Shown here: positions 1-64,000 of the stretch, piece by piece
Layout of the letters: each line of letters opens with the position of its first letter
How positions within the stretch are numbered: position 1 is the stretch's first letter
Assembly (NCBI RefSeq): GCF_023227875.1
Contig: NZ_JALOCH010000013.1
Coordinates: 5,977 to 69,976 of the forward strand
Direction of reading: 5' to 3'
Source: Methanoregula sp.
GTDB taxonomy: Archaea > Halobacteriota > Methanomicrobia > Methanomicrobiales > Methanospirillaceae
Length of the DNA: 64,000 nucleotides
Made by a program: the position numbers and the translations under genes
The notes under the pieces: model-generated
What the model saw: only the letters and a program-made list of their open reading frames with translations
What the model was told of the DNA's origin: nothing
Databases searched by the model: none

Positions 1-2
1 AC

Positions 3-278
3 CGGATCGTCGTAATGTACAATGGGCGGATCATCGAGATTGCAGAGAGCAGCCGGTTTTTTACCCGGCCGCTACATCCCTACTCCGCGGGGCTCCTCCA
101 CTCGCTTCCCGAAAATGGTCTCATCCCCATCCCCGGAAAGACACAGGACCTGGATGAGCACGATACCGGATGCAAATTCCGCTTCAGGTGCACGGATGTA
201 ACGCAGCGGTGCTGCAATGAACCGCCCCTGATCCGCCATGAAAGCGGGACGCTGGTGAGGTGCTGGAACTATGATTGA
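3..278 (+). CDS. Dipeptide/nickel ABC transporter ATP-binding protein (DppD-like), C-terminal fragment; gene starts before the window
   Basis: RIVVMYNGRIIE ... PLHPYSAGLLHSLP and Cys-rich oligo_HPY tail GCKFRFRC..RCCNEPP..VRCW. Confidence 0.88.
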   Translation, partial: RIVVMYNGRIIEIAESSRFFTRPLHPYSAGLLHSLPENGLIPIPGKTQDLDEHDTGCKFRFRCTDVTQRCCNEPPLIRHESGTLVRCWNYD

Positions 279-1179
279 GGGTATCGGACTTACAAAGAAT
301 TTTATATCAGAGAATAACCGGAAAAAACATACCCGGGCTATTGAGGATGTTGATATCCGGATCGATAAAGGCGAGACCCTTGCGCTGATCGGGGAGAGCG
401 GGTGCGGCAAATCCACGCTCGGACGGATCCTCCTCAACCTGATTCCGCCAAGCCAGGGGGAAGTGCTCTTTGAGGGACAAAACCTCGCGAAGATGACCCC
501 GTCTGAACTCCGTGCAATCCGGTGGAAATTCCAGATTGTCTCTCAGCATCCCGATAGCGCTCTCAATCCCCGGTGGACGGTTGCCGATTCCATCCTCGAG
601 CCATTCCGGATACATTCGAAAATGACCGGGGGAAGGGACCAAAAAAGGGAACTGGAACGACTTATCGATCTCGTAGGTCTCGAACCCGAACAGGCAGCAC
701 GGTTTCCCCACCAGCTCAGTGGAGGGGAACTTCAGCGGGCGGTTATTGCACGGGCGATAGCGCTCGATCCAGCATTCATCGTATGCGATGAACCGACTTC
801 AATGCTGGATGTGTCGATCCAGGCCTCGATCATCCGTCTCCTCCAGGCCCGCCAGAAGGAGATAAAGTGTGGCTGTCTCTTCATCACTCACGATATCCAG
901 CTTGCAAAGATCATGGGCGACCGGATAGCGGTCATGCTTGACGGGCAAATCGTTGAAGAGGGTGCGGGAATCCTGGATCATCCTGCCCATCCTTTCACGC
1001 AAAAGATTGTTTCACCGGATCCCCATGAGACTGTGCCCGAACTTGTCCCGGTATGCAACTGCAGCTCCCGGGCCTGCTCGTACCTTCCCTCCTGCCCGTC
1101 CCGTTCCCCGCTATGTAATAGTTATCCGAAAATGCAGGAATACGGGGATCGCAGGGTCCGGTGTCACCTGCTATCGTGA
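271..1179 (+). CDS. Dipeptide/nickel ABC transporter ATP-binding protein (DppF/NikE-like)
   Basis: Walker A GESGCGKST, signature LSGGELQR, DEPTSMLD, HPAHPFT and Cys-rich tail. Confidence 0.93.
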   Translation: MIEGIGLTKNFISENNRKKHTRAIEDVDIRIDKGETLALIGESGCGKSTLGRILLNLIPPSQGEVLFEGQNLAKMTPSELRAIRWKFQIVSQHPDSALNPRWTVADSILEPFRIHSKMTGGRDQKRELERLIDLVGLEPEQAARFPHQLSGGELQRAVIARAIALDPAFIVCDEPTSMLDVSIQASIIRLLQARQKEIKCGCLFITHDIQLAKIMGDRIAVMLDGQIVEEGAGILDHPAHPFTQKIVSPDPHETVPELVPVCNCSSRACSYLPSCPSRSPLCNSYPKMQEYGDRRVRCHLLS

Positions 1180-1324
1180 ACCATGTTTTTTATCCATTCT
1201 TACCATGGGGAAAAAACGGGATCATATGAAAAAAATCGATTTTTTACCCTCAGCTTCCACGATACCGGATCCAAATAAGAACCACTAAATAAGAAAAAAA
1301 AGTAAAAACGTATGATCAATTATT

Positions 1325-2884
1325 ATGAAGAAACATTTCTGTATTCTGGTGCTCATGCTGTTCATTGCAGTATTAACCTTAGGTTGCACGGGAACGCAAA
1401 CGGGCATCCAGCAGTCTGCAAAGCCGACAACACTCACACTTGCAGCGCAATGGGAACCAAAGACAATTGACCCCCATGAATATGGGTATACCGGCCAAAG
1501 AATCGGGTACACAGAATCGTTGACCGGTGTGGATTATGAAGGAAAAGTCATACCATCCCTCGCAACGGACTGGAGCGTTTCACCGGATGGAAAAACATGG
1601 ACATTTACCTTAAGGAAGGGGGTTGTATTCCACGATGGCACTCCCTTTACTGCCGAGGCGATGAAGAAATCCCTTGAACGTTCCCTGACCAAATCAATGT
1701 CCTTTGCTGCAGTACCCATTGCCGGTATTGATGCATCGGACACCCAGACCCTCGTTGTCAGGATGAATAAATCGTTCCTCCTGTTACCTGCATACCTCTC
1801 AAGAGGGGAGGCTTCCGCCCTTAGTTCCTCATCATGGGACGCCAACGGGACTATCATTAAACCGATCGGGACCGGGCCATTCATGTTCGACTCATGGAAA
1901 CCGAAAGAAGAGATCTCATTAGTCAAAAATCCCAGGTACTGGGGGACAGGCGCTCTGGTCGATAAAGTCGTGTACAGGATTATACCCGAAGCACTGACAC
2001 GGAACATGTTGTTGAAGAGCGACGAGATCCAGCTTGCGGTTATCATGCCTCCGGATATCGCGGTAGGATACATGAACCAGTCCGGGTTCACGGTCCAGCA
2101 GCAGTCAATTCCCCGCGTGCGGATGATTTCGTTCAACAACATCAAGGCCCCGTTCAACGATGCCCGTGTGCGACAGGCTGTCAATTATGCCATCGATCGC
2201 GACGCTCTTATCACGAGTGTCCTTGAAGGTATCGGTACCCCGGGAACCGGTCTTTTCCCACCGGATTCTTACTGGGCAAACAAGTCGATCCAACCCTATC
2301 CGTACAACCTGGATAAAGCACGCCAGCTCCTTGCGGATGCGGGCTGGAAAGACACGAATGGTGACGGGATCGTGGAAAAAGACGGCAATCCATTCAGGGT
2401 AAAGCTTCTCACCTATTCTGAACGGGCGGAGCTTCCCCCGATGGCTGAAGTGATACAGCAGCAGCTCAAAAAAGCAGGGATGGATATGGAAATCACCGTT
2501 GGCACCAGCACAGCAACGGAAGGTATCTTCAAAACAGGGGAATATGATATGTATCTCATGGGAAGAGGCGTGCTGTTCACACCGGATCCCGATGAGATTA
2601 TGATGACTGATTACCATTCAAGCGGAACAAGTAAAAATGCATATGGAGCGTTCCGGTGGAACAACAGCCGGGTCGATTCGCTCATAGAACAGGCCCGGAC
2701 CACTCAGGATCTGTCCGCCCGCAAGGCGATGTATGATGAAGTACAGTCAATTGTCGTTGCTGAGACCCCCGTTGCCTACCTCAACTACTATGTCAACCTG
2801 GATATCACCAATGACAAGATCAGTGGATACCGCAGCCATACAAACGAGTACTGTTACCATCTGGAAAATGTGTACTTCGTATAA
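1325..2884 (+). CDS. Nickel/peptide ABC substrate-binding lipoprotein (SBP family 5, NikA/CntA-like)
   Basis: Lipobox LTLGC; family 5 motifs PSLATDWSVSPDGKTWTFTLRKGVVFHDG, PIGTGPF, VRQAVNYAIDR. Confidence 0.92.
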   Translation: MKKHFCILVLMLFIAVLTLGCTGTQTGIQQSAKPTTLTLAAQWEPKTIDPHEYGYTGQRIGYTESLTGVDYEGKVIPSLATDWSVSPDGKTWTFTLRKGVVFHDGTPFTAEAMKKSLERSLTKSMSFAAVPIAGIDASDTQTLVVRMNKSFLLLPAYLSRGEASALSSSSWDANGTIIKPIGTGPFMFDSWKPKEEISLVKNPRYWGTGALVDKVVYRIIPEALTRNMLLKSDEIQLAVIMPPDIAVGYMNQSGFTVQQQSIPRVRMISFNNIKAPFNDARVRQAVNYAIDRDALITSVLEGIGTPGTGLFPPDSYWANKSIQPYPYNLDKARQLLADAGWKDTNGDGIVEKDGNPFRVKLLTYSERAELPPMAEVIQQQLKKAGMDMEITVGTSTATEGIFKTGEYDMYLMGRGVLFTPDPDEIMMTDYHSSGTSKNAYGAFRWNNSRVDSLIEQARTTQDLSARKAMYDEVQSIVVAETPVAYLNYYVNLDITNDKISGYRSHTNEYCYHLENVYFV

Positions 2885-2940
2885 TCTGCCAGAAAAAAAT
2901 GATCTATTTTTTTTAAGGAGCCGGGTCCCGGAAAAGCGCT

Positions 2941-3882
2941 ATGCAGGCAATTATTATTCATCGGATACTTCAGATTATACCAGTATTATTAGGGATATCC
3001 ATCATCACATTCCTGTTGGTTTCGCTCGCTCCGGGCGATCCTGCGGAGATCTCGCTCAAAGCTATCCTTGACACGGACAGTCCTTCCCCGGAAGCGATAT
3101 CCGTGATGAGAGCGGAGATGGGCCTTGACCAGCCGTTACATATCAGGTACTTTATCTGGCTTTCCCGCGTCGTGCAGGGAGACCTTGGATTTTCTTATCT
3201 CTCGCATAAAAGTACGGTCCATGAGATCCTGTATGCACTGCCAACAACATTTTACCTGGCAGCACTTGCGATGTCAATCTCGATAATCATCGGTATCCCG
3301 CTGGGAATTGCTGCCGCAGTGAGACAGAACGGGCTCCTCGATCATTTCTGCAGGATTTTCTCTGTAATCGGGAATTCTACCCCGGAATTTTTTATCGCGA
3401 TCATCCTGCTCCTGGTATTTGCAATCAACTTAAAAATTTTACCGGTAGCGGGGAGCGGGGGGTTCCAGTACTTCATCCTTCCTTCCGTTGTTCTTGCTAT
3501 CGGCCTTATTGCCATAACATCACGGATCATGAGAACGAGTATGCTGGATGTCCTTGAGGAGAACTATATCCTGACTGCCCGCTCCAAAGGACTCGACCGG
3601 AAGACGATTATCACAAAACATGCAATAAAAAATGCCCTGCTTCCGGTCATGACGTATATGGGCACACAGTTCGGCTGGCTCTTTGGAGGGGCTGTCATCG
3701 TTGAGAGTATTTTTGCCCTACCGGGGATTGGAAGGCTCACGGTGGAAGCAGTTGAAACGCGGGATATCATGATTTTGCAGGGATGCATGATCACGTTCGC
3801 CATAATATTTGTCGTGATCAATCTCGTGGTCGATCTGTCCTACATCTATCTCAATCCGGCGATCAAGTATGAAGAGGTCTGA
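2941..3882 (+). CDS. Nickel/peptide ABC permease (NikB/DppB-like)
   Basis: APGDPA, GLDQPLHIRY, GDLGFS, EAA loop YILTARSKGL..HAIKNALLP. Confidence 0.93.
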   Translation: MQAIIIHRILQIIPVLLGISIITFLLVSLAPGDPAEISLKAILDTDSPSPEAISVMRAEMGLDQPLHIRYFIWLSRVVQGDLGFSYLSHKSTVHEILYALPTTFYLAALAMSISIIIGIPLGIAAAVRQNGLLDHFCRIFSVIGNSTPEFFIAIILLLVFAINLKILPVAGSGGFQYFILPSVVLAIGLIAITSRIMRTSMLDVLEENYILTARSKGLDRKTIITKHAIKNALLPVMTYMGTQFGWLFGGAVIVESIFALPGIGRLTVEAVETRDIMILQGCMITFAIIFVVINLVVDLSYIYLNPAIKYEEV

Positions 3883-4762
3883 AATGGATACCGGCAATGT
3901 TAGAGAGATGAATCCGTTAACTCAACTGAACGGGCTATGGGAAATCCTCCGGAGCAACAAGACCCTCACGGTCGGGCTCTTTATTTTTATATCGCTCTGC
4001 CTCATCACGGTCCTGGCACCGGTCATTGCCCCGCATGACCCGGCCGAACAGACCCTTGAGCTGCGGTTTTCCCCGCCATCGTTCACTTATCCCCTGGGAA
4101 CCGACCAGTTCGGCCGGTGTATCTTCAGCAGGATCGTCTACGGCGGGCAGATCTCCCTTGCAATCGCTGTTATATCAACCATCGCCTGCGTCCTGATCGG
4201 AGTCCTCGTCGGCACGTATGCCGGTTATTACCAGAAACTCGATGCGGTTCTGATGCGGACGACGGATATCTTCCTTGCCTTTCCCGCGATCGTTCTTGCT
4301 CTTCCGATCATCGCCATAGTAGGCCCGACACCACTGGGAATAATTCTCGCGATATTACTTCCCGGCTGGGCAAAATTTGCGCGGGTAATCAGGAGCAGTA
4401 CACTGTCGGTCAAATCCAATGGCTTTATCGAGGCATCAAAAGCAGCCGGGGCATCAGACACGCACATCCTTTTCCGGCATATCCTGCCGAACTGTTACGG
4501 TCCAATCATCGAGATTGCTACACTCGGGCTTGGTGCCAAGATCATCACGATTACCTCACTTGGGTTCCTTGGTCTTGGGGTACAGCCACCAATACCAGAG
4601 TGGGGGACGATGATCAACCAGGGGCTGCCTCTGCTTGATAAAACACCCATGATAGCCCTATCAGCCGGTATAATGATCGTCCTGTTTGTCCTCGCAACAA
4701 ACCTGATCGGTTCCGAACTTCGGACAATCCTGGATCCCCGATCGGACACGGTTGCTATCTGA
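3869..4762 (+). CDS. Nickel/peptide ABC permease (NikC/DppC-like)
   Basis: PLGTDQFGRCIFSR, FIEASKAAGAS..ILFRHILPN, LGFLGLGVQPPIPEWG. Confidence 0.93.
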   Translation: MKRSEMDTGNVREMNPLTQLNGLWEILRSNKTLTVGLFIFISLCLITVLAPVIAPHDPAEQTLELRFSPPSFTYPLGTDQFGRCIFSRIVYGGQISLAIAVISTIACVLIGVLVGTYAGYYQKLDAVLMRTTDIFLAFPAIVLALPIIAIVGPTPLGIILAILLPGWAKFARVIRSSTLSVKSNGFIEASKAAGASDTHILFRHILPNCYGPIIEIATLGLGAKIITITSLGFLGLGVQPPIPEWGTMINQGLPLLDKTPMIALSAGIMIVLFVLATNLIGSELRTILDPRSDTVAI

Positions 4763-4815
4763 ATCGGAATTGAGCGGCCGACAGATAAGGAGAACAGGTC
4801 CTGAACGATATCCCC

Positions 4816-4823
4816 TTTTTTTT
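4816..4823 (+). terminator. Archaeal oligo-T terminator candidate after the first nik operon
   Basis: T8 run about 55 bp after the permease stop, between convergent operons. Confidence 0.35.
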
Positions 4824-4988
4824 CACCGGCAATATGAAAATATGTCTGAAGAAAATAACTGGTTCTTTTAATCGGGTTCTATAAAAGGAACTGCCAAAAT
4901 GAGGATTAATATCTCCGGTTCATGCGTAGTGTATTCACGGCCAGGTTCCCCATTATCCATATTTTTCCTGAAAAAATGTTCCCATAGG

Positions 4989-5180
4989 TTATGCCTTTTT
5001 CAGGACCAGCTCCTGCATGAGGGTATCGACGACCTCGATGGTTGCCCCCTCTACTTTAGAGAGTGAACCGGACGCGTTCGTCAGGACAACAATTCCCTCT
5101 TTGCGCCGGGCTTTGACAACATTCTCTGCAATTTTTTTCTTTTCTCCGCTTTCTTCCAGAATTACCGTAAACTCGCACAT
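4989..5180 (-). CDS. cooT: CooT-family nickel-binding protein
   Basis: About 63 aa starting MCEFTV (Cys2), VDTLMQELVL end; directly downstream of a CooC gene. Confidence 0.8.
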   Translation of the reverse strand: MCEFTVILEESGEKKKIAENVVKARRKEGIVVLTNASGSLSKVEGATIEVVDTLMQELVLKKA

Positions 5181-5194
5181 TGTATACCACCTTT

Positions 5195-5992
5195 TCACGA
5201 TTGGCAGGATCCCTGTATCATATCCATAATCCCCCGGATATCGCAGACAGTCATGGATTCCGGGGCAGTATCAAGAATAAGCTGCCCGTTCCGGTCAGCC
5301 TCGGCAACCTGTTCATCGTAACGGACGGGAATCACGGTATCCCCGGTCAGGGACAATTCCTGTATCACCTTTCCAACCTCGTTCCCGTTTTTAACCTTGT
5401 TTACAATAACCACCTGCCTTTTAATACGAAGGTCACCGGCGAGTTTCATTACATGCCGTGCAACTTCCATCGATTTCGGGAAGGCCTCGGTAATGACAAG
5501 ATTGTAATCGTAATCAACGGCCAGGCCCCTCCCGAGGATCTCTGAGCCGGCCTGGGAATCCACGATAACAATATCATACCGGTCGGTCTGGGAAGCGATG
5601 TGTTCGATCAGGAGCTTTACGAGCGATATCGAGGAACAGATACACCCGGCACCACCATAAGGTATGGTTCCCATAACAACGACCCGTACGTCATCATACG
5701 CATACACTTCGTACTGCCTCAGGATTTCTTCAATATCGATGTTTGGGGGATGGTCGTGATCATAATCATCATCCGAATCATTCCCGAAGAGCTGTTCGCG
5801 TATACCAATTTTGTCTTCAGCAAGGGTCCGGATCGTTGTGAAGGGGATACCAAGGGACATTGCAAGATTCATACTGGGATCGGTATCGATAGCAAGGATA
5901 CGGTATCCCTTCCGGGAAAGAAGACGGGACAGGGTAGCTATCACGGTAGTTTTACCCGCACCCCCTTTCCCCGTTGCAATGATCCTGATCAT
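5195..5992 (-). CDS. cooC: CooC/AcsF-type nickel-insertion ATPase
   Basis: Deviant Walker A GKGGAGKTT, IDTDPSMNL, CxC motif MGTIPYGGAGCIC, DSQAGSEILGRG. Confidence 0.87.
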   Translation of the reverse strand: MIRIIATGKGGAGKTTVIATLSRLLSRKGYRILAIDTDPSMNLAMSLGIPFTTIRTLAEDKIGIREQLFGNDSDDDYDHDHPPNIDIEEILRQYEVYAYDDVRVVVMGTIPYGGAGCICSSISLVKLLIEHIASQTDRYDIVIVDSQAGSEILGRGLAVDYDYNLVITEAFPKSMEVARHVMKLAGDLRIKRQVVIVNKVKNGNEVGKVIQELSLTGDTVIPVRYDEQVAEADRNGQLILDTAPESMTVCDIRGIMDMIQGSCQS

Positions 5993-5994
5993 GT

Positions 5995-6705
5995 TCAGGC
6001 AGTCTCCATCACCAGCGTGGACACGAACACCGTCTCATCGTATTCATCCTCTACCGCTTTCGATGGATCGTTGTGCCGTGCAATGAACATCCAGGTGCCC
6101 TTGCGCGTGATGGGGAACTTGACGATGCCTTTTGCGTCAGTTATGCCGGTCGCCAGGTCTTTTCCTTCCGCCTTTGAAACTGCCTTCACGGTCACCCCTT
6201 TAACAGGCTTTCCTTCATAAAGAAGAGTCATACTGATATCCTTACCCTTGGCAAGTTGCGGGTTTTCCGGCAGGATATCAAGGATTCCATGGACGTGCCG
6301 GGCCTTATAGGCGCCAACATCACCAATAGGGATGATCTTTTTTGCCATCTGGTGGAATGCACCTGCATAGACGATATCCTTATACATCTTCCGCGAGCCC
6401 TGCTTGTATTCGTCCTTCTTTGTTTTCGATATCACCAGGGGCGAGAGGTCGACTACCGGAATATAATATCCCGGCTTTTCTCCGGTAAATGTAACGATAT
6501 GACAATCGGTCTTCGATTTGATCCCGGGAACAATCTTTTTCCTGCCAGGACCATACACAACCGAGGAGATTCTTTTTGCATCAACGTGCCCGTCGGTCTT
6601 CATGTTATGGCCGTACATCAGTTTGATGTCAGTTTTTGTTCCCTTTCCATTCTGGCCCTCGAGCCATATCTCGTGACCAAATACCATCAGTACCATTTTA
6701 TCCAT
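5995..6705 (-). CDS. DUF4198-family protein (nickel/cobalt uptake-associated)
   Basis: GHEIWLE N-terminus, YGH motif, C-terminal LYEGKPVKG..TDAKGIVKFPITRKGTWMFIARH. Confidence 0.75.
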   Translation of the reverse strand: MDKMVLMVFGHEIWLEGQNGKGTKTDIKLMYGHNMKTDGHVDAKRISSVVYGPGRKKIVPGIKSKTDCHIVTFTGEKPGYYIPVVDLSPLVISKTKKDEYKQGSRKMYKDIVYAGAFHQMAKKIIPIGDVGAYKARHVHGILDILPENPQLAKGKDISMTLLYEGKPVKGVTVKAVSKAEGKDLATGITDAKGIVKFPITRKGTWMFIARHNDPSKAVEDEYDETVFVSTLVMETA

Positions 6706-7081
6706 GTTTTAACCATCTCGTGGTTATTTGTAACCAGTGAATTGTGGGCAGTAATAGTAATAATATTTTCTTAATTGATAGCAATAATTCGAAAATCTAT
6801 TTATTTATTTACACACAATCTGCATATCTCAAAGATAAAATTTCTGATTAAAGAATTATTGTCAAAGGATTACTGATGGGAAACGTGCCTGCCTGGGGGT
6901 GTCCAGGCCAATGCAGCTGCTGTTGAACGTCCCCTGTCGGCAAACACGATCCGACGGAGATTTTAGTATAGCGATATGTCAGGATAGAAGATCCCGTAAC
7001 TGTAACTCATAAACATCACAATCACCGGAACACCAGATTCCAAAAACAGGTATACCAGCAAACACAAGCGATGATGTCTTC

Positions 7082-8062
7082 ATGGATCTCCTGAATGTTC
7101 TCCAGCAGATACTGAATTTTTTCTGGCTTACGCTGCCGTATATATTCTTTGGCTTCTTTGTTGCAAACCTGATCAAGGCATCACCGTATCTCGACCTGAT
7201 CGGGTTACCAATGTCATACATCGCCCGGGCGGCCCACCTGCCAAAAAAATGCTCGGCAATTTTTTCCTTTTATCTTCTGAACTCCTATTCAGCGCTGGGC
7301 ATGATGTCGGAAAACTATAAGGAAAAAAACCTCACGGATAAGGAAATTATTATATCAGTGTTAGTCGCTTATTTCCCGAAAAGTATCAACAGCGTCACAT
7401 TCTTCCTTGCACCCGTTGCTCTCTCGGTCTTTGGTATCTGGGTCGGGGGAAGCATAATGGGGGTTGAATTCCTTATCTGTTTTGGGATCGCCATCGTAGG
7501 AATTATTGCCGGGCGGATCCTCTTTGACCCCGATACAGGAACTGAAAAAAATCCTTCACTGAATCCCGGTCCTGCACCTTCGCCACAACGGGAAAACATG
7601 ACATGGATCGGAACCCTGAAACACTGTTTTATCGATAGTGTGAAGGGTTTTTATGAGATCACCATCGTCCTAATCCCGACAGGCGCGATTATAATCCTGT
7701 TATTCAATATCGGTGTCCGGGACATGCTGGCTTCATTCCTGGATCCGCTCCTTTCGTCCCTTAACCTGCCAGCTTCATCCATTATTGTCTATGCCGCGGC
7801 GTTCATGAGCCAGGTTGCAGCCATTGCTGCAATAGGGACGATCGCTGTTGCGGAAGATCTGACAGTTGTACAGTGTCTCCTGATCTATGTTATCTCCCGG
7901 GCGATTCACCTTGGCATTGGCCAGATCAAGTCAGGATTCCCCACAAATGTCGCATTATTCGGGAAGACCCTTGGTTTCAAGGTCTCCGCTATTGATTTTT
8001 GCATGTTACAGGGCGCAACGATAATCATGGTCATACTCCTGATTTTCCTGGGAGGGGTGTAA
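7082..8062 (+). CDS. Nucleoside-recognition (Gate) domain membrane protein, possible metal permease
   Basis: 326 aa with about 8 hydrophobic segments and two similar halves; pattern of archaeal Gate-domain proteins. Confidence 0.6.
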   Translation: MDLLNVLQQILNFFWLTLPYIFFGFFVANLIKASPYLDLIGLPMSYIARAAHLPKKCSAIFSFYLLNSYSALGMMSENYKEKNLTDKEIIISVLVAYFPKSINSVTFFLAPVALSVFGIWVGGSIMGVEFLICFGIAIVGIIAGRILFDPDTGTEKNPSLNPGPAPSPQRENMTWIGTLKHCFIDSVKGFYEITIVLIPTGAIIILLFNIGVRDMLASFLDPLLSSLNLPASSIIVYAAAFMSQVAAIAAIGTIAVAEDLTVVQCLLIYVISRAIHLGIGQIKSGFPTNVALFGKTLGFKVSAIDFCMLQGATIIMVILLIFLGGV

Positions 8063-8175
8063 GGTTCAGAAAAAACCTCACATACAATATTATTAAGGAT
8101 ATAACAGGAGCTAAACAATCTGATTGGATATCATTTAGTAATACTTTTATTTTATTATGTGATAACGAATAGTCC

Positions 8176-9222
8176 ATGAATGATCCAATAATAACATTCA
8201 ACTCCAATCTTGAATTATTACCACCTGAAGATATCGGAAAACTCCAGGAGCTTGCACACGCTGTTGAAACATATCGCATTGTTGCAACAGCAGTGGAACT
8301 GGGAGTTTTTGATGCGCTTGATGAGCCGAAAACGTCCGATGAACTCGCTGATCGTCTGGGTCTGCAAAAAAAGCTCACGGGCAAATTCTGCAACTCACTT
8401 GTGGCTTCCGGCTTCATGCAACAGACTGAAGGACGTTTCGCGCCAACAGACAGTTCGAAGGCATTTTTCCGGAAAAAATCCCCCTTTTACCAGGGAAATC
8501 TCATCAAACTCTGGAGCACCACACGGAATGACCGGTGGAGCCGCCTTTCCGAGATCATCCGCAACGGTCCTGAGGGGTACGAACGTGGCCTTCACGGGGT
8601 CTTTGATGCAGGTTTTGTCCACGCGATGGCCGAAGGTGCGGTACGAGGAAGTCTGCAAAAAACAATCGAGTTCATGAAAAACTATCCGGGATTCCGGAAC
8701 GTAAAAACAATGCTTGATCTTGGTGGGGGCCACGGTCTTTATTCGATTGCCTTTACCCGGATGAACCCGGGTCTTTCTTCAACAGTCCTGGATCTCCCCC
8801 CGGTAGTCACACAGGTAACCTCACCGATGATATCAACGTATCATGCGAACCGGGTCACCGCCATTCCTGGAGACTTTACCACGGACAATCTCGGTTCAGG
8901 GTATGACATGGTCTTTGCATCCGACGTACTATACCGGGAAAAAACGCAGCTGGATGCCATCCTCGGCAGAGTTCATTCCAGCCTCAATAATGACGGGATA
9001 TTCATCTCAAAACACTGGCATATCGACGATATTGTCCGGGATGCGACAGCGGTTTATTTCGATCTCATGTTCTCCCTTGCAGAAGACACCGATCGCGTTT
9101 ATTCTTCTACAGAATTTTCCAGGACTCTGGAATCCAATGGTTTTGAGATCGAAAAAGTGCACGATTTAAATACGCCGTTCCACCCGTCGCGGATTATTGT
9201 TTCAAGGAAAGTAGCAAGATGA
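8176..9222 (+). CDS. SAM-dependent O-methyltransferase family 2 (dimerisation plus MTase domain)
   Basis: TAVELGVFDAL..TSDELA helix-turn-helix, MLDLGGGHG, VLDLPPV, IPGDF. Confidence 0.88.
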   Translation: MNDPIITFNSNLELLPPEDIGKLQELAHAVETYRIVATAVELGVFDALDEPKTSDELADRLGLQKKLTGKFCNSLVASGFMQQTEGRFAPTDSSKAFFRKKSPFYQGNLIKLWSTTRNDRWSRLSEIIRNGPEGYERGLHGVFDAGFVHAMAEGAVRGSLQKTIEFMKNYPGFRNVKTMLDLGGGHGLYSIAFTRMNPGLSSTVLDLPPVVTQVTSPMISTYHANRVTAIPGDFTTDNLGSGYDMVFASDVLYREKTQLDAILGRVHSSLNNDGIFISKHWHIDDIVRDATAVYFDLMFSLAEDTDRVYSSTEFSRTLESNGFEIEKVHDLNTPFHPSRIIVSRKVAR

Positions 9223-10298
9223 CAGAGACAACACGGTTAAAACGACTGCTGGAAAGGATGGGCTATGACGATGTCGGAGGATTTTCAGAATACAAGAAGA
9301 TACTGATCCTTCTTGTTATTGCGGCACTCATGTTTATCTCGGCCCTGACTGCGGTTGTTATGGGCAAATACGGGTTCACGGTCCTGGATGTCTACCAGAC
9401 GGTGTTTACCCACGTCACGTTCGGGGACGTATCGGCAATCGAAAAACTCAACAACACAATCATCTGGGACATACGAGCACCACGGATATTGCTCACCCTG
9501 TTTGTCGGGGGGGCTCTTGCAATAGCCGGGGCGGTTTTTCAGGGCGTCTTCAGGAACCCGCTCGTAGAACCATATATCCTCGGCGTTTCTTCCGGGGCCG
9601 CATTCGGAGCAGCACTCGGCATCGTATTTCCTGCAATTTTCTTCTCGCTCCAGTTATCCGCGTTTGCATTCGGGTCCATTGCTGTCGCGGTCGCATACCT
9701 CCTTGCCCGGGTGCGGGGAGAGACCCCGGTTGTCACTCTGATTCTCGCCGGCGTTATTGTCGGATCAATATTTGCAGCACTGGTCTCACTCCTGAAATAC
9801 CTCTCCACTGATGCGGCCTTACGAGAGATTGTCTTCTGGATGATGGGGGGATTTTACTATGCCACATGGAATGATGTCCGGGTCATTGCCCCGGTTGTAA
9901 TAATCGGCTTCATCGTTCTCTGGGCGCTGGGATGGAAGCTCAATATCCTTTCAATGGGTGATGATGAGGCACGAACATTGGGTGTGAACCCGGAGAGATA
10001 CAAGTTCATTGTCATCAGTATTGCAACTGCCGTCACGGCATTTGCCGTCTCCCTTGTGGGCATCATTGCCTGGGTCGGCCTGATGATGCCCCATGCCTCA
10101 AGAATTCTTCTCGGGCCGGACAACCGGTACGTAATCCCGGCATCATTCATGATGGGCGGAATCTATCTGATGATCTGCGACACCATGGCACGGACACTCA
10201 CGAATGCAGAAATTCCCGTGGGCATCATCGCATCGATCCTGGGTGCCCCGTATCTCTGTTACCTCCTGAGAAATAAGGGGCGGATCATTTTCGGGTGA
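9219..10298 (+). CDS. FecCD/BtuC-family ABC permease
   Basis: IRAPRILL, QGVFRNPLVEPYILGVSSGAAFGA, GIIAWVGLMMPH, EIPVGII. Confidence 0.94.
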   Translation: MTETTRLKRLLERMGYDDVGGFSEYKKILILLVIAALMFISALTAVVMGKYGFTVLDVYQTVFTHVTFGDVSAIEKLNNTIIWDIRAPRILLTLFVGGALAIAGAVFQGVFRNPLVEPYILGVSSGAAFGAALGIVFPAIFFSLQLSAFAFGSIAVAVAYLLARVRGETPVVTLILAGVIVGSIFAALVSLLKYLSTDAALREIVFWMMGGFYYATWNDVRVIAPVVIIGFIVLWALGWKLNILSMGDDEARTLGVNPERYKFIVISIATAVTAFAVSLVGIIAWVGLMMPHASRILLGPDNRYVIPASFMMGGIYLMICDTMARTLTNAEIPVGIIASILGAPYLCYLLRNKGRIIFG

Positions 10299-10302
10299 TA
10301 GT

Positions 10303-11130
10303 ATGCTTTCCGTGAACGATATCCATTATACCTATCAGAATTTCCCGGTCCTTTCCGGGGTCTCATTCTCGGTAGAACAGGGAGAACTGTGCGGCCTTTT
10401 CGGGCCAAACGGCTGCGGGAAGACCACCCTCTTTAAGTGTTGCCTCCGTTTCCTTGCTGCCCACAAGGGAACGGTCCATATCAATGGAGAAGATGTATCG
10501 AAAAAGAAGGTGGAAGAACTCGCAAAGATCGTTTCATACGTACCGCAGGAGCATAAACCACCATTCCCCTATCTTGTCCGGGAAGTTGTCCTGATGGGGA
10601 GAACACCGCACCTGGGGGGCTTCTTTGGAGTACGGCGAAAAGATAAGGAGATTGCGCTTGACGCCCTGGACCGGCTGGAGATTTCCGATCTTGCTGACCG
10701 TCCCTACAACCAGCTCTCCGGAGGACAGCGCCAGATGGTCCTGATCGCCCGTGCGATTGCGCAGGACACGCCGATCATGTTCCTCGATGAACCCACGTCA
10801 ACCCTCGATTTTCACAACCAGATGAAGATCTGGGAGATCATGCGAAGCATCACGGAAGAGGGAAAGACCATCCTTGCCTGCAGTCATGATCCCAACCATG
10901 TGGCATGGTTCTGCGACCGGGTGATCGTCATATCAAATTCCGGTGTTGTCGCAAACGGCCATCCCCGTGATGTGATCAACAATGAGATCCTGGACCTGAT
11001 TTACAAAGATACCTGCTCGGTACGGTCCACCGATGGCGTGAGGATGGTGATGCCCCGGTGTATTATTGAAAAAAAGGAACAGTGCAGTTCTGGCATCCTG
11101 GCTGAACACCCGGATCACTCCTGTAAATGA
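10303..11130 (+). CDS. FecE/BtuD-family ABC ATP-binding protein
   Basis: GPNGCGKTT, LSGGQRQMVLIARAIAQ, LDEPTSTLD, SHDPN. Confidence 0.94.
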   Translation: MLSVNDIHYTYQNFPVLSGVSFSVEQGELCGLFGPNGCGKTTLFKCCLRFLAAHKGTVHINGEDVSKKKVEELAKIVSYVPQEHKPPFPYLVREVVLMGRTPHLGGFFGVRRKDKEIALDALDRLEISDLADRPYNQLSGGQRQMVLIARAIAQDTPIMFLDEPTSTLDFHNQMKIWEIMRSITEEGKTILACSHDPNHVAWFCDRVIVISNSGVVANGHPRDVINNEILDLIYKDTCSVRSTDGVRMVMPRCIIEKKEQCSSGILAEHPDHSCK

Positions 11131-11152
11131 ACAGATACCAAAATATGATGAG

Positions 11153-11995
11153 ATGAAAGAGATGGATTATAAAACAATTGACTGGAACGAGGTCTGGAAG
11201 GGCCTCTATGAGAAGAACGTTGGATCGAGAGGACGGGGCGAGTGCGCCACGATCTGGGACTCAAAAAAGAAGGCAGAAGAATTTCTGGCCCAGTCTGATA
11301 AAAACCCTGAACGGATCAGCAGGGTGATCGAACGGTTACGGCCGGGTCCCGGGAGTAAGGTCCTGGATATCGGTGCCGGCCCGGGAACCCTTGCCGTACC
11401 TATCGCAGGTCTTGCCGGACAGGTGACTGCCGTTGAGCCTGCGGCAGGGATGGCAGAGGTGATGAAAGAATATGCTGCCAGACAAGGGATCTCAAACCTT
11501 ACGGTCGTTCGGAAGCGATGGGAGGATATCGACCCGGCAACCGATCTCGATGGACCCTATGATATCGTCTTTGCCTCCCACTCGCTGGGAATGCCCGACA
11601 TCAGGAAAGCCATCGAAAAGATGACAGCCGTTGCATCCAGACAGATCTTTTTATTCTGGTTCGGAGGGGTCACATCCTGGGAGAGACCAATGGTGGACCT
11701 TTGGCCGAAACTGCATGGAAAAGCGTATACTCCCGGCCCAAAAGCCGATATCCTCTTCAATGTCCTCTGGTCCATGGGGATTACCCCGAATATGAGCTCG
11801 GGAGAACTGGATCATGCCAAGATTTACCCTGATGTCACTTCTGCGATCGGTGATCTCAGGGAGCAGTTCGCCATATCGACACCGGAGCAGGATGAGGTAC
11901 TCCGGCACTATCTTGAAGAGGTAATGATCCCGAAAAACGGGCAGCTCGCCCTGCCGGGAAAAACAACCGGGGTCCAGTTCTGGTGGGAGGTTTAA
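11153..11995 (+). CDS. Class I SAM-dependent methyltransferase
   Basis: VLDIGAGPGTLAVPIA, VTAVEP, YDIVFAS; start set at the Met after the upstream gene ends. Confidence 0.87.
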   Translation: MKEMDYKTIDWNEVWKGLYEKNVGSRGRGECATIWDSKKKAEEFLAQSDKNPERISRVIERLRPGPGSKVLDIGAGPGTLAVPIAGLAGQVTAVEPAAGMAEVMKEYAARQGISNLTVVRKRWEDIDPATDLDGPYDIVFASHSLGMPDIRKAIEKMTAVASRQIFLFWFGGVTSWERPMVDLWPKLHGKAYTPGPKADILFNVLWSMGITPNMSSGELDHAKIYPDVTSAIGDLREQFAISTPEQDEVLRHYLEEVMIPKNGQLALPGKTTGVQFWWEV

Positions 11996-13213
11996 ATGAA
12001 GCGCATTTTTCTTTGTTTTCTCATTATTTTACTGGTAATATCAGTGTTCGGGGCAGGGTGCATGAGCACTCAGGAAAAAACCGGAACGGTGCCGTCCGTA
12101 CAGGAGACGACCCGAACCATTACCGATTCACGGGGAGTTCAGGTCACGGTCCCGAAAAATATCACCCGGGTCGTGACTGTCTCGGATGCAATGATCGAAG
12201 GGACCATGACCGCATTAGGTGTCGATGATAAAATTATCGGGATCGGTTCATCGTGCATTCCGCAGGACTTCACGTACTCCTATCCTCTGGATAATGGAGG
12301 GTTTACCAATGGGTCCGGCGGCCGGGACATTGCCAAAGTCCTCTCGCCCAATGTGGCCGGCATGCCTGCGGTAATCAAATCAGGTACTGCCATGAATTAT
12401 GAGAGTCTGGCGGGACTCAAACCGGATGTTGTCATACTCAGGATCGGTGACTGTGCCCTTCAGAAAAAGGATGATGAAAAGACTCCCCAGACAATTAAGA
12501 GAATTGAGTCCCTTGGAATTCCGGTTGTTGTCCTGTACAGTCCGAACTGTTATGACCAGCCAAATCCAAAACAGATCTCGGACGAAATACGAGTTCTCGG
12601 GCGGCTTTTTGAAAAAGAAGAAAAAGCAGAACGTATTGCACAGTATCTTGAATCACTGCTGGCTTTTGTCCAGAACAGGACAAAGGATATTCCCGATTCC
12701 CAAAAACAAACGGTTATCAGCCTGGGATTATCCCCACAGATTCGTGCCCAGGGCGGTGCGGGAAATGTACATGGTCTGAAAACAACTGAATCATATATCA
12801 TTGAAGATATCGTCAATGCAAAGAACGCCTACCGGTCCGAGGGAAGACTGCTGGTCAATACAGAACAGTTACTTTTGATGAATCCAGATGCAATTGTCCT
12901 GTGCACATCAATGGGTTATCACCCCCCGGGAGAATTATACAATGCAACCTATTACAAACCGCTGCGGTATCTCAATGCCGTTAAAAACAAGAGAGTATCC
13001 GCCCTTCCCTGGTCTCCATGCAACTGTGCAATGCGGCTTGAATACCCGATTGATGTGATGGTGATTGCAAAAACCGCTTATCCGGACCGGTTTTCAGATG
13101 TTAAGCTGGATGAGTGGCTCCTTGAATTCTATAAAAATGTCTATGGGGTAAATGAAGAGAAGGCAAAAGAGTTGCGAACCGCCCAGTGGATGGACTGGAC
13201 GGTCGAGGTTTAA
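11996..13213 (+). CDS. Class III (FecB/BtuF-like) ABC substrate-binding lipoprotein 1, Cys-rich
   Basis: Lipobox GAGC, ITDSRGVQVTVP..RVVT, YESLAGLKPDVVI, PCNC.RLEYP. Confidence 0.88.
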   Translation: MKRIFLCFLIILLVISVFGAGCMSTQEKTGTVPSVQETTRTITDSRGVQVTVPKNITRVVTVSDAMIEGTMTALGVDDKIIGIGSSCIPQDFTYSYPLDNGGFTNGSGGRDIAKVLSPNVAGMPAVIKSGTAMNYESLAGLKPDVVILRIGDCALQKKDDEKTPQTIKRIESLGIPVVVLYSPNCYDQPNPKQISDEIRVLGRLFEKEEKAERIAQYLESLLAFVQNRTKDIPDSQKQTVISLGLSPQIRAQGGAGNVHGLKTTESYIIEDIVNAKNAYRSEGRLLVNTEQLLLMNPDAIVLCTSMGYHPPGELYNATYYKPLRYLNAVKNKRVSALPWSPCNCAMRLEYPIDVMVIAKTAYPDRFSDVKLDEWLLEFYKNVYGVNEEKAKELRTAQWMDWTVEV

Positions 13214-13216
13214 GTC

Positions 13217-13440
13217 CACAGGGAGAGAAAGAGAATTTCATTTTTAGGAAATGTATGAGGAATGTGTGGAAAGAGGTGTGATATGCAAAAAAAGTGGCTG
13301 TTCGTGGTTATGATTATTCTCATCGGTGCAATCCTCTGTGCAGGATGCACCCAGCAGGCATTGCATCCTGAAAATACAACTGGAAAACAGGATATATCAA
13401 CGTCCGGATACAAGACGGTTATCGACAGTCGGGGTGTTGC
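13217..13440 (+). repeat. Imperfect direct repeat copy 1 (intergenic plus SBP 5' end); copy 2 at about 14522-14732
   Basis: cacagggaga...atgtgtg(g)aaagaggtgtgatatgcaaaaaaagtggc...catcggtgcaatcctctgtgc.ggatg.acccagca occurs at both sites. Confidence 0.8.
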
Positions 13441-14518
13441 GGTTAACATCCCAACTGAGATCCACCGGGTCGTCACAATCAGTGATGGGCTTGTTGAAGG
13501 AGCAATGATCCGGTTCGGGGTCCAGGACACCCTTGTCGGGGTTGGTTCCAGCTGTATCCAGCGGAATTTCACGTATGATTTCCCCTCGGTAAATGGCAAG
13601 AATATCACCTACGTGCGGGGGATGAACCCGGTGCTCTACCTGTACCCGAAGATTGGGACCCTGCCAAGGATTGGCGAATCGAGCGTTGCAATCAATTACG
13701 AGACTCTTGCCGGGCTCAAACCCGATGTCGTGATCCTCCGGCTCGGGGACTGCACCCTGCGGTATCCCGATGACGAGAACGTGAAGAAGACCATCTCGAC
13801 CATCGAGTCCCTGAACATCCCCCTCGTTGTAACATACGGGCCAAACGCGTACAAGACCGCGACCGTATCCGGGATAACTGACGAAATACGTATCCTTGGT
13901 GAAGTGTTCGGGAAGGAGACAGAGGCCAAAGAGATGAGCCAGTATCTTGAGGGGCAGGTCAATATGATCAAGCAGCGGACACGAGATATTCCTGATGCCC
14001 AGAAACCAAGCGTTCTCATCCTCGGTCTTTCCCCGACGGCACGGAAACAGGGTGGAGCAGGACAGGTATTCGGGCGGGGTACTATTGAATCGTTCTTTAT
14101 CGAGGACCTGGTGAATGCCAGGAACTCGTACAATGAGGAAAGCGCTACGTTCAAGACCCTGAGTGCCGAGCAGATCCTTGCAAACAATCCCGACAAGATC
14201 GTCCTCTGTACCGCTAACGGATATCATCCACCCATGGAAATCTACGAGGCCCCATATTACCAGAATCTGCAGGAACTATCGGCTGTTAAAAATCAGCAGG
14301 TATCGGCACTCCCGTGGACCCCTTGCAACTGCGGAAAACGTCTTGAGTACCCGATTGATGTGATGGTGATCGCAAAAGCGGCATACCCGGACAAGTTCAC
14401 CGATATCCAGCTCTCGGACTGGCTCCTCCAGTTCTATGAAAACCTGTATGGCGTGGATGAAGCCACGGCAAAAGAACTCCGTTCCGTGCAGTGGATGGAC
14501 TGGACACTCGATAAGTGA
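13283..14518 (+). CDS. Class III ABC substrate-binding lipoprotein 2, Cys-rich
   Basis: MQKKWLF..LCAGC lipobox; paralog of its neighbours; PWTPCNCGKRLEYP. Confidence 0.88.
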   Translation: MQKKWLFVVMIILIGAILCAGCTQQALHPENTTGKQDISTSGYKTVIDSRGVAVNIPTEIHRVVTISDGLVEGAMIRFGVQDTLVGVGSSCIQRNFTYDFPSVNGKNITYVRGMNPVLYLYPKIGTLPRIGESSVAINYETLAGLKPDVVILRLGDCTLRYPDDENVKKTISTIESLNIPLVVTYGPNAYKTATVSGITDEIRILGEVFGKETEAKEMSQYLEGQVNMIKQRTRDIPDAQKPSVLILGLSPTARKQGGAGQVFGRGTIESFFIEDLVNARNSYNEESATFKTLSAEQILANNPDKIVLCTANGYHPPMEIYEAPYYQNLQELSAVKNQQVSALPWTPCNCGKRLEYPIDVMVIAKAAYPDKFTDIQLSDWLLQFYENLYGVDEATAKELRSVQWMDWTLDK

Positions 14519-14521
14519 GAT

Positions 14522-14732
14522 CACAGGGAGAAAATGAGATTTTTTTTATGCGGGATGTGTGAAAGAGGTGTGATATGCAAAAAAAGTGGCTTTTGGTGTT
14601 TACGATTATGGTCATCGGTGCAATCCTCTGTGCGGGATGTACCCAGCAAGTATCGCAATCAGAAAAAACAACTGCAAAACAGGATACATCCACTCCGGGA
14701 TACAAGACGGTAATTGACAGCCGGGGTGTGGC
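14522..14732 (+). repeat. Imperfect direct repeat copy 2
   Basis: Matches 13217-13440. Confidence 0.8.
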
Positions 14733-15828
14733 TGTACAGGTTCCCGCATCCCCGCAGCGGGTACTTGCCATCAGCGACGGGCTTATCGAGGGAATGATGG
14801 TTATTCTCGGGGAAGAGGACAAACAGGTGGGTGTTGGTTCGACCTGTGTCCAGCTTTCCTATAAATTCAATTATCCCCAGTCAGAGGGCCCGAACTTATC
14901 CTACCAGAATGGCATGAATACTGTCCGTTACCTCAATCCCCGGCTTGCAGACCTGACGCTTGTCGGCCAGTCCGGCCAAGCGATCAATTATGAGACTGTT
15001 GCGGGCCTCAAGCCCGATGTCATCATCATGCGCCTCGGGGACTGCACCCTCCGCTACCCGAATGACGAGAAGATACCGAAGAGTATCGAAACGCTCAATT
15101 CCCTGGGCATCCCCCTGGTCATCATAAAGAGTCCTCATTTCTATGACAGCCCCAACATGAGTGGATTATCCGATGAGATCAAAATTATCGGCTCGGTCTT
15201 CGGAAAAGAAGAACGGGCAACACAGACGGCACAGTACCTTGAAGAACAGGTCAATATGATTAAAAGCCGGACCCGTGACGTCCCTGAGGATAAGAAACCA
15301 ACGGTGCTGATCCTCGGGCTCTCGCCCACCGCCCGGCAGGCGGGAGGGGCCGGCGTTGTATACGGCACTGATACCATCGAATCGTATTTCATCGAAGATA
15401 TTGCAAACGCAAAGAATGCATATCAGGAAAACGCGTATTTCAAGACCATCAGTGCCGAGCAGATCCTGGCACTCAATCCTGATGTGATTGTCCTTTCCAC
15501 GGCATACGGGTACCACCCGGCCGAAGAGCTGTACAATGCTCCCTATTACCAGAACCTGAGGGAACTGAAAGCGGTCAAGGAGAAGCGTGTTTATTCCATG
15601 CCATACACTCCCTGCAACTGCGACCGAAGGCTCGAATATCCGCTTGATGTGATGGTAATTGCCAGGGGAGCATATCCGGACCGGTTCAGTGACATCAACT
15701 TCGGGCAATGGACCCTTGATTTCTACAAGAACCTGTATGGTGTCGATGAGACCGTTGCAAAAGAGATCCGGGAAAGCCAATGGTTTAGCTGGACGTCAAA
15801 TGATTCTGTACAGGTATCATCAACCTGA
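14575..15828 (+). CDS. Class III ABC substrate-binding lipoprotein 3, Cys-rich
   Basis: MQKKWLL..LCAGC lipobox; PYTPCNCDRRLEYP. Confidence 0.88.
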   Translation: MQKKWLLVFTIMVIGAILCAGCTQQVSQSEKTTAKQDTSTPGYKTVIDSRGVAVQVPASPQRVLAISDGLIEGMMVILGEEDKQVGVGSTCVQLSYKFNYPQSEGPNLSYQNGMNTVRYLNPRLADLTLVGQSGQAINYETVAGLKPDVIIMRLGDCTLRYPNDEKIPKSIETLNSLGIPLVIIKSPHFYDSPNMSGLSDEIKIIGSVFGKEERATQTAQYLEEQVNMIKSRTRDVPEDKKPTVLILGLSPTARQAGGAGVVYGTDTIESYFIEDIANAKNAYQENAYFKTISAEQILALNPDVIVLSTAYGYHPAEELYNAPYYQNLRELKAVKEKRVYSMPYTPCNCDRRLEYPLDVMVIARGAYPDRFSDINFGQWTLDFYKNLYGVDETVAKEIRESQWFSWTSNDSVQVSST

Positions 15829-15851
15829 TTTTTTTTTACAGGTCCGGAATT

Positions 15852-16283
15852 ATGAAAAACAAATCTCACAGGATCACCCCGTTTGAAAAGACGGAATATT
15901 CGGTACCTGATCTCATCAAATTCCACGGGCACCTGGGACCCTATATTGTCCTCGGTTATCGTATGGGAAGGTTTGCACGAAAACAGTTTGACAATTATCC
16001 CGATATGGATGCAGTTGTCCATTGCCCGGATAATCCTCCCACATCCTGTCTGGTGGACGGCATCCAGCTCGGCAGCGGGTGTTCGTACGGGCGAAGAAAG
16101 ATCTCGCTTGTGCATTCCAGCGATATCTTCTGTAATTTTATCAGTGAGGATAAAACACTGGTTCTTCGCCCGGTTACGATAACACTTCCCGCAGCAGATT
16201 CACCAACCTATTGGGAGGAGACCGAAGAGATTGCGCTCGCATTATATGATGCCCCGGATGAGAGCCTGTTTCATATTGTCTGA
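15852..16283 (+). CDS. fmdE: FmdE-family metal-binding protein
   Basis: LIKFHGHLGPYIVLGYRMG, SCLVDGIQLGSGCSYG. Confidence 0.85.
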   Translation: MKNKSHRITPFEKTEYSVPDLIKFHGHLGPYIVLGYRMGRFARKQFDNYPDMDAVVHCPDNPPTSCLVDGIQLGSGCSYGRRKISLVHSSDIFCNFISEDKTLVLRPVTITLPAADSPTYWEETEEIALALYDAPDESLFHIV

Positions 16284-16598
16284 CTGTGGACAGAACAGTA
16301 CAATTGATAAGCGAGATTATTCTAAAACAGTTCGGCAAAATTTGTGATTATTAATTTCTAACGCGGTTATGATGGCGATCACTAACCTTTTTTTTTAGAG
16401 AATATCCCTTAATTCATCATGAACATGTAAAAATCTCGAATAGGTTCAGCATTTTTTTTGCAGGGAGAAGAGATCTTCCCCATGGAATTGAGGTACCGCG
16501 AACATGCCCTTTTCATTGTGCAAATAAAAATACGTAATAAACCGTAGCACTGATAAACATAAAGATAATACTCATGAGTATCCCGACGGAGTTTTTTA

Positions 16599-17591
16599 AT
16601 GCCCCCCATTATTCAGACCTGTAATCTGACCAGAAGGTTTGGGTCAAACACTGCCGTTGACAATCTCAGCCTGACGATCGAGAGGGGGGAAGTGTTCGGT
16701 ATTCTCGGGCCGAACGGTGCGGGAAAATCCACGCTGTTATCAATGCTCTGCACGATCCTCAAACCGACTTCCGGGACTGCAACCGTTAATGGCTTCGATA
16801 TACTCCGGCAACATCACGAGGTACGAAAATCAATTGGCATCGTTTTCCAGGACCCGAGCGTTGACGCGGATATGACCGGACTTGAGAACCTCCAGATGCA
16901 TGCAGACCTGTACAATGTCCCTGTCTCCGAGGTAGATACACGGATAAAATCGGTGCTGGCACTGGTGCAGCTTGAAGACCGGGCCGGAGATTTCCTGTCC
17001 ACCTACTCCGGGGGAATGCGGAGAAGACTTGAGATTGCCCGGGGCCTTCTTCATTATCCAAAAGTGCTCTTCCTTGACGAACCGACCATCGGCCTCGATC
17101 CGCAGAGCCGGGAACACATGTGGGATCATATCCGTATGCTGAAGAAAAGGGAGGACATGACAATCATCCTCACCACTCACTATATGGAAGAGGCCGACCG
17201 GCTCTGCGACCGCGTTGCCATCATCGATCATGGGAAGATCGTGGCCCTCGACCAGCCCTCTGTGCTGAAGAACGGGCTTGGCGGAGATACCATCATCCTT
17301 GGCACAAAAGACGGGCAGGCACTCTACGACCTGTTCCTCAAAACCAAGGTGTCGGATAACGTGCAGGTCCATAACGGCGAAGTCCGGGTCATGGTTGCCA
17401 GTGCCAATATCATTCTTCCAAGAATTATGGAACAGGTATCAGCAGCCAGAATTCATATCGAATATATCTATCTCAACCATCCCGACATGAATGACGTGTT
17501 CATCCATTATACCGGTAAGGATTTGAGGCACGAACAGGCCCATGGGCACATCGGAAAGATGGCCATGATGCGAAGAAGGAGGGTGCGATGA
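16599..17591 (+). CDS. DrrA-like ABC-2 exporter ATP-binding protein
   Basis: GPNGAGKST, YSGGMRRRLEIARGL, DEPTIGLDPQSR, TTHYMEEADRLCDR. Confidence 0.93.
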   Translation: MPPIIQTCNLTRRFGSNTAVDNLSLTIERGEVFGILGPNGAGKSTLLSMLCTILKPTSGTATVNGFDILRQHHEVRKSIGIVFQDPSVDADMTGLENLQMHADLYNVPVSEVDTRIKSVLALVQLEDRAGDFLSTYSGGMRRRLEIARGLLHYPKVLFLDEPTIGLDPQSREHMWDHIRMLKKREDMTIILTTHYMEEADRLCDRVAIIDHGKIVALDQPSVLKNGLGGDTIILGTKDGQALYDLFLKTKVSDNVQVHNGEVRVMVASANIILPRIMEQVSAARIHIEYIYLNHPDMNDVFIHYTGKDLRHEQAHGHIGKMAMMRRRRVR

Positions 17592-18343
17592 GCGAGCTGC
17601 GGGGGATCTATACGCTCTGGCTCCGGGAAGTGAAAAAGTTCCTGCGGGAGAAACCGCGCCTTCTCAACGCGTTCTGCCAGCCACTATTGTGGTTGTTCAT
17701 TTTCGGTACCGGTATGCGGTTTACAGCAGGGATGCCGGGGATCAATTACCAGGAGTTCATCTTCCCGGGCCTTGTCTGCCAGGCAATGCTCTTCACGGCA
17801 ATGTTCATGGGAATTTCGGTTATCTGGGACCGTGAATTCGGATTTCTCAAGGAGATCCTGGTCTCCCCGATATCCCGGACCTCCATCTTTTTTGGAAAGA
17901 TGATTGGGGCGAGCACGGATGTGATGCTCCAGGGAATTATCATCTTCCCGTTTGCGTTTCTCATTGGTGCCCACATGAATTTCGTCATTTTTCTTGAGGC
18001 GCTGCCGATCATGCTCCTGATCACATTCGGCCTTGTCTGTATCGGGCTCACGTTTGCCAGCGTAATGAAAAGTTTCGAAGGGTTCGGGCTCATCCAGACG
18101 TTCATCAACCTGCCGATGTTCTTTTTGAGTGGCGCGCTCTTCCCCCTCACCAATGTGCCGCAATGGCTCCTGTGGGTCAGTTATTTAAATCCGCTCACAT
18201 ACGGGGTCGATGCACTCAGGACGGTTATGATGGGATATGCATGGACACCCCTGTTTCCGCTATATTTCAGTATCTCGGTGTTGCTTGTATTCGATGTGAT
18301 CATGTTCACCGTGGGGACGTATGCATTCAGCCGGACGGAATAA
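17588..18343 (+). CDS. DrrB-like ABC-2 permease
   Basis: DREFGFLKEILVSP, MFFLSGALFP, NPLTYGVDALR. Confidence 0.92.
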   Translation: MSELRGIYTLWLREVKKFLREKPRLLNAFCQPLLWLFIFGTGMRFTAGMPGINYQEFIFPGLVCQAMLFTAMFMGISVIWDREFGFLKEILVSPISRTSIFFGKMIGASTDVMLQGIIIFPFAFLIGAHMNFVIFLEALPIMLLITFGLVCIGLTFASVMKSFEGFGLIQTFINLPMFFLSGALFPLTNVPQWLLWVSYLNPLTYGVDALRTVMMGYAWTPLFPLYFSISVLLVFDVIMFTVGTYAFSRTE

Positions 18344-18458
18344 CTTTTTTTTAATCATGACAAAAACGCATGCAGTACAACACGGGAAAAATGTGTCTGA
18401 AGATTTACGAGGCGGGTTATTCCCGGGTATCAACCGGATCACCTTTTTTGAACCGTTC

Positions 18459-19331
18459 TTAGCTGGGACTATGGTCTCTCATGTCCCAGACCATCATTCC
18501 CGTCGTAGCAACAGACTCCGAATAATATTTCCCGTCCTTTGACCGGGTGAGGATAAACTCGTGTATCTGGTTTCTCATCGCTGTATCGATATCTTTCGTT
18601 GCACTGAAAAAGCCAACAATGCTGTTGACCATCTCATCAACGGTCTCATCACCATGCTGGACCTCCTGCCGCAGAGTCACGGTTGGCCGGTATCCTTTCA
18701 GGTACAGGTCCATGAAGGGAAGATAGAATCCATGCGAACCTTCCCGGAACTCCTGGTTGAACAGAGTACGGTACAACTCATTGAATGCCGGGTCCCTTTT
18801 CCGGTCCACCCATCCGCTGTAGAAACATATCCCCCGTGATGCCTCCAGCATAAGATTGAATGCATCGGGAGTCTGGACGGCCGGTGTCATGGATGCGATG
18901 ACCAGATCAAATTTTTTACAGAATCCTTCCGCATCAAGATCGATCTTGTCCCAGGATGCCAGCACTGTCCGGGTTAAGATGACGTTCTCGTCTTCAGCCC
19001 GTTGGTTCAGTCTTTTCAACATCTCTGCAGAAAAATCGACAACAGTCACCCGTGCACCCATTTTTGCCAGCGGAATTGCCAGGGCACCGGTGCCTGCGCC
19101 AATGTCGAGCACTTCTGCACCTGCAAGGTCAAGACCGGTTGAGTTGATAAGATCAAGGACGGTTTTTAGTTTTTTCTCCCGCCGGCCGTCAGTCATGTTC
19201 CGCCCGAAACTCTCCGCCTTGTTATCCCAGAACCCGACCTGCATCGGTCCGCGGTCCTTTGCCGGTAGTGTTGCCTTATGCCAGAATTCTTCCCAGTACC
19301 TGCTGTTCTTGTCGTGTGATGTGTCAGTCAT
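18459..19331 (-). CDS. Class I SAM-dependent methyltransferase
   Basis: VLDIGAGTGALAIPLA, VTVVDFSAEML, FDLVIASMTP. Confidence 0.88.
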   Translation of the reverse strand: MTDTSHDKNSRYWEEFWHKATLPAKDRGPMQVGFWDNKAESFGRNMTDGRREKKLKTVLDLINSTGLDLAGAEVLDIGAGTGALAIPLAKMGARVTVVDFSAEMLKRLNQRAEDENVILTRTVLASWDKIDLDAEGFCKKFDLVIASMTPAVQTPDAFNLMLEASRGICFYSGWVDRKRDPAFNELYRTLFNQEFREGSHGFYLPFMDLYLKGYRPTVTLRQEVQHGDETVDEMVNSIVGFFSATKDIDTAMRNQIHEFILTRSKDGKYYSESVATTGMMVWDMRDHSPS

Positions 19332-19335
19332 GGAT

Positions 19336-20157
19336 TCACGTCCTTGCACAGGGTTTCAATGCACGTGCATACAGCGTGACATTCCCGGACCCTGTCAAAC
19401 CGGAATGCTGTCGCCGTTTCAGTTCTTCGGCGATCTCTGTTCTGATCGTTTCCTTCATGTCGTCCGGGAGGTTATCCGTGATCCCCCGAAGCCTGCCTCT
19501 CTTATCGTAATGCCGGATGATCTCATCCGGCGAACCATAGTGTCGCGTGATGACCCGAGGTTCAACCGAAACACCAGTAAAACCGGCGTCTGTCAGCAGA
19601 CCAGACAGCTCCTGAGCTGTGACCCGTTTCATCCCGCCGGTGTGTGCAGTACCGCGGGGGAGATTGTGCCGGGAAAGGATGGTATCATTGATATCTCTCA
19701 TCGTATCCGGACTTCCCTTATCACGGGTGGTCATCCCGACCGTTCCACCCGGTTTCAGCACCCGTAAGACCTCGGTAAGGGCAGATTTCTTGTCATCAAT
19801 CCAGTGGAATGAGGAGCAGAAGTATGCAAAACCAACAGAACCGGTTGCCACTGCACTCATGTTCTCTGCCTGCCCGACAAGAAAACCAGAATTGCCTTTG
19901 GGCAACTGGGAGAACTTTGCCTGTGCAAGAGCGATACGGTGCGAGGAGGGATCGATTCCCATGATACGACCATAGGGCCCGATAATCCCTGCCACATGGA
20001 CCGCCATCCGGCCGGTCCCGCAACCGACATCGAGCACAGTGTCACCTTTATCGATCCCCATCATCCCTATCAGTATCCTACCTTTTTCGAACTGGTGGTC
20101 GCAGTTCTGATCGTAGTGTCCGGCAATCTCCGGTGTATCCCAGTCAATCCCGCTCAT
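19336..20157 (-). CDS. Class I SAM-dependent methyltransferase (UbiE/Methyltransf_31-like)
   Basis: VLDVGCGTG, GIDPS, SSFHWI, LRVLKPGG. Confidence 0.88.
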   Translation of the reverse strand: MSGIDWDTPEIAGHYDQNCDHQFEKGRILIGMMGIDKGDTVLDVGCGTGRMAVHVAGIIGPYGRIMGIDPSSHRIALAQAKFSQLPKGNSGFLVGQAENMSAVATGSVGFAYFCSSFHWIDDKKSALTEVLRVLKPGGTVGMTTRDKGSPDTMRDINDTILSRHNLPRGTAHTGGMKRVTAQELSGLLTDAGFTGVSVEPRVITRHYGSPDEIIRHYDKRGRLRGITDNLPDDMKETIRTEIAEELKRRQHSGLTGSGNVTLYARALKPCART

Positions 20158-21938
20158 ACATTCGCATCTCCAGGATAATGCTGAGATTCATCTCTCAGGA
20201 AATCATGTTCCCCGTTGGTGTGTTCATGACAGCAGAGCCCGATCCGTGAACCTACCAGCCGTTTGGTATACTCATCAGACGGGGTGAGCATCACATCATG
20301 GGCATTGCCGGTCTCAACGATCTTCCCGTCGTTCAGGACGGCGATCCGGTCAGCAATCTTCAGGGTCAGTGTAAGGTCATGGGAGATGGAGATCATGGCA
20401 AAACCACGCCGGTTCTGAAGTCCCTTGAGAAGGCGCATCACGTTTGCTGCTGTTGAAACATCCAGTGCGGAGGTTATCTCATCTGCGATGAGCAGTTTTG
20501 GCTGCATAACCACGGCCCGGGCCAGGGCAACCCGCTGCCTCTGGCCCCCGCTCAACTCGCCACAGTACTTTTTTAGAAACATACCTGTTGAGGGGAGTCT
20601 CACCAGTTCGAGTGCTTCTCTTGCCATGTTCAGCCGCTCTTCCGGGCTGCCGATACGGTTGATGTCAAGCGGCTCCCTTACCGCATCGAGAACGGTGAAC
20701 CGGTTGCTGGTGGAGCTGAATGGATCCTGAAAAACGATCTGGACACCTTTGAAGTGGTCTCCCATGGTTCCTCCCTGTACGTTCCCGTTCATGAACCGTA
20801 CACTCCCCTTGTCAGGGTTGATAATCCCGGCAAGGATATGGGCCAGGGTGGACTTGCCGGAACCGGTCTGGCCGACAATCGATAAAACTTCTCCTTCATA
20901 GACCTCGATATTCACCCCATTCACAGCATGCAGTGCCTTCCCGTCAGGCAACTGGTAACTGAACCGGAGGTCTTCTGCTTTCAAGAGCATTGCAATCCCG
21001 CCACGGTGACATGCAATCTCGCGGCTTTCCCCACACGGCTGCAGGAGGGGGGGATTCTTCCTGCAGATATCGATAGATTGCGTGCAACGGGAGTTGAACG
21101 GGCAGCCTTTATGACGGTCACCAACAGGAGAGTCCCCCGGTATTCCCCACAGGTCCTTGTAAATAAAAATATCCGGCGTGGCATGAACCAGGCCCCGGGT
21201 GTACGGGTGGCGGGGCCCGTTGAGGATATCCCTCGTAAGCCCGGCCTCGACAACCCGCCCTGCATAGAGGACAAGTAGCCGGGATGCAAGAGAGGAGACG
21301 AACGTGATGTCGTGAGATATCACGATCATGCTGTACCCACGGGTCTTCTGCAGGTCGACAAGGAGATCGCGGATCTCCTTTCGTGTAAATGCATCGAGGG
21401 CGGAGGTCACTTCATCAAGAATGAGAAGCCGCGGATTGCAGGCAAGTGCCATGGCAAGCAATGCCCGCTGCCGCATGCCTCCGGAGAGCTGGTGGGGATA
21501 AACGTCCATCCAGGCTTCATCAAGGCCAACCAGTAAAAAGAGATCTGCACACCGTGCCCGTGCCTCATTCACAGAAACCATTCCATGACGGATCATCGGT
21601 TCGATAACCTGGTCTGCAATGGTCATCACCGGGTTCAGGACCTCAAGGCTGTTCTGGAACACGATGGCAATCTCTTTCCACCGGATTTTATCCAATTCAG
21701 TTTCCGGAAGCAGCGCAAGATCCGTTCCATCAAAGAAGACCGTACCGGAAACACTGGCGCTGTCCGCAAGAAGACGCATGATACTGATGGCAATAGTGGT
21801 TTTCCCACTGCCGGACTCTCCCACAATGCCGAGGATCTCGCCCGGCTCGATATTGAACGAGACTCCGTCAACGGCATTCACCGTATGGCCGTCGGTATGA
21901 TACTGGCATTTCAGGTCATTAACTGCAAGAAGTATCAT
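20154..21938 (-). CDS. Fused tandem DppD/DppF-type ABC ATP-binding protein
   Basis: Two ATPase domains (GESGSGKT/LSGGMRQR and GQTGSGKS/LSGGQRQR) joined by HPYT and a Cys linker. Confidence 0.93.
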   Translation of the reverse strand: MILLAVNDLKCQYHTDGHTVNAVDGVSFNIEPGEILGIVGESGSGKTTIAISIMRLLADSASVSGTVFFDGTDLALLPETELDKIRWKEIAIVFQNSLEVLNPVMTIADQVIEPMIRHGMVSVNEARARCADLFLLVGLDEAWMDVYPHQLSGGMRQRALLAMALACNPRLLILDEVTSALDAFTRKEIRDLLVDLQKTRGYSMIVISHDITFVSSLASRLLVLYAGRVVEAGLTRDILNGPRHPYTRGLVHATPDIFIYKDLWGIPGDSPVGDRHKGCPFNSRCTQSIDICRKNPPLLQPCGESREIACHRGGIAMLLKAEDLRFSYQLPDGKALHAVNGVNIEVYEGEVLSIVGQTGSGKSTLAHILAGIINPDKGSVRFMNGNVQGGTMGDHFKGVQIVFQDPFSSTSNRFTVLDAVREPLDINRIGSPEERLNMAREALELVRLPSTGMFLKKYCGELSGGQRQRVALARAVVMQPKLLIADEITSALDVSTAANVMRLLKGLQNRRGFAMISISHDLTLTLKIADRIAVLNDGKIVETGNAHDVMLTPSDEYTKRLVGSRIGLCCHEHTNGEHDFLRDESQHYPGDANV

Positions 21939-22861
21939 TATACCCCTCCATTCTTTCTGAGCCGGGGGTCCAGTACCTGTTCAAGGTCCCGGCCTATGAA
22001 CGCCAGACTGAGGACGAGAAAAACCAGCGCCACCAGCGGCGGAATGAGCCACCACTGCCAGAACGAGGTGAAGTATATTGCCTTGAAACTGGTTGCATAA
22101 TACAGCATCATTCCCCAGCTCTTCGAGGTCGGATCTCCCAACCCGAGGAATGCCAGCCCGGTCTCTGCCACGATTGCATATGAGGTGATGGAGATGATAA
22201 GGACAAAGAGGATAGGGAGCATTTCCGGCAGGATATGCCGCCGGAGGATATAGACTGGTGTGCCCCCGAAGTTTTTCGCTGCTATGATGTAGGTGTTGTC
22301 CCGTATAGCGAGAGTCTGGGATCGGGCAACCCGTGCCGGTTTTGCCCAGCTGAACAGGACAAGAACACAGATGACATTGAGAATGCTCGGGCCCATGAAC
22401 GCAGAGATGACGATGAGAAGGGGAAAACTGGGCAGGGCCATGAGGACATCGACGGTCCGCATCAGCAGCTGGTCTGTTGGCCCGCCAAGATACCCTGCCA
22501 GTATCCCGAGTGCTCCCCCGCCAAGCCCTGCAATACATGCAACTGAAAGACCGATGACAAGGCTCATCCGTGCACCATAACAAATCTGGGACCAGATATC
22601 CATGCCCAGTTCATCGGTACCGAGCAGGTGGGTAGGTCCCGGGGGCTCAAGAGAACTGCCCGTGATCTTATCCGGGAGATATACAGACAGGACCGGAGCA
22701 AAAAGAGCAACCATAAAAATCAGGATGACCCCGCACAACGCGATCTTGCCCTCTATACTGAACAGGGTGAATATGTATTTGGAACGGTCGATGTAATTCT
22801 GCAGGAATGATATGTCGAATGGCCGGTTTATTGGAAGAGATTCAGAATGCATCAGGATCAC
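21938..22861 (-). CDS. DppC-like ABC permease
   Basis: HLLGTDELGMDIWSQ, ILRRHILP, LAFLGLGDPTSKSWG. Confidence 0.92.
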   Translation of the reverse strand: MILMHSESLPINRPFDISFLQNYIDRSKYIFTLFSIEGKIALCGVILIFMVALFAPVLSVYLPDKITGSSLEPPGPTHLLGTDELGMDIWSQICYGARMSLVIGLSVACIAGLGGGALGILAGYLGGPTDQLLMRTVDVLMALPSFPLLIVISAFMGPSILNVICVLVLFSWAKPARVARSQTLAIRDNTYIIAAKNFGGTPVYILRRHILPEMLPILFVLIISITSYAIVAETGLAFLGLGDPTSKSWGMMLYYATSFKAIYFTSFWQWWLIPPLVALVFLVLSLAFIGRDLEQVLDPRLRKNGGV

Positions 22862-23848
22862 CTACTCCGTCACCCGAGGATCCAGTTGCCGGTAGACCCG
22901 GTCAACAACCAGATTACAAAGAAGGATCGCTACTGCGACAATGAGCAGTATTCCCTGTATCAGCGCATAATCCCGGTTGACTACCGCACTTCTCAGGGTC
23001 AACCCGATCCCGGGGTAGCTGAAGACGGTCTCGACCAGCACAGCCCCGCCCATCATCAACCCGATCATAAAGCCGGTCCGCGTCACTACCGGGAGCAATG
23101 CATTCCGGAGTGCGTGACGTGTCCAGACCGTTTTCTCCCCGATACCTTTGGCAACTGCGGTGCGTATGTAGTCCTTTGTTGAGACCGTGATCAGGGTGTT
23201 ACGCGTCAGCAGGTAAACGCCAGTGAGTTGGGCAAGGGAGAGGGTAATAATGGGGAGAAATGCATGGTGTGCAATATCCCATACCTGATCCAGCAGACTG
23301 GTGTAGTGTGCAAACGGTGTGATGGCACCTGCTAGCGGGAAGAGTCTGAACTGTACGGAGAAGATGAGAAGGAGGATGATTCCCAGAAGGAAGGACGGGA
23401 TCTCGGCAAACGCGATCAGGCCCGCCATCATGAACCGGTCCGATCCCTTCTTCCGGTTCCGGGCGGAGATCGTCCCGATGATGATGCCGATAATTGTACT
23501 CATGGCGGTTGCGCTGAGGACAATGAGGATTGTCCACGGGAGGTGGAGGAGGATAACACGGGTTACGGGTAATTTATAATAAATACTCTGCCCAAAATCG
23601 CCTTTAGCCATGTTTGCCAGATACAGGAAGAACTGTTCATGGAGCGGGAGGTCCATGCCATAGTAATGGATGAAGTACTGGCGTTGCTCCTCCGTCATTA
23701 TAATAACATCTTCACCTTCGATATCTGATGACAACGTCGAGAACGGGTCGCCGGGCATCATCCTCGGCAAGAAAAAGTTGATGGCCAGTATTACGAGTAA
23801 CGTTATTACGAACCGGTAAATGAGCGTATTCCTGTCGTTCCCGTTCAT
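22862..23848 (-). CDS. DppB-like ABC permease
   Basis: PRMMPGDP, YIRTAVAKG..HALRNALLP, RDYALIQG. Confidence 0.92.
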   Translation of the reverse strand: MNGNDRNTLIYRFVITLLVILAINFFLPRMMPGDPFSTLSSDIEGEDVIIMTEEQRQYFIHYYGMDLPLHEQFFLYLANMAKGDFGQSIYYKLPVTRVILLHLPWTILIVLSATAMSTIIGIIIGTISARNRKKGSDRFMMAGLIAFAEIPSFLLGIILLLIFSVQFRLFPLAGAITPFAHYTSLLDQVWDIAHHAFLPIITLSLAQLTGVYLLTRNTLITVSTKDYIRTAVAKGIGEKTVWTRHALRNALLPVVTRTGFMIGLMMGGAVLVETVFSYPGIGLTLRSAVVNRDYALIQGILLIVAVAILLCNLVVDRVYRQLDPRVTE

Positions 23849-24699
23849 CTGCGATTAACCGTCCAGACCATCATGCCAATATGACCGTTTGTAACGGAGG
23901 GGTAAATCCCATCGTGAGACGCGGCCCGGTAATACTCACGGATCCACTCTTTTACGGGATTGTCAAACTCACGTCCACGGGCCATAAAATCGATCGCCCT
24001 CTCTGCTGCCGCCTCCCAAGGTTCATCCTCTTTCCATACCGTCTGGCTGAAGCGGGTGAGAGGGGTATGACCCTGTGAATACAGGTACATAAACGGGTAG
24101 AGCATGCTTGTGACCCGGTTGTTGAAGTCCTCGTGAAGAACGTACCGGCTGATATCGGTGTACGCCTTGTCCCATTCCCGTCTGACAAAACCGCTGTAAT
24201 AACAGAACTTCTTCGAGCAGGCGGTCATCCGGTCGAAGCATTCCCGGTCCCGGATACCAGGTGTCATAGATGCGATCACGAGGTCGAATTGATCACGGAA
24301 ATCCATCTGGTCGATATCCGCCGTCCACCAGGAGCATTCAACCGGGGTGAGGACCAACTCCTCGTTTCTGGCAGCGCCCCTCAGCTGGTCGAGCATACCC
24401 GGTGCAATATCCAGTGCAGTAACGTTTGCACCTGCCCGTGCAAGCGGGAGGGAGAGGGTCCCCGGGCCGCACCCGATATCGAGCACATGTGCTCCGGCCG
24501 GTGAGAAACCGGCATCGTTCAAGAGAGCGAGTGCATCAGCAACCCGCTTTTCCCCATTGTCCCGGGACATGTTCTGCGAATACATGGCAGACCGTTTGCT
24601 CCAGAAGGAGGCGAGCCATGTATCAGACACCGCACTATCCTGACGCGATACTGCATCCCAGCAGTCCGCCCAGCACTGTACATTAGCGTTTTGCTGCAA
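23845..24699 (-). CDS. Class I SAM-dependent methyltransferase
   Basis: VLDIGCGPGTLSLPLA, ALDIAPGML, FDLVIASMTP; paralog of 18459-19331. Confidence 0.88.
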   Translation of the reverse strand: MQQNANVQCWADCWDAVSRQDSAVSDTWLASFWSKRSAMYSQNMSRDNGEKRVADALALLNDAGFSPAGAHVLDIGCGPGTLSLPLARAGANVTALDIAPGMLDQLRGAARNEELVLTPVECSWWTADIDQMDFRDQFDLVIASMTPGIRDRECFDRMTACSKKFCYYSGFVRREWDKAYTDISRYVLHEDFNNRVTSMLYPFMYLYSQGHTPLTRFSQTVWKEDEPWEAAAERAIDFMARGREFDNPVKEWIREYYRAASHDGIYPSVTNGHIGMMVWTVNRR

Positions 24700-26350
24700 T
24701 ACCTTCCCTCACGAGATAGGTCAGCTTGCTGTGTACCCGTGCGTGATGGTCGTACATATTCATCCACCCATCATACTTCGATACAGTCCAGACATCCCAT
24801 GTCTTTGTGTAGAAGAGCGGGATGGTCGGTATATCCTCGGCAAGGACATTCTGCATCTCAAAGACGATCTGCTTTCTCTTCGCGTCGTCCAGTTCCTGGA
24901 CCTCGCTCGCGGCAAGGGTATTGAACGTGTCATTGTGGTATCCGATGACAGATGCCTCCCCGGATACTGTGCTGGCACCGGCTTGTGTTGCGTCATCGCT
25001 GTATCGTGTTCGCAGGTAATCCGCATCCTGACCCCAGCCACCGAACCCGCTGACCAGCAGTTCAAAGTCACCTTTCTTTAAGTTGGTATCCCGGGCCTTG
25101 CTCTCGAGGGCCTTGACCTGGATGTCAATACCGGCTTCCTTGAGCCGCTCCTTGATGAGTTCCCCAATCCTGACTTCAGTACTGGCCAGACTGAGCGTGA
25201 AAGCCAGTTTCTTTCCATCCTTGTCGCGGATACCGTCACCATCGGTGTCCTTCCACCCCGCCTGGTCAAGCAGTGCCTGTGCTTTTATCAGATCGGTTAC
25301 ATATGCGGGCTGGTCAGCATTGTACCAGATGTGGTCATTGGGGAGGATTCCCAGATTGCCCGGGGCACCCGCACCCCGCTGGATCTTCTCTACCATCTCG
25401 CTTCGGTTAATTGCATAGGCAAATGCCTGCCTGACCTTTACATCTTGGAGTTCCGGGTTCTTCTTCATGTTAAAGTAGAACTGATATCCCCAGAACGCGG
25501 GCTGCTGGACGAGTCGGTACTGAGAATTATTCAGGTACTTGCTGAGTATATCCGGTGTGATACTGGAAAAATCGATCTCGCCCTGATCAAAAGCGATCAG
25601 TTCGTTGCTGACCGGGATGAATTCGACGGTCTTGATTGCCACCCGTGGTCCCCAGAATCCTTCGTTTGCAACATAGCGATATGACCCGTGCTCCTTGTTG
25701 TACTCGGCCAGCGTGTAAGGCCCGGTGCCGGTGACAGCTTCTTTGTCAAGGAATTTTACCGGGTCCTCAACCTTGCTATAGATGTGTTCCGGAATGATCT
25801 TGAAACTGGAGATCTTGTACAGGAACGACGAAACCGGGGTTTTCAGGATGAATTTCACTGTATTGTCATCAATGACCTGGACGCTGTCAATGAGTTCTGT
25901 CTCAATCCCGCCGGAGATAGGGATATATTTCCGCTCATAGTCTGTCGTGAACTTCACATCGTTTGCCGTGAAGGAGACACCATCCTGCCACTTGACATTC
26001 TTGCGAAGGTGGAACGTGTACTCCTTGCCGTCAGCGCTGATCTCCCAGCTCTCGGCAAGCCAGGGAATAATCCCTTTCTCATCCCTCTCGAGCAGACTGT
26101 CGAAGATCATCGTTACCTTGGATGAACCCGGGCCCCGGGGGGAGATCGAGAATGGCTGGGGGTACCCGTAGTCCCCACCGGTCAGGTGGACAATATCCGC
26201 CTGGGTCACTCCTGTGCCCGTGCCGGATGGCACTGCGGATCCTGTGCCGGACGATGCTGTCGGAGTACTGTTCTGTGAAACGCATCCGGCCAACAGTACG
26301 GTCAGGCAAATGAGTGTAATTACAATAGCACATATACCACTTTTTTTCAT
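24683..26350 (-). CDS. SBP family 5 peptide/nickel-binding lipoprotein
   Basis: MKKSG..LLAGC lipobox, PWLAESWEISADGKEYTFHLRKNVKWQDG, GTGPY; His-rich end MYDHHARVHSKL. Confidence 0.92.
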   Translation of the reverse strand: MKKSGICAIVITLICLTVLLAGCVSQNSTPTASSGTGSAVPSGTGTGVTQADIVHLTGGDYGYPQPFSISPRGPGSSKVTMIFDSLLERDEKGIIPWLAESWEISADGKEYTFHLRKNVKWQDGVSFTANDVKFTTDYERKYIPISGGIETELIDSVQVIDDNTVKFILKTPVSSFLYKISSFKIIPEHIYSKVEDPVKFLDKEAVTGTGPYTLAEYNKEHGSYRYVANEGFWGPRVAIKTVEFIPVSNELIAFDQGEIDFSSITPDILSKYLNNSQYRLVQQPAFWGYQFYFNMKKNPELQDVKVRQAFAYAINRSEMVEKIQRGAGAPGNLGILPNDHIWYNADQPAYVTDLIKAQALLDQAGWKDTDGDGIRDKDGKKLAFTLSLASTEVRIGELIKERLKEAGIDIQVKALESKARDTNLKKGDFELLVSGFGGWGQDADYLRTRYSDDATQAGASTVSGEASVIGYHNDTFNTLAASEVQELDDAKRKQIVFEMQNVLAEDIPTIPLFYTKTWDVWTVSKYDGWMNMYDHHARVHSKLTYLVREGIAAKR

Positions 26351-26835
26351 AAACATCACTCTGGTAATCATACACTTTTTGTTCAACGGCTCTCTCCTTT
26401 TCACCTGCCGTGTGAATAATCCCGAAATACGAGATGCAGACAAAACCACTATCCTGTACCCAGGCACAGGACCCAGTTACTGATAACGGAGTACCGGGGG
26501 CCTTTATCGTCTAACCCGTCATATATATTGTCAGGAAGAAACCATGCACAGTTTCTTACATTTTTCATTAAAGTTATTACGAAATAAATCTGTTGAAACT
26601 AATTTATTGCATAATTAACACAGATGTTCTATTTTGTATTTATATCAAAACAAAGAATATTCTGGCTCCAAACTGATGATAAAAGTGGATACCTGAATTT
26701 TCAAGAAGATTGTTGAAAACATAACAAAACCGATGATGCAGAGGTAATCCATCACTCTGTAATCCGGTGAGATCTACAGCCATCTCCCTTCAGAAACCGG
26801 GCCATGCCAGTACCCTCCCGGCGACAAGATCCTGC

Positions 26836-27579
26836 TTATCTCCCGCTCAGCAGGTTATGCTGCTGGATGACCTTGGCACCCGTTGCAAAGATAAGAATCA
26901 CAATAATAAGGACTGCTGAATCCAGGACCGGTGAATAGACCCCGTCACCGGTAATTGCCGTATGGAACAGGTCGACGAGATACGTGAGGGGCGACAACAG
27001 GTTCGTCCACGCCCAGTCTCCCAGCTGGCTGAGCGGGATGAAGATGCCGCTCACAAATATTAGCGGGAGCCGAACCAGGTTGGAGAACATCATGATATTG
27101 GAAGGGGTGTTCGTGGCCGGGGAAGAGAGCAGGGTACCGAGCGAGGCAAACGCAAGCGAACCGAGGAAGAGGGCTGCGAGGAGTACCGCAGGGTTTGTAA
27201 GGGGCAGGTGCAGGAGAGATGAGCCCACCATCCAGACAAGGGAAGTAATGACAAAACCAAACACGGCTCCTGAAAGAATATCTCCAAGAACGATACTTTC
27301 GATAACCACCGGCAGGGAGACGAGCCGCTCGTAGGTCTTCTCCCGTTTTTCCCACGGGGTGATAAGGGGGCCGGTTGAAGATGATGAAAAAAAGAGCATC
27401 ATGCCAAGGAATCCGGGAAAGAACTGGATAAGATCAAGATTCCGCCCGATGAAGAATGTGAGGAACATGATAAACGGGAAGAGGAGGCCGAAGATCACGA
27501 CTGACCCCTTGTAATAATAGATCCGCATATTCTTCTCAGTGACCATCAGGACGCTCCAGATAAAACGCCTGGGATCCAT
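26836..27579 (-). CDS. ABC-2 type permease
   Basis: Six TM segments, EKREKTYERLVSLP, IFVSGIFIP, SPLTYLVD. Confidence 0.88.
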   Translation of the reverse strand: MDPRRFIWSVLMVTEKNMRIYYYKGSVVIFGLLFPFIMFLTFFIGRNLDLIQFFPGFLGMMLFFSSSSTGPLITPWEKREKTYERLVSLPVVIESIVLGDILSGAVFGFVITSLVWMVGSSLLHLPLTNPAVLLAALFLGSLAFASLGTLLSSPATNTPSNIMMFSNLVRLPLIFVSGIFIPLSQLGDWAWTNLLSPLTYLVDLFHTAITGDGVYSPVLDSAVLIIVILIFATGAKVIQQHNLLSGR

Positions 27580-28496
27580 CAGGCTCCCTCCGTCATTTCA
27601 ATGAATGCCTGCTCAAGAGATGGTGTCGATGTTGCAACCGAGACGATCTTCAGGTGGTTCTGTTCAGCAATTTTCACAAGGTCCTTGACTGCACGATCCG
27701 CATCGTCCGTGTACACCCGCCACTTATCCCCCATAGGTTCAACACGCGAGATCCCCCCGGTCATAAGTGTCCTGCCCATGATTTTCTGCTCAAATGCGAT
27801 CTCAACAAAACCGGAGGTATCATACTGTTTCCTGATCTTCTCCGGACTGTCCGTTGCAATAAGTATCCCTTTGTGGATAATGCTGATGGCAGAGCAGAGG
27901 GCACTTGCCTCTTCGATATTATGAGTCGTAATGAGGACCGTGCTGCCTTCCCTGTTCATATGCCGCACGGTGTCGATCACAAGCCGCCTGCTGATAACAT
28001 CGAGGCCGGTTGTCGGTTCGTCAAGGAAGAGGACCGGGGGGGAATGTACGATGGCGCAGGCAATGCTTATCCGTTGTCGCATTCCTTTGGAAAAGGTCCT
28101 GACAAGGTCGTCCTTCCGGCTTTCCAGACCCAGGCGAATCAATATTTCACGGGCATTTTCTTCCCGGGAGACCCGGTCCATCCCGTAACATTTTGCCGTC
28201 CAGAGAATGTTTTTTTCCGCGGTGAGATCGGCATAGACGGTACCGTTCTCCGGAATGACCCCCATATGCCTCTTAGCCTCAAGGGGATCCTGCTGGATAT
28301 CAATGCCACAGATACGTGCGGTCCCGGAATCCGGGATAAGGACGCCGGTCAGCATCCGGATGGTTGTAGTTTTCCCCGCACCGTTCTGTCCCAGAAAGCC
28401 GAAAATCTCTCCTTTTTTCACGGTGATACTGACATCGTTGACTGCAGGGACCGGCCCAAAAGACTTGTAAAGATTGTGCGCTTCAATTACATCCAT
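27579..28496 (-). CDS. ABC-2 exporter ATP-binding protein
   Basis: GQNGAGKTT, FSKGMRQR, DEPTTGLD, TTHNIEEA. Confidence 0.92.
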   Translation of the reverse strand: MDVIEAHNLYKSFGPVPAVNDVSITVKKGEIFGFLGQNGAGKTTTIRMLTGVLIPDSGTARICGIDIQQDPLEAKRHMGVIPENGTVYADLTAEKNILWTAKCYGMDRVSREENAREILIRLGLESRKDDLVRTFSKGMRQRISIACAIVHSPPVLFLDEPTTGLDVISRRLVIDTVRHMNREGSTVLITTHNIEEASALCSAISIIHKGILIATDSPEKIRKQYDTSGFVEIAFEQKIMGRTLMTGGISRVEPMGDKWRVYTDDADRAVKDLVKIAEQNHLKIVSVATSTPSLEQAFIEMTEGA

Positions 28497-28646
28497 GATT
28501 ACCGACTCTCACTCTGACCCCCATTGGTAAGAAACAAACGACAGCCGGAGACTGTGTTTATGTATTCCACCCTCTTACCCCCGTTAAAGAATATCCGGGA
28601 TATCTGAGGAAGCGCCGGTCAACCTGCCCTTCCTGCCCCCGGAGTG

Positions 28647-29384
28647 TTAAGACGGCACTTCCGATGTATATTTCGCTTTAACATGGTCAATGAACGTGGA
28701 CCTGTCATACATGACACCTTTTCCCTGCTCAATCCAGAGTACCTTGTCACACATAACACCCATCACATCCGGATCATGCGAGATGAAGACATAGGATACA
28801 CCGGTCTCCGCCTGGAGATCCTGCATCAGCCGGAGGACCTGAGCCTGTACAGATACATCAAGCATTGAGGTCGGCTCATCGGCCACCACGAGTTTTGGCT
28901 TGAGTGAGAAGATCCGGGAAAGTACGGCCCGCTGGACCTCGCCACCCGAGAGCTGGTGGGGATACCGTGCGAGGTGTTCATCCCTCAGCCCGACCCGCCG
29001 GATGAGCAGGCCGATCTCCCTGAGCGCTTCATCCATACCAATACCCTTGTGGACCATGAGCGGCTCGGCAACACTCTCTGCAAGGGTCATACGGGGGTTG
29101 AGGGAGACCTCCGGGTGCTGGAAGATCATCTGGAAGGACGGGCGGAGTTCCCGCAGTTTTCCTTTCCTCATGCGTGCGAGTTCCATTCCCTGCATTGTGA
29201 TATGGCCGGAACTGGGATCTTCAAGGCGCATGATACACCGCCCGAGCGTGGACTTGCCCGACCCACTCTGCCCGAAGAGCCCCACGGTCTTCCCGCTTCC
29301 GACTTCAAACGAGATCCCGGAGAAGATGTCGCCGTGGCCATATGACTTTGAGAGCCCGGTCAGCTGGAGAACGGGTGATGACAC
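28647..29384 (-). CDS. DppF/NikE-like ABC ATP-binding protein (short)
   Basis: GQSGSGKST, LSGGEVQR, DEPTSMLDVSVQAQ. Confidence 0.92.
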   Translation of the reverse strand: MSSPVLQLTGLSKSYGHGDIFSGISFEVGSGKTVGLFGQSGSGKSTLGRCIMRLEDPSSGHITMQGMELARMRKGKLRELRPSFQMIFQHPEVSLNPRMTLAESVAEPLMVHKGIGMDEALREIGLLIRRVGLRDEHLARYPHQLSGGEVQRAVLSRIFSLKPKLVVADEPTSMLDVSVQAQVLRLMQDLQAETGVSYVFISHDPDVMGVMCDKVLWIEQGKGVMYDRSTFIDHVKAKYTSEVPS

Positions 29385-30304
29385 CGGACACCTCCGTTCA
29401 GGGATTCCTGTATAAGATCCGGATGTTCCTTACTGCATCTTTCAGAGTGGCAGGAACACCGGTCCGCAAAGCAACACCCCTCGGGAATTGCCATCAGGCT
29501 GGGGCTCTGACCGTCAAGCGGGACGAGCCCGTTCTTCGGCATGGCCCTGATCAGTGCCTGTGTGTAGGGATGGCGGGGTGTATTGAAGATCTGCCCGGCG
29601 GGCCCAATCTCGACAATCTCCCCTGCGTAAAGGACCGCGATCCAGTCGCAGAGATGTTCAGCAAGATAGAGGTCGTGCGTGATTAGAAGAAGGGATGCGT
29701 TATCCCGTTTTTTAATCTCCGACAATACCCGGGCCGTGGTTTCCCGTGCGTGGAAGTCCAGCCCCTTGGTGGGTTCATCGGCAATAATAAGGCGGGAATT
29801 TTCTGCGATCGCAATGCTTGTCGTGAGCCTCTGCCGCATCCCGCCGGATAGTTCGTGGGGGTACTCCTTTGCAATCTGCTCGGAAGGGATAAGTCCTACC
29901 GTGACAAGCAGGTCGCAGGCTTTCTCCCATGCCGTATTTTTTGCCGTGCCCCGTTCAATAAAGATCTCGCCAATCTGCATACCGTTCCGGAGCAGCGGGT
30001 CAAGGGAGCCGGAGGGATTCTGCGGAACAAGGGAGATCGATCGTCCCCGGAGCGCATGCATGGCATCATCCTTGAGCGTTGTGAGTTCCTGCCCGTTAAA
30101 AGCGATCGTCCCGGTAATATTGGCATTTGAGGGAAGCAGCCGTATTATTGCCTGTCCTATCACGGACTTTCCCGAACCGGTCTCCCCGACAAGTCCTAAT
30201 ACCTCACCGGATTCCATGGAGAACGACACATCACGTGAGGCATGTACGGTACCTTCCCCGGTCGGGAAGCGGACATTGAGGTCATGGATAGAGAGGAGCG
30301 TCAT
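29360..30304 (-). CDS. DppD/NikD-like ABC ATP-binding protein
   Basis: GETGSGKS, LSGGMRQR, DEPTKGLD, HPYTQAL and Cys tail. Confidence 0.93.
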   Translation of the reverse strand: MTLLSIHDLNVRFPTGEGTVHASRDVSFSMESGEVLGLVGETGSGKSVIGQAIIRLLPSNANITGTIAFNGQELTTLKDDAMHALRGRSISLVPQNPSGSLDPLLRNGMQIGEIFIERGTAKNTAWEKACDLLVTVGLIPSEQIAKEYPHELSGGMRQRLTTSIAIAENSRLIIADEPTKGLDFHARETTARVLSEIKKRDNASLLLITHDLYLAEHLCDWIAVLYAGEIVEIGPAGQIFNTPRHPYTQALIRAMPKNGLVPLDGQSPSLMAIPEGCCFADRCSCHSERCSKEHPDLIQESLNGGVRCHHPFSS

Positions 30305-31212
30305 CCGATATTCACCTGATCATTATGGACATCAAGAATGTCCCGCAGGCCTTCGCCGAGGAAGTTAAAGATCAGGACAACAAATGTGATGGCAAGTCCT
30401 GGGACAATGACATTCAGCGGTGCGGTGCGCAGGAATTCCTTCCCTGCCCCGATCATGGACCCCCACTCCGGTATGCCCGGGGGGATGCCGAGACCAAGGA
30501 AACTCAGGCCGGCAACAGAGAGGATGACATGACCGATATCAAGCGTTGCAAGGATCAACACCGGCATTATTGCATTCGGGAAAAGGTGTCGGATCATGAT
30601 ACGGCGGTCCGGCAAACCGGCAGTATAGGCGCTCTGGACATACTCCAGATTTTTTATCGAAATTACTTGTCCGCGCATCAGACGTGCATAAATGGCCCAT
30701 TGGGAAAGGGTGATCGCGATGATCAAATTCAGTATCCCGGCGCCCATGAATGCCAGCAGGGCAAGGGCAAAGATAATGCCGGGAAACGCAAGGAGGAGAT
30801 CAACGCAGCGGGAGAGGACTTCATCAACTACTCCCCCATAATATCCCGCAACACAGCCGACAACACATCCGAAGACAAGGGCAACAGCCACCGAGATAGA
30901 TGCAATCAGCAGGGAGGTCTGGGCGCCGCATATGGTAAGACTGAAGAGATCCCGTCCCAGGAAGTCGGTGCCGAAGAGATGGGCAGATGAGATCCCCTGA
31001 TTCTTATCCTTGACGGAAATCGCCTCAGGATCATAGGGGGAAATATACGGTGCAAAGATTGCCACAATGACAAGAATCCCCAGAAGTAACAGGCATACCT
31101 GAAAGCCAGGACGTTTCGCTATTTCCCGATACAACCGGTTTTTAGAACTATCGATGGATTTTACTGGTAACATCCGCCGGGTTTCAGGACTGATAATTAT
31201 TTCTTCACTCAT
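30301..31212 (-). CDS. NikC/DppC-like ABC permease
   Basis: HLFGTDFLGRD, RHLFPN, LSFLGLG..PEWGSMI. Confidence 0.92.
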   Translation of the reverse strand: MSEEIIISPETRRMLPVKSIDSSKNRLYREIAKRPGFQVCLLLLGILVIVAIFAPYISPYDPEAISVKDKNQGISSAHLFGTDFLGRDLFSLTICGAQTSLLIASISVAVALVFGCVVGCVAGYYGGVVDEVLSRCVDLLLAFPGIIFALALLAFMGAGILNLIIAITLSQWAIYARLMRGQVISIKNLEYVQSAYTAGLPDRRIMIRHLFPNAIMPVLILATLDIGHVILSVAGLSFLGLGIPPGIPEWGSMIGAGKEFLRTAPLNVIVPGLAITFVVLIFNFLGEGLRDILDVHNDQVNIG

Positions 31213-32152
31213 AACGGATCCTCGGGTCTATGAAATGATACGAAATGTCAACAACGAAATTCACAATCAAAAACATCGCCACGATTACGACGATGCATGA
31301 GGTTACCACAGGAATATCACGTGCATCGACACTGCTAATCAACAGGTTGCCAATTCCCGGCCAGGCAAAGATATTTTCGATGATGACAGTCCCTGCCAGC
31401 AGGTGACCAAAATATACACCGAGGAGGGTAAGAACCGGGATGAGTGCATTTTTAATTGCATGGTTCCAGAGGATATGACCAAACGAGAGCCCTTTTGCAA
31501 TTGCAAAGGTGATATACTGCTGCCCGAGCGTTTCGAGCATACTTGTCCTGACGATGCGAAGGACAACTGCTGTCGGATGGAGAGCCAAGGCAACAGCCGG
31601 TAGTACGATGTTGGCTGGTGACCCATAGCCTGCAACCGGAAGCAGGTTCAGCATCAGGGAGAAGACAAGGATCAGCATGAGTGCGAGCCAGAATGACGGG
31701 AAACTGATACTGAGGATGGTCGCACCCCGGATAATGAGATCGCTGGGGCGGTTCTCATGCACTGCGCAATACATACCAAGGGGAATTCCCACGACGATGA
31801 CAATCAGCATGCTCGCTATTGCAAGGATAATCGTCGGGCCGAGTGCGAGAGAGATTAATGTCATCACGGAAGTATCTTTGTAGACATAGGACGAGCCCAA
31901 GTCCCCGCGGAATATCAACCCAGATAACCAATTCGTATATTGAATCCAGATAGGATCGTTCAGGTTATACTTAGAACTGATCTCCTGTGCCACTTCTGCG
32001 GATACGGAATCTTCCATTCCAACAATGGTATGACGGGCAACGTTCTCGGCGGTCTCTCCAGGTACCGCATGCAGCATGAAGAATGCCAAAGCGGATGCTG
32101 CGATGATGGTCAGAACCAGGAATCCAAGCCTCTTGATAAGGTAATAGTGCAT
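31205..32152 (-). CDS. NikB/DppB-like ABC permease
   Basis: GDLGSS, YITFAIAKGL..HAIKNALIP, IFAWPGIG, RDIPVV. Confidence 0.92.
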   Translation of the reverse strand: MHYYLIKRLGFLVLTIIAASALAFFMLHAVPGETAENVARHTIVGMEDSVSAEVAQEISSKYNLNDPIWIQYTNWLSGLIFRGDLGSSYVYKDTSVMTLISLALGPTIILAIASMLIVIVVGIPLGMYCAVHENRPSDLIIRGATILSISFPSFWLALMLILVFSLMLNLLPVAGYGSPANIVLPAVALALHPTAVVLRIVRTSMLETLGQQYITFAIAKGLSFGHILWNHAIKNALIPVLTLLGVYFGHLLAGTVIIENIFAWPGIGNLLISSVDARDIPVVTSCIVVIVAMFLIVNFVVDISYHFIDPRIRYE

Positions 32153-32199
32153 GGTGTCTCCCGAAAAAAAGATGGTGGAACGTGGAGTTCACAATCTCC

Positions 32200-33846
32200 T
32201 TATTCCGTAATGGTAATCTCGTAATCCAACGCGTAGTCATGCGCAGTCGGATCAAACTTGTAGCCCTGGACAGTATCCTTTTTCACGATCAATACGCCAT
32301 AATCTGCAACCGGGATGATCGGCAAAAGATCATACGCGTCAGCTTCAACCTTGTTCCACTTGGCAAGTCTCTCTTTGTCATCGACCGTGTGCATAGCATC
32401 ATCGATCTGGGCATCCAGGGTGGCATTCTTATAATGGCCCTTATTGGTATCTCCAGTCGATTTGAACCACTTGGGAAGGATATATCCCGGATCGGGGACC
32501 ATGGCAATATTATTCGCGACAAGGTTCAGATCATACGTCCCTGCGGATACTCTGTCGTTACCGGCAGCACTGGCCATAACCTCAACCTTGGACTGGATAC
32601 CAATGGCTTTGAGATCCGATCCGATTGTTTCTGCCATGGGTGAAAGTGCCGGACGATTAGTCGCCGTTATGAGATTAATTGTGAGCGGCTGTCCGTCTTT
32701 CTCAACAATACCATCTCCATTCGTATCCTTGTATCCCATCTCCGCAAGAAGCGCTTTCGCCTTCACGGGGTCGTACGGGAGCTGCTCAAGGTTCTTGTTG
32801 CCGAATGACATGGAGGGAAGGAAGAATCCCTTGGCGGGCTGCCCGATTCCATAGAGGACATGATTGACAATATCCGTCCGGTTGATGGCAAGGGAGAGTG
32901 CCTGGCGTAAGCGGATATCCTGGAGAGGTGCACGATCAAAGTTAACATACAATACGTAAACCCTCGGAGTCAGGTATTTTTCAACAGTGATCCCCGGAAG
33001 TGCATCGATACGTTCGGCTTCGTTGTACGGTAAATCAACGGTGAAATCAATATCCCCTTTCTCAATGGCAAGGGTACGGCTGTTATGATCGGGTACTGAT
33101 GAGAAAACAACACCATCGAGTTTTACCGTTCCGGCCCAGTAATCCGGATTTTTCTTAACTGTAAACACACGGGTCTGCTGATCAAATGAATCGTACATCA
33201 TGGGTCCGGTACCCACCGGTATTGAGAAGTTCCCCTGCGCATTCAGGGAATCCGGGTGGATGATGCCAAAGTTGGAATAATGCAGGATGGCAGGCAGGAT
33301 GGGGATATTCGTGTTGGTCGTGACCTCGATCGTATGGTCGTCAATTACCCTGCTGCTCTTGTAATCCGCCATCTCTCTTGATGCCGCGTTGAGTTTACAC
33401 GTACGGTCAAGGGTAAATTTTACCTCGTTGGCGGTCATCGGCTGGCCATTGTGGAACTTCACGTCATCACGGAGCTTGAACTCCCATGTCGTAGGGCTGG
33501 TCTGATTCCAGGAGGTGGCAAGCTTGGGGGTAAGAACGAATTCCTGGGTTGCACCGACAAGCGGTTCGGTAACCATAGCCTTCTCCGTCACAAATACACC
33601 AGAAGAAGCCGGATCAATGCTTGTAATTGCCGACAAGTCCGCCATCCTTAGGATTTTGGGACTTGTTGATGCCAGGGTGGCAGAAGCAGCTGATGCTTGC
33701 GATGATCCTGCCTGTGTTACCGCGGGGGCATTCGAAGCAGGAGTGGCCTTCGCATTTGTGCTCGTACATCCGGCGATGAGTATTCCTGCAATGAGCAGGA
33801 ATACCAGTAAACATACAGTAAGTGTCCTTGTTTTCATGATAATCAC
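32200..33846 (-). CDS. Nickel/peptide ABC substrate-binding lipoprotein (SBP family 5)
   Basis: IAGC lipobox, PKLATSW..WEFKLRDDVKFHNG, PVGTGP, LRQALSLAINR. Confidence 0.92.
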   Translation of the reverse strand: MIIMKTRTLTVCLLVFLLIAGILIAGCTSTNAKATPASNAPAVTQAGSSQASAASATLASTSPKILRMADLSAITSIDPASSGVFVTEKAMVTEPLVGATQEFVLTPKLATSWNQTSPTTWEFKLRDDVKFHNGQPMTANEVKFTLDRTCKLNAASREMADYKSSRVIDDHTIEVTTNTNIPILPAILHYSNFGIIHPDSLNAQGNFSIPVGTGPMMYDSFDQQTRVFTVKKNPDYWAGTVKLDGVVFSSVPDHNSRTLAIEKGDIDFTVDLPYNEAERIDALPGITVEKYLTPRVYVLYVNFDRAPLQDIRLRQALSLAINRTDIVNHVLYGIGQPAKGFFLPSMSFGNKNLEQLPYDPVKAKALLAEMGYKDTNGDGIVEKDGQPLTINLITATNRPALSPMAETIGSDLKAIGIQSKVEVMASAAGNDRVSAGTYDLNLVANNIAMVPDPGYILPKWFKSTGDTNKGHYKNATLDAQIDDAMHTVDDKERLAKWNKVEADAYDLLPIIPVADYGVLIVKKDTVQGYKFDPTAHDYALDYEITITE

Positions 33847-33883
33847 AACAATACTATCTCAAAATCGGTCCTGAATTCGGTCT

Positions 33884-34660
33884 TTAGGTGTCTGTTCTTT
33901 TTGTCGCAGCGAGAATGTAGTACGATTTGCTTGGTGCGAATCTCCGGTACCAGGGTTGCTGCGGTTTCTGCATCTCGCGGATGTACATCAGGTCCCGGAA
34001 GCAGACATCAGTGAACCCGGCATGCTCAAGATAAGAGATCATGGTCTCCTTTGGCATTCCCCCGTCAAACGGGAGGTGGCTCCGGAGCTCTTGGGTATAC
34101 TGGCTGTGTTTGGTGCGATCGAAGATCTTTGCCAGCCCGTCACTCAGCATCCGTTTTGCCCGGGTTGGAAAGCTCCTGTCTTTCCAGACCCCGTCAATGA
34201 TGAGGACGTTTCCTCCGGTTTTTAAGACACGGTTCCATTCTTTCAGGGCGATATCCGGATGGGGGAGCGTCCAGAGCAAGTGGCGGTTGACGACGACATC
34301 AAACACGCCTTCTTCGAACGGGAGGTGTTCGGCATCCCCAATCTTCAGATCGATCGAGAGCTTCTGGGCATCCGCTTTATGGCGGGCTTTAGCCATCATC
34401 GCTTCGGACAGATCGACACCAGTAACATGATTTCCCATTTCAGCAAACAGGAGACCCATCGCACCGGTCCCGCAACCTACATCCAGAACGTTCTGATGAG
34501 ATGACGGCAGGTTCCGGCTCAGTTCATGTTTCCATGCCTCTTTCTCTTCCTGAGTACCGATTCTATGGCCGGGGCTCATGTCATACGTCGCAGACGACGA
34601 GTCCCAGCTTTTACGGACAGCATCCTTGATCTCGGCATCGTTTAACACCATATTAATCAA
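33884..34660 (-). CDS. Class I SAM-dependent methyltransferase (Methyltransf_11/UbiE-like)
   Basis: VLDVGCGTG, GVDLSEAM, GDAEHLPF..FDVVVNRHLLWTLP, RVLKTGG. Confidence 0.9.
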   Translation of the reverse strand: MINMVLNDAEIKDAVRKSWDSSSATYDMSPGHRIGTQEEKEAWKHELSRNLPSSHQNVLDVGCGTGAMGLLFAEMGNHVTGVDLSEAMMAKARHKADAQKLSIDLKIGDAEHLPFEEGVFDVVVNRHLLWTLPHPDIALKEWNRVLKTGGNVLIIDGVWKDRSFPTRAKRMLSDGLAKIFDRTKHSQYTQELRSHLPFDGGMPKETMISYLEHAGFTDVCFRDLMYIREMQKPQQPWYRRFAPSKSYYILAATKRTDT

Positions 34661-35318
34661 ATAGGTAACACTATTTTAAAATGATTCTTATTTAATTTCA
34701 TACTAAATGTTATTACTCTAAAAAATTTTAATAGTAAATCGACTTGGTCTTGAAAAAAGTGATCACCAGAATTGAGATCCATTTACTTAGTTCTATCGGA
34801 ACTTTCGTAAATAGCAGCACCTGAATCCTGATCAGGGAAGTACTCGTAGGGAACTCTCTCTCGAAAATCAAGGGGGGAAATTCTTAACCTTATCTTTTGC
34901 TACATAATAAAAAAATATTAAAAAATAGAATAATGTAAAAATATAGCAATAACGAAATTCAAGACAGGAACAAGGGGATCACAGATATCCCGGCAACACA
35001 CGGGCAGGATAACCAGCTGGCTGAAGACATGCACAGATATGCAGCACGAGATAGAGACCCGGCAAAACAAGGGGGTTATACCCCTCCTGAAAATTAATGG
35101 GGATTGGAATCACCCCATTCCGGGAAAATCGTTGTCAGGTGGGTAATATCCCCCACCCCCCTCTTCACTCATAAGTCAAGGAAACAATCTTATTTGATAA
35201 CCGTTTAACACCTTGACAAACCGTTGAAATGGATCCGGTATAGCAGACGGGCTGACAGTAATCCCATGGGAGAATTGACTTATTCCAGAAAAGCAGGGCG
35301 TAATACACAAGATAAAAA

Positions 35319-35450
35319 TTATTTTTTTGATTTTATTACCGGCTTCGTCGCGGTCTTACCGGTAATGGTTTTTTTTGCAATCGGTTTCTTCGGTTCTGCC
35401 TTATTCGTCTTTGGTTTTTTAGTCTCTGTTTTTTTCGTTGTTACAACCAT
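35319..35450 (-). CDS. Small Lys-rich basic protein, 43 aa (not in the ORF track)
   Basis: Manual translation MVVTTKKTETKKPKTNKAEPKKPIAKKTITGKTATKPVIKSKK; AGGAG about 12 nt upstream; 15 Lys. Confidence 0.6.
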   Translation of the reverse strand: MVVTTKKTETKKPKTNKAEPKKPIAKKTITGKTATKPVIKSKK

Positions 35451-36043
35451 TCTGATGTTCAACTCCTATCTGGAAGTATCTTCAATAGAATAATAAGGAG
35501 ATGAGTGCCAAGGAAATGTTGCATCCTTCGTCAGGGTATCGGGTGGACGAACAGATGAATTTTATGGGCATCATCTCCCAGTGATATCTGTATGCCCCAC
35601 ATAGTAATAAATATTTTTTATTTTGTATGATTTCGTGAGAATTTGTCTAGAGGTCAACTTGCAGAACAATAAAAGATTGATAAATCATTTAGGGAACATG
35701 TAATCGTCACTGGATGATGATGAGACAACGGTCGGCGGGTAATGTTTCCCCTTATACATTACCATAGTATCCGTGAGTTACGCAAGTATAAAAAAATTTA
35801 ATATTATATGAAAATGTCATAAAATACTATCTGGTACTCCATCACATTCCAGGAACCCGGCCATTACCATCGTATCTTCCATAACTTCGCAGGCCAATGC
35901 CAGCCCTCATTCAGACAGGCAGCCTTGGGGAAACTGTTCGAAAAAAAGGACACCCTATACAGGAATCACCGCCCCCCCGAAAAGAATTGTCACCCGGGAG
36001 GGCAGACCGCATGGCACAAGCATCACGGGACAGGGTGATGACC

Positions 36044-36466
36044 TTATTCATCGATAGAGATTGTCGTGAGTTTGACCGACTCGACACCCTTATGGGCCAT
36101 CAGTTTCTCGGCAAGAGCCTTGAGCTGTGAGCCGTCCCCGTGAACGAGGATAACTTCCAGGCACCGCTCATGGGTGACATGGGAGTGGAGCGAGGCCTTG
36201 ATAACCTCATGATAATCGTGCTCAATTTCAGTAATGGAAGAGAGAAGGTTGCGCTGCTCATGGTCGTATACCATCGTAATGACACCTTCCCGCGCCCCCT
36301 TGACATCCGACATCCACTTGTAATAGGTGATGTACGTACGGATCGCATCGCGTATGCCTTCCGACCGCGAGGAGTAGCCGCGGTAGTTCAGGATCTCATC
36401 AAACCGGTCGAGCAGGTTTTTCGGCAGCGATATGCCGATCCGGGATAGGTCGTCATCCATGGTCAT
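36044..36466 (-). CDS. nikR: Nickel-responsive regulator NikR (copy 1)
   Basis: RHH domain RIGISLPKNLLDRFD..SRSEGIRDAIR; Ni site H..HSH..C (LHSHVTHERCLEV). Confidence 0.95.
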   Translation of the reverse strand: MTMDDDLSRIGISLPKNLLDRFDEILNYRGYSSRSEGIRDAIRTYITYYKWMSDVKGAREGVITMVYDHEQRNLLSSITEIEHDYHEVIKASLHSHVTHERCLEVILVHGDGSQLKALAEKLMAHKGVESVKLTTISIDE

Positions 36467-36752
36467 GGTAATATCCGTTATGAGAATATCATTGCCGGGA
36501 GTTTTAATGTTTTTGAACAACGGGGAATCAGAGTGACACGAGATATGACGTTCATATGCCTGATAATTACCGGGGAAATACCAACCCGGGATGGCTCCCG
36601 CACCCGGGGTTAAAGAATGATCTCACACCACCATGATGGGGCAGATGCATCCCTGCCGGGGGTAGGGACAGCGCCATCCTGTTCCCATCTACCCTGTCCC
36701 ATTATCCTGCTGATGACGCGGGATCGCGCAACCGAAGGATTGTCATGTGCAG

Positions 36753-37478
36753 TCATACCGTCACCTTCCTGAAGACATGCGTGCAGATCGCAAGGAGCCC
36801 CCCGGTCAGTACCAGCAGGACGATGATCGGGACGGCAGGGAACCCCCCGACGGTCACGTCCCGCACCGCATCGATGGCATAACTGAGCGGGTTGAAATGC
36901 GCAATCGTTGCCAGCCATGCCGGCATCACGCTGTAGGGCATCAGGGCACTTGACGTGAAGAAGAGCGGCATCGAGATCATCGTATTGAACGCGGCATAGG
37001 AATCGTGATCTTCGAGATAGAGGGCTATGGTCGTAGCAAAGGTCGAGATGAGGACCCCGAAGAGGAAGAGGATGAAGTAGGTGAGGCCGTACTGCAGGGG
37101 ACTGAGCAGGGTGGCGCCGATCAGGAGCGCAATCACGAGGATGATGGTGGTCTGGATCAGGCCGCGTCCTGTAATGAAGAGGATCTTGCTGACAAGGATG
37201 CTGCTCCTTGGAGTCGGGAGGGCAAGGAACTTATTGAGGAAACCGAGGATCTTGTCAAACATCAGGAGCGCCCCGCCGGAGAGACCGGCCGAGAGCATGG
37301 TCATGACAAGGATGCCCGGCGTGATGAAATCGAGATAGTTTCCGGTAAACTGTACCGGCAGGGCAAGCCCGACAAAGATCAGCCATGCAGCCGGCATGAC
37401 CAGTGCGGATATCACGGCGACTTTCCCGCGGCCCCATTTCAGGAAATCCCGTTTCATGTAGGTAACGATACCGCTCAT
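36753..37478 (-). CDS. ABC-2 type permease
   Basis: DKILGFLNKFLALP, MPLFFTSSALMP, NPLSYAIDAVR. Confidence 0.9.
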   Translation of the reverse strand: MSGIVTYMKRDFLKWGRGKVAVISALVMPAAWLIFVGLALPVQFTGNYLDFITPGILVMTMLSAGLSGGALLMFDKILGFLNKFLALPTPRSSILVSKILFITGRGLIQTTIILVIALLIGATLLSPLQYGLTYFILFLFGVLISTFATTIALYLEDHDSYAAFNTMISMPLFFTSSALMPYSVMPAWLATIAHFNPLSYAIDAVRDVTVGGFPAVPIIVLLVLTGGLLAICTHVFRKVTV

Positions 37479-38431
37479 TTTCTCCTCCTGAGCATAATCC
37501 TGAACTTATCAAACTCGAACCCGTGCGGTTCCTCCTGCCGGCCCACGGCCTGCAGGAATACGTCGTCGAGGGTGGGTTCACGCAGCGACATGGACCGGAC
37601 AATGCACCCGGATTTTTTGAGCGCATCGGCAAGCAGCGGGAGTGCCTCCCTGCCGTTTTCGACGGTAAACGAGACTTCGTCATCGTTCCGGCCGACAAAG
37701 GCAATCCCGTCAACGTCCGGCAGGGCAAACATCCCCTCGACCTTTGCGGTTATCACGTCTTTCATCAGCCGCGCCTTGAGTTCTGCCGGTGTGCCGAGCG
37801 CGGCGATCTGGCCCCTGCTGATGATCCCGACCCGGTCGCAGAACTGGTCGGCTTCGTCCATGTAATGGGTTGTCACAAAGATCGTCATGCCTTTTTTCCG
37901 CAGGGCGCGTATATGTTCCCAGATCCTTTTCCGGGCTGCGACATCGAGCCCGATTGTCGGCTCGTCAAGGAAGAGCACGGAGGGTTCATGGACCAGGGCC
38001 TGCGCGAGTTCGAGCCGGCGGCGCATCCCCCCGGAATAGGTCCGTATGAGGTCGTCGGCCCGGTCGGACAGTTCCATCACGGCCAGCGCCTCATCGACCC
38101 GGTCCGCGGCATGAGGTACTCCATACAGGTCTGCGAAAAACCGGACATTCTCCCGGCCGGTCAACTTGATATCAACCGCCATGTCCTGCGGTACGTAACT
38201 CAGGGATTTCCTCACCATCTCGCCCTCCCGCATGACATCGTGCCCGCAGACACTGGCACTGCCTTCGGTAGGGGTGAGCAGCGTTGTCAGCATCAGTACC
38301 GTGGTGGTCTTGCCGGACCCGTTGGGGCCAAGCAGGGCGAAGATCTCGTTGTTTACCGAAAGGGTGAGATGGTTCACGGCACAAAGGACGCCATAATACC
38401 TGGTCAGGTCCGTTGTCTCGATCGCATTCAT
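37475..38431 (-). CDS. DrrA-like ABC-2 exporter ATP-binding protein
   Basis: GPNGSGKTT, YSGGMRRRLELAQAL, DEPTIGLD, TTHYMDEADQFCDR. Confidence 0.93.
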   Translation of the reverse strand: MNAIETTDLTRYYGVLCAVNHLTLSVNNEIFALLGPNGSGKTTTVLMLTTLLTPTEGSASVCGHDVMREGEMVRKSLSYVPQDMAVDIKLTGRENVRFFADLYGVPHAADRVDEALAVMELSDRADDLIRTYSGGMRRRLELAQALVHEPSVLFLDEPTIGLDVAARKRIWEHIRALRKKGMTIFVTTHYMDEADQFCDRVGIISRGQIAALGTPAELKARLMKDVITAKVEGMFALPDVDGIAFVGRNDDEVSFTVENGREALPLLADALKKSGCIVRSMSLREPTLDDVFLQAVGRQEEPHGFEFDKFRIMLRRRK

Positions 38432-38460
38432 CGCATTATCCCCCCTGGAGATCCCATAAT

Positions 38461-41400
38461 TCAGCGCTGATGTTTCGCATGTACTTTTCCCAGAATATCT
38501 TTCAGCCCGTCTCCCCATAAGGGATTGTCATCCATGGTGACGATGTCTACATTGCCCCCCTGGTAATCGCCCTGGCCTGACTGGTCTTCCATCCAGGACT
38601 CGATCTCAAGGTAGTTCTTTTTCAGTTCGTCCAGCACCCGTGGATCGGCATCCCAGAGGCTGCGCGTGTGTGCTTCAAGGAGCCTCCGTGCAATCTCTTC
38701 GAGGGCATGGGGGTTGTTCTGCTCGAAGAAGTCCCGCATCTCCTCATTATTGACAAATGTGTCCGCAATGTCGTTGAAGATCCAGTCGTCTACTTCCTGC
38801 GTTGAGGCTGACCAGCCATAGACCCGGGTCACCCGTTTCATGATATCGGAAGCCCCCTTGTACCCGTGATCTTTCATACCGTAGATCCATTTCGGGTTGA
38901 GGAGTTTTGTCCGGACTACGCGGCGGATCTCATCGGAGAGATCCCGCACCTCGACATTCCCGGGCTCGCGGGTATCCCCGTAATAGGGCTTCACGTTGTT
39001 GCCGGAATAGTGCCGGGCCGCTGCGGTGAAACCGCCCTGCGTGCCGAAATAGCAGCAGCAGCCGAGGAGGTCCTGCTCATCGGACTGGATCTTGTTGAAC
39101 GTGACCGAGACCGTCGAGAGGCTGGCTGCAAGGTGCTCGTGGGCATCCTTCCCCTGCACACCCGTCCCGTAGGCGTACCCGTTGTAGGCAACGAAGATAT
39201 CGGCAAGGTCCGCCTGGGTCTTCCATGCGCTGGAAAGCACGGCAAGGTTGACACCGCTTGCATACGAGCCCGGTTTGGAGGAGAAGATCCGCAGGGTTGC
39301 ATCGCGGAAACCGGCTCCGTTCTCAACCATGCTTTTCTGGGTGTGCCGGCGCACAAAGTTCCGGTCGGGAGGTTCGTCGAGAGCGGCAACGGCCTGTATG
39401 GCATCGTCGAGCAGCTCGTAGCAGTTCGCAAAGTTGTCCCGCAGGATGCCGGTCGTCCTTACCGTGATGTCGATCCGGGGGTGACCGAGCTTGTGGAGCG
39501 GGATGATCTCAAAGGACCGGACCTGGCCGTTCTTCTGCCAGACCGGCCGCGCACCGATAAGCCATAGCATCTCGGCAAACATCTCACCATCCGAAGCCAT
39601 GATGTCCCCTGCCATCCAGTAAAATGCGATGTTCTCCGGGACCGTGCCTTCCTCGCGGGAATATTTCTCAATGAGCGCGTCGGCCAGGCGCTGCCCCACC
39701 CTCCATGCAGCCTGTGTCGGGACACGGTGCGGGTCCAGTGAGTAAAAGTTCCGGCCGGTTGGCAGCACGTCCTCGTGCCCCCGGGTGATCTGGCCGGAAG
39801 GCCCTGCCGGCACGTACCTCCCGTCCATACCGTGAAGGAGGGCGTCGATCTCCCGGGATCCGTCGATGCGCCGGCTGATCCCGATCACCCGCTCCCGTAC
39901 TTCATTGAGGGCCTGTACCTGTTCGTCGGATATCCTCCTGCCGAAGATCAGGGGAACTGGGAGTGCCGGGTCTTCCAGCACCGTGGCGACAAAGCGCTCC
40001 AGTTCCAGGTCGACCTGTTCGAGGAGGGCGCCGTAGGACATTCCGTGTTCTTCAGAGTACCGGCCCTGTCCCGCAAGGAGATCGGTCAGGTCAAACCCGA
40101 TGACCCGGGCAATGAGCCGGCGTGGCGATGTCTCGCCGGAATCGAAGCGGATGATGGAACTGATGAACTCCACCCGTTGATCTCCCGACGGGACGGTGCC
40201 GAAGATATGCATGCCGGACTGGATCCGGGTATTGCGGATCTTCGAGAGGACCTCGTGGGCCTTTGCGGACATCACGTTAAGGGGCATGCCGTGGTTGAGG
40301 TGCATGTCCGCATCAAGATTTGCCCGGACCAGGGCTTCGATGAGCTGGTGCTGGAGGGCGTGGGCCCGGGCCGGGTCGTGTTTTGTGGTCTCGTACTCGG
40401 TGAGAATGGTGTCGATCTCCTCGAGGCCTTCGTAAAGCCCGCTGCCGGTCATGACGGTCTGCATGTGATCGACCAGCACCGCATAGCCGCGCCGCTTGGC
40501 AATCGTGCCTTCCGCCGGGTTGTCGGAGTTGTAGATGTACAGGAACGGCAGCGTCCCGGCAGCAATGTCCGGGAAACATTCCTGCGAGAGACCGGTCCCC
40601 TTGCCCGGCAGGAACTCGAGGTTGCCATGGGTGCCGACGTGGATGAGGACATCGGCATTCTGGACCTTGTCGAGCCAGTAGTAGGTGGCCAGGTACTGGT
40701 GGGGCGGCGGGCACTTTGGATCGTGGAGAATCTTGCAGACCGTGCCGTCGCACCGTGAGCCGTAACAGCCGCGCTTGGGCTGGACGTGGATCGTGGCATT
40801 GCCCAGCCGGATGCCGGTAATCAGCATCCGGTTGTCGAGCACCATCCCCTCACCGGGGGGCTCTCCCCAGGTGGCGTTCACCTGCTGTTGTACTCTCTCG
40901 GGAAGCGACCGGAAATAGGGCAGGTAGGTGGAGAGGTCCATCAGGGCGAGGGCTCCCCCGCATGCCACGATGTCCTGTACCGTTGTCCACCGGAACTCCG
41001 AGATCGCCTTTTTCTTCTGGATGGTTTCCACGAGTTCCTTGCCGGATGCCGGCGGGGTAACGGCATACCCTGCCCCCGCCATCTGGTGCAGGATGCGTGC
41101 AACGCTCTCCAGCGTGTCGAGGTTGGAGCCGCCGCCGATGTTTGCCTCGGTCCCGGCACACGGGTTGTTGTTTAAGATGAACGCGACCTTCCGCTCACCG
41201 GCAGGTTTCTTCGCAAGGTCAATCCACCGCCGGATCCTGCCCGCGATTTTCGCGCACCGATCCGGAACCGCTTCCCGGGTCTTGCCGCCATCGGGTTCGC
41301 TCCTGCTGGTTCCGACAAAGACCGGTTCTACCACCCCCTCGAACTCCGGAAGGGCTATCGACCACCCGATGTCCATGGAGAGCCCTTCCGATGCCCGCCA

Positions 41401-42267
41401 CTGTTCGAGGGTCATGTACATGGTTACGACAGGCGAGAATACCGGGACATCAAAGGACCTGAGCAGGTCGATCCCGTCCGAGGTACCGGTCCGGGACCGG
41501 GCACTGTCCCTCACCGAACCGAAGAGGAAAGGGATGAGCTTGACCAGCGCATCGATACGGGGAACGCCGTCACGGAGGAGGTAATCGGACACCACCTCGT
41601 CCATCCCCCGGGCCCCGAGGGCATCATCCCGGATCGCATAGGTAAAAACCGGGATGACTGCAAGGCCAACTGCCTCAAGACTGCCAATCAGCTGGTCTTC
41701 GAGGGCAACGTTGCCTGCCGCCCACGATGTACGGGAGAAGATCAGGGCAACCCGGTATTTCCCATCTGCACGTTCCCCATACCAGGCAAGATACTCGTCG
41801 ACGCTGGCAAATACCTGCGGTGCAGCAGGATGATACAGACCCTCCCAAGGAACATCCGCTGGGGGTGCTGCCAGGCAGCTGGCACCAAAGAGTTTCCGGT
41901 CGATATACCGGAGAAGGTTCTTAAAATTCTCGTCCCCATTGTTGGTGATGTACCGGTGGCAGGTAGTGACAATCTCTGCTCCCACGGTGGACTGGGTCCA
42001 GAAGGAGGGGTCGGGCCCGAGCGAGATGACGGGAACTGTTTTTCTGATCACTTCGATTTCCCGGTCCACCTCTTCCCAGAACAGGTCCGAGGTGTGATAG
42101 AGGAGGATTACATCAGATTGTTTCATAGAGGCGATTGCCTCTTCCCGTTTTTCCGGTGATTCTTCCAAAACGCGGGTGGGATAGACGGTACACCCGATAC
42201 CGCATCCCTCCGCTGCGCGTTTCATAACGGGGGCATAGGACCCCCACATAATCGAAGTTATTTTCAT
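38461..42267 (-). CDS. cobN: CobN/BchH-family class I chelatase large subunit
   Basis: About 1268 aa; QPKRG, HVGTHGNLEFLPGK, AKRRGYAVLVDH, LPTGRNFY, LLNPKWI..M..HGYKGA. Confidence 0.93.
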   Translation of the reverse strand: MKITSIMWGSYAPVMKRAAEGCGIGCTVYPTRVLEESPEKREEAIASMKQSDVILLYHTSDLFWEEVDREIEVIRKTVPVISLGPDPSFWTQSTVGAEIVTTCHRYITNNGDENFKNLLRYIDRKLFGASCLAAPPADVPWEGLYHPAAPQVFASVDEYLAWYGERADGKYRVALIFSRTSWAAGNVALEDQLIGSLEAVGLAVIPVFTYAIRDDALGARGMDEVVSDYLLRDGVPRIDALVKLIPFLFGSVRDSARSRTGTSDGIDLLRSFDVPVFSPVVTMYMTLEQWRASEGLSMDIGWSIALPEFEGVVEPVFVGTSRSEPDGGKTREAVPDRCAKIAGRIRRWIDLAKKPAGERKVAFILNNNPCAGTEANIGGGSNLDTLESVARILHQMAGAGYAVTPPASGKELVETIQKKKAISEFRWTTVQDIVACGGALALMDLSTYLPYFRSLPERVQQQVNATWGEPPGEGMVLDNRMLITGIRLGNATIHVQPKRGCYGSRCDGTVCKILHDPKCPPPHQYLATYYWLDKVQNADVLIHVGTHGNLEFLPGKGTGLSQECFPDIAAGTLPFLYIYNSDNPAEGTIAKRRGYAVLVDHMQTVMTGSGLYEGLEEIDTILTEYETTKHDPARAHALQHQLIEALVRANLDADMHLNHGMPLNVMSAKAHEVLSKIRNTRIQSGMHIFGTVPSGDQRVEFISSIIRFDSGETSPRRLIARVIGFDLTDLLAGQGRYSEEHGMSYGALLEQVDLELERFVATVLEDPALPVPLIFGRRISDEQVQALNEVRERVIGISRRIDGSREIDALLHGMDGRYVPAGPSGQITRGHEDVLPTGRNFYSLDPHRVPTQAAWRVGQRLADALIEKYSREEGTVPENIAFYWMAGDIMASDGEMFAEMLWLIGARPVWQKNGQVRSFEIIPLHKLGHPRIDITVRTTGILRDNFANCYELLDDAIQAVAALDEPPDRNFVRRHTQKSMVENGAGFRDATLRIFSSKPGSYASGVNLAVLSSAWKTQADLADIFVAYNGYAYGTGVQGKDAHEHLAASLSTVSVTFNKIQSDEQDLLGCCCYFGTQGGFTAAARHYSGNNVKPYYGDTREPGNVEVRDLSDEIRRVVRTKLLNPKWIYGMKDHGYKGASDIMKRVTRVYGWSASTQEVDDWIFNDIADTFVNNEEMRDFFEQNNPHALEEIARRLLEAHTRSLWDADPRVLDELKKNYLEIESWMEDQSGQGDYQGGNVDIVTMDDNPLWGDGLKDILGKVHAKHQR

Positions 42268-42371
42268 GTATGGTCCCATTGTCGGCAGGCTGGATAACTA
42301 CCTCTTCGCATAACACGTATCGTGAATTTTGACACGTCTATTGTTAAAAATATTGTCAATTATGCTATGCA

Positions 42372-42398
42372 GTTCTACAAAAATAAAATAAATAATAC
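42372..42398. promoter_or_regulatory. Candidate NikR-type operator in the divergent cobN / chlD-like promoter
   Basis: GTTCTAC-N13-ATAATAC, 11/14 match to GTAwTAC-N13-GTAwTAC. Confidence 0.35.
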
Positions 42399-42499
42399 TT
42401 AATTATAAGATAACGTTTAATTAGATTATCCTGCATCTCGTAACATCCAGACTACCGGGACAGGTATTTCCGGCAATAATATTCACCAAGGAGTCCAGC

Positions 42500-44449
42500 A
42501 TGCACCACTTCAATGACATCTACCCATTCTCCGCCATCGTAGGCCAGGAACTGATGAAGAAAGCCCTCATCCTGAACGCGATCAATCCCCGTATCGGGGG
42601 GGTACTGATCAAGGGGGAGAAAGGTACTGCGAAGTCAACGGCTGCCCGTGCCCTTGCCCACCTCCTGCCGGACCGGCAGGTAGTGGAGGGATGCCAATTC
42701 GGCTGCGACCCTGCCGACAAAAACGGCCTCTGCCCTGCCTGCCAGAAGAAACACCCGGATCTTGTCACGACAACCGCACGGATGCGTGTCATCGAACTCC
42801 CGATCAGCGCTACCGAAGACAAGGTGGTCGGCAGCCTGGATATCGGGCATGCCCTCAGGAAGGGAGAGAAAAAATTCGAGCCGGGTATCCTTGCACAGGC
42901 GCACCGGAATATCCTGTACGTGGACGAGGTCAACCTGCTCAATGATCATATTGTCGATGTCCTTTTAGATGCCGCTGCAATGGGTATGAACTTCATCGAA
43001 CGGGAAGGCGTCTCCTATGTCCACCCGTCTGCATTCATCCTGATCGGGACGATGAACCCGGAGGAGGGCGACCTCCGGCCCCAGCTCCTTGACCGATTCG
43101 GCCTCTGCGTGGATATCGAGGGGATCCATGACGCGGACACGAGAGTCGAAGTGATCCGGCGGAGGCAGAAGTATGACGATGCACCTGATGAGTTCATCTT
43201 CGGGTGGGCATCCTCTGAACAGGAGATGCGGGAGCGCATTGTCCGGGCACAGATACTCCTGCGGGAAGTGAAAGTTTCCGACGATATGCTGATGATGATC
43301 GCACAGATCTGCATTGACATGGCAGTCGACGGCCACCGTGCCGATATCACGATGATGAAAACAGCCTCGACCATCGCGGCATTCAACAACCGTGCTGAGG
43401 TAAACGAGGAAGACGTCCGCGAGGCCGCCACCCTTGTGCTTTCCCATAGGATGCGCCGCCGGCCATTCTCCGAACAGCCGATGGACAGGCAGAAGATAGA
43501 GCAGTCCATCCGGAATTCACGGGACGAACGGCAGCAGCCAAACCATGAGAACGAGCACAACCGCCACGAGCTGCCAAAAGAGAACACGATGCCGGATGGT
43601 TCCACGACAACGCAGTGTGCCGAAGGTTCGCCGTTCAGGCTTGACCAGAAACCGATCTCACCCCCGCGTCGCCCCGATGCATTCCGTCGCGAGGGCAGCG
43701 GGCGGAGGAGCGTGACGGAATCCCACGACGGCAGGTACGTCCGCAACCGGATCCCGGAAACAATCACTCCCGATATTGCGCTTGATGCCACAATCCGGGC
43801 CGCCGCTCCCCACCAGCATGGGCGGGTTGGAGATCTTGCCGTAAAGGTTGAACCCGCAGATATCCGCGAGAAGGTGAGGGAGCGGAAGACCGGCAATACC
43901 GTCCTGTTCGTAGTAGACGCAAGCGGGAGCATGGGAACCCAGCAGCGGATGACGGCAGTCAAAGGGGCGATCCTCACGCTCCTCATCGATGCGTACCAGA
44001 AACGCGACCGGGTGGGCCTTGTGGTATTCCGCGGGAAAAGTGCTGAAGTCCTCCTTCCCCCGACATCGAGCGTGGAACTGGCGCGCAAGTACATGCAGTC
44101 CCTGCCGGTGGGCGGGAAGACCCCCCTTGCCCACGGGCTCTCAAAGGGTTTCGAGGTCATCAGACGGGAGCTGATGATCAACCACCACACAATCCCGAGA
44201 ATGGTCCTGGTCTCCGACGGGAAAGGAAACGTGGGCATGGGTTCCGGCTCTCCCCTTGACGATGCAAAGGAGGTTGCCACCCGTATCCGCGATGCAGGGA
44301 TCTCCTCACTCGTCATCGATTCAGAAAAGGGATTTATCTCCTTTGGGCTTGCGCAGACACTTTCGGATGAACTGGGCGCAACCTACTGCAAGCTCGAGGA
44401 CCTCCGGGCCGAACAGCTCGCGGGCGTGGTGAAAGGTATCGGGATGTGA
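42500..44449 (+). CDS. ChlI/ChlD-type chelatase ATPase subunit (AAA+ plus VWA)
   Basis: [42 protein letters not shown]; MIDAS motif VVDASGSM. Confidence 0.93.
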
Positions 44450-44510
44450 ATGCGGTTTCACCAGCGGTCCTGCAGGTTCCATTATTACATACAACAAATC
44501 CGGAAAACAT

Positions 44511-45683
44511 ATGCCTGACAGCGCATCACCCGTATCGGCATCGGACGTATCGGTTCACACGCTCTACAAAGATGGCAGCGCCCGGCGGATCGCCCTGATC
44601 ACCGGCCTCTCGCTCCTCGTCATTGCAACCGCGGTCCTGTCAGCCGGTATCGGCACGGTCTCCATCACCCCACAGGACACCATCCTTGCCATCGGGCATT
44701 CCTCTGCGGTTACCCTGCAGGACTTCCTGCACGCGTACCTCCCTCCCATTGCCGCGTGGTACGATGCCATCCCGTTCACCATCCCCACCCCCACAAACCC
44801 GCAGGCCGAACTGATCGTTGTCGGGTTCCGGCTGCCCCGGATCTTCCTTGCAATCCTCACCGGCATCAGTCTTGCGGTTGCCGGGACGGTCATGCAGGGG
44901 CTGCTGCGCAATCCGCTGGTCAGCCCGTTCACGCTCGGGCTCTCGTCCGCCGCATCCTTTGGGGCTGCACTGGCGATCGTGCTCGGGCCCGGCATCCTCG
45001 TCTCGTACTTCCTGCTGAGCTACGACATGTGGATCGTGGTTTTTTCATTCCTCTTCGGCTGGCTTTCGATGATCCTGGTCTACTGGATCTCACGGTCGCG
45101 GGGCACAACGCAGTCGACCCTGATCCTTGCCGGGGTCGTGATTGGCTATCTCTTCACGGCCGGCGTGATGGCGCTCAAGTACACCACCAACAACGAGAAA
45201 CTCCGCGAACTGATGGTCTGGCTGATGGGAGGGATGTGGGGGGCGAGCTGGAACGCCGTCCTCCTTCTCATCCCGCTGGTCATTATCTGTTTCTTTCTTC
45301 TCGAACGGAAGGCATGGGACCTAAATGCCCTCTCTGCGGGAGATGACGTGGCAAAGAACCTCGGGATCAATGTCGAGCGCCTGCGTCTCTCCGGCCTGAT
45401 GGTCTCGACCTTTGCCGCGTCCTGCTGCCTTGCGTTTACCGGCATTATCGGCTTTGTCGGCCTCATGGGCCCGCACATCTGCCGGATGATTATTGGCAGC
45501 GATCACCGCTATCTTATCCCGTGTGCCGGCCTGATGGGTGCGGCAATCCTGCTGCTCTCGGATACGGTTGCCCGTACCATCATGAGCCCGGTGGAGATCC
45601 CAGTAGGCATCATCATGTACGCTATCGGAGGTATCTTCTTTCTCTTCATGATCATGCGGGGGAAAGGAAGGGGACTGTATTAG
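44511..45683 (+). CDS. FecCD/BtuC-family ABC permease
   Basis: FRLPRIFLA, QGLLRNPLVSPFTLGLSSAASFGA, GIIGFVGLMGPH, EIPVGII. Confidence 0.93.
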   Translation: MPDSASPVSASDVSVHTLYKDGSARRIALITGLSLLVIATAVLSAGIGTVSITPQDTILAIGHSSAVTLQDFLHAYLPPIAAWYDAIPFTIPTPTNPQAELIVVGFRLPRIFLAILTGISLAVAGTVMQGLLRNPLVSPFTLGLSSAASFGAALAIVLGPGILVSYFLLSYDMWIVVFSFLFGWLSMILVYWISRSRGTTQSTLILAGVVIGYLFTAGVMALKYTTNNEKLRELMVWLMGGMWGASWNAVLLLIPLVIICFFLLERKAWDLNALSAGDDVAKNLGINVERLRLSGLMVSTFAASCCLAFTGIIGFVGLMGPHICRMIIGSDHRYLIPCAGLMGAAILLLSDTVARTIMSPVEIPVGIIMYAIGGIFFLFMIMRGKGRGLY

Positions 45684-45696
45684 GAGGTATGACCGG

Positions 45697-46473
45697 ATGG
45701 AGATCTCGATTGAGAATGTCTGTAAGGATTATGGGGAGAGACGGGTACTGGATACTATCTCGTTCTCTTTTGGAAAATCCGAGATTGTCGCCCTTGTCGG
45801 CCCCAACGGTTCCGGCAAGTCCACGCTCATCAAAACCCTTGCAGGGGTCCACAAACAGACCTCGGGGAGCATCAGCATCGACGGGACGGACATCCGGAAG
45901 ATCGATCCCATCGAGCTTGCCAGGTGTGTCGGGTACGTCCCCCAGCATTTCACCTACACCCTCTACTCCACGGTCTTCGAGACGGTCCTCCTTGGCAGGA
46001 GACAGCACATAAGGTGGTCGGTTTCGGATGAGGAACTCTCCCGGGTGCAGCACTCGCTCGATGTGCTGGAGATGGGGCAGATGGCCGGCAGTTACATGGA
46101 TCAGCTCTCCGGAGGGGAGCGGCAGAAAGTGTTTATTGCACGGGCCCTGGCTCAGGACCCGAAACTCTTCCTCTTCGACGAGCCGACCAGCGCACTCGAT
46201 ATCCGGTACCAGATCGAGGTGATGGAGACCATGCGGGAGATCACGTGGGAACGCGGGGCCGGCATGATCATTGCCGTCCACGACCTCAACCTTGCCTACC
46301 GCTATGCCGACACGGTTGTCGTGCTTCACGGGGGAAAGATGGCAGGCTACGGGAAACCCCAGGAGGTCCTTACACCGACATGCATCAACAAGGTTTACGG
46401 AGTCGAGTCGTTCATCGTGGAGAACGAGTTCGGGAAATTCATCGTGCCGTTCCGGGCAAAGGCCGTAATCTAA
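45697..46473 (+). CDS. FecE/BtuD-family ABC ATP-binding protein
   Basis: GPNGSGKST, LSGGERQKVFIARALAQ, DEPTSALD, VHDLNLA. Confidence 0.94.
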   Translation: MEISIENVCKDYGERRVLDTISFSFGKSEIVALVGPNGSGKSTLIKTLAGVHKQTSGSISIDGTDIRKIDPIELARCVGYVPQHFTYTLYSTVFETVLLGRRQHIRWSVSDEELSRVQHSLDVLEMGQMAGSYMDQLSGGERQKVFIARALAQDPKLFLFDEPTSALDIRYQIEVMETMREITWERGAGMIIAVHDLNLAYRYADTVVVLHGGKMAGYGKPQEVLTPTCINKVYGVESFIVENEFGKFIVPFRAKAVI

Positions 46474-46547
46474 CCACGGGATACTATCAAAAACATGTGC
46501 CGGAATGATGATCAGATATCCCTCCTGTCAGCCTTTACTTTTTTTCA

Positions 46548-47034
46548 GAGAGAGAATGAACCCATTGATATGGTCTTGCTCATCTCCTTGTCCACAACGA
46601 GCCAAGTGATCCTGGTATTATTTCTCAGGATGACACTGCCGAATTTCATGCCGTTAGGATCGTATAAACCTTCGATAAAAAAAAGTATCGCCGGCCTGGA
46701 TCGTGGCATCGGCGTTATCGGCGCTGCTCCCCACTTCCGTGAAGTTTCTTACCAGACTGCTGCTATAGGAGACGTCATTGATGGATAGCGAGGTTTTGTC
46801 ATCATGCTCCCGTAAAATCACGTTTAAGGAACTGAGCATGAACCCGGAACGTGCTCTCAATGCGTCCAGCGTAAATCTCAGTATCACTGCACCATCAGGA
46901 CGGTTCAAGAACGCTGTATGGAATTCCCTGAATGCAACGGTTAATAAAACCCTCACCCGCTGCAATAAAAATGTAAAAAGGCCCGGTGACATAGAACCCG
47001 ACAAGCGGGAGATCCAGCTGACTTTCAATCCCAA
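46548..47034 (-). pseudogene. Possible frameshifted gene (pilin/archaellin-like remnant)
   Basis: The 126-aa ORF crosses an A8 run at 46677-46684; removing one base joins ..ATIQAGDTFF to IEGLYDPNGMKFGSVILRNNTRITWLVVDKEMSKTISMGSFSL*. Confidence 0.3.
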
Positions 47035-47309
47035 CCTGACCCTGATCCGTGAAACGACAGAGATTACGATTGGTGCGTACTAACAATCGTAACCTGCGAC
47101 TCACGCGGGGCATGCGGGAGACCATCACTTCGGATGATCATGAGAGAATAATGTCGTACTCTTCATAGCACTCCCGATACTGCCAGAAGGTTCCATAGGA
47201 CAGACCTGCCGCTCTCAAATAATAAATTCTTACCAAGTACAATTTTTACTCTCAAAGTTTCAAAACATTAAAACATCTTAAAAATGATATTCTCCTGACA
47301 GAGGTTACC

Positions 47310-47732
47310 ATGACCATGGACGACGATCTCTCCCGTATTGGCATCTCATTGCCGAAAAACCTGCTCGACAAGTTTGATGAAATCCTGAACTATCGTGGCT
47401 ATTCCTCCCGTTCTGAAGGTATACGAGATGCGATCCGCACGTACATCTCGTATTACAAATGGATGTCGGATGTCAAAGGGGAGCGGGAGGGGGTCATCAC
47501 GATGGTGTACGACCATGAGCAGCGGAATCTTCTTTCTGATATTATGGATATCGAGCACAATTATCATGAAGTCATCAAGGCATCGCTCCACTCCCATATC
47601 ACCCATGAGCGGTGCCTGGAAGTTATCCTCGTTCACGGGGACGGCTCACAACTTAAGACCCTTGCCGAGAAACTGATGGCCCACAAGGGTATCGAGTCCG
47701 TGAAACTCACGACCATCGCTATTGAGGATTAG
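47310..47732 (+). CDS. nikR: Nickel-responsive regulator NikR (copy 2)
   Basis: Same motifs as copy 1; 13 of 140 residues differ. Confidence 0.95.
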   Translation: MTMDDDLSRIGISLPKNLLDKFDEILNYRGYSSRSEGIRDAIRTYISYYKWMSDVKGEREGVITMVYDHEQRNLLSDIMDIEHNYHEVIKASLHSHITHERCLEVILVHGDGSQLKTLAEKLMAHKGIESVKLTTIAIED

Positions 47733-47952
47733 GTATTATATACCAATATCAGTAAAATCGGGTTTATTACACGAATCCAATACCCATTTCTCAGAAGATT
47801 TTTACGATCCCGGATTATCATGCAACAGGCCGGGTTGTCCAATCGTTCCCTGTCGACGACTGAATTGGGGAAACAGTTCTTCCACACTCATCGGTTCCCA
47901 CGTTGGGGATTCATAAAAAAATGGTCCGGAAGACCCGCCCCATCCGGCTTAC

Positions 47953-50900
47953 TTACTTTTTCTTCAGCGTGAGGTTGACCTCATTGACCATATTGGGCTG
48001 GACCATGAATCCTTCATAGGTTGCCTTGGTCTGGTTCTGGACCACCTTGATCGTATATTCCCCAGCAGTCATGTACTGGAATACGTACGGTGTTTTCTTC
48101 CCGGTATCCTTGCCATTGATGTAGATCTTGCCTCCCGAAGGCGTGCTTGCGATGGAAAGCATGCCGTTCAGGTAGGGGTCGAGGACAAAGCGGCGAACCA
48201 GGTCCACACCGGTAATATGGACGGTGCTTTCAAGGGGATAATATCCCGGCTTCGAGACCCTGATGAGATGGTCCATATCCGACAGGTTCCTGACGAGATA
48301 AGGGGTGGTAAGACCCGTGGAAAACCCGTCCACATAGATGTCTGCCCCGGGGGGATCGGATTCCACCCACACGTTGTTGAGAGTATATCTTCGGGGTTCT
48401 ATCACGTTTTCGCTGGAATTGTCCGCGAAGATCGTGTAGGTGATATAGGAATCGTTTGCATGGAGCGTGACATAATTCTGCGATGATTGTACCGGGATGC
48501 TCTCTGCCATATGGTACTGGTGCGAATTCCCGTTTATCGTGAATACGGAACTGTTGAATGCTGTTGAATTGATCACAGGTCGTGCAAGGACAGGGTTCTC
48601 ATACGAAGTGATAGAGACCGGGGTGATGATCCCGTTAGCAACCCAGACTTCCTTCTTCTCGATGGGGAACTTGATCTTCTCCTGGTTTGCGGACGCCGTG
48701 GTACTGAGTTTTACCTGTACGGTATGTTTGCCTTCCTTGAGGCCGTAAATAATTCCCGGGGTGGTAAAGCCGGTCTTCTTCCCGTCAACATAAATGATGG
48801 CCTGGTCGGGGCTAGACGTTACATATACACCCCCGTATTTTTCCTGATCCAGGAATTCTTTTTCGGTGTCTGCAACCTTTTCCAACGATAACACGGAAGT
48901 TCCCCGTGTTGCCAGATCAAATGTTATCGTCTGGTTTGTGGTAAGAAAAATCCGTTCCTCTACGGGGTCAAAACCCGGCATATCAACGGACAGGGTATGG
49001 TTCCCGGCCGTAAGACCCGTGACGGTATCCGGTGTTGCCTTGCCGCGGTACTGGTAATCCACCGAGACGAGCGCCCCGGGGGGGTTGGAGAGGACGCGGA
49101 CCGCGTACGTCTTGCCGGACTGGTTGAGGACTTCCTCAATCGGACCGGTTGCCAGCAGGGCCGTGTTTGTCTGGTTCACGGTACTGGTGGGATCGGAAGT
49201 ATCCTCCTCAACATCGGCTTCACCCCCTCTGACCGTGGAACTGCTATTGACGGCAAATCCCCCTTCAATGGCTTTTTTCACCACGAGAATGAGGTTCCGG
49301 TTTTCCATGTAATCGCCTTTGGTCTCCCGGCCAATGCTCCCGATACCTGCGCTGTTACCGGAACGCAGGACATCCGTGCTCACGTTCAGCCGCGCAATGC
49401 TGATGCCGGAGGATCCGCCACTCAGCGGGTTCTGCCACTCACGGCCATTGAACATGACCCGGTTGTCATTCCCGGATGCAGCAGTGCTGATGGCGTACAG
49501 TTCTCCCTGAGATATCGAGGTCATATTGAGCGCGCCGGGGAAGGTGATACGTGTAACGGCATTTTCCGTATCAACGTTGAACTCGGGGTTTGCATAGACA
49601 GCGTCGGAACCTTCCCCGATCCAGTACTCGATATCCTGGCCATCCGGGTCCTCGGACACGACAAGGAGCGTGACACCGTACACAGCAAACTTGTCCGGCG
49701 TTTCCCCGGTATTGGTAATGGTAAACGACAGGTCTGGGTTCCCGGTCACGATCCCGTCAGGAAGGTAACAATGCGTCTCGACCGGGTAATCGTAGGTCCC
49801 GCTCCCTTTCCGGTCGGAATACGTCTGGTCCTTTGTCAGCTGTTCGCCATTCATGTCCACCGTGAGGGATGCAGGGGTCCCGGCGAGGGTATCGGCATTG
49901 TAACTCCATGTCGTATAGACATACAGCCGGGCTTCCTTTACCGATGCATTCGGGGTCAGGTTGAGCGTGAGCGGGTAGGTGGCGCTCATACCCTTGCCAA
50001 GCAGCCCGGAATATCCCCCGGAGTCCCTGAGGTCAAGGCTGCCGTGCGCGGATCCGTGCGTATGCATTGAGAGGGATTTCCCGGAATACCCCACCGCTTC
50101 CGTTGAATTGTCGTTCAGGACTGATGTGTTGCCCCCGGCTGCCTCAAGGATGAGATCGACGGACTCTGTCTGGTCCTCCTCAAGGCTGACGGTTGCAGTT
50201 GCGTTACTGAAACCGGGTTTTACGAGGTCGATTGTGTGATCGCCGATAATTACTCCCTCCAGGAGGGAGTCTGACTGGGCCGACATGTTTTTCCCGTCAA
50301 GGTATATCCACGCACCGTCGGGATCGGATGTGATGTCAATGGACCCGTTGATCTGGGGGATGGTGATGTTCACTATCGTGGTCTCCTTGTTCCTGACGTT
50401 GACGGTTACCGGATCAGGTTCACGGTATTTATCATTGTCCACGAGGATTACCTGCACGGTATGCTCCCCGATACTGATGCCGGGGAAGGTCTGGTTGGTT
50501 GTCTTGCCGGTCTCTTCGTCATCAAGCAGGATCTGTGCCCCCGCGGGGTTGGAGGTTATCTCCAGCGTACCTTCCGGCCGTTCCCTGAATGCAACGGTGA
50601 GGAGTGCGAGGGGCAGTTTGAAATATCCGCCTGCCCGTTCGTACTTCAGCGTGCTGTCATCTTCCAGATCGATCGAATCGGTGACCTCCCAGTCCACTGT
50701 GCCAAAATACTCTCCCTGAGGAGCACCGTTCCCGATAAGTTCGTCGCCATTGAAGGTGTAGGTCCCGTCCACGCTTGCCATGTACAGCGAGGAGAGGGTG
50801 GCCGTAAATTCCCGGTCTTCGCTTGCAACGATCTGGGACGTACCGAATTCGGTTTCCCCGGTATAGCCGTTATCGTTCAATGCGCTCATGGGGTCGTGGC

Positions 50901-51501
50901 CTTCGTTGACCCAGTAATAGATTTTGTCCCCATCGTCATCATTGTAGGCAACGACCAGCGCGATAAACTTGATCCTGTCGTCGAACGAGGGGTCGACTTT
51001 CTCGGTCTTGACACTGACACCTACCGTATTGCCGGATAACTGGTTCTTGATATCGTACGCGAAGACATAATCGCTGGTCACCCGGTTGCCATGCGCCAGG
51101 TATACCGGGCCGGTCCCGCCGTTCCCGGGGTAAGAGTACGGGACATTCAGTTCTTCGTTGGCAAGGAGAAAATCCCCTGTCCCGTCCCCGTTGGTGTCGA
51201 GGCTTATGGTCGCCTTCCCCTCGTAGTTGTTCTGCATGTGGCCGCAATATACCCCAACATACAGCCGTGCCCATTCGATCGTCGTATGCGGGGGCAGGGA
51301 GAAGGACTTGTATGCTGAGCTGTGGGGGAATCCCGGGTAGGAATCGTACCAGAGACCTCCCGAGACAACACCGGAACTTACGGTCCGGAGCGGGATGCCG
51401 CCCATGTATTCGTTTGCGCTGGCGATCGGGAAGAGTACAAGACTCGTAGCAAGTACGAGTGCTGCGGCAATGCAGATGCTGCGGCCAACGGGTTTTTTCA
51501 T
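47953..51501 (-). CDS. Large secreted surface protein: two DUF3344 domains plus six PEGA repeats
   Basis: Signal peptide MKKPVG..PIASA then NEYMGGIPL..GVVSGGLWY (DUF3344); six ITS.P.GA.I..DG..TG..TP repeats. Confidence 0.82.
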   Translation of the reverse strand: MKKPVGRSICIAAALVLATSLVLFPIASANEYMGGIPLRTVSSGVVSGGLWYDSYPGFPHSSAYKSFSLPPHTTIEWARLYVGVYCGHMQNNYEGKATISLDTNGDGTGDFLLANEELNVPYSYPGNGGTGPVYLAHGNRVTSDYVFAYDIKNQLSGNTVGVSVKTEKVDPSFDDRIKFIALVVAYNDDDGDKIYYWVNEGHDPMSALNDNGYTGETEFGTSQIVASEDREFTATLSSLYMASVDGTYTFNGDELIGNGAPQGEYFGTVDWEVTDSIDLEDDSTLKYERAGGYFKLPLALLTVAFRERPEGTLEITSNPAGAQILLDDEETGKTTNQTFPGISIGEHTVQVILVDNDKYREPDPVTVNVRNKETTIVNITIPQINGSIDITSDPDGAWIYLDGKNMSAQSDSLLEGVIIGDHTIDLVKPGFSNATATVSLEEDQTESVDLILEAAGGNTSVLNDNSTEAVGYSGKSLSMHTHGSAHGSLDLRDSGGYSGLLGKGMSATYPLTLNLTPNASVKEARLYVYTTWSYNADTLAGTPASLTVDMNGEQLTKDQTYSDRKGSGTYDYPVETHCYLPDGIVTGNPDLSFTITNTGETPDKFAVYGVTLLVVSEDPDGQDIEYWIGEGSDAVYANPEFNVDTENAVTRITFPGALNMTSISQGELYAISTAASGNDNRVMFNGREWQNPLSGGSSGISIARLNVSTDVLRSGNSAGIGSIGRETKGDYMENRNLILVVKKAIEGGFAVNSSSTVRGGEADVEEDTSDPTSTVNQTNTALLATGPIEEVLNQSGKTYAVRVLSNPPGALVSVDYQYRGKATPDTVTGLTAGNHTLSVDMPGFDPVEERIFLTTNQTITFDLATRGTSVLSLEKVADTEKEFLDQEKYGGVYVTSSPDQAIIYVDGKKTGFTTPGIIYGLKEGKHTVQVKLSTTASANQEKIKFPIEKKEVWVANGIITPVSITSYENPVLARPVINSTAFNSSVFTINGNSHQYHMAESIPVQSSQNYVTLHANDSYITYTIFADNSSENVIEPRRYTLNNVWVESDPPGADIYVDGFSTGLTTPYLVRNLSDMDHLIRVSKPGYYPLESTVHITGVDLVRRFVLDPYLNGMLSIASTPSGGKIYINGKDTGKKTPYVFQYMTAGEYTIKVVQNQTKATYEGFMVQPNMVNEVNLTLKKK

Positions 51502-51739
51502 TGAGAGAAACCTGCCCGCCGCCATGAGGGGAATACATGTACTTCGCACTATTGACAGGATTGTTGTAATGCAGGAACCGTGGCGAGAGGCGATCATAAC
51601 GGACAGTTATTTATTTGCTATTATTAAAAATTTTATTGAGTTTCATTATAATTCGTATGAATTTTTTTAAAAATATTCTTACCTTGGCCGGACCTGTTCG
51701 CAGTCCCCCGTTAAGAACCATCGTTGTGCCTTTGGGAAA

Positions 51740-52861
51740 TTATCCGGGTTGCGGATAGAATACGGGAGTCATATTGGTCCCCGCCACAAACCGGCCGGCA
51801 TACTCATCCTGAATTGCCGATGGCTGGATATCGCGATACCCCTCCGGGTTGAGAATTCCTGCAAGGTAGGCAAGCCCGACAACCGAGCGGGGCCCATACA
51901 TGACACTGCCCAACATCACGTACACCTTGTTGTTCCTGACTGCACGGGTGTCTGAAATACCCGTCCGGGCGACAAGTTTGTCCCGGATCTCCCGGAGCTC
52001 CGTCTCGTTCTTTCCCGCTGCAGCAACTTTCACGATCACATCCGGGTCCTGGGCCGCAACCCATTCTGCATTGACCTTGGGTGAAGAGACCGGGAGCATG
52101 CCGGCGATATTACTGCCTCCGGCCATGGTGACCAGCAGGTCGCCCCCGCTTCCCATGGTCAGGGCAGAATAATCGGAGTATGATTCAATGTATACGCGGT
52201 TGGTTTCACCGGAGGTCCGGTCCACTGTGCGGGACTGCACGAGTGACTCATACTGTTCAAGGAACGAGATATACGCCTCTGCCCCATCCTCCCTGCCGGT
52301 CAGGTTCCCCAGCCGACGGGCATCGGACGCAAGCGTATCGATCTTGTAACAGTCAATGAGGAGGAGGGGGATGCCGGCCGATGTGATCTGATCGGTATTC
52401 TTGGGTGTATAACTCGAATAGCTGATCACCGCATCGGGGTGGAGCGAGAGGATCGTCTCAATATTGGGGGTCTGCCATGAGCCGATACTCTCTTTTCCGG
52501 CAAAGCGTGGGCCGAGTACAGGATGGTTCTTTACCGTATCAGATATGCCGACAACCTGGTCCCCTGCCCCGATGGCCAGGAGGAGTTCCGCTGCATCGGC
52601 ATTGGTGACGATGATGCGCTGCAGGGGGGTGCCGGGCGTTTGCGGGGTAACCGTAGTTGTGACCGGCAGGGTGGCAGACAATGCCGGGGTTATGGGCGAG
52701 GACAGGGAGGGGGGGGGTGCTGTTGCCGGTGTGGCTGATGCTTCCCTGCCGGACACGCATCCGGATACTGCACATGCAGCAATTATCAGGAGTATGAGGA
52801 GACACGCGGACAGGGCACCGGTTTGATGCGATAATTCTGATGGGGTATTTTTTTTCTTCAT
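51740..52861 (-). CDS. BtuF/FecB-like ABC substrate-binding lipoprotein
   Basis: VSGC lipobox, Pro/Thr linker, QRIIVTNADAAELL, PNIETILSLHPDAVI, AVRNNKVY. Confidence 0.9.
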   Translation of the reverse strand: MKKKNTPSELSHQTGALSACLLILLIIAACAVSGCVSGREASATPATAPPPSLSSPITPALSATLPVTTTVTPQTPGTPLQRIIVTNADAAELLLAIGAGDQVVGISDTVKNHPVLGPRFAGKESIGSWQTPNIETILSLHPDAVISYSSYTPKNTDQITSAGIPLLLIDCYKIDTLASDARRLGNLTGREDGAEAYISFLEQYESLVQSRTVDRTSGETNRVYIESYSDYSALTMGSGGDLLVTMAGGSNIAGMLPVSSPKVNAEWVAAQDPDVIVKVAAAGKNETELREIRDKLVARTGISDTRAVRNNKVYVMLGSVMYGPRSVVGLAYLAGILNPEGYRDIQPSAIQDEYAGRFVAGTNMTPVFYPQPG

Positions 52862-52934
52862 AATAACTCAGTCCTTTTCATGAGGGGGCGGATTCACGTT
52901 TTCGGAGAGCGCGTGCCCCGTGCATTCACGGGCA

Positions 52935-54149
52935 TCACGTATGCCGGATCGCCTCCACCGGATTCAGCCGTGCTGCCTGCAGGGCCGGGTAGATGCCGGA
53001 TACCAGTGAAAGGATGACGGCAACGAGAAATCCTGATAGCAGGATCTCCGGAGTGACCAGCGCAAGGTCATAGCGGGCGAATGCAGAGAAGAGCTCCCCG
53101 GTCTGGGAGATCAGGTACGCCTTTCCCGCGGTATTGATCACGTAGGAGAAAAGTATCCCAAGCAGATCTCCGAGCACCCCGCCTATCATGCCGATATACA
53201 GGCACTCGATCAGGATCAGGGTGACCACATCGCGCTGCGAGGCCCCGAGTGCCATGCTCACCCCGATTTCGCGCGTCCGTTCGTACACCGACATGACCAT
53301 CGTATTGACGATCATGAGGGCCCCGACAACGAGCGAGATCGCCGCAAAGATCGAGAGGAAGAGGATGACAAGATCCATGAAACGGTTGACGGTCTCGATC
53401 TGGCGGAATGCGCCGTTTGCGGTAAGACCGAGAGACTGGATCCCGCCTGCCACCGTGAGGACATTCTCCGGGTTGTCAACGCGTACATACACCGCGTTGT
53501 AGGGAACTGATTCATTGGACAGGGCGTGGATGGTATCCCGGTCCATGATGAGCAGGGAATCGAGCTGATCCTCCCTTTCGCGGAGCGTGCCGCCGGACCG
53601 GATTGCCAGTTTCCGGTCGGACGGGGCGCCATTCGGCGCATAGTCCCGGATGATGGCCGTGAAGAGATCGCCCTGCCGGATGCCTTCGTATTTCTGCAGT
53701 TTTTCGGCAAGTTCGTGCCCGATGACGACTTGGTTAGAACCGGCCGGATACAGGTCCCCTGCAGAAAATACCGGCGTGAACAGGACCCGCAGGTCCTCCG
53801 CGCTGATTCCCAGTACGTCGATATACGTCTGGTGCAGCGTGGAGAACGAGACCCGGTACACCGGCCCTGCGGCTTCAACATGGGGTATCTCCCTGATCAG
53901 GGAGACCTTGGATTCCGTGATGGGAATGACCGTCTCGTCCCTGACGGACCCGGTGACTTCGATAAGCGTGAGGTCCGACTGCTCTTTTATAGTCTCGATG
54001 GCCTGGTGGCGGATCCCCTCCCCGAACGAGACCATTCCCACTACGGCGGCAATGCCAATCGCTATCCCGAATGCGGTCAGGAACACACGCATCCGTTTTT
54101 TCAATACCTGGCGTGCAGAGAGCCGGGCAAAATCGGCCAGTTTTTTCAT
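52935..54149 (-). CDS. MacB/FtsX-family ABC permease
   Basis: RVFLTAFGIAIGIAAVV, extracytoplasmic domain, NTMVMSVYERTREIGVSMALGA, YPALQAARLNPVEAIR. Confidence 0.92.
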   Translation of the reverse strand: MKKLADFARLSARQVLKKRMRVFLTAFGIAIGIAAVVGMVSFGEGIRHQAIETIKEQSDLTLIEVTGSVRDETVIPITESKVSLIREIPHVEAAGPVYRVSFSTLHQTYIDVLGISAEDLRVLFTPVFSAGDLYPAGSNQVVIGHELAEKLQKYEGIRQGDLFTAIIRDYAPNGAPSDRKLAIRSGGTLREREDQLDSLLIMDRDTIHALSNESVPYNAVYVRVDNPENVLTVAGGIQSLGLTANGAFRQIETVNRFMDLVILFLSIFAAISLVVGALMIVNTMVMSVYERTREIGVSMALGASQRDVVTLILIECLYIGMIGGVLGDLLGILFSYVINTAGKAYLISQTGELFSAFARYDLALVTPEILLSGFLVAVILSLVSGIYPALQAARLNPVEAIRHT

Positions 54150-54814
54150 GTGCCGGTCACCTTCCCGTCAATGAGCCGGAACGACCGGTCCGCGTACTCC
54201 CCGAACTCCCGTTCGTGGGTGACCATGAAGAACGTGGTCTTCCGCACCCTGCTGATTTCCTGCATCAGGCTGAAGATATCAGCACTTGTTTTCTGGTCCA
54301 GGTTGCCGGTGGGTTCGTCGGCAAAAATGATGGGGGGGTTGCTGACGAGCGCCCGGGCGATTGCCACCCGCTGCTGTTCGCCGCCCGAGAGCTCGGCCGG
54401 GTGGTGGTGTTTCCGGTCGCCAAGGCCGAGGCTCGTGAGCAGTTCCCCGGCAGTGTGTGCCCGTATCTTCGGCTCATGGTAATTGAAGAGCATCGGGTAC
54501 TCGACATTCTCCTGTGCCGTGAGATGTGGCAGGAGGTTGAACTGCTGGAAGACAAACCCGATCTTCTGCCGCCGTATCGATACGAGCTGTGACGGGTCCC
54601 TGAAGTTCACGGGTACGCCGTCAAGGACAAGCGAGCCTGATGTGGGAGTGTCGAGACAGCCGAGGATGTTCAGGAGGGTGCTCTTGCCGGACCCGCTCCT
54701 CCCGATCAGGGTGACGAACTCTCCTTTTTCAATGGTAAAACTTGCTTCGGCAAGGGCAGGGACCCCGCCCCGGTATACTTTGCTCAACCGGTCCACTTCA
54801 ATGGTAGCAGGCAT
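54146..54814 (-). CDS. LolD/MacB-type ABC ATP-binding protein
   Basis: GRSGSGKST, GFVFQQFNL, LSGGEQQRVAIARAL, DEPTGNLD, VTHE. Confidence 0.93.
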   Translation of the reverse strand: MPATIEVDRLSKVYRGGVPALAEASFTIEKGEFVTLIGRSGSGKSTLLNILGCLDTPTSGSLVLDGVPVNFRDPSQLVSIRRQKIGFVFQQFNLLPHLTAQENVEYPMLFNYHEPKIRAHTAGELLTSLGLGDRKHHHPAELSGGEQQRVAIARALVSNPPIIFADEPTGNLDQKTSADIFSLMQEISRVRKTTFFMVTHEREFGEYADRSFRLIDGKVTGT

Positions 54815-54823
54815 GAGTCCACC

Positions 54824-55813
54824 TCACCGGAATACAATATGCAGTACAACGTTCGTCAGGAGCAGGTAATCCCCCCGGTCCTGGACGGCCACGGTATTCG
54901 ATCGCGGTGCCATGTACGCGGTGACGTCCCGCGTCTCGATACCGATCTGCTGCTGCTGGTCGGAGTCAAAGACATCCACCCACTCCTTTCCGTTCGCGTA
55001 GGGAAAGACGAGCCCGAGGATCACCGAAAGAAATTTCGGAAGATCGGAGTCCTGCTGGTGATTGAAGTACAGGGCATTTTTCCGGATAACATCCGAGCGC
55101 GTATATCCCCCGGAAGGTGCAACGAGTTCGAGGGTTGCAGACTTCATCCTGGCGGTGTCGATCTCCCGGTTGAAATCCACGCTGCTCGTTGCCATCTCCG
55201 GGGTGATGCCATAGCTGTAGTAGAGCATGTCGCAGCCTTCCTTTACAAGAATAAGGCCTTCCGGCTCCGAAGCGCTGCTGTACACGGCAAGGAGGCCGAT
55301 CCCCTGGATCACGAACGTGCTGTTGCTCTCTGCAGTATTGGCAACCCCGAAGGTGACCGTACTGGTCCCGGGGGGGAGTGGGGCCCCGGAGAAGGCATCC
55401 ACCCCGGAATAGAAATCACTCGGGCTTGAGAACCCCTTGTTGTCGGTATACCGTACAACCGGTTCGGCACTGGTCCCGTAAGCGGGACTGCTGATGGCGG
55501 CGATGGAGGGGTACACGGACTGCTCGTCCCTGCGGCTCCATGCCCAGTAGACATAATACCGCTGGTACTGGACGACCGCATCGTCCGGGAGGGTGACGGT
55601 AAATTCTACCGGGTACTGGTCGCCGGGTAGAAGCGTACCGCTGTACGTACTGTTGCCGGTCGAGAACGCGTACCCGCACTTCCCTTCGCAGGTATATGCA
55701 TCAAAGAGCGGCTTGTCGCCGGCATAGGTTGCAAGGACCGGGACGGCAAGGAGTGCAGCGCAGAGCAGGGCCATCACCGTCCTAGCCCGGGAAATCATAG
55801 CGGCCCTGCGCAA
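54824..55813 (-). CDS. Secreted DUF3344-domain protein
   Basis: Signal peptide then TYAGDKPL; YVYWAWS, YTDNKGF, LLAVY, EGCDML. Confidence 0.75.
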   Translation of the reverse strand: MRRAAMISRARTVMALLCAALLAVPVLATYAGDKPLFDAYTCEGKCGYAFSTGNSTYSGTLLPGDQYPVEFTVTLPDDAVVQYQRYYVYWAWSRRDEQSVYPSIAAISSPAYGTSAEPVVRYTDNKGFSSPSDFYSGVDAFSGAPLPPGTSTVTFGVANTAESNSTFVIQGIGLLAVYSSASEPEGLILVKEGCDMLYYSYGITPEMATSSVDFNREIDTARMKSATLELVAPSGGYTRSDVIRKNALYFNHQQDSDLPKFLSVILGLVFPYANGKEWVDVFDSDQQQQIGIETRDVTAYMAPRSNTVAVQDRGDYLLLTNVVLHIVFR

Positions 55814-57596
55814 TGTTATTGTTCCGGTTGCTGTCCTTTATGATCCCTGCTTCGTCTGCAACGACCTTCAGTTCATGGGTGCCCGGGGCGATGAAGACCG
55901 GGATCGCGATATCCGCCGTTGCATGTGCCGCGAGGCCCGCCTCGATCTGCTTATCGGCGATCTTCTCGCCGTCGAGATAGACGCTCACGGTGAAAGCCGG
56001 GGCATGGCTTCCCCCGTTGTTGGTGATCGTGAGGGGGAGGGTGTACTCAAGAGTGACCGTGTCTGCCCCGGCCGACACGATGATGCCGGGCACGACCAGC
56101 AGGACTGCAAGGAGAAGCATTGCTGCCGGAATGGTTGACGGGGGCCTCTTCCTGCTGAACCGCATGAGGAGGAGCACGCCGACGGCCCCGCATACCGTGA
56201 GGACCGACAGCGGGGACTTTGTGACGGTTACAGCAGCCTCCCCTTTGTGCACGGGAGATCCGATGCTTACGGAGAGATCGGGGGGGGTCCCGACCGTCAG
56301 CGGGAGCGAGGCCGCGTTGTTATCGGTCTTGGAATCTGCCGGCGCTGCCACACTGGCGGAAACGGTATGGCTTCCCGCTTCCGCAACCCAGGGTACCTGC
56401 ACGACGGTGATGCCACTCGCCGGGATCGTTGCCTGGGTCGTATTCATGGTTTTACCGTCAATCGCAAACGTGACCGGTACGGGTCCTGCCGGCTGATTCC
56501 CGTAACTCCGGATCTCTGCAACAAGGACCGCATTTTCTCCCGCAAAGGCGTTCTCTGCACGGATGCTTTCCGTTGCAAGGTCTGTCACCGGACTGCTGCC
56601 GGGTCTTGTGACGGTAAGGATCGCCATGACAGGGTGTATGTAATCCTCTCCCTCCGGGGCATCACCGGTGGTTACAATGGACCCGTCACCGTCAAGGTCG
56701 AAACCCCGGATGAAGCGTGCGGTGCTGGTCTCCTTCACAAGAGATGTGACTTCGAAGACTTCCATGTCGGCATACCGCGAGGGAATCCCGGTACCCCCAC
56801 CGGCATCGAATGATATCTCGTCGCCGATGTCCGTGACATTCCTGCCGGACATGTTCCGGATCGGCACCCCGAGGTACTGCCCGTTGAACTGCACGTAATC
56901 CGGCTGGCCTTTTCCCCCGGCAAGGAGGAGGACCGAGAGGTTGGCCCGGGTCACACCGGTTAATCCTGCACTGGTGAAGGTGACGTTCGTATCCTCGTGC
57001 TTTGTCGGGTTGGTCCCGGCCCAGCCTTCGCCATGGAGGTTCTCGTTGCCTTCCGCTATCCAGTACTGTGTCTGTTCCCCGGATTCCGGATCATCCACTA
57101 CGGCAGCAACAAGGATCGCGTATACCCTGCCGTCCAGTTTGTTGCCGGGATCGGTCTTGCTTGTATTGACCGTGATGAGGTTGTCACCCCGTGTGAGAAG
57201 ATCCGTCGGGTCGTATGCGATCCAGTAGATGCCGTGACCCGATTCATAGAGATCGCGGTTCTGGTCCCGGTCGCCGTTGAGGAGATACCTCGCTTTCTTT
57301 TTATTATTGATGGTGATGTCCGCCCAGCCGGTATATTTTTCCGTGCCCCCCCAGATGCCGGTGTAGACCCGGGCATACCGGGGCACGGACGGGAGGGTGA
57401 ACTTGAGTTCGTACGGTGGTTTGTCGAGGCCGTATTCCCCGAACATGAGGACGTCGCCGGTTACGGTCCCCTGTGCGGTTACAGTGAGAGGAATGCCTTC
57501 GAAATCGTAGAGAGCTGATACCGGGTACATCACGATACCCAGTGCCAACAAGGACAGGAGAAGAGAGACAGACGTTAATCGTACCATGTATACCAT
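55782..57596 (-). CDS. Secreted DUF3344 plus CARDB protein with an internal membrane hairpin
   Basis: Signal peptide then LYDFEGIPL..GTVTGD; ARVYTGIWGG; DGRVYAI; CARDB-like DLATESI.. and TITNNGG..FTVSVYLDG..HELKVVAD..E..NN. Confidence 0.8.
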   Translation of the reverse strand: MVYMVRLTSVSLLLSLLALGIVMYPVSALYDFEGIPLTVTAQGTVTGDVLMFGEYGLDKPPYELKFTLPSVPRYARVYTGIWGGTEKYTGWADITINNKKKARYLLNGDRDQNRDLYESGHGIYWIAYDPTDLLTRGDNLITVNTSKTDPGNKLDGRVYAILVAAVVDDPESGEQTQYWIAEGNENLHGEGWAGTNPTKHEDTNVTFTSAGLTGVTRANLSVLLLAGGKGQPDYVQFNGQYLGVPIRNMSGRNVTDIGDEISFDAGGGTGIPSRYADMEVFEVTSLVKETSTARFIRGFDLDGDGSIVTTGDAPEGEDYIHPVMAILTVTRPGSSPVTDLATESIRAENAFAGENAVLVAEIRSYGNQPAGPVPVTFAIDGKTMNTTQATIPASGITVVQVPWVAEAGSHTVSASVAAPADSKTDNNAASLPLTVGTPPDLSVSIGSPVHKGEAAVTVTKSPLSVLTVCGAVGVLLLMRFSRKRPPSTIPAAMLLLAVLLVVPGIIVSAGADTVTLEYTLPLTITNNGGSHAPAFTVSVYLDGEKIADKQIEAGLAAHATADIAIPVFIAPGTHELKVVADEAGIIKDSNRNNNIAQGRYDFPG

Positions 57597-57667
57597 CCCG
57601 GAAAAGATTCAGATTCAATATACCTGCTATAATAATTCAGATAAAGATTGTTATTTTGTTGTGATAA

Positions 57668-57694
57668 GTGATATTATTTTAATTTTCGTAATAC
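57668..57694. promoter_or_regulatory. Candidate NikR-type operator upstream of the DUF3344 operon
   Basis: GTGATAT-N13-GTAATAC (12/14). Confidence 0.4.
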
Positions 57695-57707
57695 CGGTAC
57701 TTCAGGA

Positions 57708-58589
57708 TCAGGATTCTTCTGCTCCCGTGGCCAAAGAAAGTACTGCATCCTTGCGCTCCCCTGCCACCTGCCGGTCAGTATAATCGTAATGGGAGATTTT
57801 TTCGATGATTACATAGAACATGTCCCTGTGCCGGTGATTATACCGGAAGGCCAGTTCCTGTACAAAATCAGGGATCTGTGCGCGTTCCAGATACCGGTGA
57901 CGGGACCAGAGGGTCTGGGCAAAACGCCAGAATACCGTAAGCGGCGGCCAGGTTCCCCGGTTTTTTGGTGTGAGGATGACGGTTTCCTGGTTGCAGCGAT
58001 CCGGATAATAGGCAATGAGGCCATGATACTGCTTCTCGCAGGCATCGATGAAGAGGACGGTACTGCGGATCGACCACGGAATCTCCATCTGGATGATTAT
58101 ATCCGGGAAGGGTGTCTCATATCGCTCGATCTCAATAACCTCGGCATGAATGCGGATACCGAAGACGACCGGATCCAATCGCGATGCAGTAGGGTGCTGC
58201 AGAATGTTTCCAGCAATTGAAAGACCAGGTCCCGGTACGGCCGGCCCATCAATGATCGCAAGGCGGATCCGCCGGTAGATCCTGTTCACCATCGCACGCT
58301 CCATGTGCAGCTGCGCGACCGCTTCATCCGGGGGAATGTCATCGGCAAACATCCTGATTATGCGGATGAACTGCAGGTAGGTGATTTGCGTGTTCTCAAT
58401 AATACTTCCCCTTCGGAGACCCCAGGTAAAGCCACAGTCGCTGCACCTGCTCCGGCCCCGGCTTACGGATACCACCCGGGTACTGCCGCACAGGGTGCAG
58501 GGCTGAACGGCCCGGAGGATTCCGGCACCTATCAGGAACTTCTTTGCAGCGGATTCATTGCGTATCAGGTTCTCATTGATGACACTCAT
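57708..58589 (-). CDS. IS1595-family transposase-derived protein with degenerate catalytic motifs
   Basis: Zn ribbon CTLC..RCSDC, HTH (AVAQLHMERAMVNRIYRRIR), C-terminal FW..A....QELAFRYNHR; no recognisable DExY/NGIE motifs. Confidence 0.65.
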   Translation of the reverse strand: MSVINENLIRNESAAKKFLIGAGILRAVQPCTLCGSTRVVSVSRGRSRCSDCGFTWGLRRGSIIENTQITYLQFIRIIRMFADDIPPDEAVAQLHMERAMVNRIYRRIRLAIIDGPAVPGPGLSIAGNILQHPTASRLDPVVFGIRIHAEVIEIERYETPFPDIIIQMEIPWSIRSTVLFIDACEKQYHGLIAYYPDRCNQETVILTPKNRGTWPPLTVFWRFAQTLWSRHRYLERAQIPDFVQELAFRYNHRHRDMFYVIIEKISHYDYTDRQVAGERKDAVLSLATGAEES

Positions 58590-58653
58590 TTTATCATCCC
58601 GTTCCAAGGATTTGATTTATTAATAATAAATTATCAGTAATTTTTTCCATTAC

Positions 58654-58680
58654 GTAATACTTTTTTAAAAAAAGTATTAC
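58654..58680. promoter_or_regulatory. Perfect inverted-repeat operator (NikR-like)
   Basis: GTAATAC-TTTTTTAAAAAAA-GTATTAC, 65 bp upstream of the 58589 start. Confidence 0.65.
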
Positions 58681-59419
58681 ATTCTATTTATAAATTTTGA
58701 AACTGCCCGGGCCCGTGAACTGTGATATCCCCGGTTACCAAGATTGCACGCAACCTCTCCAAAGGGTTCACCGTAGTGCGGGAATGTGCCGGGGATTAAA
58801 CGCCCTGCGCTGATGAGCGTTTTATTCAATTCCAATAAGGAGTGTCACACAATATGGTTCAATTAATAATACGGAATCAATTTGGATATTCACTGTGTTA
58901 ACAACCTGCTATGAAAATAATACTATACTATTAATAATGTGCAAAAACGGGTTGTGAATAATTATGTACAGTATTTACAGAGATTATCATGCACTCTGAA
59001 TTTACACATTACTTATTAGTGCAATTTTCAAAAGGCGCACCGATCCCAGGCATCAGAAACGCCCGGCAATTGCAGGTAACCGGGGCTCAATTATCCAGGG
59101 GCGCATACCGCGTATGAAAAATCTACGGCTCATGAAACCGGGGCCGCCATCGGTATTGCAGGGAATAATTCCGGTAACCGGATCACGTGCAATCGCCCCC
59201 CAGCCCGATCGGGCTTTTGACTTGGGCCGCACGGATCCCTGCGGCCGGCACCGGGATTTCAGGATCTATATTCCGGAATCAGGATTCGCTACCCCCACAG
59301 CCATGGGGGGAATATCGTAGCCGGCGGCAGATTTCATTTCATTCTCATCTGGCTGCTGCTTTGCGATTACGATGCTGGCGATGCCGGTTCGTTGGCAGGG
59401 ATTTGTTAGGGTCCGTTGA

Positions 59420-59648
59420 TCATATCCGAAGCAACCGGAGATAATCTTCCCGTGTCATCCCAACGGTTTTCATATTATTAAGAATTATTGTGACCGGGAC
59501 TTCATCGTAACGGGGTATCACAACTGCCCGTTTGGCAGCCGGGTGATGGTAGATCAGATGATCGCCGCTCTGGCGGACGAATGTGCATCCCGATTTTTCA
59601 AATATCCTGACTTGAGTTTTCCAGTCAGTGGGGGATATTTTTTTTCAT
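59420..59648 (-). pseudogene. hicA: HicA toxin with a +1 frameshift in an A8 run just after ATG
   Basis: ATG-A8-TATCCCCC; with A7 it reads MKKISPTDWKTQVRIFEKSGCTFVRQSGDHLIYHHPAAKRAVVIPRYDEVPVTIILNNMKTVGMTREDYLRLLRI*, including the HicA G(D/S)H motif. Confidence 0.75.
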
Positions 59649-59724
59649 CGGGCATCACAGGGAAATGTATCAGAAAAATGAACCGGAACGGATCCTCATT
59701 TCCAGCAGGAGGTTTTTATGGGCA

Positions 59725-60003
59725 CTACAATACGGGAATCGGGATCCGGATCTCTTCGAAACATACGATTTTTTTGCCGGTCTTTATGACATCGCCATCC
59801 CGGATATACCCGGATTCGCTGAGCAGATCGTCAAGTGTCCCCAGTTTTGCGATCTCTTCCAGCTGGATCGTGATGACTTCCGCTAAATTCTTACGCGCTT
59901 CCTCTTGCGTGTGACCGCAGCTGGCGATATCGAGTTCCGGGCAGTATGAAGTATACATGCCTCCCTCCTTCCAGATTTCAGCAGTAGTGATGAGATCCCG
60001 CAT
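59725..60003 (-). CDS. hicB: HicB-family antitoxin
   Basis: EGGMYTSYCPELDIASCGHTQEEARKNLAEVI. Confidence 0.87.
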   Translation of the reverse strand: MRDLITTAEIWKEGGMYTSYCPELDIASCGHTQEEARKNLAEVITIQLEEIAKLGTLDDLLSESGYIRDGDVIKTGKKIVCFEEIRIPIPVL

Positions 60004-60437
60004 ACGTTTTCCGCCCCTATCCACTTGTATATCCGTACCTGTTAATGAGGTATGTGGTGACCGTTTTTGTGTAACGAATCTTTCAATGAAATGAGGTTGC
60101 GGAAAAAAACCGCAGGATTCATTGATGGAGTTTTAAGTCGTCATGTCTGTGCCGTGCTCTTCCGCACTGACGGCAAACGCGATCAGAATCCGGGAACGCT
60201 TCTTTCCTGATAATATCTACAATTCCTTGACCGGTTTTCCCCAATCACTATTTCCTTGCCTGGCACACACGTTCCCGTGTCGCCAGCAGGGGACGCGATC
60301 CTGCGCGCTTTCCGGCTCTTCCAGGTATTGTTTTCGGAGGGGCACGGATGCGCTCGCCCAGATAAAATCTGTGCGAAAAAAAAACGGCATACCTTTTACA
60401 GGGATCCTTGCAGCCGGGATATCCCGACGATGTAAGA

Positions 60438-60911
60438 TCAGTTCTTTTTCAGAATGCCATCCCTGAATTTTTCAAGGGGCATAGTATCCGGTTTGAAAAA
60501 TCCGGCATTTTCCAGGACTGCGGGAACCCGGTACCTGATCAGGTTCTTGTCGGAGGTCAGGAAATAATCAGAAGCATATGCCATCGCATATGCCAGATGA
60601 GTACGATCCGTGGGTTCCCGGATCATCCTGCTGTCGATCTCCACTTCCCCCATCTGGTAACATAGGATTCTTACATAGTCATTCGGGAAATGAATCGCGA
60701 CATTCCAGTCATCAAGTGCCTGATTCAGGTACGTGATATAATCTATCGCATTCGAATGTTCATGCATCTGGGCAAGTGCCTCGCCAAGAACCGAGATGGA
60801 CGTCCTGATCTGGTAATCCATGTTCAATGCATGTTCCAGAATGGTCGCGGTCTGGGGGGATTCGATACCCTGAAAGAATATTGTAGTATCAAGAAAAAGA
60901 GAAGCTTTCAT
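60438..60911 (-). CDS. PIN-domain (VapC-like) protein
   Basis: LFLDTT, VLGEA, TDRTHLAYA, FLTSDKNL: four acidic PIN positions. Confidence 0.82.
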   Translation of the reverse strand: MKASLFLDTTIFFQGIESPQTATILEHALNMDYQIRTSISVLGEALAQMHEHSNAIDYITYLNQALDDWNVAIHFPNDYVRILCYQMGEVEIDSRMIREPTDRTHLAYAMAYASDYFLTSDKNLIRYRVPAVLENAGFFKPDTMPLEKFRDGILKKN

Positions 60912-61069
60912 GGGGTGATAGCTTTGAGCCGCTTCATTGTTTCGCGGTATTCCGCCTCATCAATCGCAGATGAGATCTTTCCCCGGGTAACCGCACCGCC
61001 ATAGGGGAGCATCCCTCTCTGGTAGGGTTTCCCGATTACCTCTTCCGGTTTGAATTTTTTCGCTGGCAT
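60908..61069 (-). CDS. Small 53-aa putative antitoxin coupled to the PIN gene (not in the ORF track)
   Basis: MPAKKFKPEEVIGKPYQRGMLPYGGAVTRGKISSAIDEAEYRETMKRLKAITP*; ATGA overlap with the PIN start. Confidence 0.65.
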   Translation of the reverse strand: MPAKKFKPEEVIGKPYQRGMLPYGGAVTRGKISSAIDEAEYRETMKRLKAITP

Positions 61070-61129
61070 TTTTGAGAACTCCTGTACTATCGGATTGGTA
61101 TGGTGAATCTGATAATGGTTGTGTTGGAT

Positions 61130-61300
61130 TCACTCAATAGAGGCTATCTCCCCTTTTAGGAGGACATCGGCAAAATAGTAAATGTGGATATTGGTATCAA
61201 AGAGGTACCGTTTCACGTCCGTTCCCATTCCTGCCGCAGGCACATTAGTTCACGCTCGAAATCCAGTTCAAGATTGCGATAAATTCCGGAAGACTTTTAG
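61130..61300 (-). pseudogene. Remnant vapBC pair
   Basis: Antitoxin-like tail GIYRNLELDFERELMCLRQEWERT* overlaps the PIN N-terminus KRYLFDTNIHIYY, which stops after 32 aa. Confidence 0.5.
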
Positions 61301-61545
61301 GATATGGAGTTATAACAGGGGGCCTCCTGTACCCGGGCAATGAAAAATGATGATATCGCTTCAAAATTGAAAAAAACTAAACGATTATACGCGATTCTCT
61401 TTTATAAGGCGCTCCATTATCCCGCTGCCAACCGTATTGAAATCCTTCCAAACGCCAGTCCTTCCGTTCTTTGATAGTATCCCCGCTTCCCTTGCGTATA
61501 ACTCTGGATGAACCGGACCTTGAGTCTGCACGGCCGAACGCCTCG

Positions 61546-61965
61546 CTATTCCGTACTGATCCTATCGTACACTATTCGTGCCGATTCCACGACGATTCCG
61601 GCAGACTCTGCATTATAGATGCAACCATAATCGGCACCTTCCCTGAGATCCATGGCAAAGGAAAAATGATCCAGTACATCCGGCCCGAGTTCCCCCTCAT
61701 CGACCAGCAGTGCCTCGACTGCATGCCTGAGGCACCGGTGGCTCTTTTCGCGGTAACCTTTCGCAAATATCCGGGATCTCAACGAGTGGAAGAGTGAATA
61801 ATATCCCTGAATGATTGCCCACTTCACCTGGTTTTGGCCAAGCGAATGTTCAGCCGCCACGAGATCCGCCGCTGCTTCCTCGCGTTCTTTTTCTACCAGC
61901 GCGGGATCGACCGGGATTTTTACGATCTTTCCCCGTTCGAGACATTCCTCAAACCGGTACCTCAC
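61546..61965 (-). CDS. HEPN-domain protein (MNT-HEPN pair)
   Basis: ADLVAAE..AIIQGYYSLFHSLR..YREKSHRCL..LREGADY. Confidence 0.87.
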   Translation of the reverse strand: MRYRFEECLERGKIVKIPVDPALVEKEREEAAADLVAAEHSLGQNQVKWAIIQGYYSLFHSLRSRIFAKGYREKSHRCLRHAVEALLVDEGELGPDVLDHFSFAMDLREGADYGCIYNAESAGIVVESARIVYDRISTE

Positions 61966-62507
61966 AGCATCTCACCTGCAAGAAGTTTTCCTGTGCGTAT
62001 CCTTTCGAAGAACGGGCGGTCGCGGGTCCGGAGCTGCTGTGCCTCATCTGGGGATACGAGAACCGGAGAGATTTTCCGGGAAATGGTGTCACCACACCGT
62101 GAGATGAGGTCGGATACTTCCGGCCGGTTGGCAGTTTCGATATAGAGATCGATATCGCTGTCGGCGGTATCTTCTCCGGTAGCGCAACTCCCGAACAGGA
62201 TCATCCGTATAACGAGTCCCTTTCCGGCAGCGATGAGGGGGGAAAGTTCTATCAGGGTTGCAAGGATCTTTGATTCCCGTACGACCGGATGGGCGATATC
62301 TGCCCGGAACAGGAGCGTTCTCCCTTTCCGTTCGCTTGTTACGAGACCGTATTCTTCCAGTACCCGGAGATACCCGCTCGCAGCACCGGTACTCAACGGA
62401 AGGATCCTGGCGATCTCGCGAACATAATACGAGTTGCGGTAATTCCGGCCAAGAAACGTGAGAATTACAAAAGAAGGGGTTTCCAAGATGTTCATTTTTT
62501 TGAACAT
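61962..62507 (-). CDS. Winged-helix plus minimal nucleotidyltransferase (MntA-type antitoxin)
   Basis: YYVREIARIL..ASGYLRVLEEYGLV; ILFGSCATGEDTADSDIDLYIE. Confidence 0.87.
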   Translation of the reverse strand: MFKKMNILETPSFVILTFLGRNYRNSYYVREIARILPLSTGAASGYLRVLEEYGLVTSERKGRTLLFRADIAHPVVRESKILATLIELSPLIAAGKGLVIRMILFGSCATGEDTADSDIDLYIETANRPEVSDLISRCGDTISRKISPVLVSPDEAQQLRTRDRPFFERIRTGKLLAGEML

Positions 62508-62525
62508 ATGTTCATTATTATGAAC
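62490..62525. promoter_or_regulatory. Tandem palindromic operator at the MNT-HEPN start
   Basis: GTTCA-N6-TGAAC twice (62490-62505 and 62510-62525). Confidence 0.5.
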
Positions 62526-62867
62526 GATATTATTTAGCAGTTATGATGCATCCTTAGGGAGAACGCTCCGGTAAGGCACCAGATGAGATTATTCATTTCG
62601 ATACACTATGTGATCATCACCGGTTCCACCCGGCGCGGAAAACCCGCGAGCCGGGCATAGTGCCGGTACCTGTTGGTGTTGTATAATGTACATTCTATGG
62701 TGCATTGCAGAAGGGTATACTGTACTTCCTATTCATCTGAAAAAATCCCGCGCTGATGATAGTACAATGCGGTATATCACTGGAAGATACCACGGATTGT
62801 ATACAAATTTACCTATTGCATAAGACGATCCATATACTGCACCGCCCATACCGTTCTCCCCGGCCAA

Positions 62868-62894
62868 GTATTACCAAAAAAAAAATCGTAAAAT
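62868..62894. promoter_or_regulatory. Candidate NikR-type operator upstream of the terminal DUF3344 gene
   Basis: GTATTAC-N13-GTAAAAT (12/14). Confidence 0.35.
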
Positions 62895-63022
62895 CAAATG
62901 CTACAAATTTTTAAAAACGTATTAATAGATCTTACGCAAATGAGATCGTGTTCGCAACCGGTTCAGCTGATGATTATGCACGCATATCCGTTGCCGGTCC
63001 CGCGAGCAAGGAGAATCTCTCA

Positions 63023-64000
63023 ATGCAAACAACAAGAACAGAATCAAGACTCGGCAGGTTTTCATACCTGCTCAAGGGCGGAGCAAAGCCGCGCAGGAAC
63101 CACATATTCATCATCGCGCTGGCACTTATGGTGCTCCTGTCGTTCGCCGGCGTGGTGTCGGCGGACAACTACTGGCTGGGCACACCGCCGGTAACAGGAC
63201 CACACGGCACGGTGAATGGCGACGTCGATGTCAAGTTTGCCGACACGTGGAAGACTGACAACCCGGCTACTAACGACAACACAACAGCGACATTTACCGG
63301 TCTCACTACCTCAAATGTCCAGTTCGCACGGCTGTATGTTATGGTGTACACCGGGAACATGACGGAGAACTGGACCGGAACGGAGACTATTACCCTGGTC
63401 CCAAGCGGGGGTGCCCCCGTAGTCCTTGCAAACGCGCAACCACTGGATCTCGATTACGCCAGGGAGGTTGGGGCGTATTTCAACACGTCAGTCACAGCAC
63501 CCTTCATTACAACGGGTACTGGATTAGGCCGTGTAACAAGTGACTATATCTCAGTCTTCGATGTGAAGGACTACATCACCGCCTCGGACATGACGGTGTA
63601 TATCAACACGACCCCGGCCGACGGATTCCCAAGGTTTGACGGCCGCGTCAAGGAAGCCCGCCTTGTGTACGGCTGGGATGTGGATTCCGGTTCAACCGGT
63701 TGTACGGAGTACTGGATCAATGAAGGCCACGATCCGGTGACCAAGAACCTTGAAGACCCGTACACCGCGAACTTAACTACGTTCGGTAGTGTGTCCCATG
63801 CAACCAACTACACCGCAACGTTGTATGTGGATTATTCGGCAACATACTTGGGGAACGGCACCTACACATGGAACGGTGTTGACATCTCGAAGGGGACGTC
63901 ATATGCACCCACGATTACCCCTGGGTATTACGCAGGAACCAATAAGTGGACCTGGAATGATCTCAGCAGCGGCCCCGGCCTCGCGAGCGGCAACAATGTT
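63023..64000 (+). CDS. Secreted DUF3344-domain surface protein, truncated by the window end (not in the ORF track)
   Basis: AAGGAG RBS; MQTTRTESR..IIALALMVLLSFAGVVSA|DNYWLGTPPVTGPHGTVNGD..ARLYVMVYTGNM..FDGRVKEARLVY..YWINEGHDP; open to the end of the window. Confidence 0.8.
   Translation, partial: MQTTRTESRLGRFSYLLKGGAKPRRNHIFIIALALMVLLSFAGVVSADNYWLGTPPVTGPHGTVNGDVDVKFADTWKTDNPATNDNTTATFTGLTTSNVQFARLYVMVYTGNMTENWTGTETITLVPSGGAPVVLANAQPLDLDYAREVGAYFNTSVTAPFITTGTGLGRVTSDYISVFDVKDYITASDMTVYINTTPADGFPRFDGRVKEARLVYGWDVDSGSTGCTEYWINEGHDPVTKNLEDPYTANLTTFGSVSHATNYTATLYVDYSATYLGNGTYTWNGVDISKGTSYAPTITPGYYAGTNKWTWNDLSSGPGLASGNNV

Follow-up and report, generated by a model that had tools for sequence, protein, structure and literature searches.

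Methanogens carry puzzling 'CobN' genes: CfbA is the established nickel chelatase of F430 synthesis, and anaerobes of this kind use early cobalt insertion. What, then, is a CobN-like protein doing in such an organism, next to a ChlI/D motor, an importer and an exporter? We addressed this question with a 64-kb window, the whole 64,000-nucleotide stretch analysed, from a Methanoregula species; the window is an island of metal-transporter genes. In our view the locus represents a module that is widespread among strict anaerobes and as yet uncharacterised; it has three functional parts and may explain the purpose of these genes. The cassette may obtain nickel from an imported metallo-tetrapyrrole-like chelate and export the spent ligand, a reading to which we give a probability of roughly 0.4.

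Pfam and NCBIfam scans found every gene of the cassette where the original prediction had placed it (Table 1). The minus strand carries nikR1, a DrrAB-type ABC-2 pair and the CobN-like gene; the plus strand carries the ChlI/D gene, a FecCD permease, its ATPase and nikR2. The genes cobN and chlID diverge from a gap of 220-232 nt. drrB follows drrA with a 4-nt overlap and adjoins cobN-drrA in archaeal relatives as well. The longest drrA frame runs to 38518, but translation probably begins at 38431, for a product of 318 aa, the same length as the M. formicica orthologue. Among NCBIfam models, the permease best matches archaeal BtuC (240 bits) and the ATPase a haem ABC ATPase (222 bits), both below cut-off. 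The original prediction did not include the PF01497 binding protein that a FecCD importer needs. The window encodes one with a signal sequence, a lipobox-like VSGC and a Thr/Pro linker; its gene shows conserved synteny, with an equivalent place in M. formicica, and, among solved structures, BtuF and a haem-binding protein are nearest to it. This lipoprotein probably works with the FecCD importer.

Table 1. Positions of the cassette genes, associated elements and key residues in the 64-kb window.
Feature	Position	Strand	Details
nikR1, ribbon-helix-helix regulator	36044-36466	-	RHH_1 + NikR_C; 140 aa from likely start
ABC-2 (DrrB-like) membrane subunit	36753-37478	-	PF01061, E 1.6e-28
DrrA-like ABC ATPase	37475-38431	-	TIGR01188 327.6 bits (cut-off 312.45); DrrA1-3_C domain
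CobN-like gene	38461-42267	-	Database form 1268 aa, start 42267; ORF 38461-42279
Cys1074-Cys1075-Cys1076 motif (GCCCYFG)	39052-39060	-	At position of ChlH catalytic H1174
HVGTHG motif	40624-40641	-	H551 = ChlH H621 = HmuS H538
Clade-specific insertion C505-x4-C510-x4-C515	40735-40767	-	From alignment
C374	41158-41160	-	With C505, C510 and C515, invariant four-cysteine set
Divergent intergenic region, cobN/chlID	42268-42499		AT-rich; no significant palindromic operator
ChlI/D fusion, AAA+ motor + VWA/MIDAS	42500-44449	+	649 aa
FecCD/BtuC-type permease	44511-45683	+	PF01032, 293 bits
Importer ABC ATPase	45697-46473	+	PF00005
Strain-specific insertion carrying nikR2	46459-47957		~1.34 kb; missing from closest relatives
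nikR2	47310-47732	+	NF002169 200 bits
PF01497 substrate-binding lipoprotein	51740-52861	-	Pfam E 1.1e-27

The module sits among Nik/Opp-type and FecCD-type importers and adjoins NikR. The nickel context of the window comprises two NikR genes, three Nik/Opp-type importers and a DUF4198 protein; a MinD/ParA-type, possibly CooC-like, P-loop ATPase is also encoded, and the M. formicica cassette is adjoined by HycI and hcg genes. When the largest non-overlapping ORFs (100 aa or more) of the whole 64 kb were scanned against Pfam, none matched a TP_methylase, CbiX/CbiK, CbiD/G, Hem or Cfb family, so that the predicted absence of ring-biosynthesis genes holds; CobS/CobT and cob/cbi genes were likewise not among these ORFs.

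The CobN-like protein matches PF02514 over its full length (1247 bits) and NF004646 with 1787 bits. Among solved relatives it scores 553 bits with ChlH, 546 with Mtb CobN and 336 with HmuS, while TIGR02257, the model of true CobN, gives 771.9, below the cut-off of 822. Judged by sequence, it is a separate clade, distinct from aerobic CobN, ChlH and HmuS; in the comparison with aerobic-pathway CobN that had been proposed, it falls outside. This putative cysteine-rich (de)chelatase type is new and undescribed. In ChlH, H621, E660 and H1174 are reported as essential, and the strictly conserved E625 has been suggested to deliver Mg (PMC13297055). H551 lies in a motif of the described HVGTHG type (PMC12583661), E555 and E590 align with E625 and E660, sites marked by ChlH mutant chains, and the clade thus keeps three of the four catalytic residues; H1174 alone is replaced. 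In the alignment to ChlH (4zhj) and Mtb CobN (7c6o), its place is taken by Cys1076 (Asp in Mtb CobN). Within the clade, Cys1074 and Cys1075 are each kept in 73/73 members and Cys1076 in 69/73. ChlH, Mtb CobN and the paralogues encoded at the same loci lack the C505/C510/C515 insertion, proteins outside the superclade have Pro or Thr where C374 stands, and an H640-x3-H644 pair is again clade-specific. Because the PF02514 match is full-length and H551, E555 and E590 align, class I chelatase chemistry is probably retained, in an altered active site that would suit a soft metal. Elsewhere in the superclade, related clades no longer have the catalytic His, showing that the fold can be used non-catalytically. 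The motor itself is well defined, with 811.6 bits to TIGR02442 (cut-off 779), E values of 1e-91 to 1e-94 to ChlI structures, and Walker A (GEKGTAKS), Walker B (ILYVDE) and MIDAS (DASGS) motifs that are all kept in the clade's partners.

The linkage counts are based on 34 loci (18 archaeal, 16 bacterial) that had 5 kb or more of flanking sequence on each side. A FecCD or PF01497 gene is present in 28, an ABC-2 permease in 24 and ChlI/D in 23, and 17 have all three. The linkage is kept in methanogens, ANME and many anaerobic bacteria, and its recurrence in dozens of genomes places the arrangement far from chance; the original prediction had made this conservation a test, and it proved strong. 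In diderm bacteria the genes are co-oriented, tightly spaced and accompanied by a TonB-dependent receptor (for example in L070, L027, L065, L061 and L080), followed by ExbB and TonB in L027. These receptors score highest with a haem/haemoglobin receptor model, and an operon with such a haem/B12-like receptor fits a putative role on a large imported chelate. Methanosarcinales pair cobN with an ECF/CbiQ-type transporter instead. No cobalamin riboswitch was found upstream of any of the 16 bacterial modules, and no riboswitch within the 64-kb window; L060 does have a cobalamin riboswitch, a short distance downstream of its module. Tetrapyrrole-synthesis genes stand close to the module in six loci (three TP_methylases and CbiG in L061, a CbiA/CfbB-like gene in L070 and L022, a TP_methylase in L011, L067 and L076), which suggests a connection with biosynthesis or salvage. 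Many bacteria without F430 synthesis also have clade members, and a function confined to making F430 therefore cannot be general.

The NikR genes call for a more cautious view of regulation. The nikR1 frame spans 36044-36520, but the true start is probably 36466, giving the N-terminus MTMDDDLSRI that is shared with nikR2. nikR1 scores 200 bits against NF002169 (cut-off 111) and is 91% identical to nikR2. In L001, L002 and L081 the ends of fecE and of the DUF3344 gene are only ~160 nt apart. On sequence evidence nikR2 is a recent, strain-specific duplicate, and the bracketing of the cassette by two NikR genes reflects this duplication. Each nikR gene has its own conserved promoter-like upstream block, TATA-like for nikR1, and stands 286 nt (nikR1) or 836 nt (nikR2) from its neighbour, for which reason both are probably separate transcription units; nikR1 had previously been assigned to the divergent promoter. 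The predicted nickel control comes down to NikR adjacency, which is limited to Methanoregula (8/18 archaeal loci, 1/16 bacterial), and no NikR operator was identified in the divergent gap (best palindrome match, shuffle p ~0.28). Proteomics of M. marburgensis showed CobN1 rising ~300-fold when Ni was limiting but not when Fe was (PMC12350162); its gene neighbourhood differs from the cassette, and CobN1 may not belong to the Cys-rich clade.

How could the parts work together? When nickel is scarce, the PF01497 lipoprotein, FecCD permease and ATPase, with a TonB-dependent receptor added in diderms, would import a tetrapyrrole-like nickel chelate, for instance F430 or one of its breakdown products, compounds to be expected in methanogenic habitats. 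In the cytoplasm, the ChlI/D motor would drive the CobN-like subunit, a putative class I tetrapyrrole (de)chelatase whose active site is rich in thiolates and which has a further site of four cysteines, to pull out the soft metal and pass it to cysteine ligands. The DrrAB-type exporter encoded directly behind cobN would expel the metal-free ligand. FecCD/PF01497 importers can carry non-tetrapyrrole nickel complexes, as H. pylori NiuBDE does, and the cargo therefore need not be a tetrapyrrole. To our knowledge, linkage to uptake genes is not normal for biosynthetic chelatases. It fits the dechelatase HmuS, which is linked to uptake genes (PMC12583661), one of the points in favour of dechelation. 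The nickel context of the window, the rise of CobN1 under Ni limitation and the lack of cobalamin riboswitches upstream of the bacterial modules also count in favour of our reading. Of the import-dechelation-export scheme proposed originally, the linkage and the bacterial receptor operon speak for the overall reading, while we infer the substrate and its tetrapyrrole nature, nickel as the metal, the direction, the export of a spent ring and control by NikR.

The most serious rival, possible though rather unlikely, reverses the direction: under metal-poor conditions, when CfbA or CbiX, which do not depend on ATP, find too little free metal, a high-affinity ATP-driven chelatase would insert Ni (or Co) into sirohydrochlorin or an intermediate further along the pathway. 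The importers would then only supply metal as a small complex, and the ABC-2 pump would be unrelated or protective. As far as is known, class I enzymes powered by ATP through a ChlI/D or CobS/T motor all insert metal, which counts against removal. Retention of H551, E555 and E590 suits insertion too, cysteine ligands would raise the affinity for Ni or Co, cbi/cfb-like genes lie near six modules, and the ECF/CbiQ-type family found in Methanosarcinales includes Ni/Co ion importers. CfbA, however, already serves F430 synthesis, and many clade-bearing bacteria make none. The massive induction of CobN1 fits insertion, and a Ni-chelatase role was proposed by Thauer and colleagues in 2011 (PMC3087415), but a tight operon with a haem/B12-like receptor, binding protein and FecCD is unusual for a biosynthetic enzyme, and the invariant cobN-drrAB coupling is left without explanation.

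The conventional reading, which we find clearly improbable, is a CobN-ChlID cobaltochelatase of cobamide metabolism with a BtuFCD-type corrinoid importer, serving late cobalt insertion or corrinoid salvage, the latter speculated for haloarchaea (PMC8305020). NF004646 ('cobaltochelatase subunit CobN') and TIGR02442 ('putative cobaltochelatase') both score above cut-off, the permease and binding protein lean towards BtuC and BtuF, cbi genes adjoin the module in L061, and L060 has its downstream riboswitch. Against this stand the low TIGR02257 score, the CCC in place of the canonical Asp-rich CobN motif, a window free of CobS/CobT, cob/cbi genes and riboswitches, bacterial modules with none upstream, a neighbouring regulator that is NikR rather than a B12 sensor, and the early cobalt insertion of these anaerobes. 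Very improbable is a non-catalytic Cys-rich protein, made in bulk under nickel shortage and remodelled by ChlI/D, that buffers Ni or hands it over for the maturation of hydrogenase, CODH or Mcr: CobN1 was called a 'possible metal-chelating protein' of very high abundance (PMC12350162), many Cys and His are invariant in the clade and related clades lack the catalytic His, but this clade keeps all tetrapyrrole-chemistry residues except H1174, along with a dedicated AAA+/VWA motor, importer and exporter.

Import followed by metal removal, the reading we prefer, can finally be set beside known systems. HmuS (Bacteroidota hmu operon, PDB 9d26) shares the CobN/ChlH-superfamily large subunit, the HxG(T/A)HG catalytic His, the TonB-dependent uptake pathway, the anaerobic hosts and the logic of importing a metallo-tetrapyrrole and taking its metal. 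The parallel drawn originally does not extend to the defining HmuS features: besides the 336-bit score, the CobN-like protein lacks the Met-rich insertion and the N-terminal membrane anchor and has QDLLGCCCYFG for LSLDHxxEFMGG. HmuS is reported to be NADH-dependent, not ATP-dependent, in an iron context, whereas here an AAA+/VWA motor and an ABC-2 pump stand in a NikR context. Aerobic CobNST (PDB 7c6o, 9uk9) shares fold, length, the HxGxHG His, the E555 and E590 equivalents and an ATP-driven AAA+/VWA-type partner; the present system differs in its sub-threshold TIGR02257 score, CCC for the S-D-D motif, the four-cysteine insertion, ChlI/D for CobS/CobT, the absence of cob genes nearby and its strict-anaerobe host. 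Magnesium chelatase (ChlH/BchH-ChlI-ChlD; PDB 4zhj, 8osf) provides the best-scoring solved relative, with H621, E625 and E660 kept, and over the AAA+ module the motor is about as close to ChlI proteins as these are among themselves (E 1e-94). Here, in contrast, a Cys stands in for the essential H1174, the Walker A motif has the variant form GEKGTAKS, the archaeal I and D parts make up a single active fusion protein, and the host is not a phototroph. The NikR-regulated nickel uptake of H. pylori, with FrpB4/FecA3 receptors and the NiuBDE importer, combines a TonB-dependent receptor and a PF01497/FecCD/ATPase importer in the same way for a Ni-amino-acid complex rather than a macrocycle; the chelatase and the ABC-2 pump are what set the present module apart from it.

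All eight genes that the original prediction had read as a NikR-bracketed class I chelatase cassette, serving metallo-tetrapyrrole salvage or dechelation under nickel control, were found by family scans to be real and to lie where it had placed them. The surroundings were covered by a Pfam scan of the largest non-overlapping window ORFs of at least 100 aa, which confirmed that the 64 kb hold no tetrapyrrole ring-synthesis genes. The CobN-like protein shares 86% identity with its counterpart in Methanoregula formicica and 93% with the one in a Methanoregula MAG; its exact look-up in a contig collection gave no match. Window DNA is present in landfill and groundwater metagenomes; all runs holding window sequence are DNA metagenomes, and none is an RNA run.

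Coordinates of the cassette genes and of the other window features
Feature	Position	Strand	Match or remark
nikR1	36044-36466 (from likely start)	-	RHH and NikR_C
ABC-2 membrane protein	36753-37478	-	PF01061
DrrA-type ATPase	37475-38431	-	TIGR01188, PF13732
CobN-like protein, 1268 aa	38461-42267	-	PF02514
cobN/chlID gap, 232 nt	42268-42499		AT-rich
ChlI/D fusion, 649 aa	42500-44449	+	AAA+ plus VWA
FecCD permease	44511-45683	+	PF01032
Importer ABC ATPase	45697-46473	+	PF00005
nikR2	47310-47732	+	836-nt gap before gene
PF01497 binding lipoprotein	51740-52861	-	signal sequence, lipobox-like VSGC, Thr/Pro linker
Chelatase-free unit	271-4762	+	
Chelatase-free unit	8176-18343	+	
Chelatase-free unit	20154-26467	-	
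Chelatase-free unit	26836-28496	-	
Chelatase-free unit	28647-34660	-	
SAM methyltransferase of a unit	8176-9222		
SAM methyltransferase of a unit	11066-11995		
SAM methyltransferase of a unit	23845-24699		
SAM methyltransferase of a unit	33884-34660		
DrrAB-type pair of a unit	16599-18343		
DrrAB-type pair of a unit	26836-28496		
DUF3344 surface protein	47953-51597	-	
DUF3344 surface protein	54824-55813	-	
DUF3344 surface protein	55782-57596	-	
299-aa ORF	57708-58607	-	no family match
Perfect palindrome	58654-58680		GTAATAC-TTTTTTAAAAAAA-GTATTAC
HEPN/nucleotidyltransferase gene pair	61546-62507	-	toxin-antitoxin-like

Judged by its profile scores and residues, the CobN-like protein appears to belong to a separate clade. 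It matches PF02514 (CobN-Mg_chel) over its full length (1247 bits, profile positions 1-1088 of 1090) and reaches 1786.8 bits against NF004646 (cut-off 1468), which is a naming model ('cobaltochelatase subunit CobN', PRK05989.2-4). The true-CobN model TIGR02257 stays below its cut-off (771.9 vs 822.05 bits), and the BchH model TIGR02025 is barely above its own (839.6 vs 829), far below the NF004646 score. The scores against solved structures are 553 bits for ChlH 4zhj, 546 for M. tuberculosis CobN 7c6o, 470 for CobN 9uk9 and just 336 for HmuS 9d26. Relatives were drawn from 1.84 billion representative proteins; the 150 best-scoring ones listed, plus a few that were added, gave 143 sequences for comparison. 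In this set, 60 of the 143 sequences carry a four-cysteine insertion and make up a superclade that is nearly monophyletic in a rough NJ tree, where it holds together with 60 of 62 tips; the CC-motif subgroup is not cleanly monophyletic in the same tree. Canonical Asp-rich CobN and DxDH-type ChlH/BchH lie outside the superclade.

The residues of the active site define the clade further. H551, E555 and E590 align with ChlH H621, E625 and E660, positions that are marked by mutant ChlH chains, and all three are invariant within the clade. In ChlH, H621 and E660 were called essential catalytic residues and the strictly conserved E625 was suggested to deliver Mg (PMC13297055); the His at the H551 position is the essential H538 of HmuS (PMC12583661). 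At the position of the essential ChlH H1174, which is Asp in M. tuberculosis CobN, the window protein has neither His nor Asp; instead we find Cys1076 inside the motif GCCCYFG. Among the 73 clade members from 80 genomes, C1074 and C1075 never vary, and 69 have C1076. A second signature is the 4-5 residue insertion RGC-x4-C-x4-C, invariant in the clade, whose C505, C510 and C515 form a four-cysteine set together with C374. This insertion is absent from ChlH, from M. tuberculosis CobN and from the canonical CobN paralogues of the same loci, and residue 374 in proteins beyond the group is a Pro or a Thr. The window's subgroup is the only one in the superclade to combine HxGxHG, the E590 equivalent and the CC(C) motif, and the pair H640-x3-H644 is specific to it. 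About 22 of the 60 superclade representatives (P0147, P0161, P0168 and others) have neither the second His of HxGxHG nor the CC motif and are probably non-catalytic paralogues; the Prosthecochloris 'CobN' is one group in which the catalytic His and the CC motif are lost.

The protein is not an HmuS. The Met-rich insertion that defines HmuS (PMC12583661) is absent, with at most 6 Met per 100 residues, the HmuS domain V motif LSLDHxxEFMGG is replaced by QDLLGCCCYFGTQGG, and the N-terminus MKITSIMWGSYAPVMKRAAEG has no hydrophobic span that could serve as a membrane anchor. With these three features missing, HmuS membership was rejected. Membership in aerobic CobN was rejected as well, on the TIGR02257 score, the changed motif and a partner that is ChlI/D and not CobS/CobT; indeed, the Pfam scan of window ORFs found neither CobS/CobT partners nor cob/cbi neighbours in the 64 kb. 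Clustering with aerobic-pathway CobN, which the original prediction had named as an outcome that would refute it, is thus not what we see, given the failure of the true-CobN model and the place of Asp-rich CobN outside the superclade.

The ChlI/D fusion reaches 811.6 bits against TIGR02442 (cut-off 779.45), matches ChlI structures at E values of 1e-91 to 1e-94 and carries the motifs GEKGTAKS (Walker A), ILYVDE (Walker B) and DASGS (MIDAS). The unusual Ala in Walker A is common to nearly all ChlI- and ChlD-like partners of the clade and is therefore a family trait, not decay. In archaea ChlI and ChlD are usually fused in a single gene; in bacteria and in the second M. formicica cassette they are separate, ChlI being short and ChlD long.

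For the conserved linkage, we fetched 80 loci encoding clade members (numbered with an L) and mapped the window proteins onto them. The archaeal loci come from Methanoregula, Methanolinea, Methanospirillum, Methanoperedens, ANME-2, Methanosarcina and Methanothrix, the bacterial ones from Bacillota (Desulfofundulus and Syntrophomonadaceae among them), Syntrophobacteraceae, Desulfobacterium/Desulfosarcina, Nitrospirota, Thermodesulfobacterium and Fibrobacter. The counts cover the 34 loci that extend 5 kb or more to either side: a FecCD or PF01497 gene is present in 28, an ABC-2 permease in 24 and a ChlI/D gene in 23, and all three occur together in 17. The linkage of chelatase, importer and exporter, whose lack of conservation the original prediction had named as refuting, therefore clearly holds, and chance juxtaposition of the cassette genes was rejected on the conserved synteny. 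In archaea, drrA-drrB directly follow cobN. In diderm bacteria the module genes form one co-oriented, tightly spaced cluster, which in Desulfobacterium N47 (L070) reads TonB-dependent receptor, binding protein, FecCD, ATPase, DrrA, DrrB, CobN, ChlD, ChlI; the Nitrospirota, Fibrobacter and Thermodesulfobacterium loci resemble this arrangement, and in L027 the module is followed by ExbB, TonB and a DtxR-type regulator. In Methanosarcinales the FecCD importer is swapped for an ECF-like set (a 520-550 aa protein, a fused double ABC ATPase and CbiQ), and drrAB are kept, with overlapping stop and start codons. Within this set, in L085 (13819-19409) and L016 (13830-19652), cobN is translationally coupled to the 520-550 aa protein, which carries no annotation, to the ATPase, CbiQ and drrAB. 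The set looks like an ECF-type importer with an unannotated substrate-capture component. Two complete cassettes lie 20 kb from each other in M. formicica, and in Methanolacinia two CobN genes come with importers.

A FecCD importer requires a binding protein. The original prediction did not list one; we found a PF01497 lipoprotein gene 5 kb off, at the same position as in M. formicica, the closest cultured relative, and with conserved synteny. Together with the PF01032 permease (293 bits) and the PF00005 ATPase it probably completes a type II importer. Every specific equivalog model stays below its cut-off for the importer genes, the permease leaning to BtuC and the ATPase to haem-type ATPases. 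The closest solved structures of the binding protein are BtuF and a haem-binding protein (~54 bits), and the bacterial TonB receptors match best the subfamily model of haem/haemoglobin receptors, followed by the models for B12 and for siderophores, without reaching any cut-off. These sub-threshold matches hint at a so far undescribed type of tetrapyrrole-like cargo. Tetrapyrrole-synthesis genes lie within 10 kb of the module in six loci, namely three TP_methylases and CbiG in L061, a CbiA/CfbB-like amidase in L070 and L022, and a TP_methylase in L011, L067 and L076, which gives some tie to tetrapyrrole metabolism. No cobalamin riboswitch was found upstream of any of the 16 bacterial modules, which speaks against a corrinoid cargo; L060 has one, downstream of its module, and no Rfam family reaches threshold in the window. 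On the other side of the cassette, DrrA scores 327.6 bits against TIGR01188 (cut-off 312.45), and with PF13732 and PF01061 present the DrrAB-type ABC-2 pair would be an exporter by family.

The window as a whole is a metal-transporter island. Its importers include three ABC systems of the Nik/Opp type and a second FecCD system, the latter accompanied by three PF01497 binding proteins and a protein with an FmdE domain. Besides these, the island has two more DrrAB pairs, SAM methyltransferases (four or five), a MinD/CooC-like ATPase, a DUF4198 protein (a weak match to a NikL-type nickel/cobalt ECF subunit), a MacB-type ABC system and DUF3344 surface proteins. One pattern without a chelatase is repeated, in which a Nik/Opp- or FecCD-type importer stands with a class I SAM methyltransferase and often with a DrrAB-type ABC-2 pair; its gene content suggests cycles of import, modification and export of metal ligands. 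The large DUF3344 proteins, which carry PEGA, CARDB or PKD repeats, turn up repeatedly next to the binding-protein, MacB and CobN cassettes of Methanoregula and Methanocella (L081 1987-5646; L082 17778-23807) and might assist the uptake route at the cell surface. At its edge the island has a gene pair that encodes a HEPN-domain and a nucleotidyltransferase-domain protein.

Both NikR copies have RHH plus NikR_C (NF002169, 200 bits vs 111) and contain VYDHEQRNL and LHSHVTHERC, which keep the high-affinity Ni-site residues of E. coli NikR (H76, H87, H89, C95; H-x-H-x5-C plus His). The two-nikR bracket is not a conserved feature: nikR2 is a duplicate, 91% identical to nikR1, in an insertion of ~1.34 kb (46459-47957) that is absent from L001, L002 and M. 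formicica. Its 97-aa and 126-aa ORFs have no family matches, and the segment 46495-46649 resembles a distant part of L001. Methanoregula commonly has a single NikR beside the cassette (8/18 archaeal loci), an arrangement that is rare in other groups. Upstream of either nikR stands a separate conserved block, TTCAAAAAC(A/T)TTAAAA followed by GATATTCTCATCAC, so that the nikR genes are probably not read from the divergent promoter; the block TTACCAAGTACAA upstream of nikR occurs once in the window. As for a NikR operator, the cobN/chlID gap contains no significant palindrome, and inverted-repeat scans of the promoter gaps gave AT-rich chance matches only. A pattern derived from the cobN gap, GTATTAY-N13-GTANNAC, picked out a perfect palindrome elsewhere in the window and to similar sites in L018, L019, L004, L009 and L067; the window's own gap fits it no better than shuffled sequence. 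The palindrome is of the type GTAATAC-N13/14-GTATTAC and lies 47 nt upstream of the 299-aa ORF. Methanoperedens and ANME-2 have near-perfect copies in their cobN/chlID gaps; with at most one mismatch, the type occurs in the Methanoperedens gap (L018 9874), L004, L009 and L067, and the reversed arrangement had no matches in 1.36 Mb. We regard it as a candidate operator.

Beside the cassette of M. formicica (L081 18843-23807) lie genes for a second NikR_C protein, a HycI protease, DUF4198, HcgA-like, HcgB and HcgC proteins. The hcg products build the cofactor of Hmd, the [Fe]-hydrogenase that contains no nickel, so this neighbourhood is one of nickel shortage. In M. marburgensis, CobN1 rises from ~7e6 to ~2.4e9 intensity units under Ni limitation and falls under Fe limitation, and Ni limitation likewise raises NikR1 and two transporters (PMC12350162). 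This CobN1 (D9PVN3) is a possible member of the clade; its neighbours, ribD and a FwdC-related gene, differ from the cassette, and cluster look-ups for it gave mostly metagenome proteins without names.

ATP-driven metal-tetrapyrrole chemistry is indicated by the catalytic residues still in place and by an AAA+/VWA motor dedicated to the protein, and the constant company of an uptake route for large chelates, with a TonB receptor in diderms, points to a substrate from outside, as for HmuS. Three cysteines in place of His/Asp point to a soft metal, and the setting of NikR and Nik importers in Methanoregula points to nickel. Taken together, these pointers lead us to favour nickel harvest, at a probability of roughly 40%: a nickel-tetrapyrrole-like chelate would be imported, the CobN-like/ChlI/D pair would harvest its nickel, and the ABC-2 pump would remove the emptied ligand. 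An unlikely extension is that the Cys-rich pair may be an ATP-driven dechelatase of a new kind, taking nickel or another soft metal out of hydroporphinoid or corrinoid cofactors, F430 for example, after their import. This 'nickel piracy' from methanogen remains would be common to methanogens, ANME and the syntrophs and sulfate reducers that live beside them, and the emptied ring would have its own pump.

The main competing model is an insertion enzyme, driven by ATP and of high affinity for Ni or Co, that is used when metal is scarce. This is possible, though we lean against it: it agrees with the known ChlI/D-type motors, but explains less well the linkage to TonB and binding proteins and the presence of the clade in bacteria without F430. 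The reading suggested by the databases, a cobaltochelatase for cobamide, is quite improbable, being weakened by the failing CobN model, the changed motif, the missing riboswitches and the NikR neighbours. A non-catalytic, nickel-binding role of the CobN-like protein is very doubtful and suits the degenerate sister clades better.

In summary, the module would be a class I chelatase or dechelatase variant tied to uptake. Nickel chelatases were proposed by Thauer and colleagues in 2011, before CfbA was identified (PMC3087415), and a salvage role was speculated on in a haloarchaeal review (PMC8305020); in the literature searched, neither the CCC motif nor the four-cysteine insertion nor a conserved importer-chelatase-ABC-2 module across archaea and bacteria turned up. 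The puzzle of the CobN/ChlH homologues in methanogens and many other strict anaerobes now becomes testable: a distinct clade is defined by GCCCYFG at the catalytic His position and the four-cysteine insertion, in both domains its genes stand with those for a chelate importer, a dedicated AAA+ motor and an ABC-2 pump, and there are cultured hosts in M. formicica, Methanolacinia petrolearia, Methanocella conradii, Methanococcoides and Desulfofundulus. If nickel is harvested or inserted, this would bear on nickel-limited methane production and trace-metal cycling in landfills, wetlands and digesters, and would extend class I chelatase chemistry by a thiolate-based variant. The dechelatase reading, if true, would give the long-unexplained CobN paralogues of methanogens a function and anoxic habitats a recycling route for F430 nickel. 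Compared with the known systems, the window protein differs from ChlH in missing the catalytic H1174, and from the riboswitch-controlled BtuS proteins of the btu operons in that no cobalamin riboswitch lies in the window or upstream of the 16 bacterial modules. With HmuS, the haem dechelatase of the hmu operon in Bacteroidota, it would share the working idea, although the two belong to different families.

Follow-up and report, generated by a model that had tools for sequence, protein, structure and literature searches.

What do DUF3344 proteins, whose domain is an uncharacterised surface domain, do for a methanogen that encodes them beside genes for metal transport? In the window (the whole 64 kb stretch of Methanoregula DNA analysed here) an earlier note, made from the letters alone, had described four such genes and had divided their domains into two complementary subtypes, A and B. 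Pfam (PF11824) bears out the four genes, with five domains, where they had been placed:

47953-51597, minus strand: large secreted protein, two DUF3344 domains (Pfam, 411.7 bits)
54824-55813, minus strand: B1, B-type DUF3344 (Pfam, 213.9 bits), secreted, with a signal peptide only
55782-57596, minus strand: A1, A-type DUF3344 (134 bits) plus two CARDB domains (Pfam)
63023-64000, plus strand, running past the window end: fourth DUF3344 gene, A-type (A2-like), 98.2 bits

Two subtypes of the DUF3344 domain

The large protein, with DUF3344 domains at ~63-335 and ~520-775 and PEGA repeats at 344-404, 419-479, 832-892, 923-982, 1075-1136 and 1146-1206, has by its domain coordinates exactly the proposed layout of A, two PEGA, B and four PEGA; it has no membrane anchor, and its probable true start is M33 (51501). 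A1 consists of a signal peptide, the A-type DUF3344 domain, CARDB, a transmembrane hairpin that anchors it in the membrane (approximately residues 465-510, with the inside loop RFSRKRPP) and an extracellular C-terminal CARDB, and this architecture of ~600 aa is kept, together with the hairpin, in Methanomicrobiales, Methanosarcinales and ANME-1; its probable start is M4 of the 604-aa ORF (57587). The probable start of B1, M6 of its 329-aa ORF (55798), overlaps the stop of A1 by 17 nt, which suggests translational coupling, and across loci the overlap of the two genes ranges from 14 to 32 nt. The proposed common orientation with a BtuF-like binding protein holds for the operon genes, all on the minus strand, but not for the fourth gene, which is transcribed divergently, with ~4.4 kb of toxin-antitoxin genes between it and the operon; syntenic A2-only genes, on the opposite strand, occur in the loci L002, L005, L006 and L008.

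The motifs quoted for the two subtypes are present (ARLYVGVYCGHM, ARVYTGIWGG, ARLYVMVYTG and DDRIK/DGRVK for A; ARLYVYTTWS, YYVYWAWS and YSDRKG/YTDNKG for B). Pairwise identity of the five window domains (20-35%) is not enough to tell A from B, but BLAST cross-hits, clustering and subtype HMMs do so cleanly. In BLAST, A1 homologues match the N-terminal A domain of the large protein, and the second match of B1 homologues is always its internal B domain. When the clustering was run, unsupervised and on 199 domains, the first UPGMA branch coincided with the proposed division, and the subtype HMMs sorted 311 domains of 145 independent representatives with no intermediate cases. DUF3344 comprises two sharply separate subtypes, and these are almost always combined, either as neighbouring genes or as A-to-B fusions on PEGA/PKD/CARDB stalks. 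In 40 of 45 loci A1 immediately precedes B1; every one of the 21 A2-B2 fusions runs from A to B; and in the independent family-wide sample A and B are mixed in 104 of the 110 multi-domain proteins, with 60/64 two-domain proteins mixed against 50% expected (p = 2.7e-14). The pairing is, however, not "obligate", as had been suggested, for there are 22 A-only and 13 B-only proteins among the 145 representatives; the cassette loci contain 12 A2-only ORFs.

In AlphaFold2 models (pLDDT 85.8 for A1, an all-beta tandem sandwich, and 85.6 for B1) both domain types take the form of tandem jelly-roll sandwiches to which no solved structure is closely related, and the fold matches are weak (lectin-, CBM- and PNGase-like, TM 0.19-0.29).

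The ABC cassette and its metal-gene neighbours

The DUF3344 genes A1 and B1 are followed in the operon by three genes for transport components:

54146-54814, minus strand: ABC ATPase of the LolD/MacB/FtsE class (Pfam ABC_tran)
52935-54149, minus strand: FtsX-type permease (Pfam MacB_PCD and FtsX)
51740-52861, minus strand: class III (BtuF/haem/siderophore-type) substrate-binding protein (Pfam Peripla_BP_2)

The best NCBIfam matches of the ATPase are LolD, DarD, MacB and FtsE, all under the equivalog cut-offs. The permease has four transmembrane helices and a MacB-like extracytoplasmic domain, as in type VII ABC systems, and its PDB sequence matches are MacB, YtrF, LolE/C/F and FtsX. The binding protein, which carries a lipobox-like AVSGC as well as a Pro/Thr/Ser linker, matches BtuF, haem and siderophore binding proteins in the PDB (E ~1e-13).

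We compared 55 cassette loci from Methanomicrobiales, Methanosarcinales, ANME-1 and Methanoperedens. The order A1, B1, ATPase, FtsX permease is found in about 90% of them and is conserved in Methanomicrobiales, Methanocella, Methanosarcinales, ANME-1 and Methanoperedens. The proposed tie of DUF3344 to a MacB-type ABC is borne out by an ATPase directly downstream of B1 in 50 of 52 loci and FtsX in 40 of 45. On the other hand, the BtuF-like protein, thought to be a partner as well, lies inside the cassette in Methanoregula (7/7) and in none of 30 loci elsewhere, and the invariant partner is the MacB/LolCDE-type ABC pair, not the binding protein. In Methanomicrobiales, orthologues of the large protein are encoded behind either the permease or the binding protein, and their domains invariably run from A to B.

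The neighbours agree with the earlier description, Pfam giving Peripla_BP_2, MacB_PCD with FtsX, the ABC ATPase, CobN, ChlI/D, FecCD and NikR. The metal genes of the window are:

28647-34691, minus strand: nikABCDE-like operon (Pfam: methyltransferase, SBP_bac_5, two BPD_transp_1, two ABC/oligo_HPY ATPases)
34665-34691: NikR-box-like site of this operon (matrix match)
38461-42279, minus strand: CobN-like member of a class I chelatase pair (Pfam, NCBIfam)
42500-44449, plus strand: ChlI/ChlD fusion, member of a class I chelatase pair (Pfam, NCBIfam)
44511-45683, plus strand: FecCD permease (Pfam)
45697-46473, plus strand: ABC ATPase of the Fec-type importer (Pfam)
47310-47732, plus strand: NikR, ribbon-helix-helix plus NikR_C (Pfam and NCBIfam above cut-off), convergent with the large-protein gene

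An island of about 30 kb holds two nikR genes (the number found in the window), the nikABCDE-like importer, the Fec-type importer, the CobN/ChlID chelatase and the cassette operon. The FecCD/ABC chelate-type importer (44511-46473) has no binding-protein gene of its own, and the ORFs scanned between 38.4 kb and the end of the window include no other class III binding-protein gene next to FecCD; the protein encoded at 51740-52861 probably serves this importer.

Elsewhere, 10 of 19 other Methanomicrobiales loci have CobN, ChlID or FecCD no more than 10 kb from the cassette, and at least six distinct arrangements occur among them; in Methanocella FecCD, ABC and binding-protein genes are interleaved with two cassettes; in Methanosarcinales and Methanoperedens CbiQ and EcfA adjoin the cassette in eight loci, and three loci have a nicotianamine synthase gene. 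Plasmids of Methanoperedens encode NikR and, after it, DUF3344 proteins, with CbiMNQO adjacent (PMC9674854). ANME-1 cassettes are flanked by housekeeping genes (GluRS, Mtd) rather than metal genes, and no metal genes occur within 10 kb of three Methanosarcina DUF3344 loci that lack the cassette. The link to chelatase and metal genes proposed for DUF3344 is therefore recurrent for the A1-B1-ABC cassette and does not extend to the domain in general.

A candidate NikR operator and a proposed nickel-regulated module

The first gene of the operon in Methanoregula, p299, and the sites near it are:

57708-58607, minus strand: p299, cytoplasmic protein with an N-terminal CxxC...CxxC zinc ribbon
58654-58680: candidate NikR operator, a perfect 27-bp palindrome GTAATAC-N13-GTATTAC
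57668-57694: weaker NikR-box-like site, GTGATAT-N13-GTAATAC, ~80 nt upstream of A1

The sole Pfam match of p299 is a weak one to Zn_ribbon_IS1595 (E = 0.006), and its homologues (350-584 bits) immediately precede A1 in four other Methanoregula species (loci L001, L002, L004 and L005). The palindrome lies just 3' of the TATA-like TTTATAAATA (minus strand), ~47-65 nt upstream of the p299 start, is the sole exact match in 64 kb (the degenerate pattern gives one match against 0.2 expected), and recurs, with its position unchanged, ahead of the p299 homologues of the same four species. A matrix trained solely on the sites upstream of p299 found its second-best match in the window at the nikABCDE-like promoter (17.9 bits, a score reached in 0/300 shuffles). 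The site upstream of A1 came third with 12.1 bits, and it is no more than suggestive because 37 of 300 shuffles reach its score; similar NikR-type boxes are found upstream of A1 in L003 and L010. Strong boxes were confined, with the same matrix, to Methanoregula and one Methanoculleus, most other loci having none. The Methanoregula operon starts, as judged from these motifs, behind a NikR-type candidate operator that overlaps the promoter, and on the evidence of the regulator nickel is favoured over F430, B12 or haem specifically.

We propose, giving it a little less than an even chance, that the region encodes a nickel-regulated module of the cell envelope, in which a MacB/LolCDE-type (type VII) ABC has a complementary pair of DUF3344 proteins as its extracytoplasmic partners. 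Ni-NikR would repress the operon and nickel shortage would switch it on; the runs that contain the sequence are DNA metagenomes only, and Methanothermobacter marburgensis produces CobN1 and NikR1 only when nickel is limiting (PMC12350162). A and B would assemble at the cell surface into a heteromeric binding unit of tandem jelly rolls, and the large A-B fusion may reach the S-layer. The ABC motor, presumably unable to import, would transmit ATP-driven mechanical work via the extracytoplasmic domain of the permease to A1/B1, and this work might either free a captured nickel species to the binding protein and importers or expel a chelator. It must be noted that the 324-aa orthologue family of B1 has 29 invariant residues, including YAGDKPL immediately after the signal peptide, none of which is His or Cys; the conserved residues are aromatic and acidic, which is more typical of glycan- or calcium-binding sandwiches and counts against a nickel reading. 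So do the weak fold matches, the scarcity of strong boxes beyond Methanoregula, and the lack of metal genes around the ANME-1 cassettes and the three loci that lack the cassette.

Alternative explanations and known systems

The A and B domains could be lectin-like adhesive heads on PEGA/PKD/CARDB stalks, fibrillar-adhesin-like or S-layer-associated, with the ABC pair in envelope maintenance and the proximity to nickel genes a lineage-specific synteny; we regard this as unlikely, though less so than the other alternatives. A screen for fibrillar adhesins did catch DUF3344, as a cluster of ambiguous function (PMC9210967), stalk domains are abundant, and the weak best matches of the jelly-roll models are CBMs, PNGase F, capsid double jelly rolls and galectins; the non-cassette loci and the ANME-1 cassettes, devoid of metal genes, fit as well. 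However, the NikR-type operator kept at the operon head across Methanoregula and cross-validated on the nik-like promoter, the presence of the importer's binding-protein gene within the operon, and the recurrence beside the cassette, in varied orders, of three importer families (Fec-type, ECF and plasmid NikR/CbiMNQO) argue otherwise. The model of the earlier note, a passive S-layer receptor that hands tetrapyrroles or metal chelates (F430, B12, haem) to the BtuF-like protein, much as TonB-dependent receptors or Isd proteins do, seems to us improbable. It draws on the class III binding protein in the operon and on the adjoining Fec-type importer and CobN chelatase, an association repeated in other Methanomicrobiales and Methanocella, but only Methanoregula has the binding protein within the cassette, and the universal partner is an ABC of the exporter or mechanotransducer type. 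The putative ligand motif YCGHM proved not to be conserved, being absent from A1, with its Cys in 19/37 and its His in 17/37 A2-type domains. Since the models are tandem beta-sandwiches, with neither NEAT-like nor barrel features, the analogy is structurally unsupported; the regulator is NikR, and a search made without Rfam found no B12 riboswitch or haem regulator.

Two further readings take known ABC systems as their template. MacB-family transporters are exporters or mechanotransducers, and this one might export a nickel or cobalt chelator (e.g. a nicotianamine-like one) as PvdRT exports pyoverdine, with A1, B1 and the large protein providing an adaptor or duct across pseudo-periplasm and S-layer and the adjoining Fec-type importer retrieving the metal complex. 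Three Methanosarcina loci do have a nicotianamine synthase gene at 3 kb from the cassette; however, neither the window nor any of the other lineages sampled has one, the Methanoregula operon has no biosynthetic genes, and jelly-roll sandwiches are unlike known adaptor proteins, which leaves this export improbable in our judgement. FtsEX-EnvC/PcsB is the paradigm for an ABC-controlled extracellular enzyme, and DUF3344 could likewise be a PNGase-F-like or other glycan-processing enzyme acting on S-layer or envelope glycans and switched by the motor. PNGases are among the best matches for the A and B models (9lwg, 3ks7, 3pms), and there are a family-wide E-G-x-D/E motif and other invariant acidic residues, but with TM scores of just 0.24-0.29, no catalytic residues that could be mapped, and the NikR operator and importer neighbours left unexplained, such an enzyme is very improbable.

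We return to the proposed nickel-regulated module. The cassette is common to many methanogens and methane-oxidising archaea, and its position behind a candidate nickel-regulator site makes it a testable candidate for nickel acquisition by these nickel-hungry archaea. The palindrome itself can be compared with a known system, for its 7-N13-7 architecture and half-sites match those of the published NikR boxes (7-N13/14-7; PMC545781).

The DUF3344 operon and its predicted NikR operator

Seven co-oriented genes lie on the minus strand between 58.6 and 47.9 kb of the window, and four genes in all match the DUF3344 HMM (Pfam PF11824, gathering score 27.2 bits), with 411.7, 213.9, 134.0 and 98.2 bits. 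A and B denote the two subtypes of the domain, A1 and B1 the adjacent genes that carry one each, and p299 the zinc-ribbon protein gene that heads the operon.

Features of the DUF3344 operon and its surroundings
57708-58607, minus strand: p299, zinc-ribbon protein
55782-57596, minus strand: A1, 604 aa (DUF3344, CARDB, transmembrane hairpin, second CARDB)
54824-55813, minus strand: B1, DUF3344 only (329-aa ORF, really 324 aa)
54146-54814, minus strand: ABC ATPase
52935-54149, minus strand: MacB_PCD and FtsX permease
51740-52861, minus strand: Peripla_BP_2 binding protein
47953-51597, minus strand: large protein, 1214 aa (two DUF3344, six PEGA repeats)
63023 onwards, plus strand: fourth DUF3344 gene, starting at 63023 and running past the window end
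Within 59725-62507: PHD/HicB-like 99-aa ORF (toxin-antitoxin-like module)
60438-60911: PIN gene with overlapping 53-aa ORF (toxin-antitoxin-like module)
61546-61965 and 61962-62507: HEPN with HTH-nucleotidyltransferase (toxin-antitoxin-like module)
47310-47732: NikR, on the other side of the operon, with ABC ATPase, FecCD, ChlI/D fusion and CobN
36044-36520, minus strand: second NikR paralogue
28647-34691, minus strand: nikABCDE-like operon (SAM methyltransferase, SBP_bac_5, two BPD_transp_1 permeases, two ABC/oligo_HPY ATPases)

The positions of the PEGA repeats in the large protein (residues 344-404, 419-479, 832-892, 923-982, 1075-1136 and 1146-1206) make the architecture read earlier from the sequence alone, A + 2 PEGA + B + 4 PEGA, exact. 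The fourth DUF3344 gene is set off from the operon by toxin-antitoxin genes (PIN, HEPN, nucleotidyltransferase), among which three toxin-antitoxin-like modules can be discerned at 59725-62507. The p299 protein weakly resembles IS1595/IS91 zinc ribbons, and no assignment was obtained beyond the zinc ribbon. Its gene is fixed as the first behind a NikR-type box in several Methanoregula (the window and the related loci L001, L002, L004 and L005) and is absent from other genera; it may encode a domesticated transposase or a regulator.

Positions 58654-58680, which directly follow a TATA-like box on its 3' side and precede p299, form a perfect palindrome, GTAATAC-N13-GTATTAC, the sole such site in the 64-kb window (0.2 expected). 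Four other Methanoregula species have the site in the same place upstream of p299, as GTAACAC or GTAAGAC-N13-GTATTAC, and similar boxes lie ahead of A1 in loci L003 and L010. We compared these with bacterial sites, the published NikR operators being GTGTTAC-N13/14-GTAACAC in delta-proteobacteria, reversed orientation included, and GTATGAT-N13/14-ATCATAC in enteric bacteria (PMC545781). The length of the inverted repeat (27-28 bp), the half-sites (7 nt), the spacing (13-14 nt) and the location in the promoter all agree at 58654-58680. With a matrix trained solely on p299-type sites, the second-best match in the whole window is 34665-34691 (17.9 bits, attained in 0 of 300 shuffles), where GTAACAC-N13-TTCTTAT stands 5 nt ahead of the opening ORF of the nikABCDE-like operon. 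The third-best match, 80 nt upstream of A1, is only suggestive, since 37 of 300 shuffles attain its 12.1 bits. The matrix found few sites in loci outside Methanoregula, and the palindromes surveyed ahead of A1 in other genera shared no clear motif. The candidate boxes that precede the large protein and the fourth DUF3344 gene were not significant, and a scan for sigma-70 promoters and intrinsic terminators was uninformative, the host being an archaeon. We regard the NikR operator predicted at 58654-58680 as a solid sequence-based call, and we infer that the operon would be derepressed in nickel shortage. The source is an uncultured Methanoregula, and in a search for RNA-seq runs the only runs containing the sequence were DNA metagenomes, from landfill and groundwater.

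Two DUF3344 subtypes and a conserved cassette

Pairwise identity among the five domains of the window (20-35%) does not sort A from B, so larger samples were needed. Among 119 database homologues, every B1-like protein has as its second match the internal domain of the large protein (45-94 bits), and every A1-like protein the N-terminal domain. Clustering of 199 DUF3344 domains, from 55 related loci and the window, by BLAST score placed at the first branch the large-protein N-terminal domain, A1 and the partial gene against the large-protein middle domain and B1; the finer clusters are A1 (58), B1 (56), A2 (40) and B2 (22), the latter two comprising the types found in other or fused proteins, plus two smaller B-side groups. 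In an independent, family-wide sample of 145 representatives at 50% identity, from only 872 in 1.84 billion proteins, A and B HMMs sorted 311 domains with bimodal margins and zero intermediates. The two subtypes proposed in the earlier note are thus borne out by cross-matches, clustering and HMMs alike. Architectures among the representatives include AB (52), ABB (19), BA (8), ABA (6) and BAB (6); A and B are mixed in 104 of the 110 multi-domain proteins, and in 60 of 64 two-domain proteins versus 50% expected (p = 2.7e-14). The same pair occurs both fused and split, which is classic evidence that the A and B types work together, and the A/B architecture of DUF3344 is solid; some proteins, however, are A-only or B-only, and the word "obligate" therefore overstates the pairing.

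Relatives of B1, sought by a pattern scan with one genome per species, yielded 55 loci, nearly all from methane-metabolising Halobacteriota (Methanoregula, Methanofollis, Methanoculleus, Methanogenium, Methanocalculus, Methanosarcina, ANME-1, ANME-2 and Methanoperedens); Methanocella, found by a separate look-up, is a further carrier. Annotated using the proteins of the window, these loci reveal a solidly conserved cassette of A1, B1, ABC ATPase and FtsX permease. Among the 45 loci with sufficient flank, 40 have A1 immediately before B1, the exceptions being mostly frameshifted or fused, and the two genes overlap by 14-32 nt; a MacB-class ATPase follows B1 directly in 50 of 52, and the FtsX permease was found in 40 of 45. 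The large A2-B2 stalk protein comes next in Methanomicrobiales, and other A/B proteins in Methanosarcinales and ANME. The binding protein, in contrast, is within the cassette in Methanoregula (7/7) and nowhere else (0/30). Hence, of the two partners to which the earlier note had tied DUF3344, the MacB-type ABC stands and the BtuF-like binding protein falls, the defining partner being a type VII ABC. The cassette looks fragmented in L043 (Methanogenium cariaci JCM 10550), L050 and L054 (split FtsX, split B1, A1-B1 run-on ORF), which indicates pseudogenisation or assembly errors.

The permease contains MacB_PCD (residues 23-165) and FtsX (residues 267-397) according to Pfam, matches MacB, YtrF, LolC/E/F and FtsX in the PDB, and is of the four-helix FtsX type, TM1 and TM2 being separated by a large extracytoplasmic domain. 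The adjacent ATPase, whose gene overlaps that of the permease by 4 nt, is of the LolD/MacB/FtsE subclass, its best NCBIfam matches being LolD, DarD, MacB and FtsE, each below the equivalog cut-off. The conservation of gene order and the transmembrane hairpin of A1 hint that the ABC may be coupled physically to an extracytoplasmic partner, to which it would transmit force instead of moving a substrate across the membrane. That hairpin, with its positively charged loop, is conserved, and B1 has only a signal peptide. The hairpin is internal (A1 residues ~465-510, cytoplasmic loop RFSRKRPP) and is followed by a ~90-aa extracellular CARDB; A1 resembles a fusion of two genes, yet ~600 aa are kept across orders.

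AlphaFold2 models of B1 (pLDDT 85.6, pTM 0.83) and of the A1 domain (pLDDT 85.8, pTM 0.88) are all-beta tandem sandwiches. Foldseek searches of the PDB with both models gave weak generic jelly-roll matches only (TM 0.19-0.29), to double-jelly-roll capsid proteins, tandem CBMs, PNGase F-type enzymes, BcsB and Cry toxins. Searched by profile, the PDB sequences yielded matches to CARDB and nothing significant for DUF3344 (galectin sub-threshold, E ~0.04). Since these matches are weak or sub-threshold, no function can be transferred; the predicted fold points to a binding module. Of the 29 invariant residues of B1, most are Tyr, Trp, Asp, Glu, Lys or Gly and none is His or Cys; A1 has two invariant His plus a DLDGDG loop. 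YCGHM, proposed earlier as a metal-ligand motif, was rejected, as it is found in only about half of the A2 domains. YAGDKPL is invariant in the B1 family directly after the predicted signal-peptide cleavage site (window 54824-55798), and a related motif, Y..G.PL, starts A-type domains as well, implying a putative functionally important mature N-terminus.

Nickel genes around the cassette

With two nikR genes, the nik-like importer and the predicted boxes, the ~30 kb at 28.6-58.7 kb reads as a nickel island, and we consider this context solid. No binding-protein gene adjoins the Fec-type importer in the window, and the DUF3344 operon contains the sole class III binding protein that we found between CobN and the end of the window. 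This protein matches Peripla_BP_2 with 97.5 bits and BtuF, haem and siderophore binding proteins at E ~1e-13; against NCBIfam, all equivalogs stayed below cut-off. An ABC-2-type exporter pair (permease 36753-37478, ATPase with DrrA C-terminal domain 37475-38518) abuts CobN co-directionally. The ~1.35 kb (34692-36043) that separates the nik-like operon from the second nikR is AT-rich (GC ~0.44) with no ORF of at least 90 aa, and ~520 bp upstream of the first nikR (46789-47309) has no convincing ORF and includes an inverted repeat of 12 nt at 47061-47095.

The metal and chelatase link suggested earlier holds for part of the family. In other Methanomicrobiales, a Fec-type importer and/or CobN/ChlID lies within 10 kb of the cassette in 10 of 19 loci, in at least six arrangements (divergent, convergent, or co-directional with CobN directly before A1). 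FecCD, ABC and binding-protein genes are interleaved with two cassettes in Methanocella; CbiQ and EcfA adjoin the cassette in eight Methanosarcinales/Methanoperedens loci, those of Methanosarcina additionally carrying nicotianamine synthase. Methanoperedens plasmids encode NikR and then DUF3344 proteins beside CbiMNQO (PMC9674854), and Methanothermobacter marburgensis produces a NikR and a CobN paralogue solely when nickel is limiting (PMC12350162). The link is missing from ANME-1, where the neighbours are housekeeping genes, and from three DUF3344 loci without a cassette, which have no metal genes. In three Methanosarcina loci (L056, 3183-14734; L029; L053), a fused EcfA1A2 ATPase and CbiQ (EcfT) flank the cassette with no obvious S component, an ArsR-type regulator and the nicotianamine synthase gene lie downstream, and we detected no FtsX permease in its usual place behind the ATPase. 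When 235 neighbouring ORFs without an assignment were pooled and scanned against Pfam, most proved to be unrelated genes, save for CbiQ and surface-protein domains.

A candidate for the outer step of nickel acquisition

Methanogens and methane-oxidising archaea, which make and consume most biological methane, have an unusually large demand for nickel (F430, hydrogenases, CODH/ACS) and live where sulfide holds free nickel extremely low. We tentatively favour, at somewhat less than even odds, a role in nickel acquisition based on a type VII ABC: an A/B heteromer would sit at the cell surface, the MacB-type motor would supply ATP-driven mechanical work, and a nickel species would be handed over to the binding protein and importers. 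To our knowledge, members of the MacB-type family export or transmit force and never import; metallophore export, to which this precedent and the nicotianamine synthase genes of Methanosarcina are relevant, nonetheless strikes us as rather improbable. It is tempting to go further and propose the first archaeal type VII ABC "mechanotransducer", in which a nickel-starvation-induced A/B double-jelly-roll head, partly on a PEGA stalk, would grip an outside nickel source, perhaps a chelate or a nickel-bearing sulfide mineral, and ATP hydrolysis by the MacB-like motor would strip the metal for dedicated importers; this is a long shot. Methanogens need direct contact with such minerals (PMC10617489).

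It is unlikely, in our opinion, that these are generic adhesins or S-layer proteins whose synteny with nickel genes is incidental. They share with such proteins the signal peptide, a beta-sandwich head at the end and the stalk repeats (PEGA, CARDB, PKD), and DUF3344 appears in a fibrillar-adhesin screen; the large protein has no recognisable anchor. Strict A/B heads, a conserved operon with an ABC motor and the nickel-gene context set the system apart. A tetrapyrrole or chelate receptor, as the earlier note had it, is likewise improbable, and its analogy to TonB-dependent receptors and Isd proteins does not hold beyond the shared idea of outer capture ahead of a class III binding protein and importer. 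The models are soluble tandem beta-sandwiches rather than a 22-stranded barrel with plug and TonB box, no match to TonB-dependent receptors was found, TonB itself is absent, Pfam and PDB searches gave no NEAT domain with its YxxxY haem pocket, and the energiser is a MacB-type ABC; the system belongs to neither family. FtsEX-like control of a glycan-processing enzyme, with PNGase F-type enzymes among the weak matches of DUF3344, is very improbable.

Neither the two subtypes nor the cassette nor the operator is described in the three papers that we found to mention DUF3344. With the present analysis, the DUF gains a defined two-subtype architecture, a conserved MacB-type ABC partner, a predicted regulator and a place in a nickel island, and for the nickel-acquisition reading it becomes a concrete testable candidate for the outer step, with orthologues in the genetically tractable Methanosarcina.

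The predicted regulation resembles that of bacterial NikR regulons (nikABCDE, nikMNQO) in the adjacent nikR genes, the inverted repeat of 27 bp (half-sites 7 nt, spacer 13 nt), the half-site GTAACAC of Methanoregula relatives, identical to the delta-proteobacterial one, and the similar box at the nik-like importer. Unlike in bacteria, the putative targets are surface proteins and an exporter-type ABC rather than an importer. The nearest known systems are the type VII (MacB-superfamily) ABCs FtsEX-EnvC/PcsB, LolCDE-LolA, MacAB-TolC and YbbAP-TesA, which likewise combine a separate LolD/MacB/FtsE-class ATPase, a four-helix FtsX permease with a large extracytoplasmic MacB-type domain, and nearby genes for secreted or membrane-anchored partners. 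We know of no characterised archaeal MacB-type ABC. Type VII ABCs with extracytoplasmic partners are thus already known; what is new here is an archaeal host, with neither outer membrane nor peptidoglycan, a regulation that appears, from its predicted operator, to respond to nickel, and a new partner family, in which predicted DUF3344 tandem jelly rolls take the place of coiled-coil adaptors, LolA or lipases.

Follow-up and report, generated by a model that had tools for sequence, protein, structure and literature searches.

The gene designated here as tnpX, which lies on the minus strand of a 64-kb stretch of DNA from a Methanoregula archaeon (the whole stretch analysed, 64,000 nucleotides, hereafter the window), is very probably a domesticated IS1595-family transposase. 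Its product is homologous to the transposases of this family and has lost most of their catalytic residues, and the gene holds a conserved single-copy position at the head of a DUF3344 operon, where it evolves under purifying selection. On balance, a fuller model appears plausible in which this host gene would be under predicted NikR control and its product would have a DNA-binding role. Both parts are considered below, together with the alternatives to each.

The tnpX gene and its product

A reading frame of 299 aa is open from a TTG start on the minus strand (57708-58607). The start codons of 15 close homologues all map to Met7 (M7) of this frame, so that the ATG at 58589 is the likely start of tnpX, giving a product of 293 aa; residue numbers below follow the 299-aa frame. 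The base composition of the gene (GC 0.55, GC3 0.64) falls within the host range. The parts of the gene are as follows.

57708-58589, minus strand: tnpX, a catalytically degenerate homologue of IS1595-family transposases, 293 aa
58434-58499, minus strand: zinc ribbon, C37-x2-C40 ... C55-x2-C58, with cysteines that are invariant in relatives
58254-58379, minus strand: three-helix, HTH-like region, residues 77-118 (AlphaFold2 model)
58182-58244, minus strand: variable, disordered linker at the position of the canonical first Asp, E.DE.yfGG (hhalign and AlphaFold2 model)
57792-58169, minus strand: remnant RNase-H-like domain and C-terminal helices, with D188 and EL.FRYNHR kept and NG.EGFW replaced by PPLTVFW

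In the AlphaFold2 model (mean pLDDT 72.9), the helical region consists of helices at residues 77-88, 93-100 and 104-118 (pLDDT 82-94), the linker at residues 122-142 has a pLDDT below 50, and five strands and four helices come after it. When this model was compared with the PDB by Foldseek, only weak matches of the zinc ribbon to eL43/L37Ae were obtained and the C-terminal domain had no informative match; a sequence-profile search of the PDB likewise returned nothing informative.

Homology to IS1595 transposases and loss of the catalytic centre

An exhaustive phmmer search yielded 182 relatives of TnpX, 112 of which were scanned with Pfam. Zn_ribbon_IS1595 was matched by 77 of these 112 proteins, DDE_Tnp_IS1595 by 46 and HTH_23 by 10, and the sole invariant columns across the 112 relatives are the four cysteines C37, C40, C55 and C58. 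In TnpX itself, the match to Zn_ribbon_IS1595 is weak and below threshold (E 0.006; 16.9 bits against a cut-off of 25.4), DDE_Tnp_IS1595 had no Pfam match, and an NCBIfam scan gave none. The homology is nonetheless secure because of a profile-profile comparison, in which a profile of 16 close family members (A1) was aligned by hhalign with one built from seven relatives (A3), the majority of them retaining E.DE.yFGG and NG.EGFW. The two matched with a probability of 100% (E 6.3e-40) over 264 columns that span the DDE domain. Both the zinc finger and the catalytic domain are thus homologous to those of IS1595 proteins.

The same alignment indicates what became of the catalytic residues. The block around the first Asp, E.DE.yfGG, aligns to GPGLSIAGNILQH, where the close family has no conserved column, and in the model a linker takes the place of the strand that would carry this residue. 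The second catalytic Asp corresponds to D188 (in FID), which is invariant in A1. The NG.EGFW block aligns to PPLTVFW, with P221 in place of the Asn and T224 in place of the catalytic Glu, and the Lys located seven residues past this Glu is replaced by Q231; T224 and Q231 are found throughout the close family. No D-D-E(/N/H) triad with a K or R seven residues on was therefore found, D188 alone remaining. In some genuine IS1595 subgroups the third residue is reportedly N or H, so the loss of the Glu alone is no proof of inactivity; the argument lies in the joint loss of the first Asp, the Glu and the Lys together with the genomic evidence given below. By this combined loss, TnpX is predicted to be catalytically dead.

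Gene neighborhood and conserved position

The gene is followed by a cluster of six genes on the same strand, whose contents were assigned with Pfam.

47953-57596, minus strand: downstream cluster, six genes
55782-57596, minus strand: DUF3344+CARDB gene
54824-55813, minus strand: DUF3344 gene
54146-54814, minus strand: ABC ATPase gene
52935-54149, minus strand: MacB/FtsX permease gene
51740-52861, minus strand: Peripla_BP_2 binding protein gene
47953-51597, minus strand: DUF3344/PEGA gene (1214-aa product)

A gap of 111 bp separates tnpX from this operon, with which it is co-oriented. Upstream of tnpX lies approximately 1 kb without a convincing ORF, followed by genes of toxin-antitoxin type (PIN, HEPN and HTH-nucleotidyltransferase) and, beyond them, by a DUF3344 gene in divergent orientation, starting at about 62948. 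Neither Rfam (57400-60200 and the whole window) nor a tRNA scan gave a match, so the palindrome upstream of tnpX (see below) and the ORF-free kilobase do not represent a known RNA.

The position ahead of the cluster is held in every homologous contig that has enough flanking DNA. The tnpX homologue heads the same operon in L007 (88% protein identity), L001 (77%), L006 (69%), L002 and L003 (60%), and L010 and L011 (42%), and the gene table alone indicates the same gene order for the contig of P0010 (59%). In L008 (42%) and L012 (36%), the order is rearranged and the homologue still adjoins DUF3344 genes. The upstream side varies between contigs, with different toxin-antitoxin modules before the divergent DUF3344 gene.

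Origin, selection and immobility

Homologues of the 324-aa DUF3344 protein occur across Methanomicrobiales, and Methanoculleus palmolei, Methanoplanus limicola and a Methanolinea MAG have the operon but no tnpX. These tnpX-less operons share their upstream region with a divergent cassette (binding protein, FecCD, ABC and CobN-like genes) or with CbiM/CbiN genes. Because three related genera have the operon without the gene, tnpX is best regarded as a lineage-specific insertion that was later fixed. The core promoter of the operon is consistent with this history.

57630-57657, minus strand: core promoter block of the DUF3344 operon, AAAATAACAATCTTTATCTGAATTATTA (alignment A5)

The genomes with tnpX all share this block unchanged, and its ATCTGA core is recognizable in the upstream sequences of Methanoculleus and Methanoplanus (L048 and L049), which lack tnpX. 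Such a retained core fits an IS that landed upstream of a promoter already in place and was then fixed. In this view, an ancestor of the Methanoregula-type lineage with an older DUF3344/ABC surface-protein operon would have acquired an IS1595-type element immediately upstream of the operon's promoter; the element would then have lost its ends and its catalytic center and would since have been passed on vertically as a single-copy host gene.

Selection was examined by pairwise dN/dS (NG86) on pairs with unsaturated dS. The whole-gene values are 0.16-0.33. In the N-terminal part (residues 1-112, comprising the zinc ribbon and the helical region), dN/dS is about 0.09-0.25, mostly 0.09-0.16, and in the remnant RNase-H-like domain, the former catalytic domain, it is 0.09-0.20; in the linker it reaches 0.35-0.92. 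These segment values indicate that both structured domains are maintained and that the region of the first Asp drifts. None of the 16 close homologues has a broken reading frame, and more distant relatives are intact as well.

IS1595 elements typically carry terminal inverted repeats and generate 8-bp target-site duplications (PMC8101967). An inverted-repeat scan of 57300-59100 found no plausible terminal inverted repeats around tnpX, only short AT-rich or intragenic pairs. The pair 57672-57683/58911-58922 was considered as possible element ends and judged a chance occurrence, being AT-rich, 12 nt long and one among 40 pairs of this kind within 1.8 kb. The NikR-type boxes described below were also considered as relic terminal repeats and rejected, as their likeness stops at the heptamer and this class of box occurs without tnpX. 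No second copy of tnpX was detected by tblastn or blastn within the window; each cluster of homologues is present on only one or two contigs, and a pattern scan of Methanoregula MAGs, with one genome per species, found one tnpX-type locus apiece. Given that neither an active enzyme nor a mobile element can be recognized by these features in the window and the MAGs scanned, tnpX should not be classified as an insertion sequence.

A preliminary description of this region, made from the sequence alone, had already proposed a transposase-derived gene that is no longer mobile, and most of it is borne out. The intact ORF with its Zn ribbon, HTH and C-terminal FW...EL.FRYN.R, the co-oriented location directly upstream of the DUF3344 operon and the lack of terminal inverted repeats were all found as described. 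The comparisons that it suggested also agree with its proposal: the alignment to IS1595 transposases (first Asp gone, D188 kept, E replaced by T224), the synteny of orthologs (the same operon at 88, 77, 69, 60 and 42% identity), dN/dS (well below 1 in the DNA-binding and former catalytic parts) and the search for terminal repeats and extra copies (no repeats; one copy per window, contig or MAG). One detail needs correction: both catalytic motifs are indeed replaced, but VVFGI is the conserved "vFGi" strand that canonical members have after the E.DE motif, not the replacement of that motif.

NikR-type boxes in the promoters of the cluster

A palindromic box is located upstream of tnpX, and related boxes lie in the two neighboring promoters. 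The elements of this region, the two nikR genes and the other boxes in the window are listed below.

58654-58680: NikR-type box 1, GTAATAC-N13-GTATTAC, 65 bp upstream of the tnpX ATG
57668-57694: NikR-type box 2, GTGATAT-N13-GTAATAC, in the gap separating the tnpX stop codon from the DUF3344 operon
62868-62925, plus strand: two NikR-type boxes ahead of the divergent DUF3344 gene, 3a (GTATTAC-N13-GTAAAAT, at 62868) and 3b (ATGCTAC-N14-GTATTAA, at 62898)
58685-58694, minus strand: TATA-like element TTTATAAATA, read from the sequence, 4 bp upstream of box 1
58615-58635, minus strand: second AT-rich conserved block GATAATTTATTATTAATAAAT, separating box 1 from the start codon (alignment A4)
47310-47732, plus strand: nikR paralogue adjoining the end of the cluster (Pfam RHH_1 and NikR_C, E about 1e-29)
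36044-36520, minus strand: second nikR
8138: box at a methyltransferase/FecCD/ABC/binding-protein operon
16544: box at an ABC-2 exporter
42372: box in the promoter of a CobN-like chelatase
58842: further NikR-type site, intergenic

Box 1 is a perfect 13+1+13 inverted repeat, and the pattern GTANNAC-N13-GTANNAC is expected only 0.02 times per window. It is kept at the corresponding upstream position in every orthologous region (L001, L002-L004, L005, L006, L007 and L014-L017), even in L005 at 42% identity, and its flanks diverge. Box 2 is kept in L001, L006, L007, L014 and L015, and boxes 3a and 3b are invariant in L001, L002 and L003 and found also in L010. The AT-rich element at TTTATAAATA is conserved in alignment A4 and could serve as a promoter element, in which case box 1 would cover the transcription start region; as the two are 4 bp apart, binding to box 1 would then block initiation. 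The block GATAATTTATTATTAATAAAT might be an alternative TATA/BRE.

The signals predicted for NikR are GTGTTAC-[N13/14]-GTAACAC and the reversed form GTAACAC-N13-GTGTTAC (PMC545781), and each half-site of box 1 matches the reversed signal at six of seven positions. The resemblance extends to the general layout of NikR operators, i.e., a site of 27-28 bp with 7-bp half-sites and a gap of 13-14 bp, as in E. coli (GTATGAT-N13/14-ATCATAC) and the delta-proteobacteria (GTGTTAC-N13/14-GTAACAC), and to the presence of two nikR genes in the island covered by the window. The differences are the central base of the half-site (GTAATAC here and GTAACAC in the known signal) and a degenerate half in several of the sites found here.

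Boxes like box 1 are also found ahead of five more transcription units of the nickel island. Boxes of this kind with AT-rich spacers are confined to the intergenic DNA of the window, where a simple half-site score, by a rule framed after sites 1 and 2 had been seen, counted eight of them against 0.55 expected in dinucleotide-shuffled intergenic DNA (none of 300 shuffles reached eight). In addition, a metagenome scan for GTAACAC-W13-GTGTTAC returned 27 loci, whose neighbors include nikR, cbiM, DUF4198 and a CobN-like gene, and a relative of tnpX was found at none of the 27. As the metagenome boxes adjoin nikR and nickel genes in the absence of tnpX, this class of box appears to belong to NikR, and the palindrome upstream of tnpX is most simply, and probably, a NikR operator.

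The palindrome had been noted in the preliminary description, at the position given here, together with membership of the nickel regulon. The latter gains support, at the level of prediction, from the architecture of the box, its conservation in orthologs, the boxes elsewhere in the island and the two nikR genes. The pairing of the palindrome with the transposase-derived regulator holds up in part: the site is operator-like and conserved, but it would most likely be the operator of NikR rather than that of TnpX.

Possible function of TnpX

The zinc ribbon, the helical region and the basic EL.FRYNHR helices are retained under purifying selection. In the proposed model, TnpX would be a non-catalytic, sequence-specific DNA-binding protein that acts as a second-tier regulator of the DUF3344 cluster or as an architectural factor for it. 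The gene would have its own promoter with a NikR-type operator, and, since similar boxes precede each of the three units, the prediction is that Ni-NikR represses tnpX, the DUF3344 operon and the divergent DUF3344 gene and that nickel scarcity allows their expression. The reading of TnpX as a regulator draws on its constrained DNA-binding parts, its long-held position beside DUF3344 genes and the NikR-type box of its own gene. Judged by these retained domains and the gene position, a role in regulating the cluster may be proposed tentatively.

A comparison of the three promoters (9-mers with up to one mismatch) found no separate motif for TnpX beyond the GTATTAC half-site. Either a TnpX site is hidden from such a k-mer comparison, or TnpX uses the same boxes, or TnpX is not a regulator here. 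The third case leads to an alternative in which TnpX is a functional host protein other than a transcription factor of the cluster, for example a transposase-derived inhibitor that protects against related IS1595 elements, a nucleoid or architectural protein, or a nucleic-acid-binding factor directed at some other target; the place of the gene would then be an accident of where the element inserted. Purifying selection speaks for a function and is silent on which one, and the operon works without tnpX in other genera; both facts would suit such a protein, as would the missing motif. The association with DUF3344 genes, however, persists in the rearranged contigs (36-42% identity), which is hard to attribute to inertia alone, and the NikR-type box couples tnpX to the signal of the cluster. 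This alternative is therefore considered unlikely.

The second case would make the boxes operators of TnpX itself, which would then be an autoregulator as well as the direct regulator of the DUF3344 genes. The boxes might even descend from the ancestral IS ends, and their likeness to NikR signals would be coincidental or a matter of competition. It is true that boxes are found on both sides of tnpX (58654-58680 and 57668-57694) as well as in the promoter of the divergent DUF3344 gene, that the half-site is the only motif common to the three promoters, and that TnpX is the sole conserved DNA-binding candidate within the cluster. On the other hand, the 7-N13/14-7 layout with half-sites two helical turns apart is a hallmark of NikR and is accompanied by six matches of seven in each half-site; like boxes lie far from tnpX (8138, 16544 and 42372); in the metagenomes the consensus boxes adjoin nikR and nickel transporters at loci that lack a tnpX homologue; and weaker box-like sites occur in the Methanoculleus and Methanoplanus loci that lack tnpX. 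As for a descent from IS ends, the flanks of the boxes share only the heptamer, whereas the ends of IS1595/Merlin elements are described as starting with GG (PMC8101967). Ownership of the boxes by TnpX thus seems improbable, and NikR is preferred as the protein that would bind them.

Two further explanations deny tnpX a function as a host protein. In one, the gene is a decaying relic that has stayed open by chance or is kept for promoter elements of the operon contained in its DNA. The lost catalytic residues would fit a relic, but the ORFs of all 16 close homologues are intact, dN/dS is 0.09-0.25 in both structured domains, and the operon keeps its own ancestral promoter downstream of tnpX, which together make a relic very improbable. 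The other, that tnpX is a working or recently inactivated IS with non-canonical catalytic residues, could appeal to the invariant D188, to the IS1595 subgroups said to have a third residue other than Glu and to the annotation of relatives as "transposase" in the source databases, but it is largely refuted by the lack of terminal repeats and of extra copies in the window (with one match per MAG), by an orthologous position fixed across species at dS values up to more than 1, and by the replacement of the first-Asp strand with a disordered, variable linker.

Relationship to known systems

The IS1595 family comprises the groups ISPna2, ISH4, IS1016, IS1595, ISSod11, ISNwi1 and ISNha5. TnpX shares with these insertion sequences the zinc ribbon, the helical region, the RNase-H-like domain and the FW...EL.FRYNHR block, and differs from them in the absence of the first Asp, the Glu and the following Lys, the absence of terminal inverted repeats and target-site duplications, and its single-copy, fixed and selectively constrained state. 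The recruitment of transposon proteins by their hosts has several precedents in prokaryotes, including TldR (nuclease-dead TnpB repressors), RAYTs (relatives of the IS200/IS605 TnpA) and Cas1 from casposases, and transposase-derived inhibitors are known from IS1 (InsA) and Tn5 (the inhibitor protein). All of these are nucleic-acid-binding transposon proteins that were recruited to the host or to regulation, often with loss of catalysis; in contrast to TnpX, they belong to other superfamilies (TnpB/RuvC, HUH or Cas1) or continue to work as part of their element. To our knowledge, well-supported domestications of DDE transposases are rare in prokaryotes, although they are a textbook theme in eukaryotes.

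Parallels are found in eukaryotes, where transposase-derived factors (FHY3/FAR1, Mutator-like) and proposed domesticated Merlin/IS1595-type proteins of protists have been reported (PMC6000157, PMC8101967). As in TnpX, the DNA-binding part was kept, the gene is immobile and selection conserves it; unlike those cases, the host of TnpX is an archaeon and its regulatory role is a prediction. Our literature search turned up no report of a prokaryotic host gene derived from an IS1595-type DDE transposase, and very little about DUF3344.

Against this background, tnpX stands as a well-supported candidate for a prokaryotic transposon gene that became a host gene. It offers a clean and testable example, with presence and absence among genera, fixed synteny, domain-resolved selection and a mapped loss of catalysis. 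Core enzymes of methanogens depend on nickel, and the uncharacterized DUF3344/MacB-type ABC system, which is linked here to nickel or chelate acquisition in these organisms, gains two handles, namely a predicted control by NikR and a dedicated, putative DNA-binding protein.

A more far-reaching interpretation, possible in principle and rather doubtful at present, is that TnpX is the first described archaeal host transcription factor derived from a DDE (IS1595) transposase, derepressed through NikR and in control of the DUF3344/ABC system, and that it may be the tip of a far larger and so far unrecognized clade of DDE-less IS1595-like proteins in Bacteria and Archaea. Such a clade is conceivable because most of the 126 aligned relatives are without the DDE triad. 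With regard to expression, a search for RNA data returned no run from this organism, and the one match, a contig of 218 nt with about 93% identity within the gene, comes from a wastewater run labeled as metagenomic RNA-seq and hints that a relative of tnpX is transcribed.

DUF3344 operons and NikR-type boxes

The DUF3344/ABC operon, which in the window is headed by tnpX (the gene for a DDE-degenerate IS1595-family transposase homologue), also occurs in genera without tnpX, as in Methanoculleus palmolei (L048), Methanoplanus limicola (L049), and a Methanolinea MAG (L050). In these loci, the operon is either divergent to a binding-protein/FecCD/ABC/CobN-like chelatase cassette or adjoins CbiM/CbiN, and such partners tie the uncharacterised DUF3344 surface system to a predicted role in nickel or chelate uptake.

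Elsewhere in the island, NikR-type boxes (7-N13/14-7, with an AT-rich spacer) were located at three positions, which together outline a predicted NikR regulon spanning the island:

8138-8165, NikR-type box, 5' of a methyltransferase/FecCD/ABC/binding-protein operon
16544-16571, NikR-type box, 5' of an ABC-2 exporter
42372-42398, NikR-type box, 5' of a CobN-like chelatase cassette

On metagenome contig Ga0068714_10002190 (L045), a CobN/Mg-chelatase-like gene is preceded, at a distance of 9 bp, by a perfect GTAACAC-W13-GTGTTAC box, which independently links putative NikR-type control to CobN-like genes of anaerobes.

Variable and conserved DNA upstream of tnpX

The spacer that separates tnpX from the divergent DUF3344 gene (window 58681-62900) carries a toxin-antitoxin-type gene set that differs genome by genome. 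By comparing this spacer with its equivalents in five other tnpX-bearing loci (L001, L002, L006, L010, and L012), PIN/VapB, HEPN/nucleotidyltransferase, ParE-like, and HepT-like modules were identified, and the interval appears to be a hotspot for modules of this type. Within it, a 234-bp stretch (window 59428-59661 and L010:6735-6968) shows 86% identity, whereas TnpX is only 42% identical in the same genome, which suggests a small mobile or strongly conserved element among the toxin-antitoxin genes.

At the far side of the spacer, 230 bp located 5' of the divergent DUF3344 gene (window 62780-63020) are 81% identical between genomes whose TnpX proteins share only 60-77% identity, a conservation exceeding that of coding DNA. 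No Rfam family matched this region in a scan of the whole window. A probable long 5' leader of the gene forms part of the conserved 230 bp, which may harbour a leader RNA element or operator sites stacked on one another.

Relatives of TnpX

Most phmmer relatives of TnpX (P0026-P0165; loci L018-L020) lack at least one DDE residue, yet the zinc ribbon is retained, as is the EL.FRYN.R block. The deficient proteins come from Ignavibacteriales, Melioribacteraceae, Desulfuromonadales, Azoarcus, and Binatia MAGs, among others, and may form a large DDE-less IS1595-like clade.
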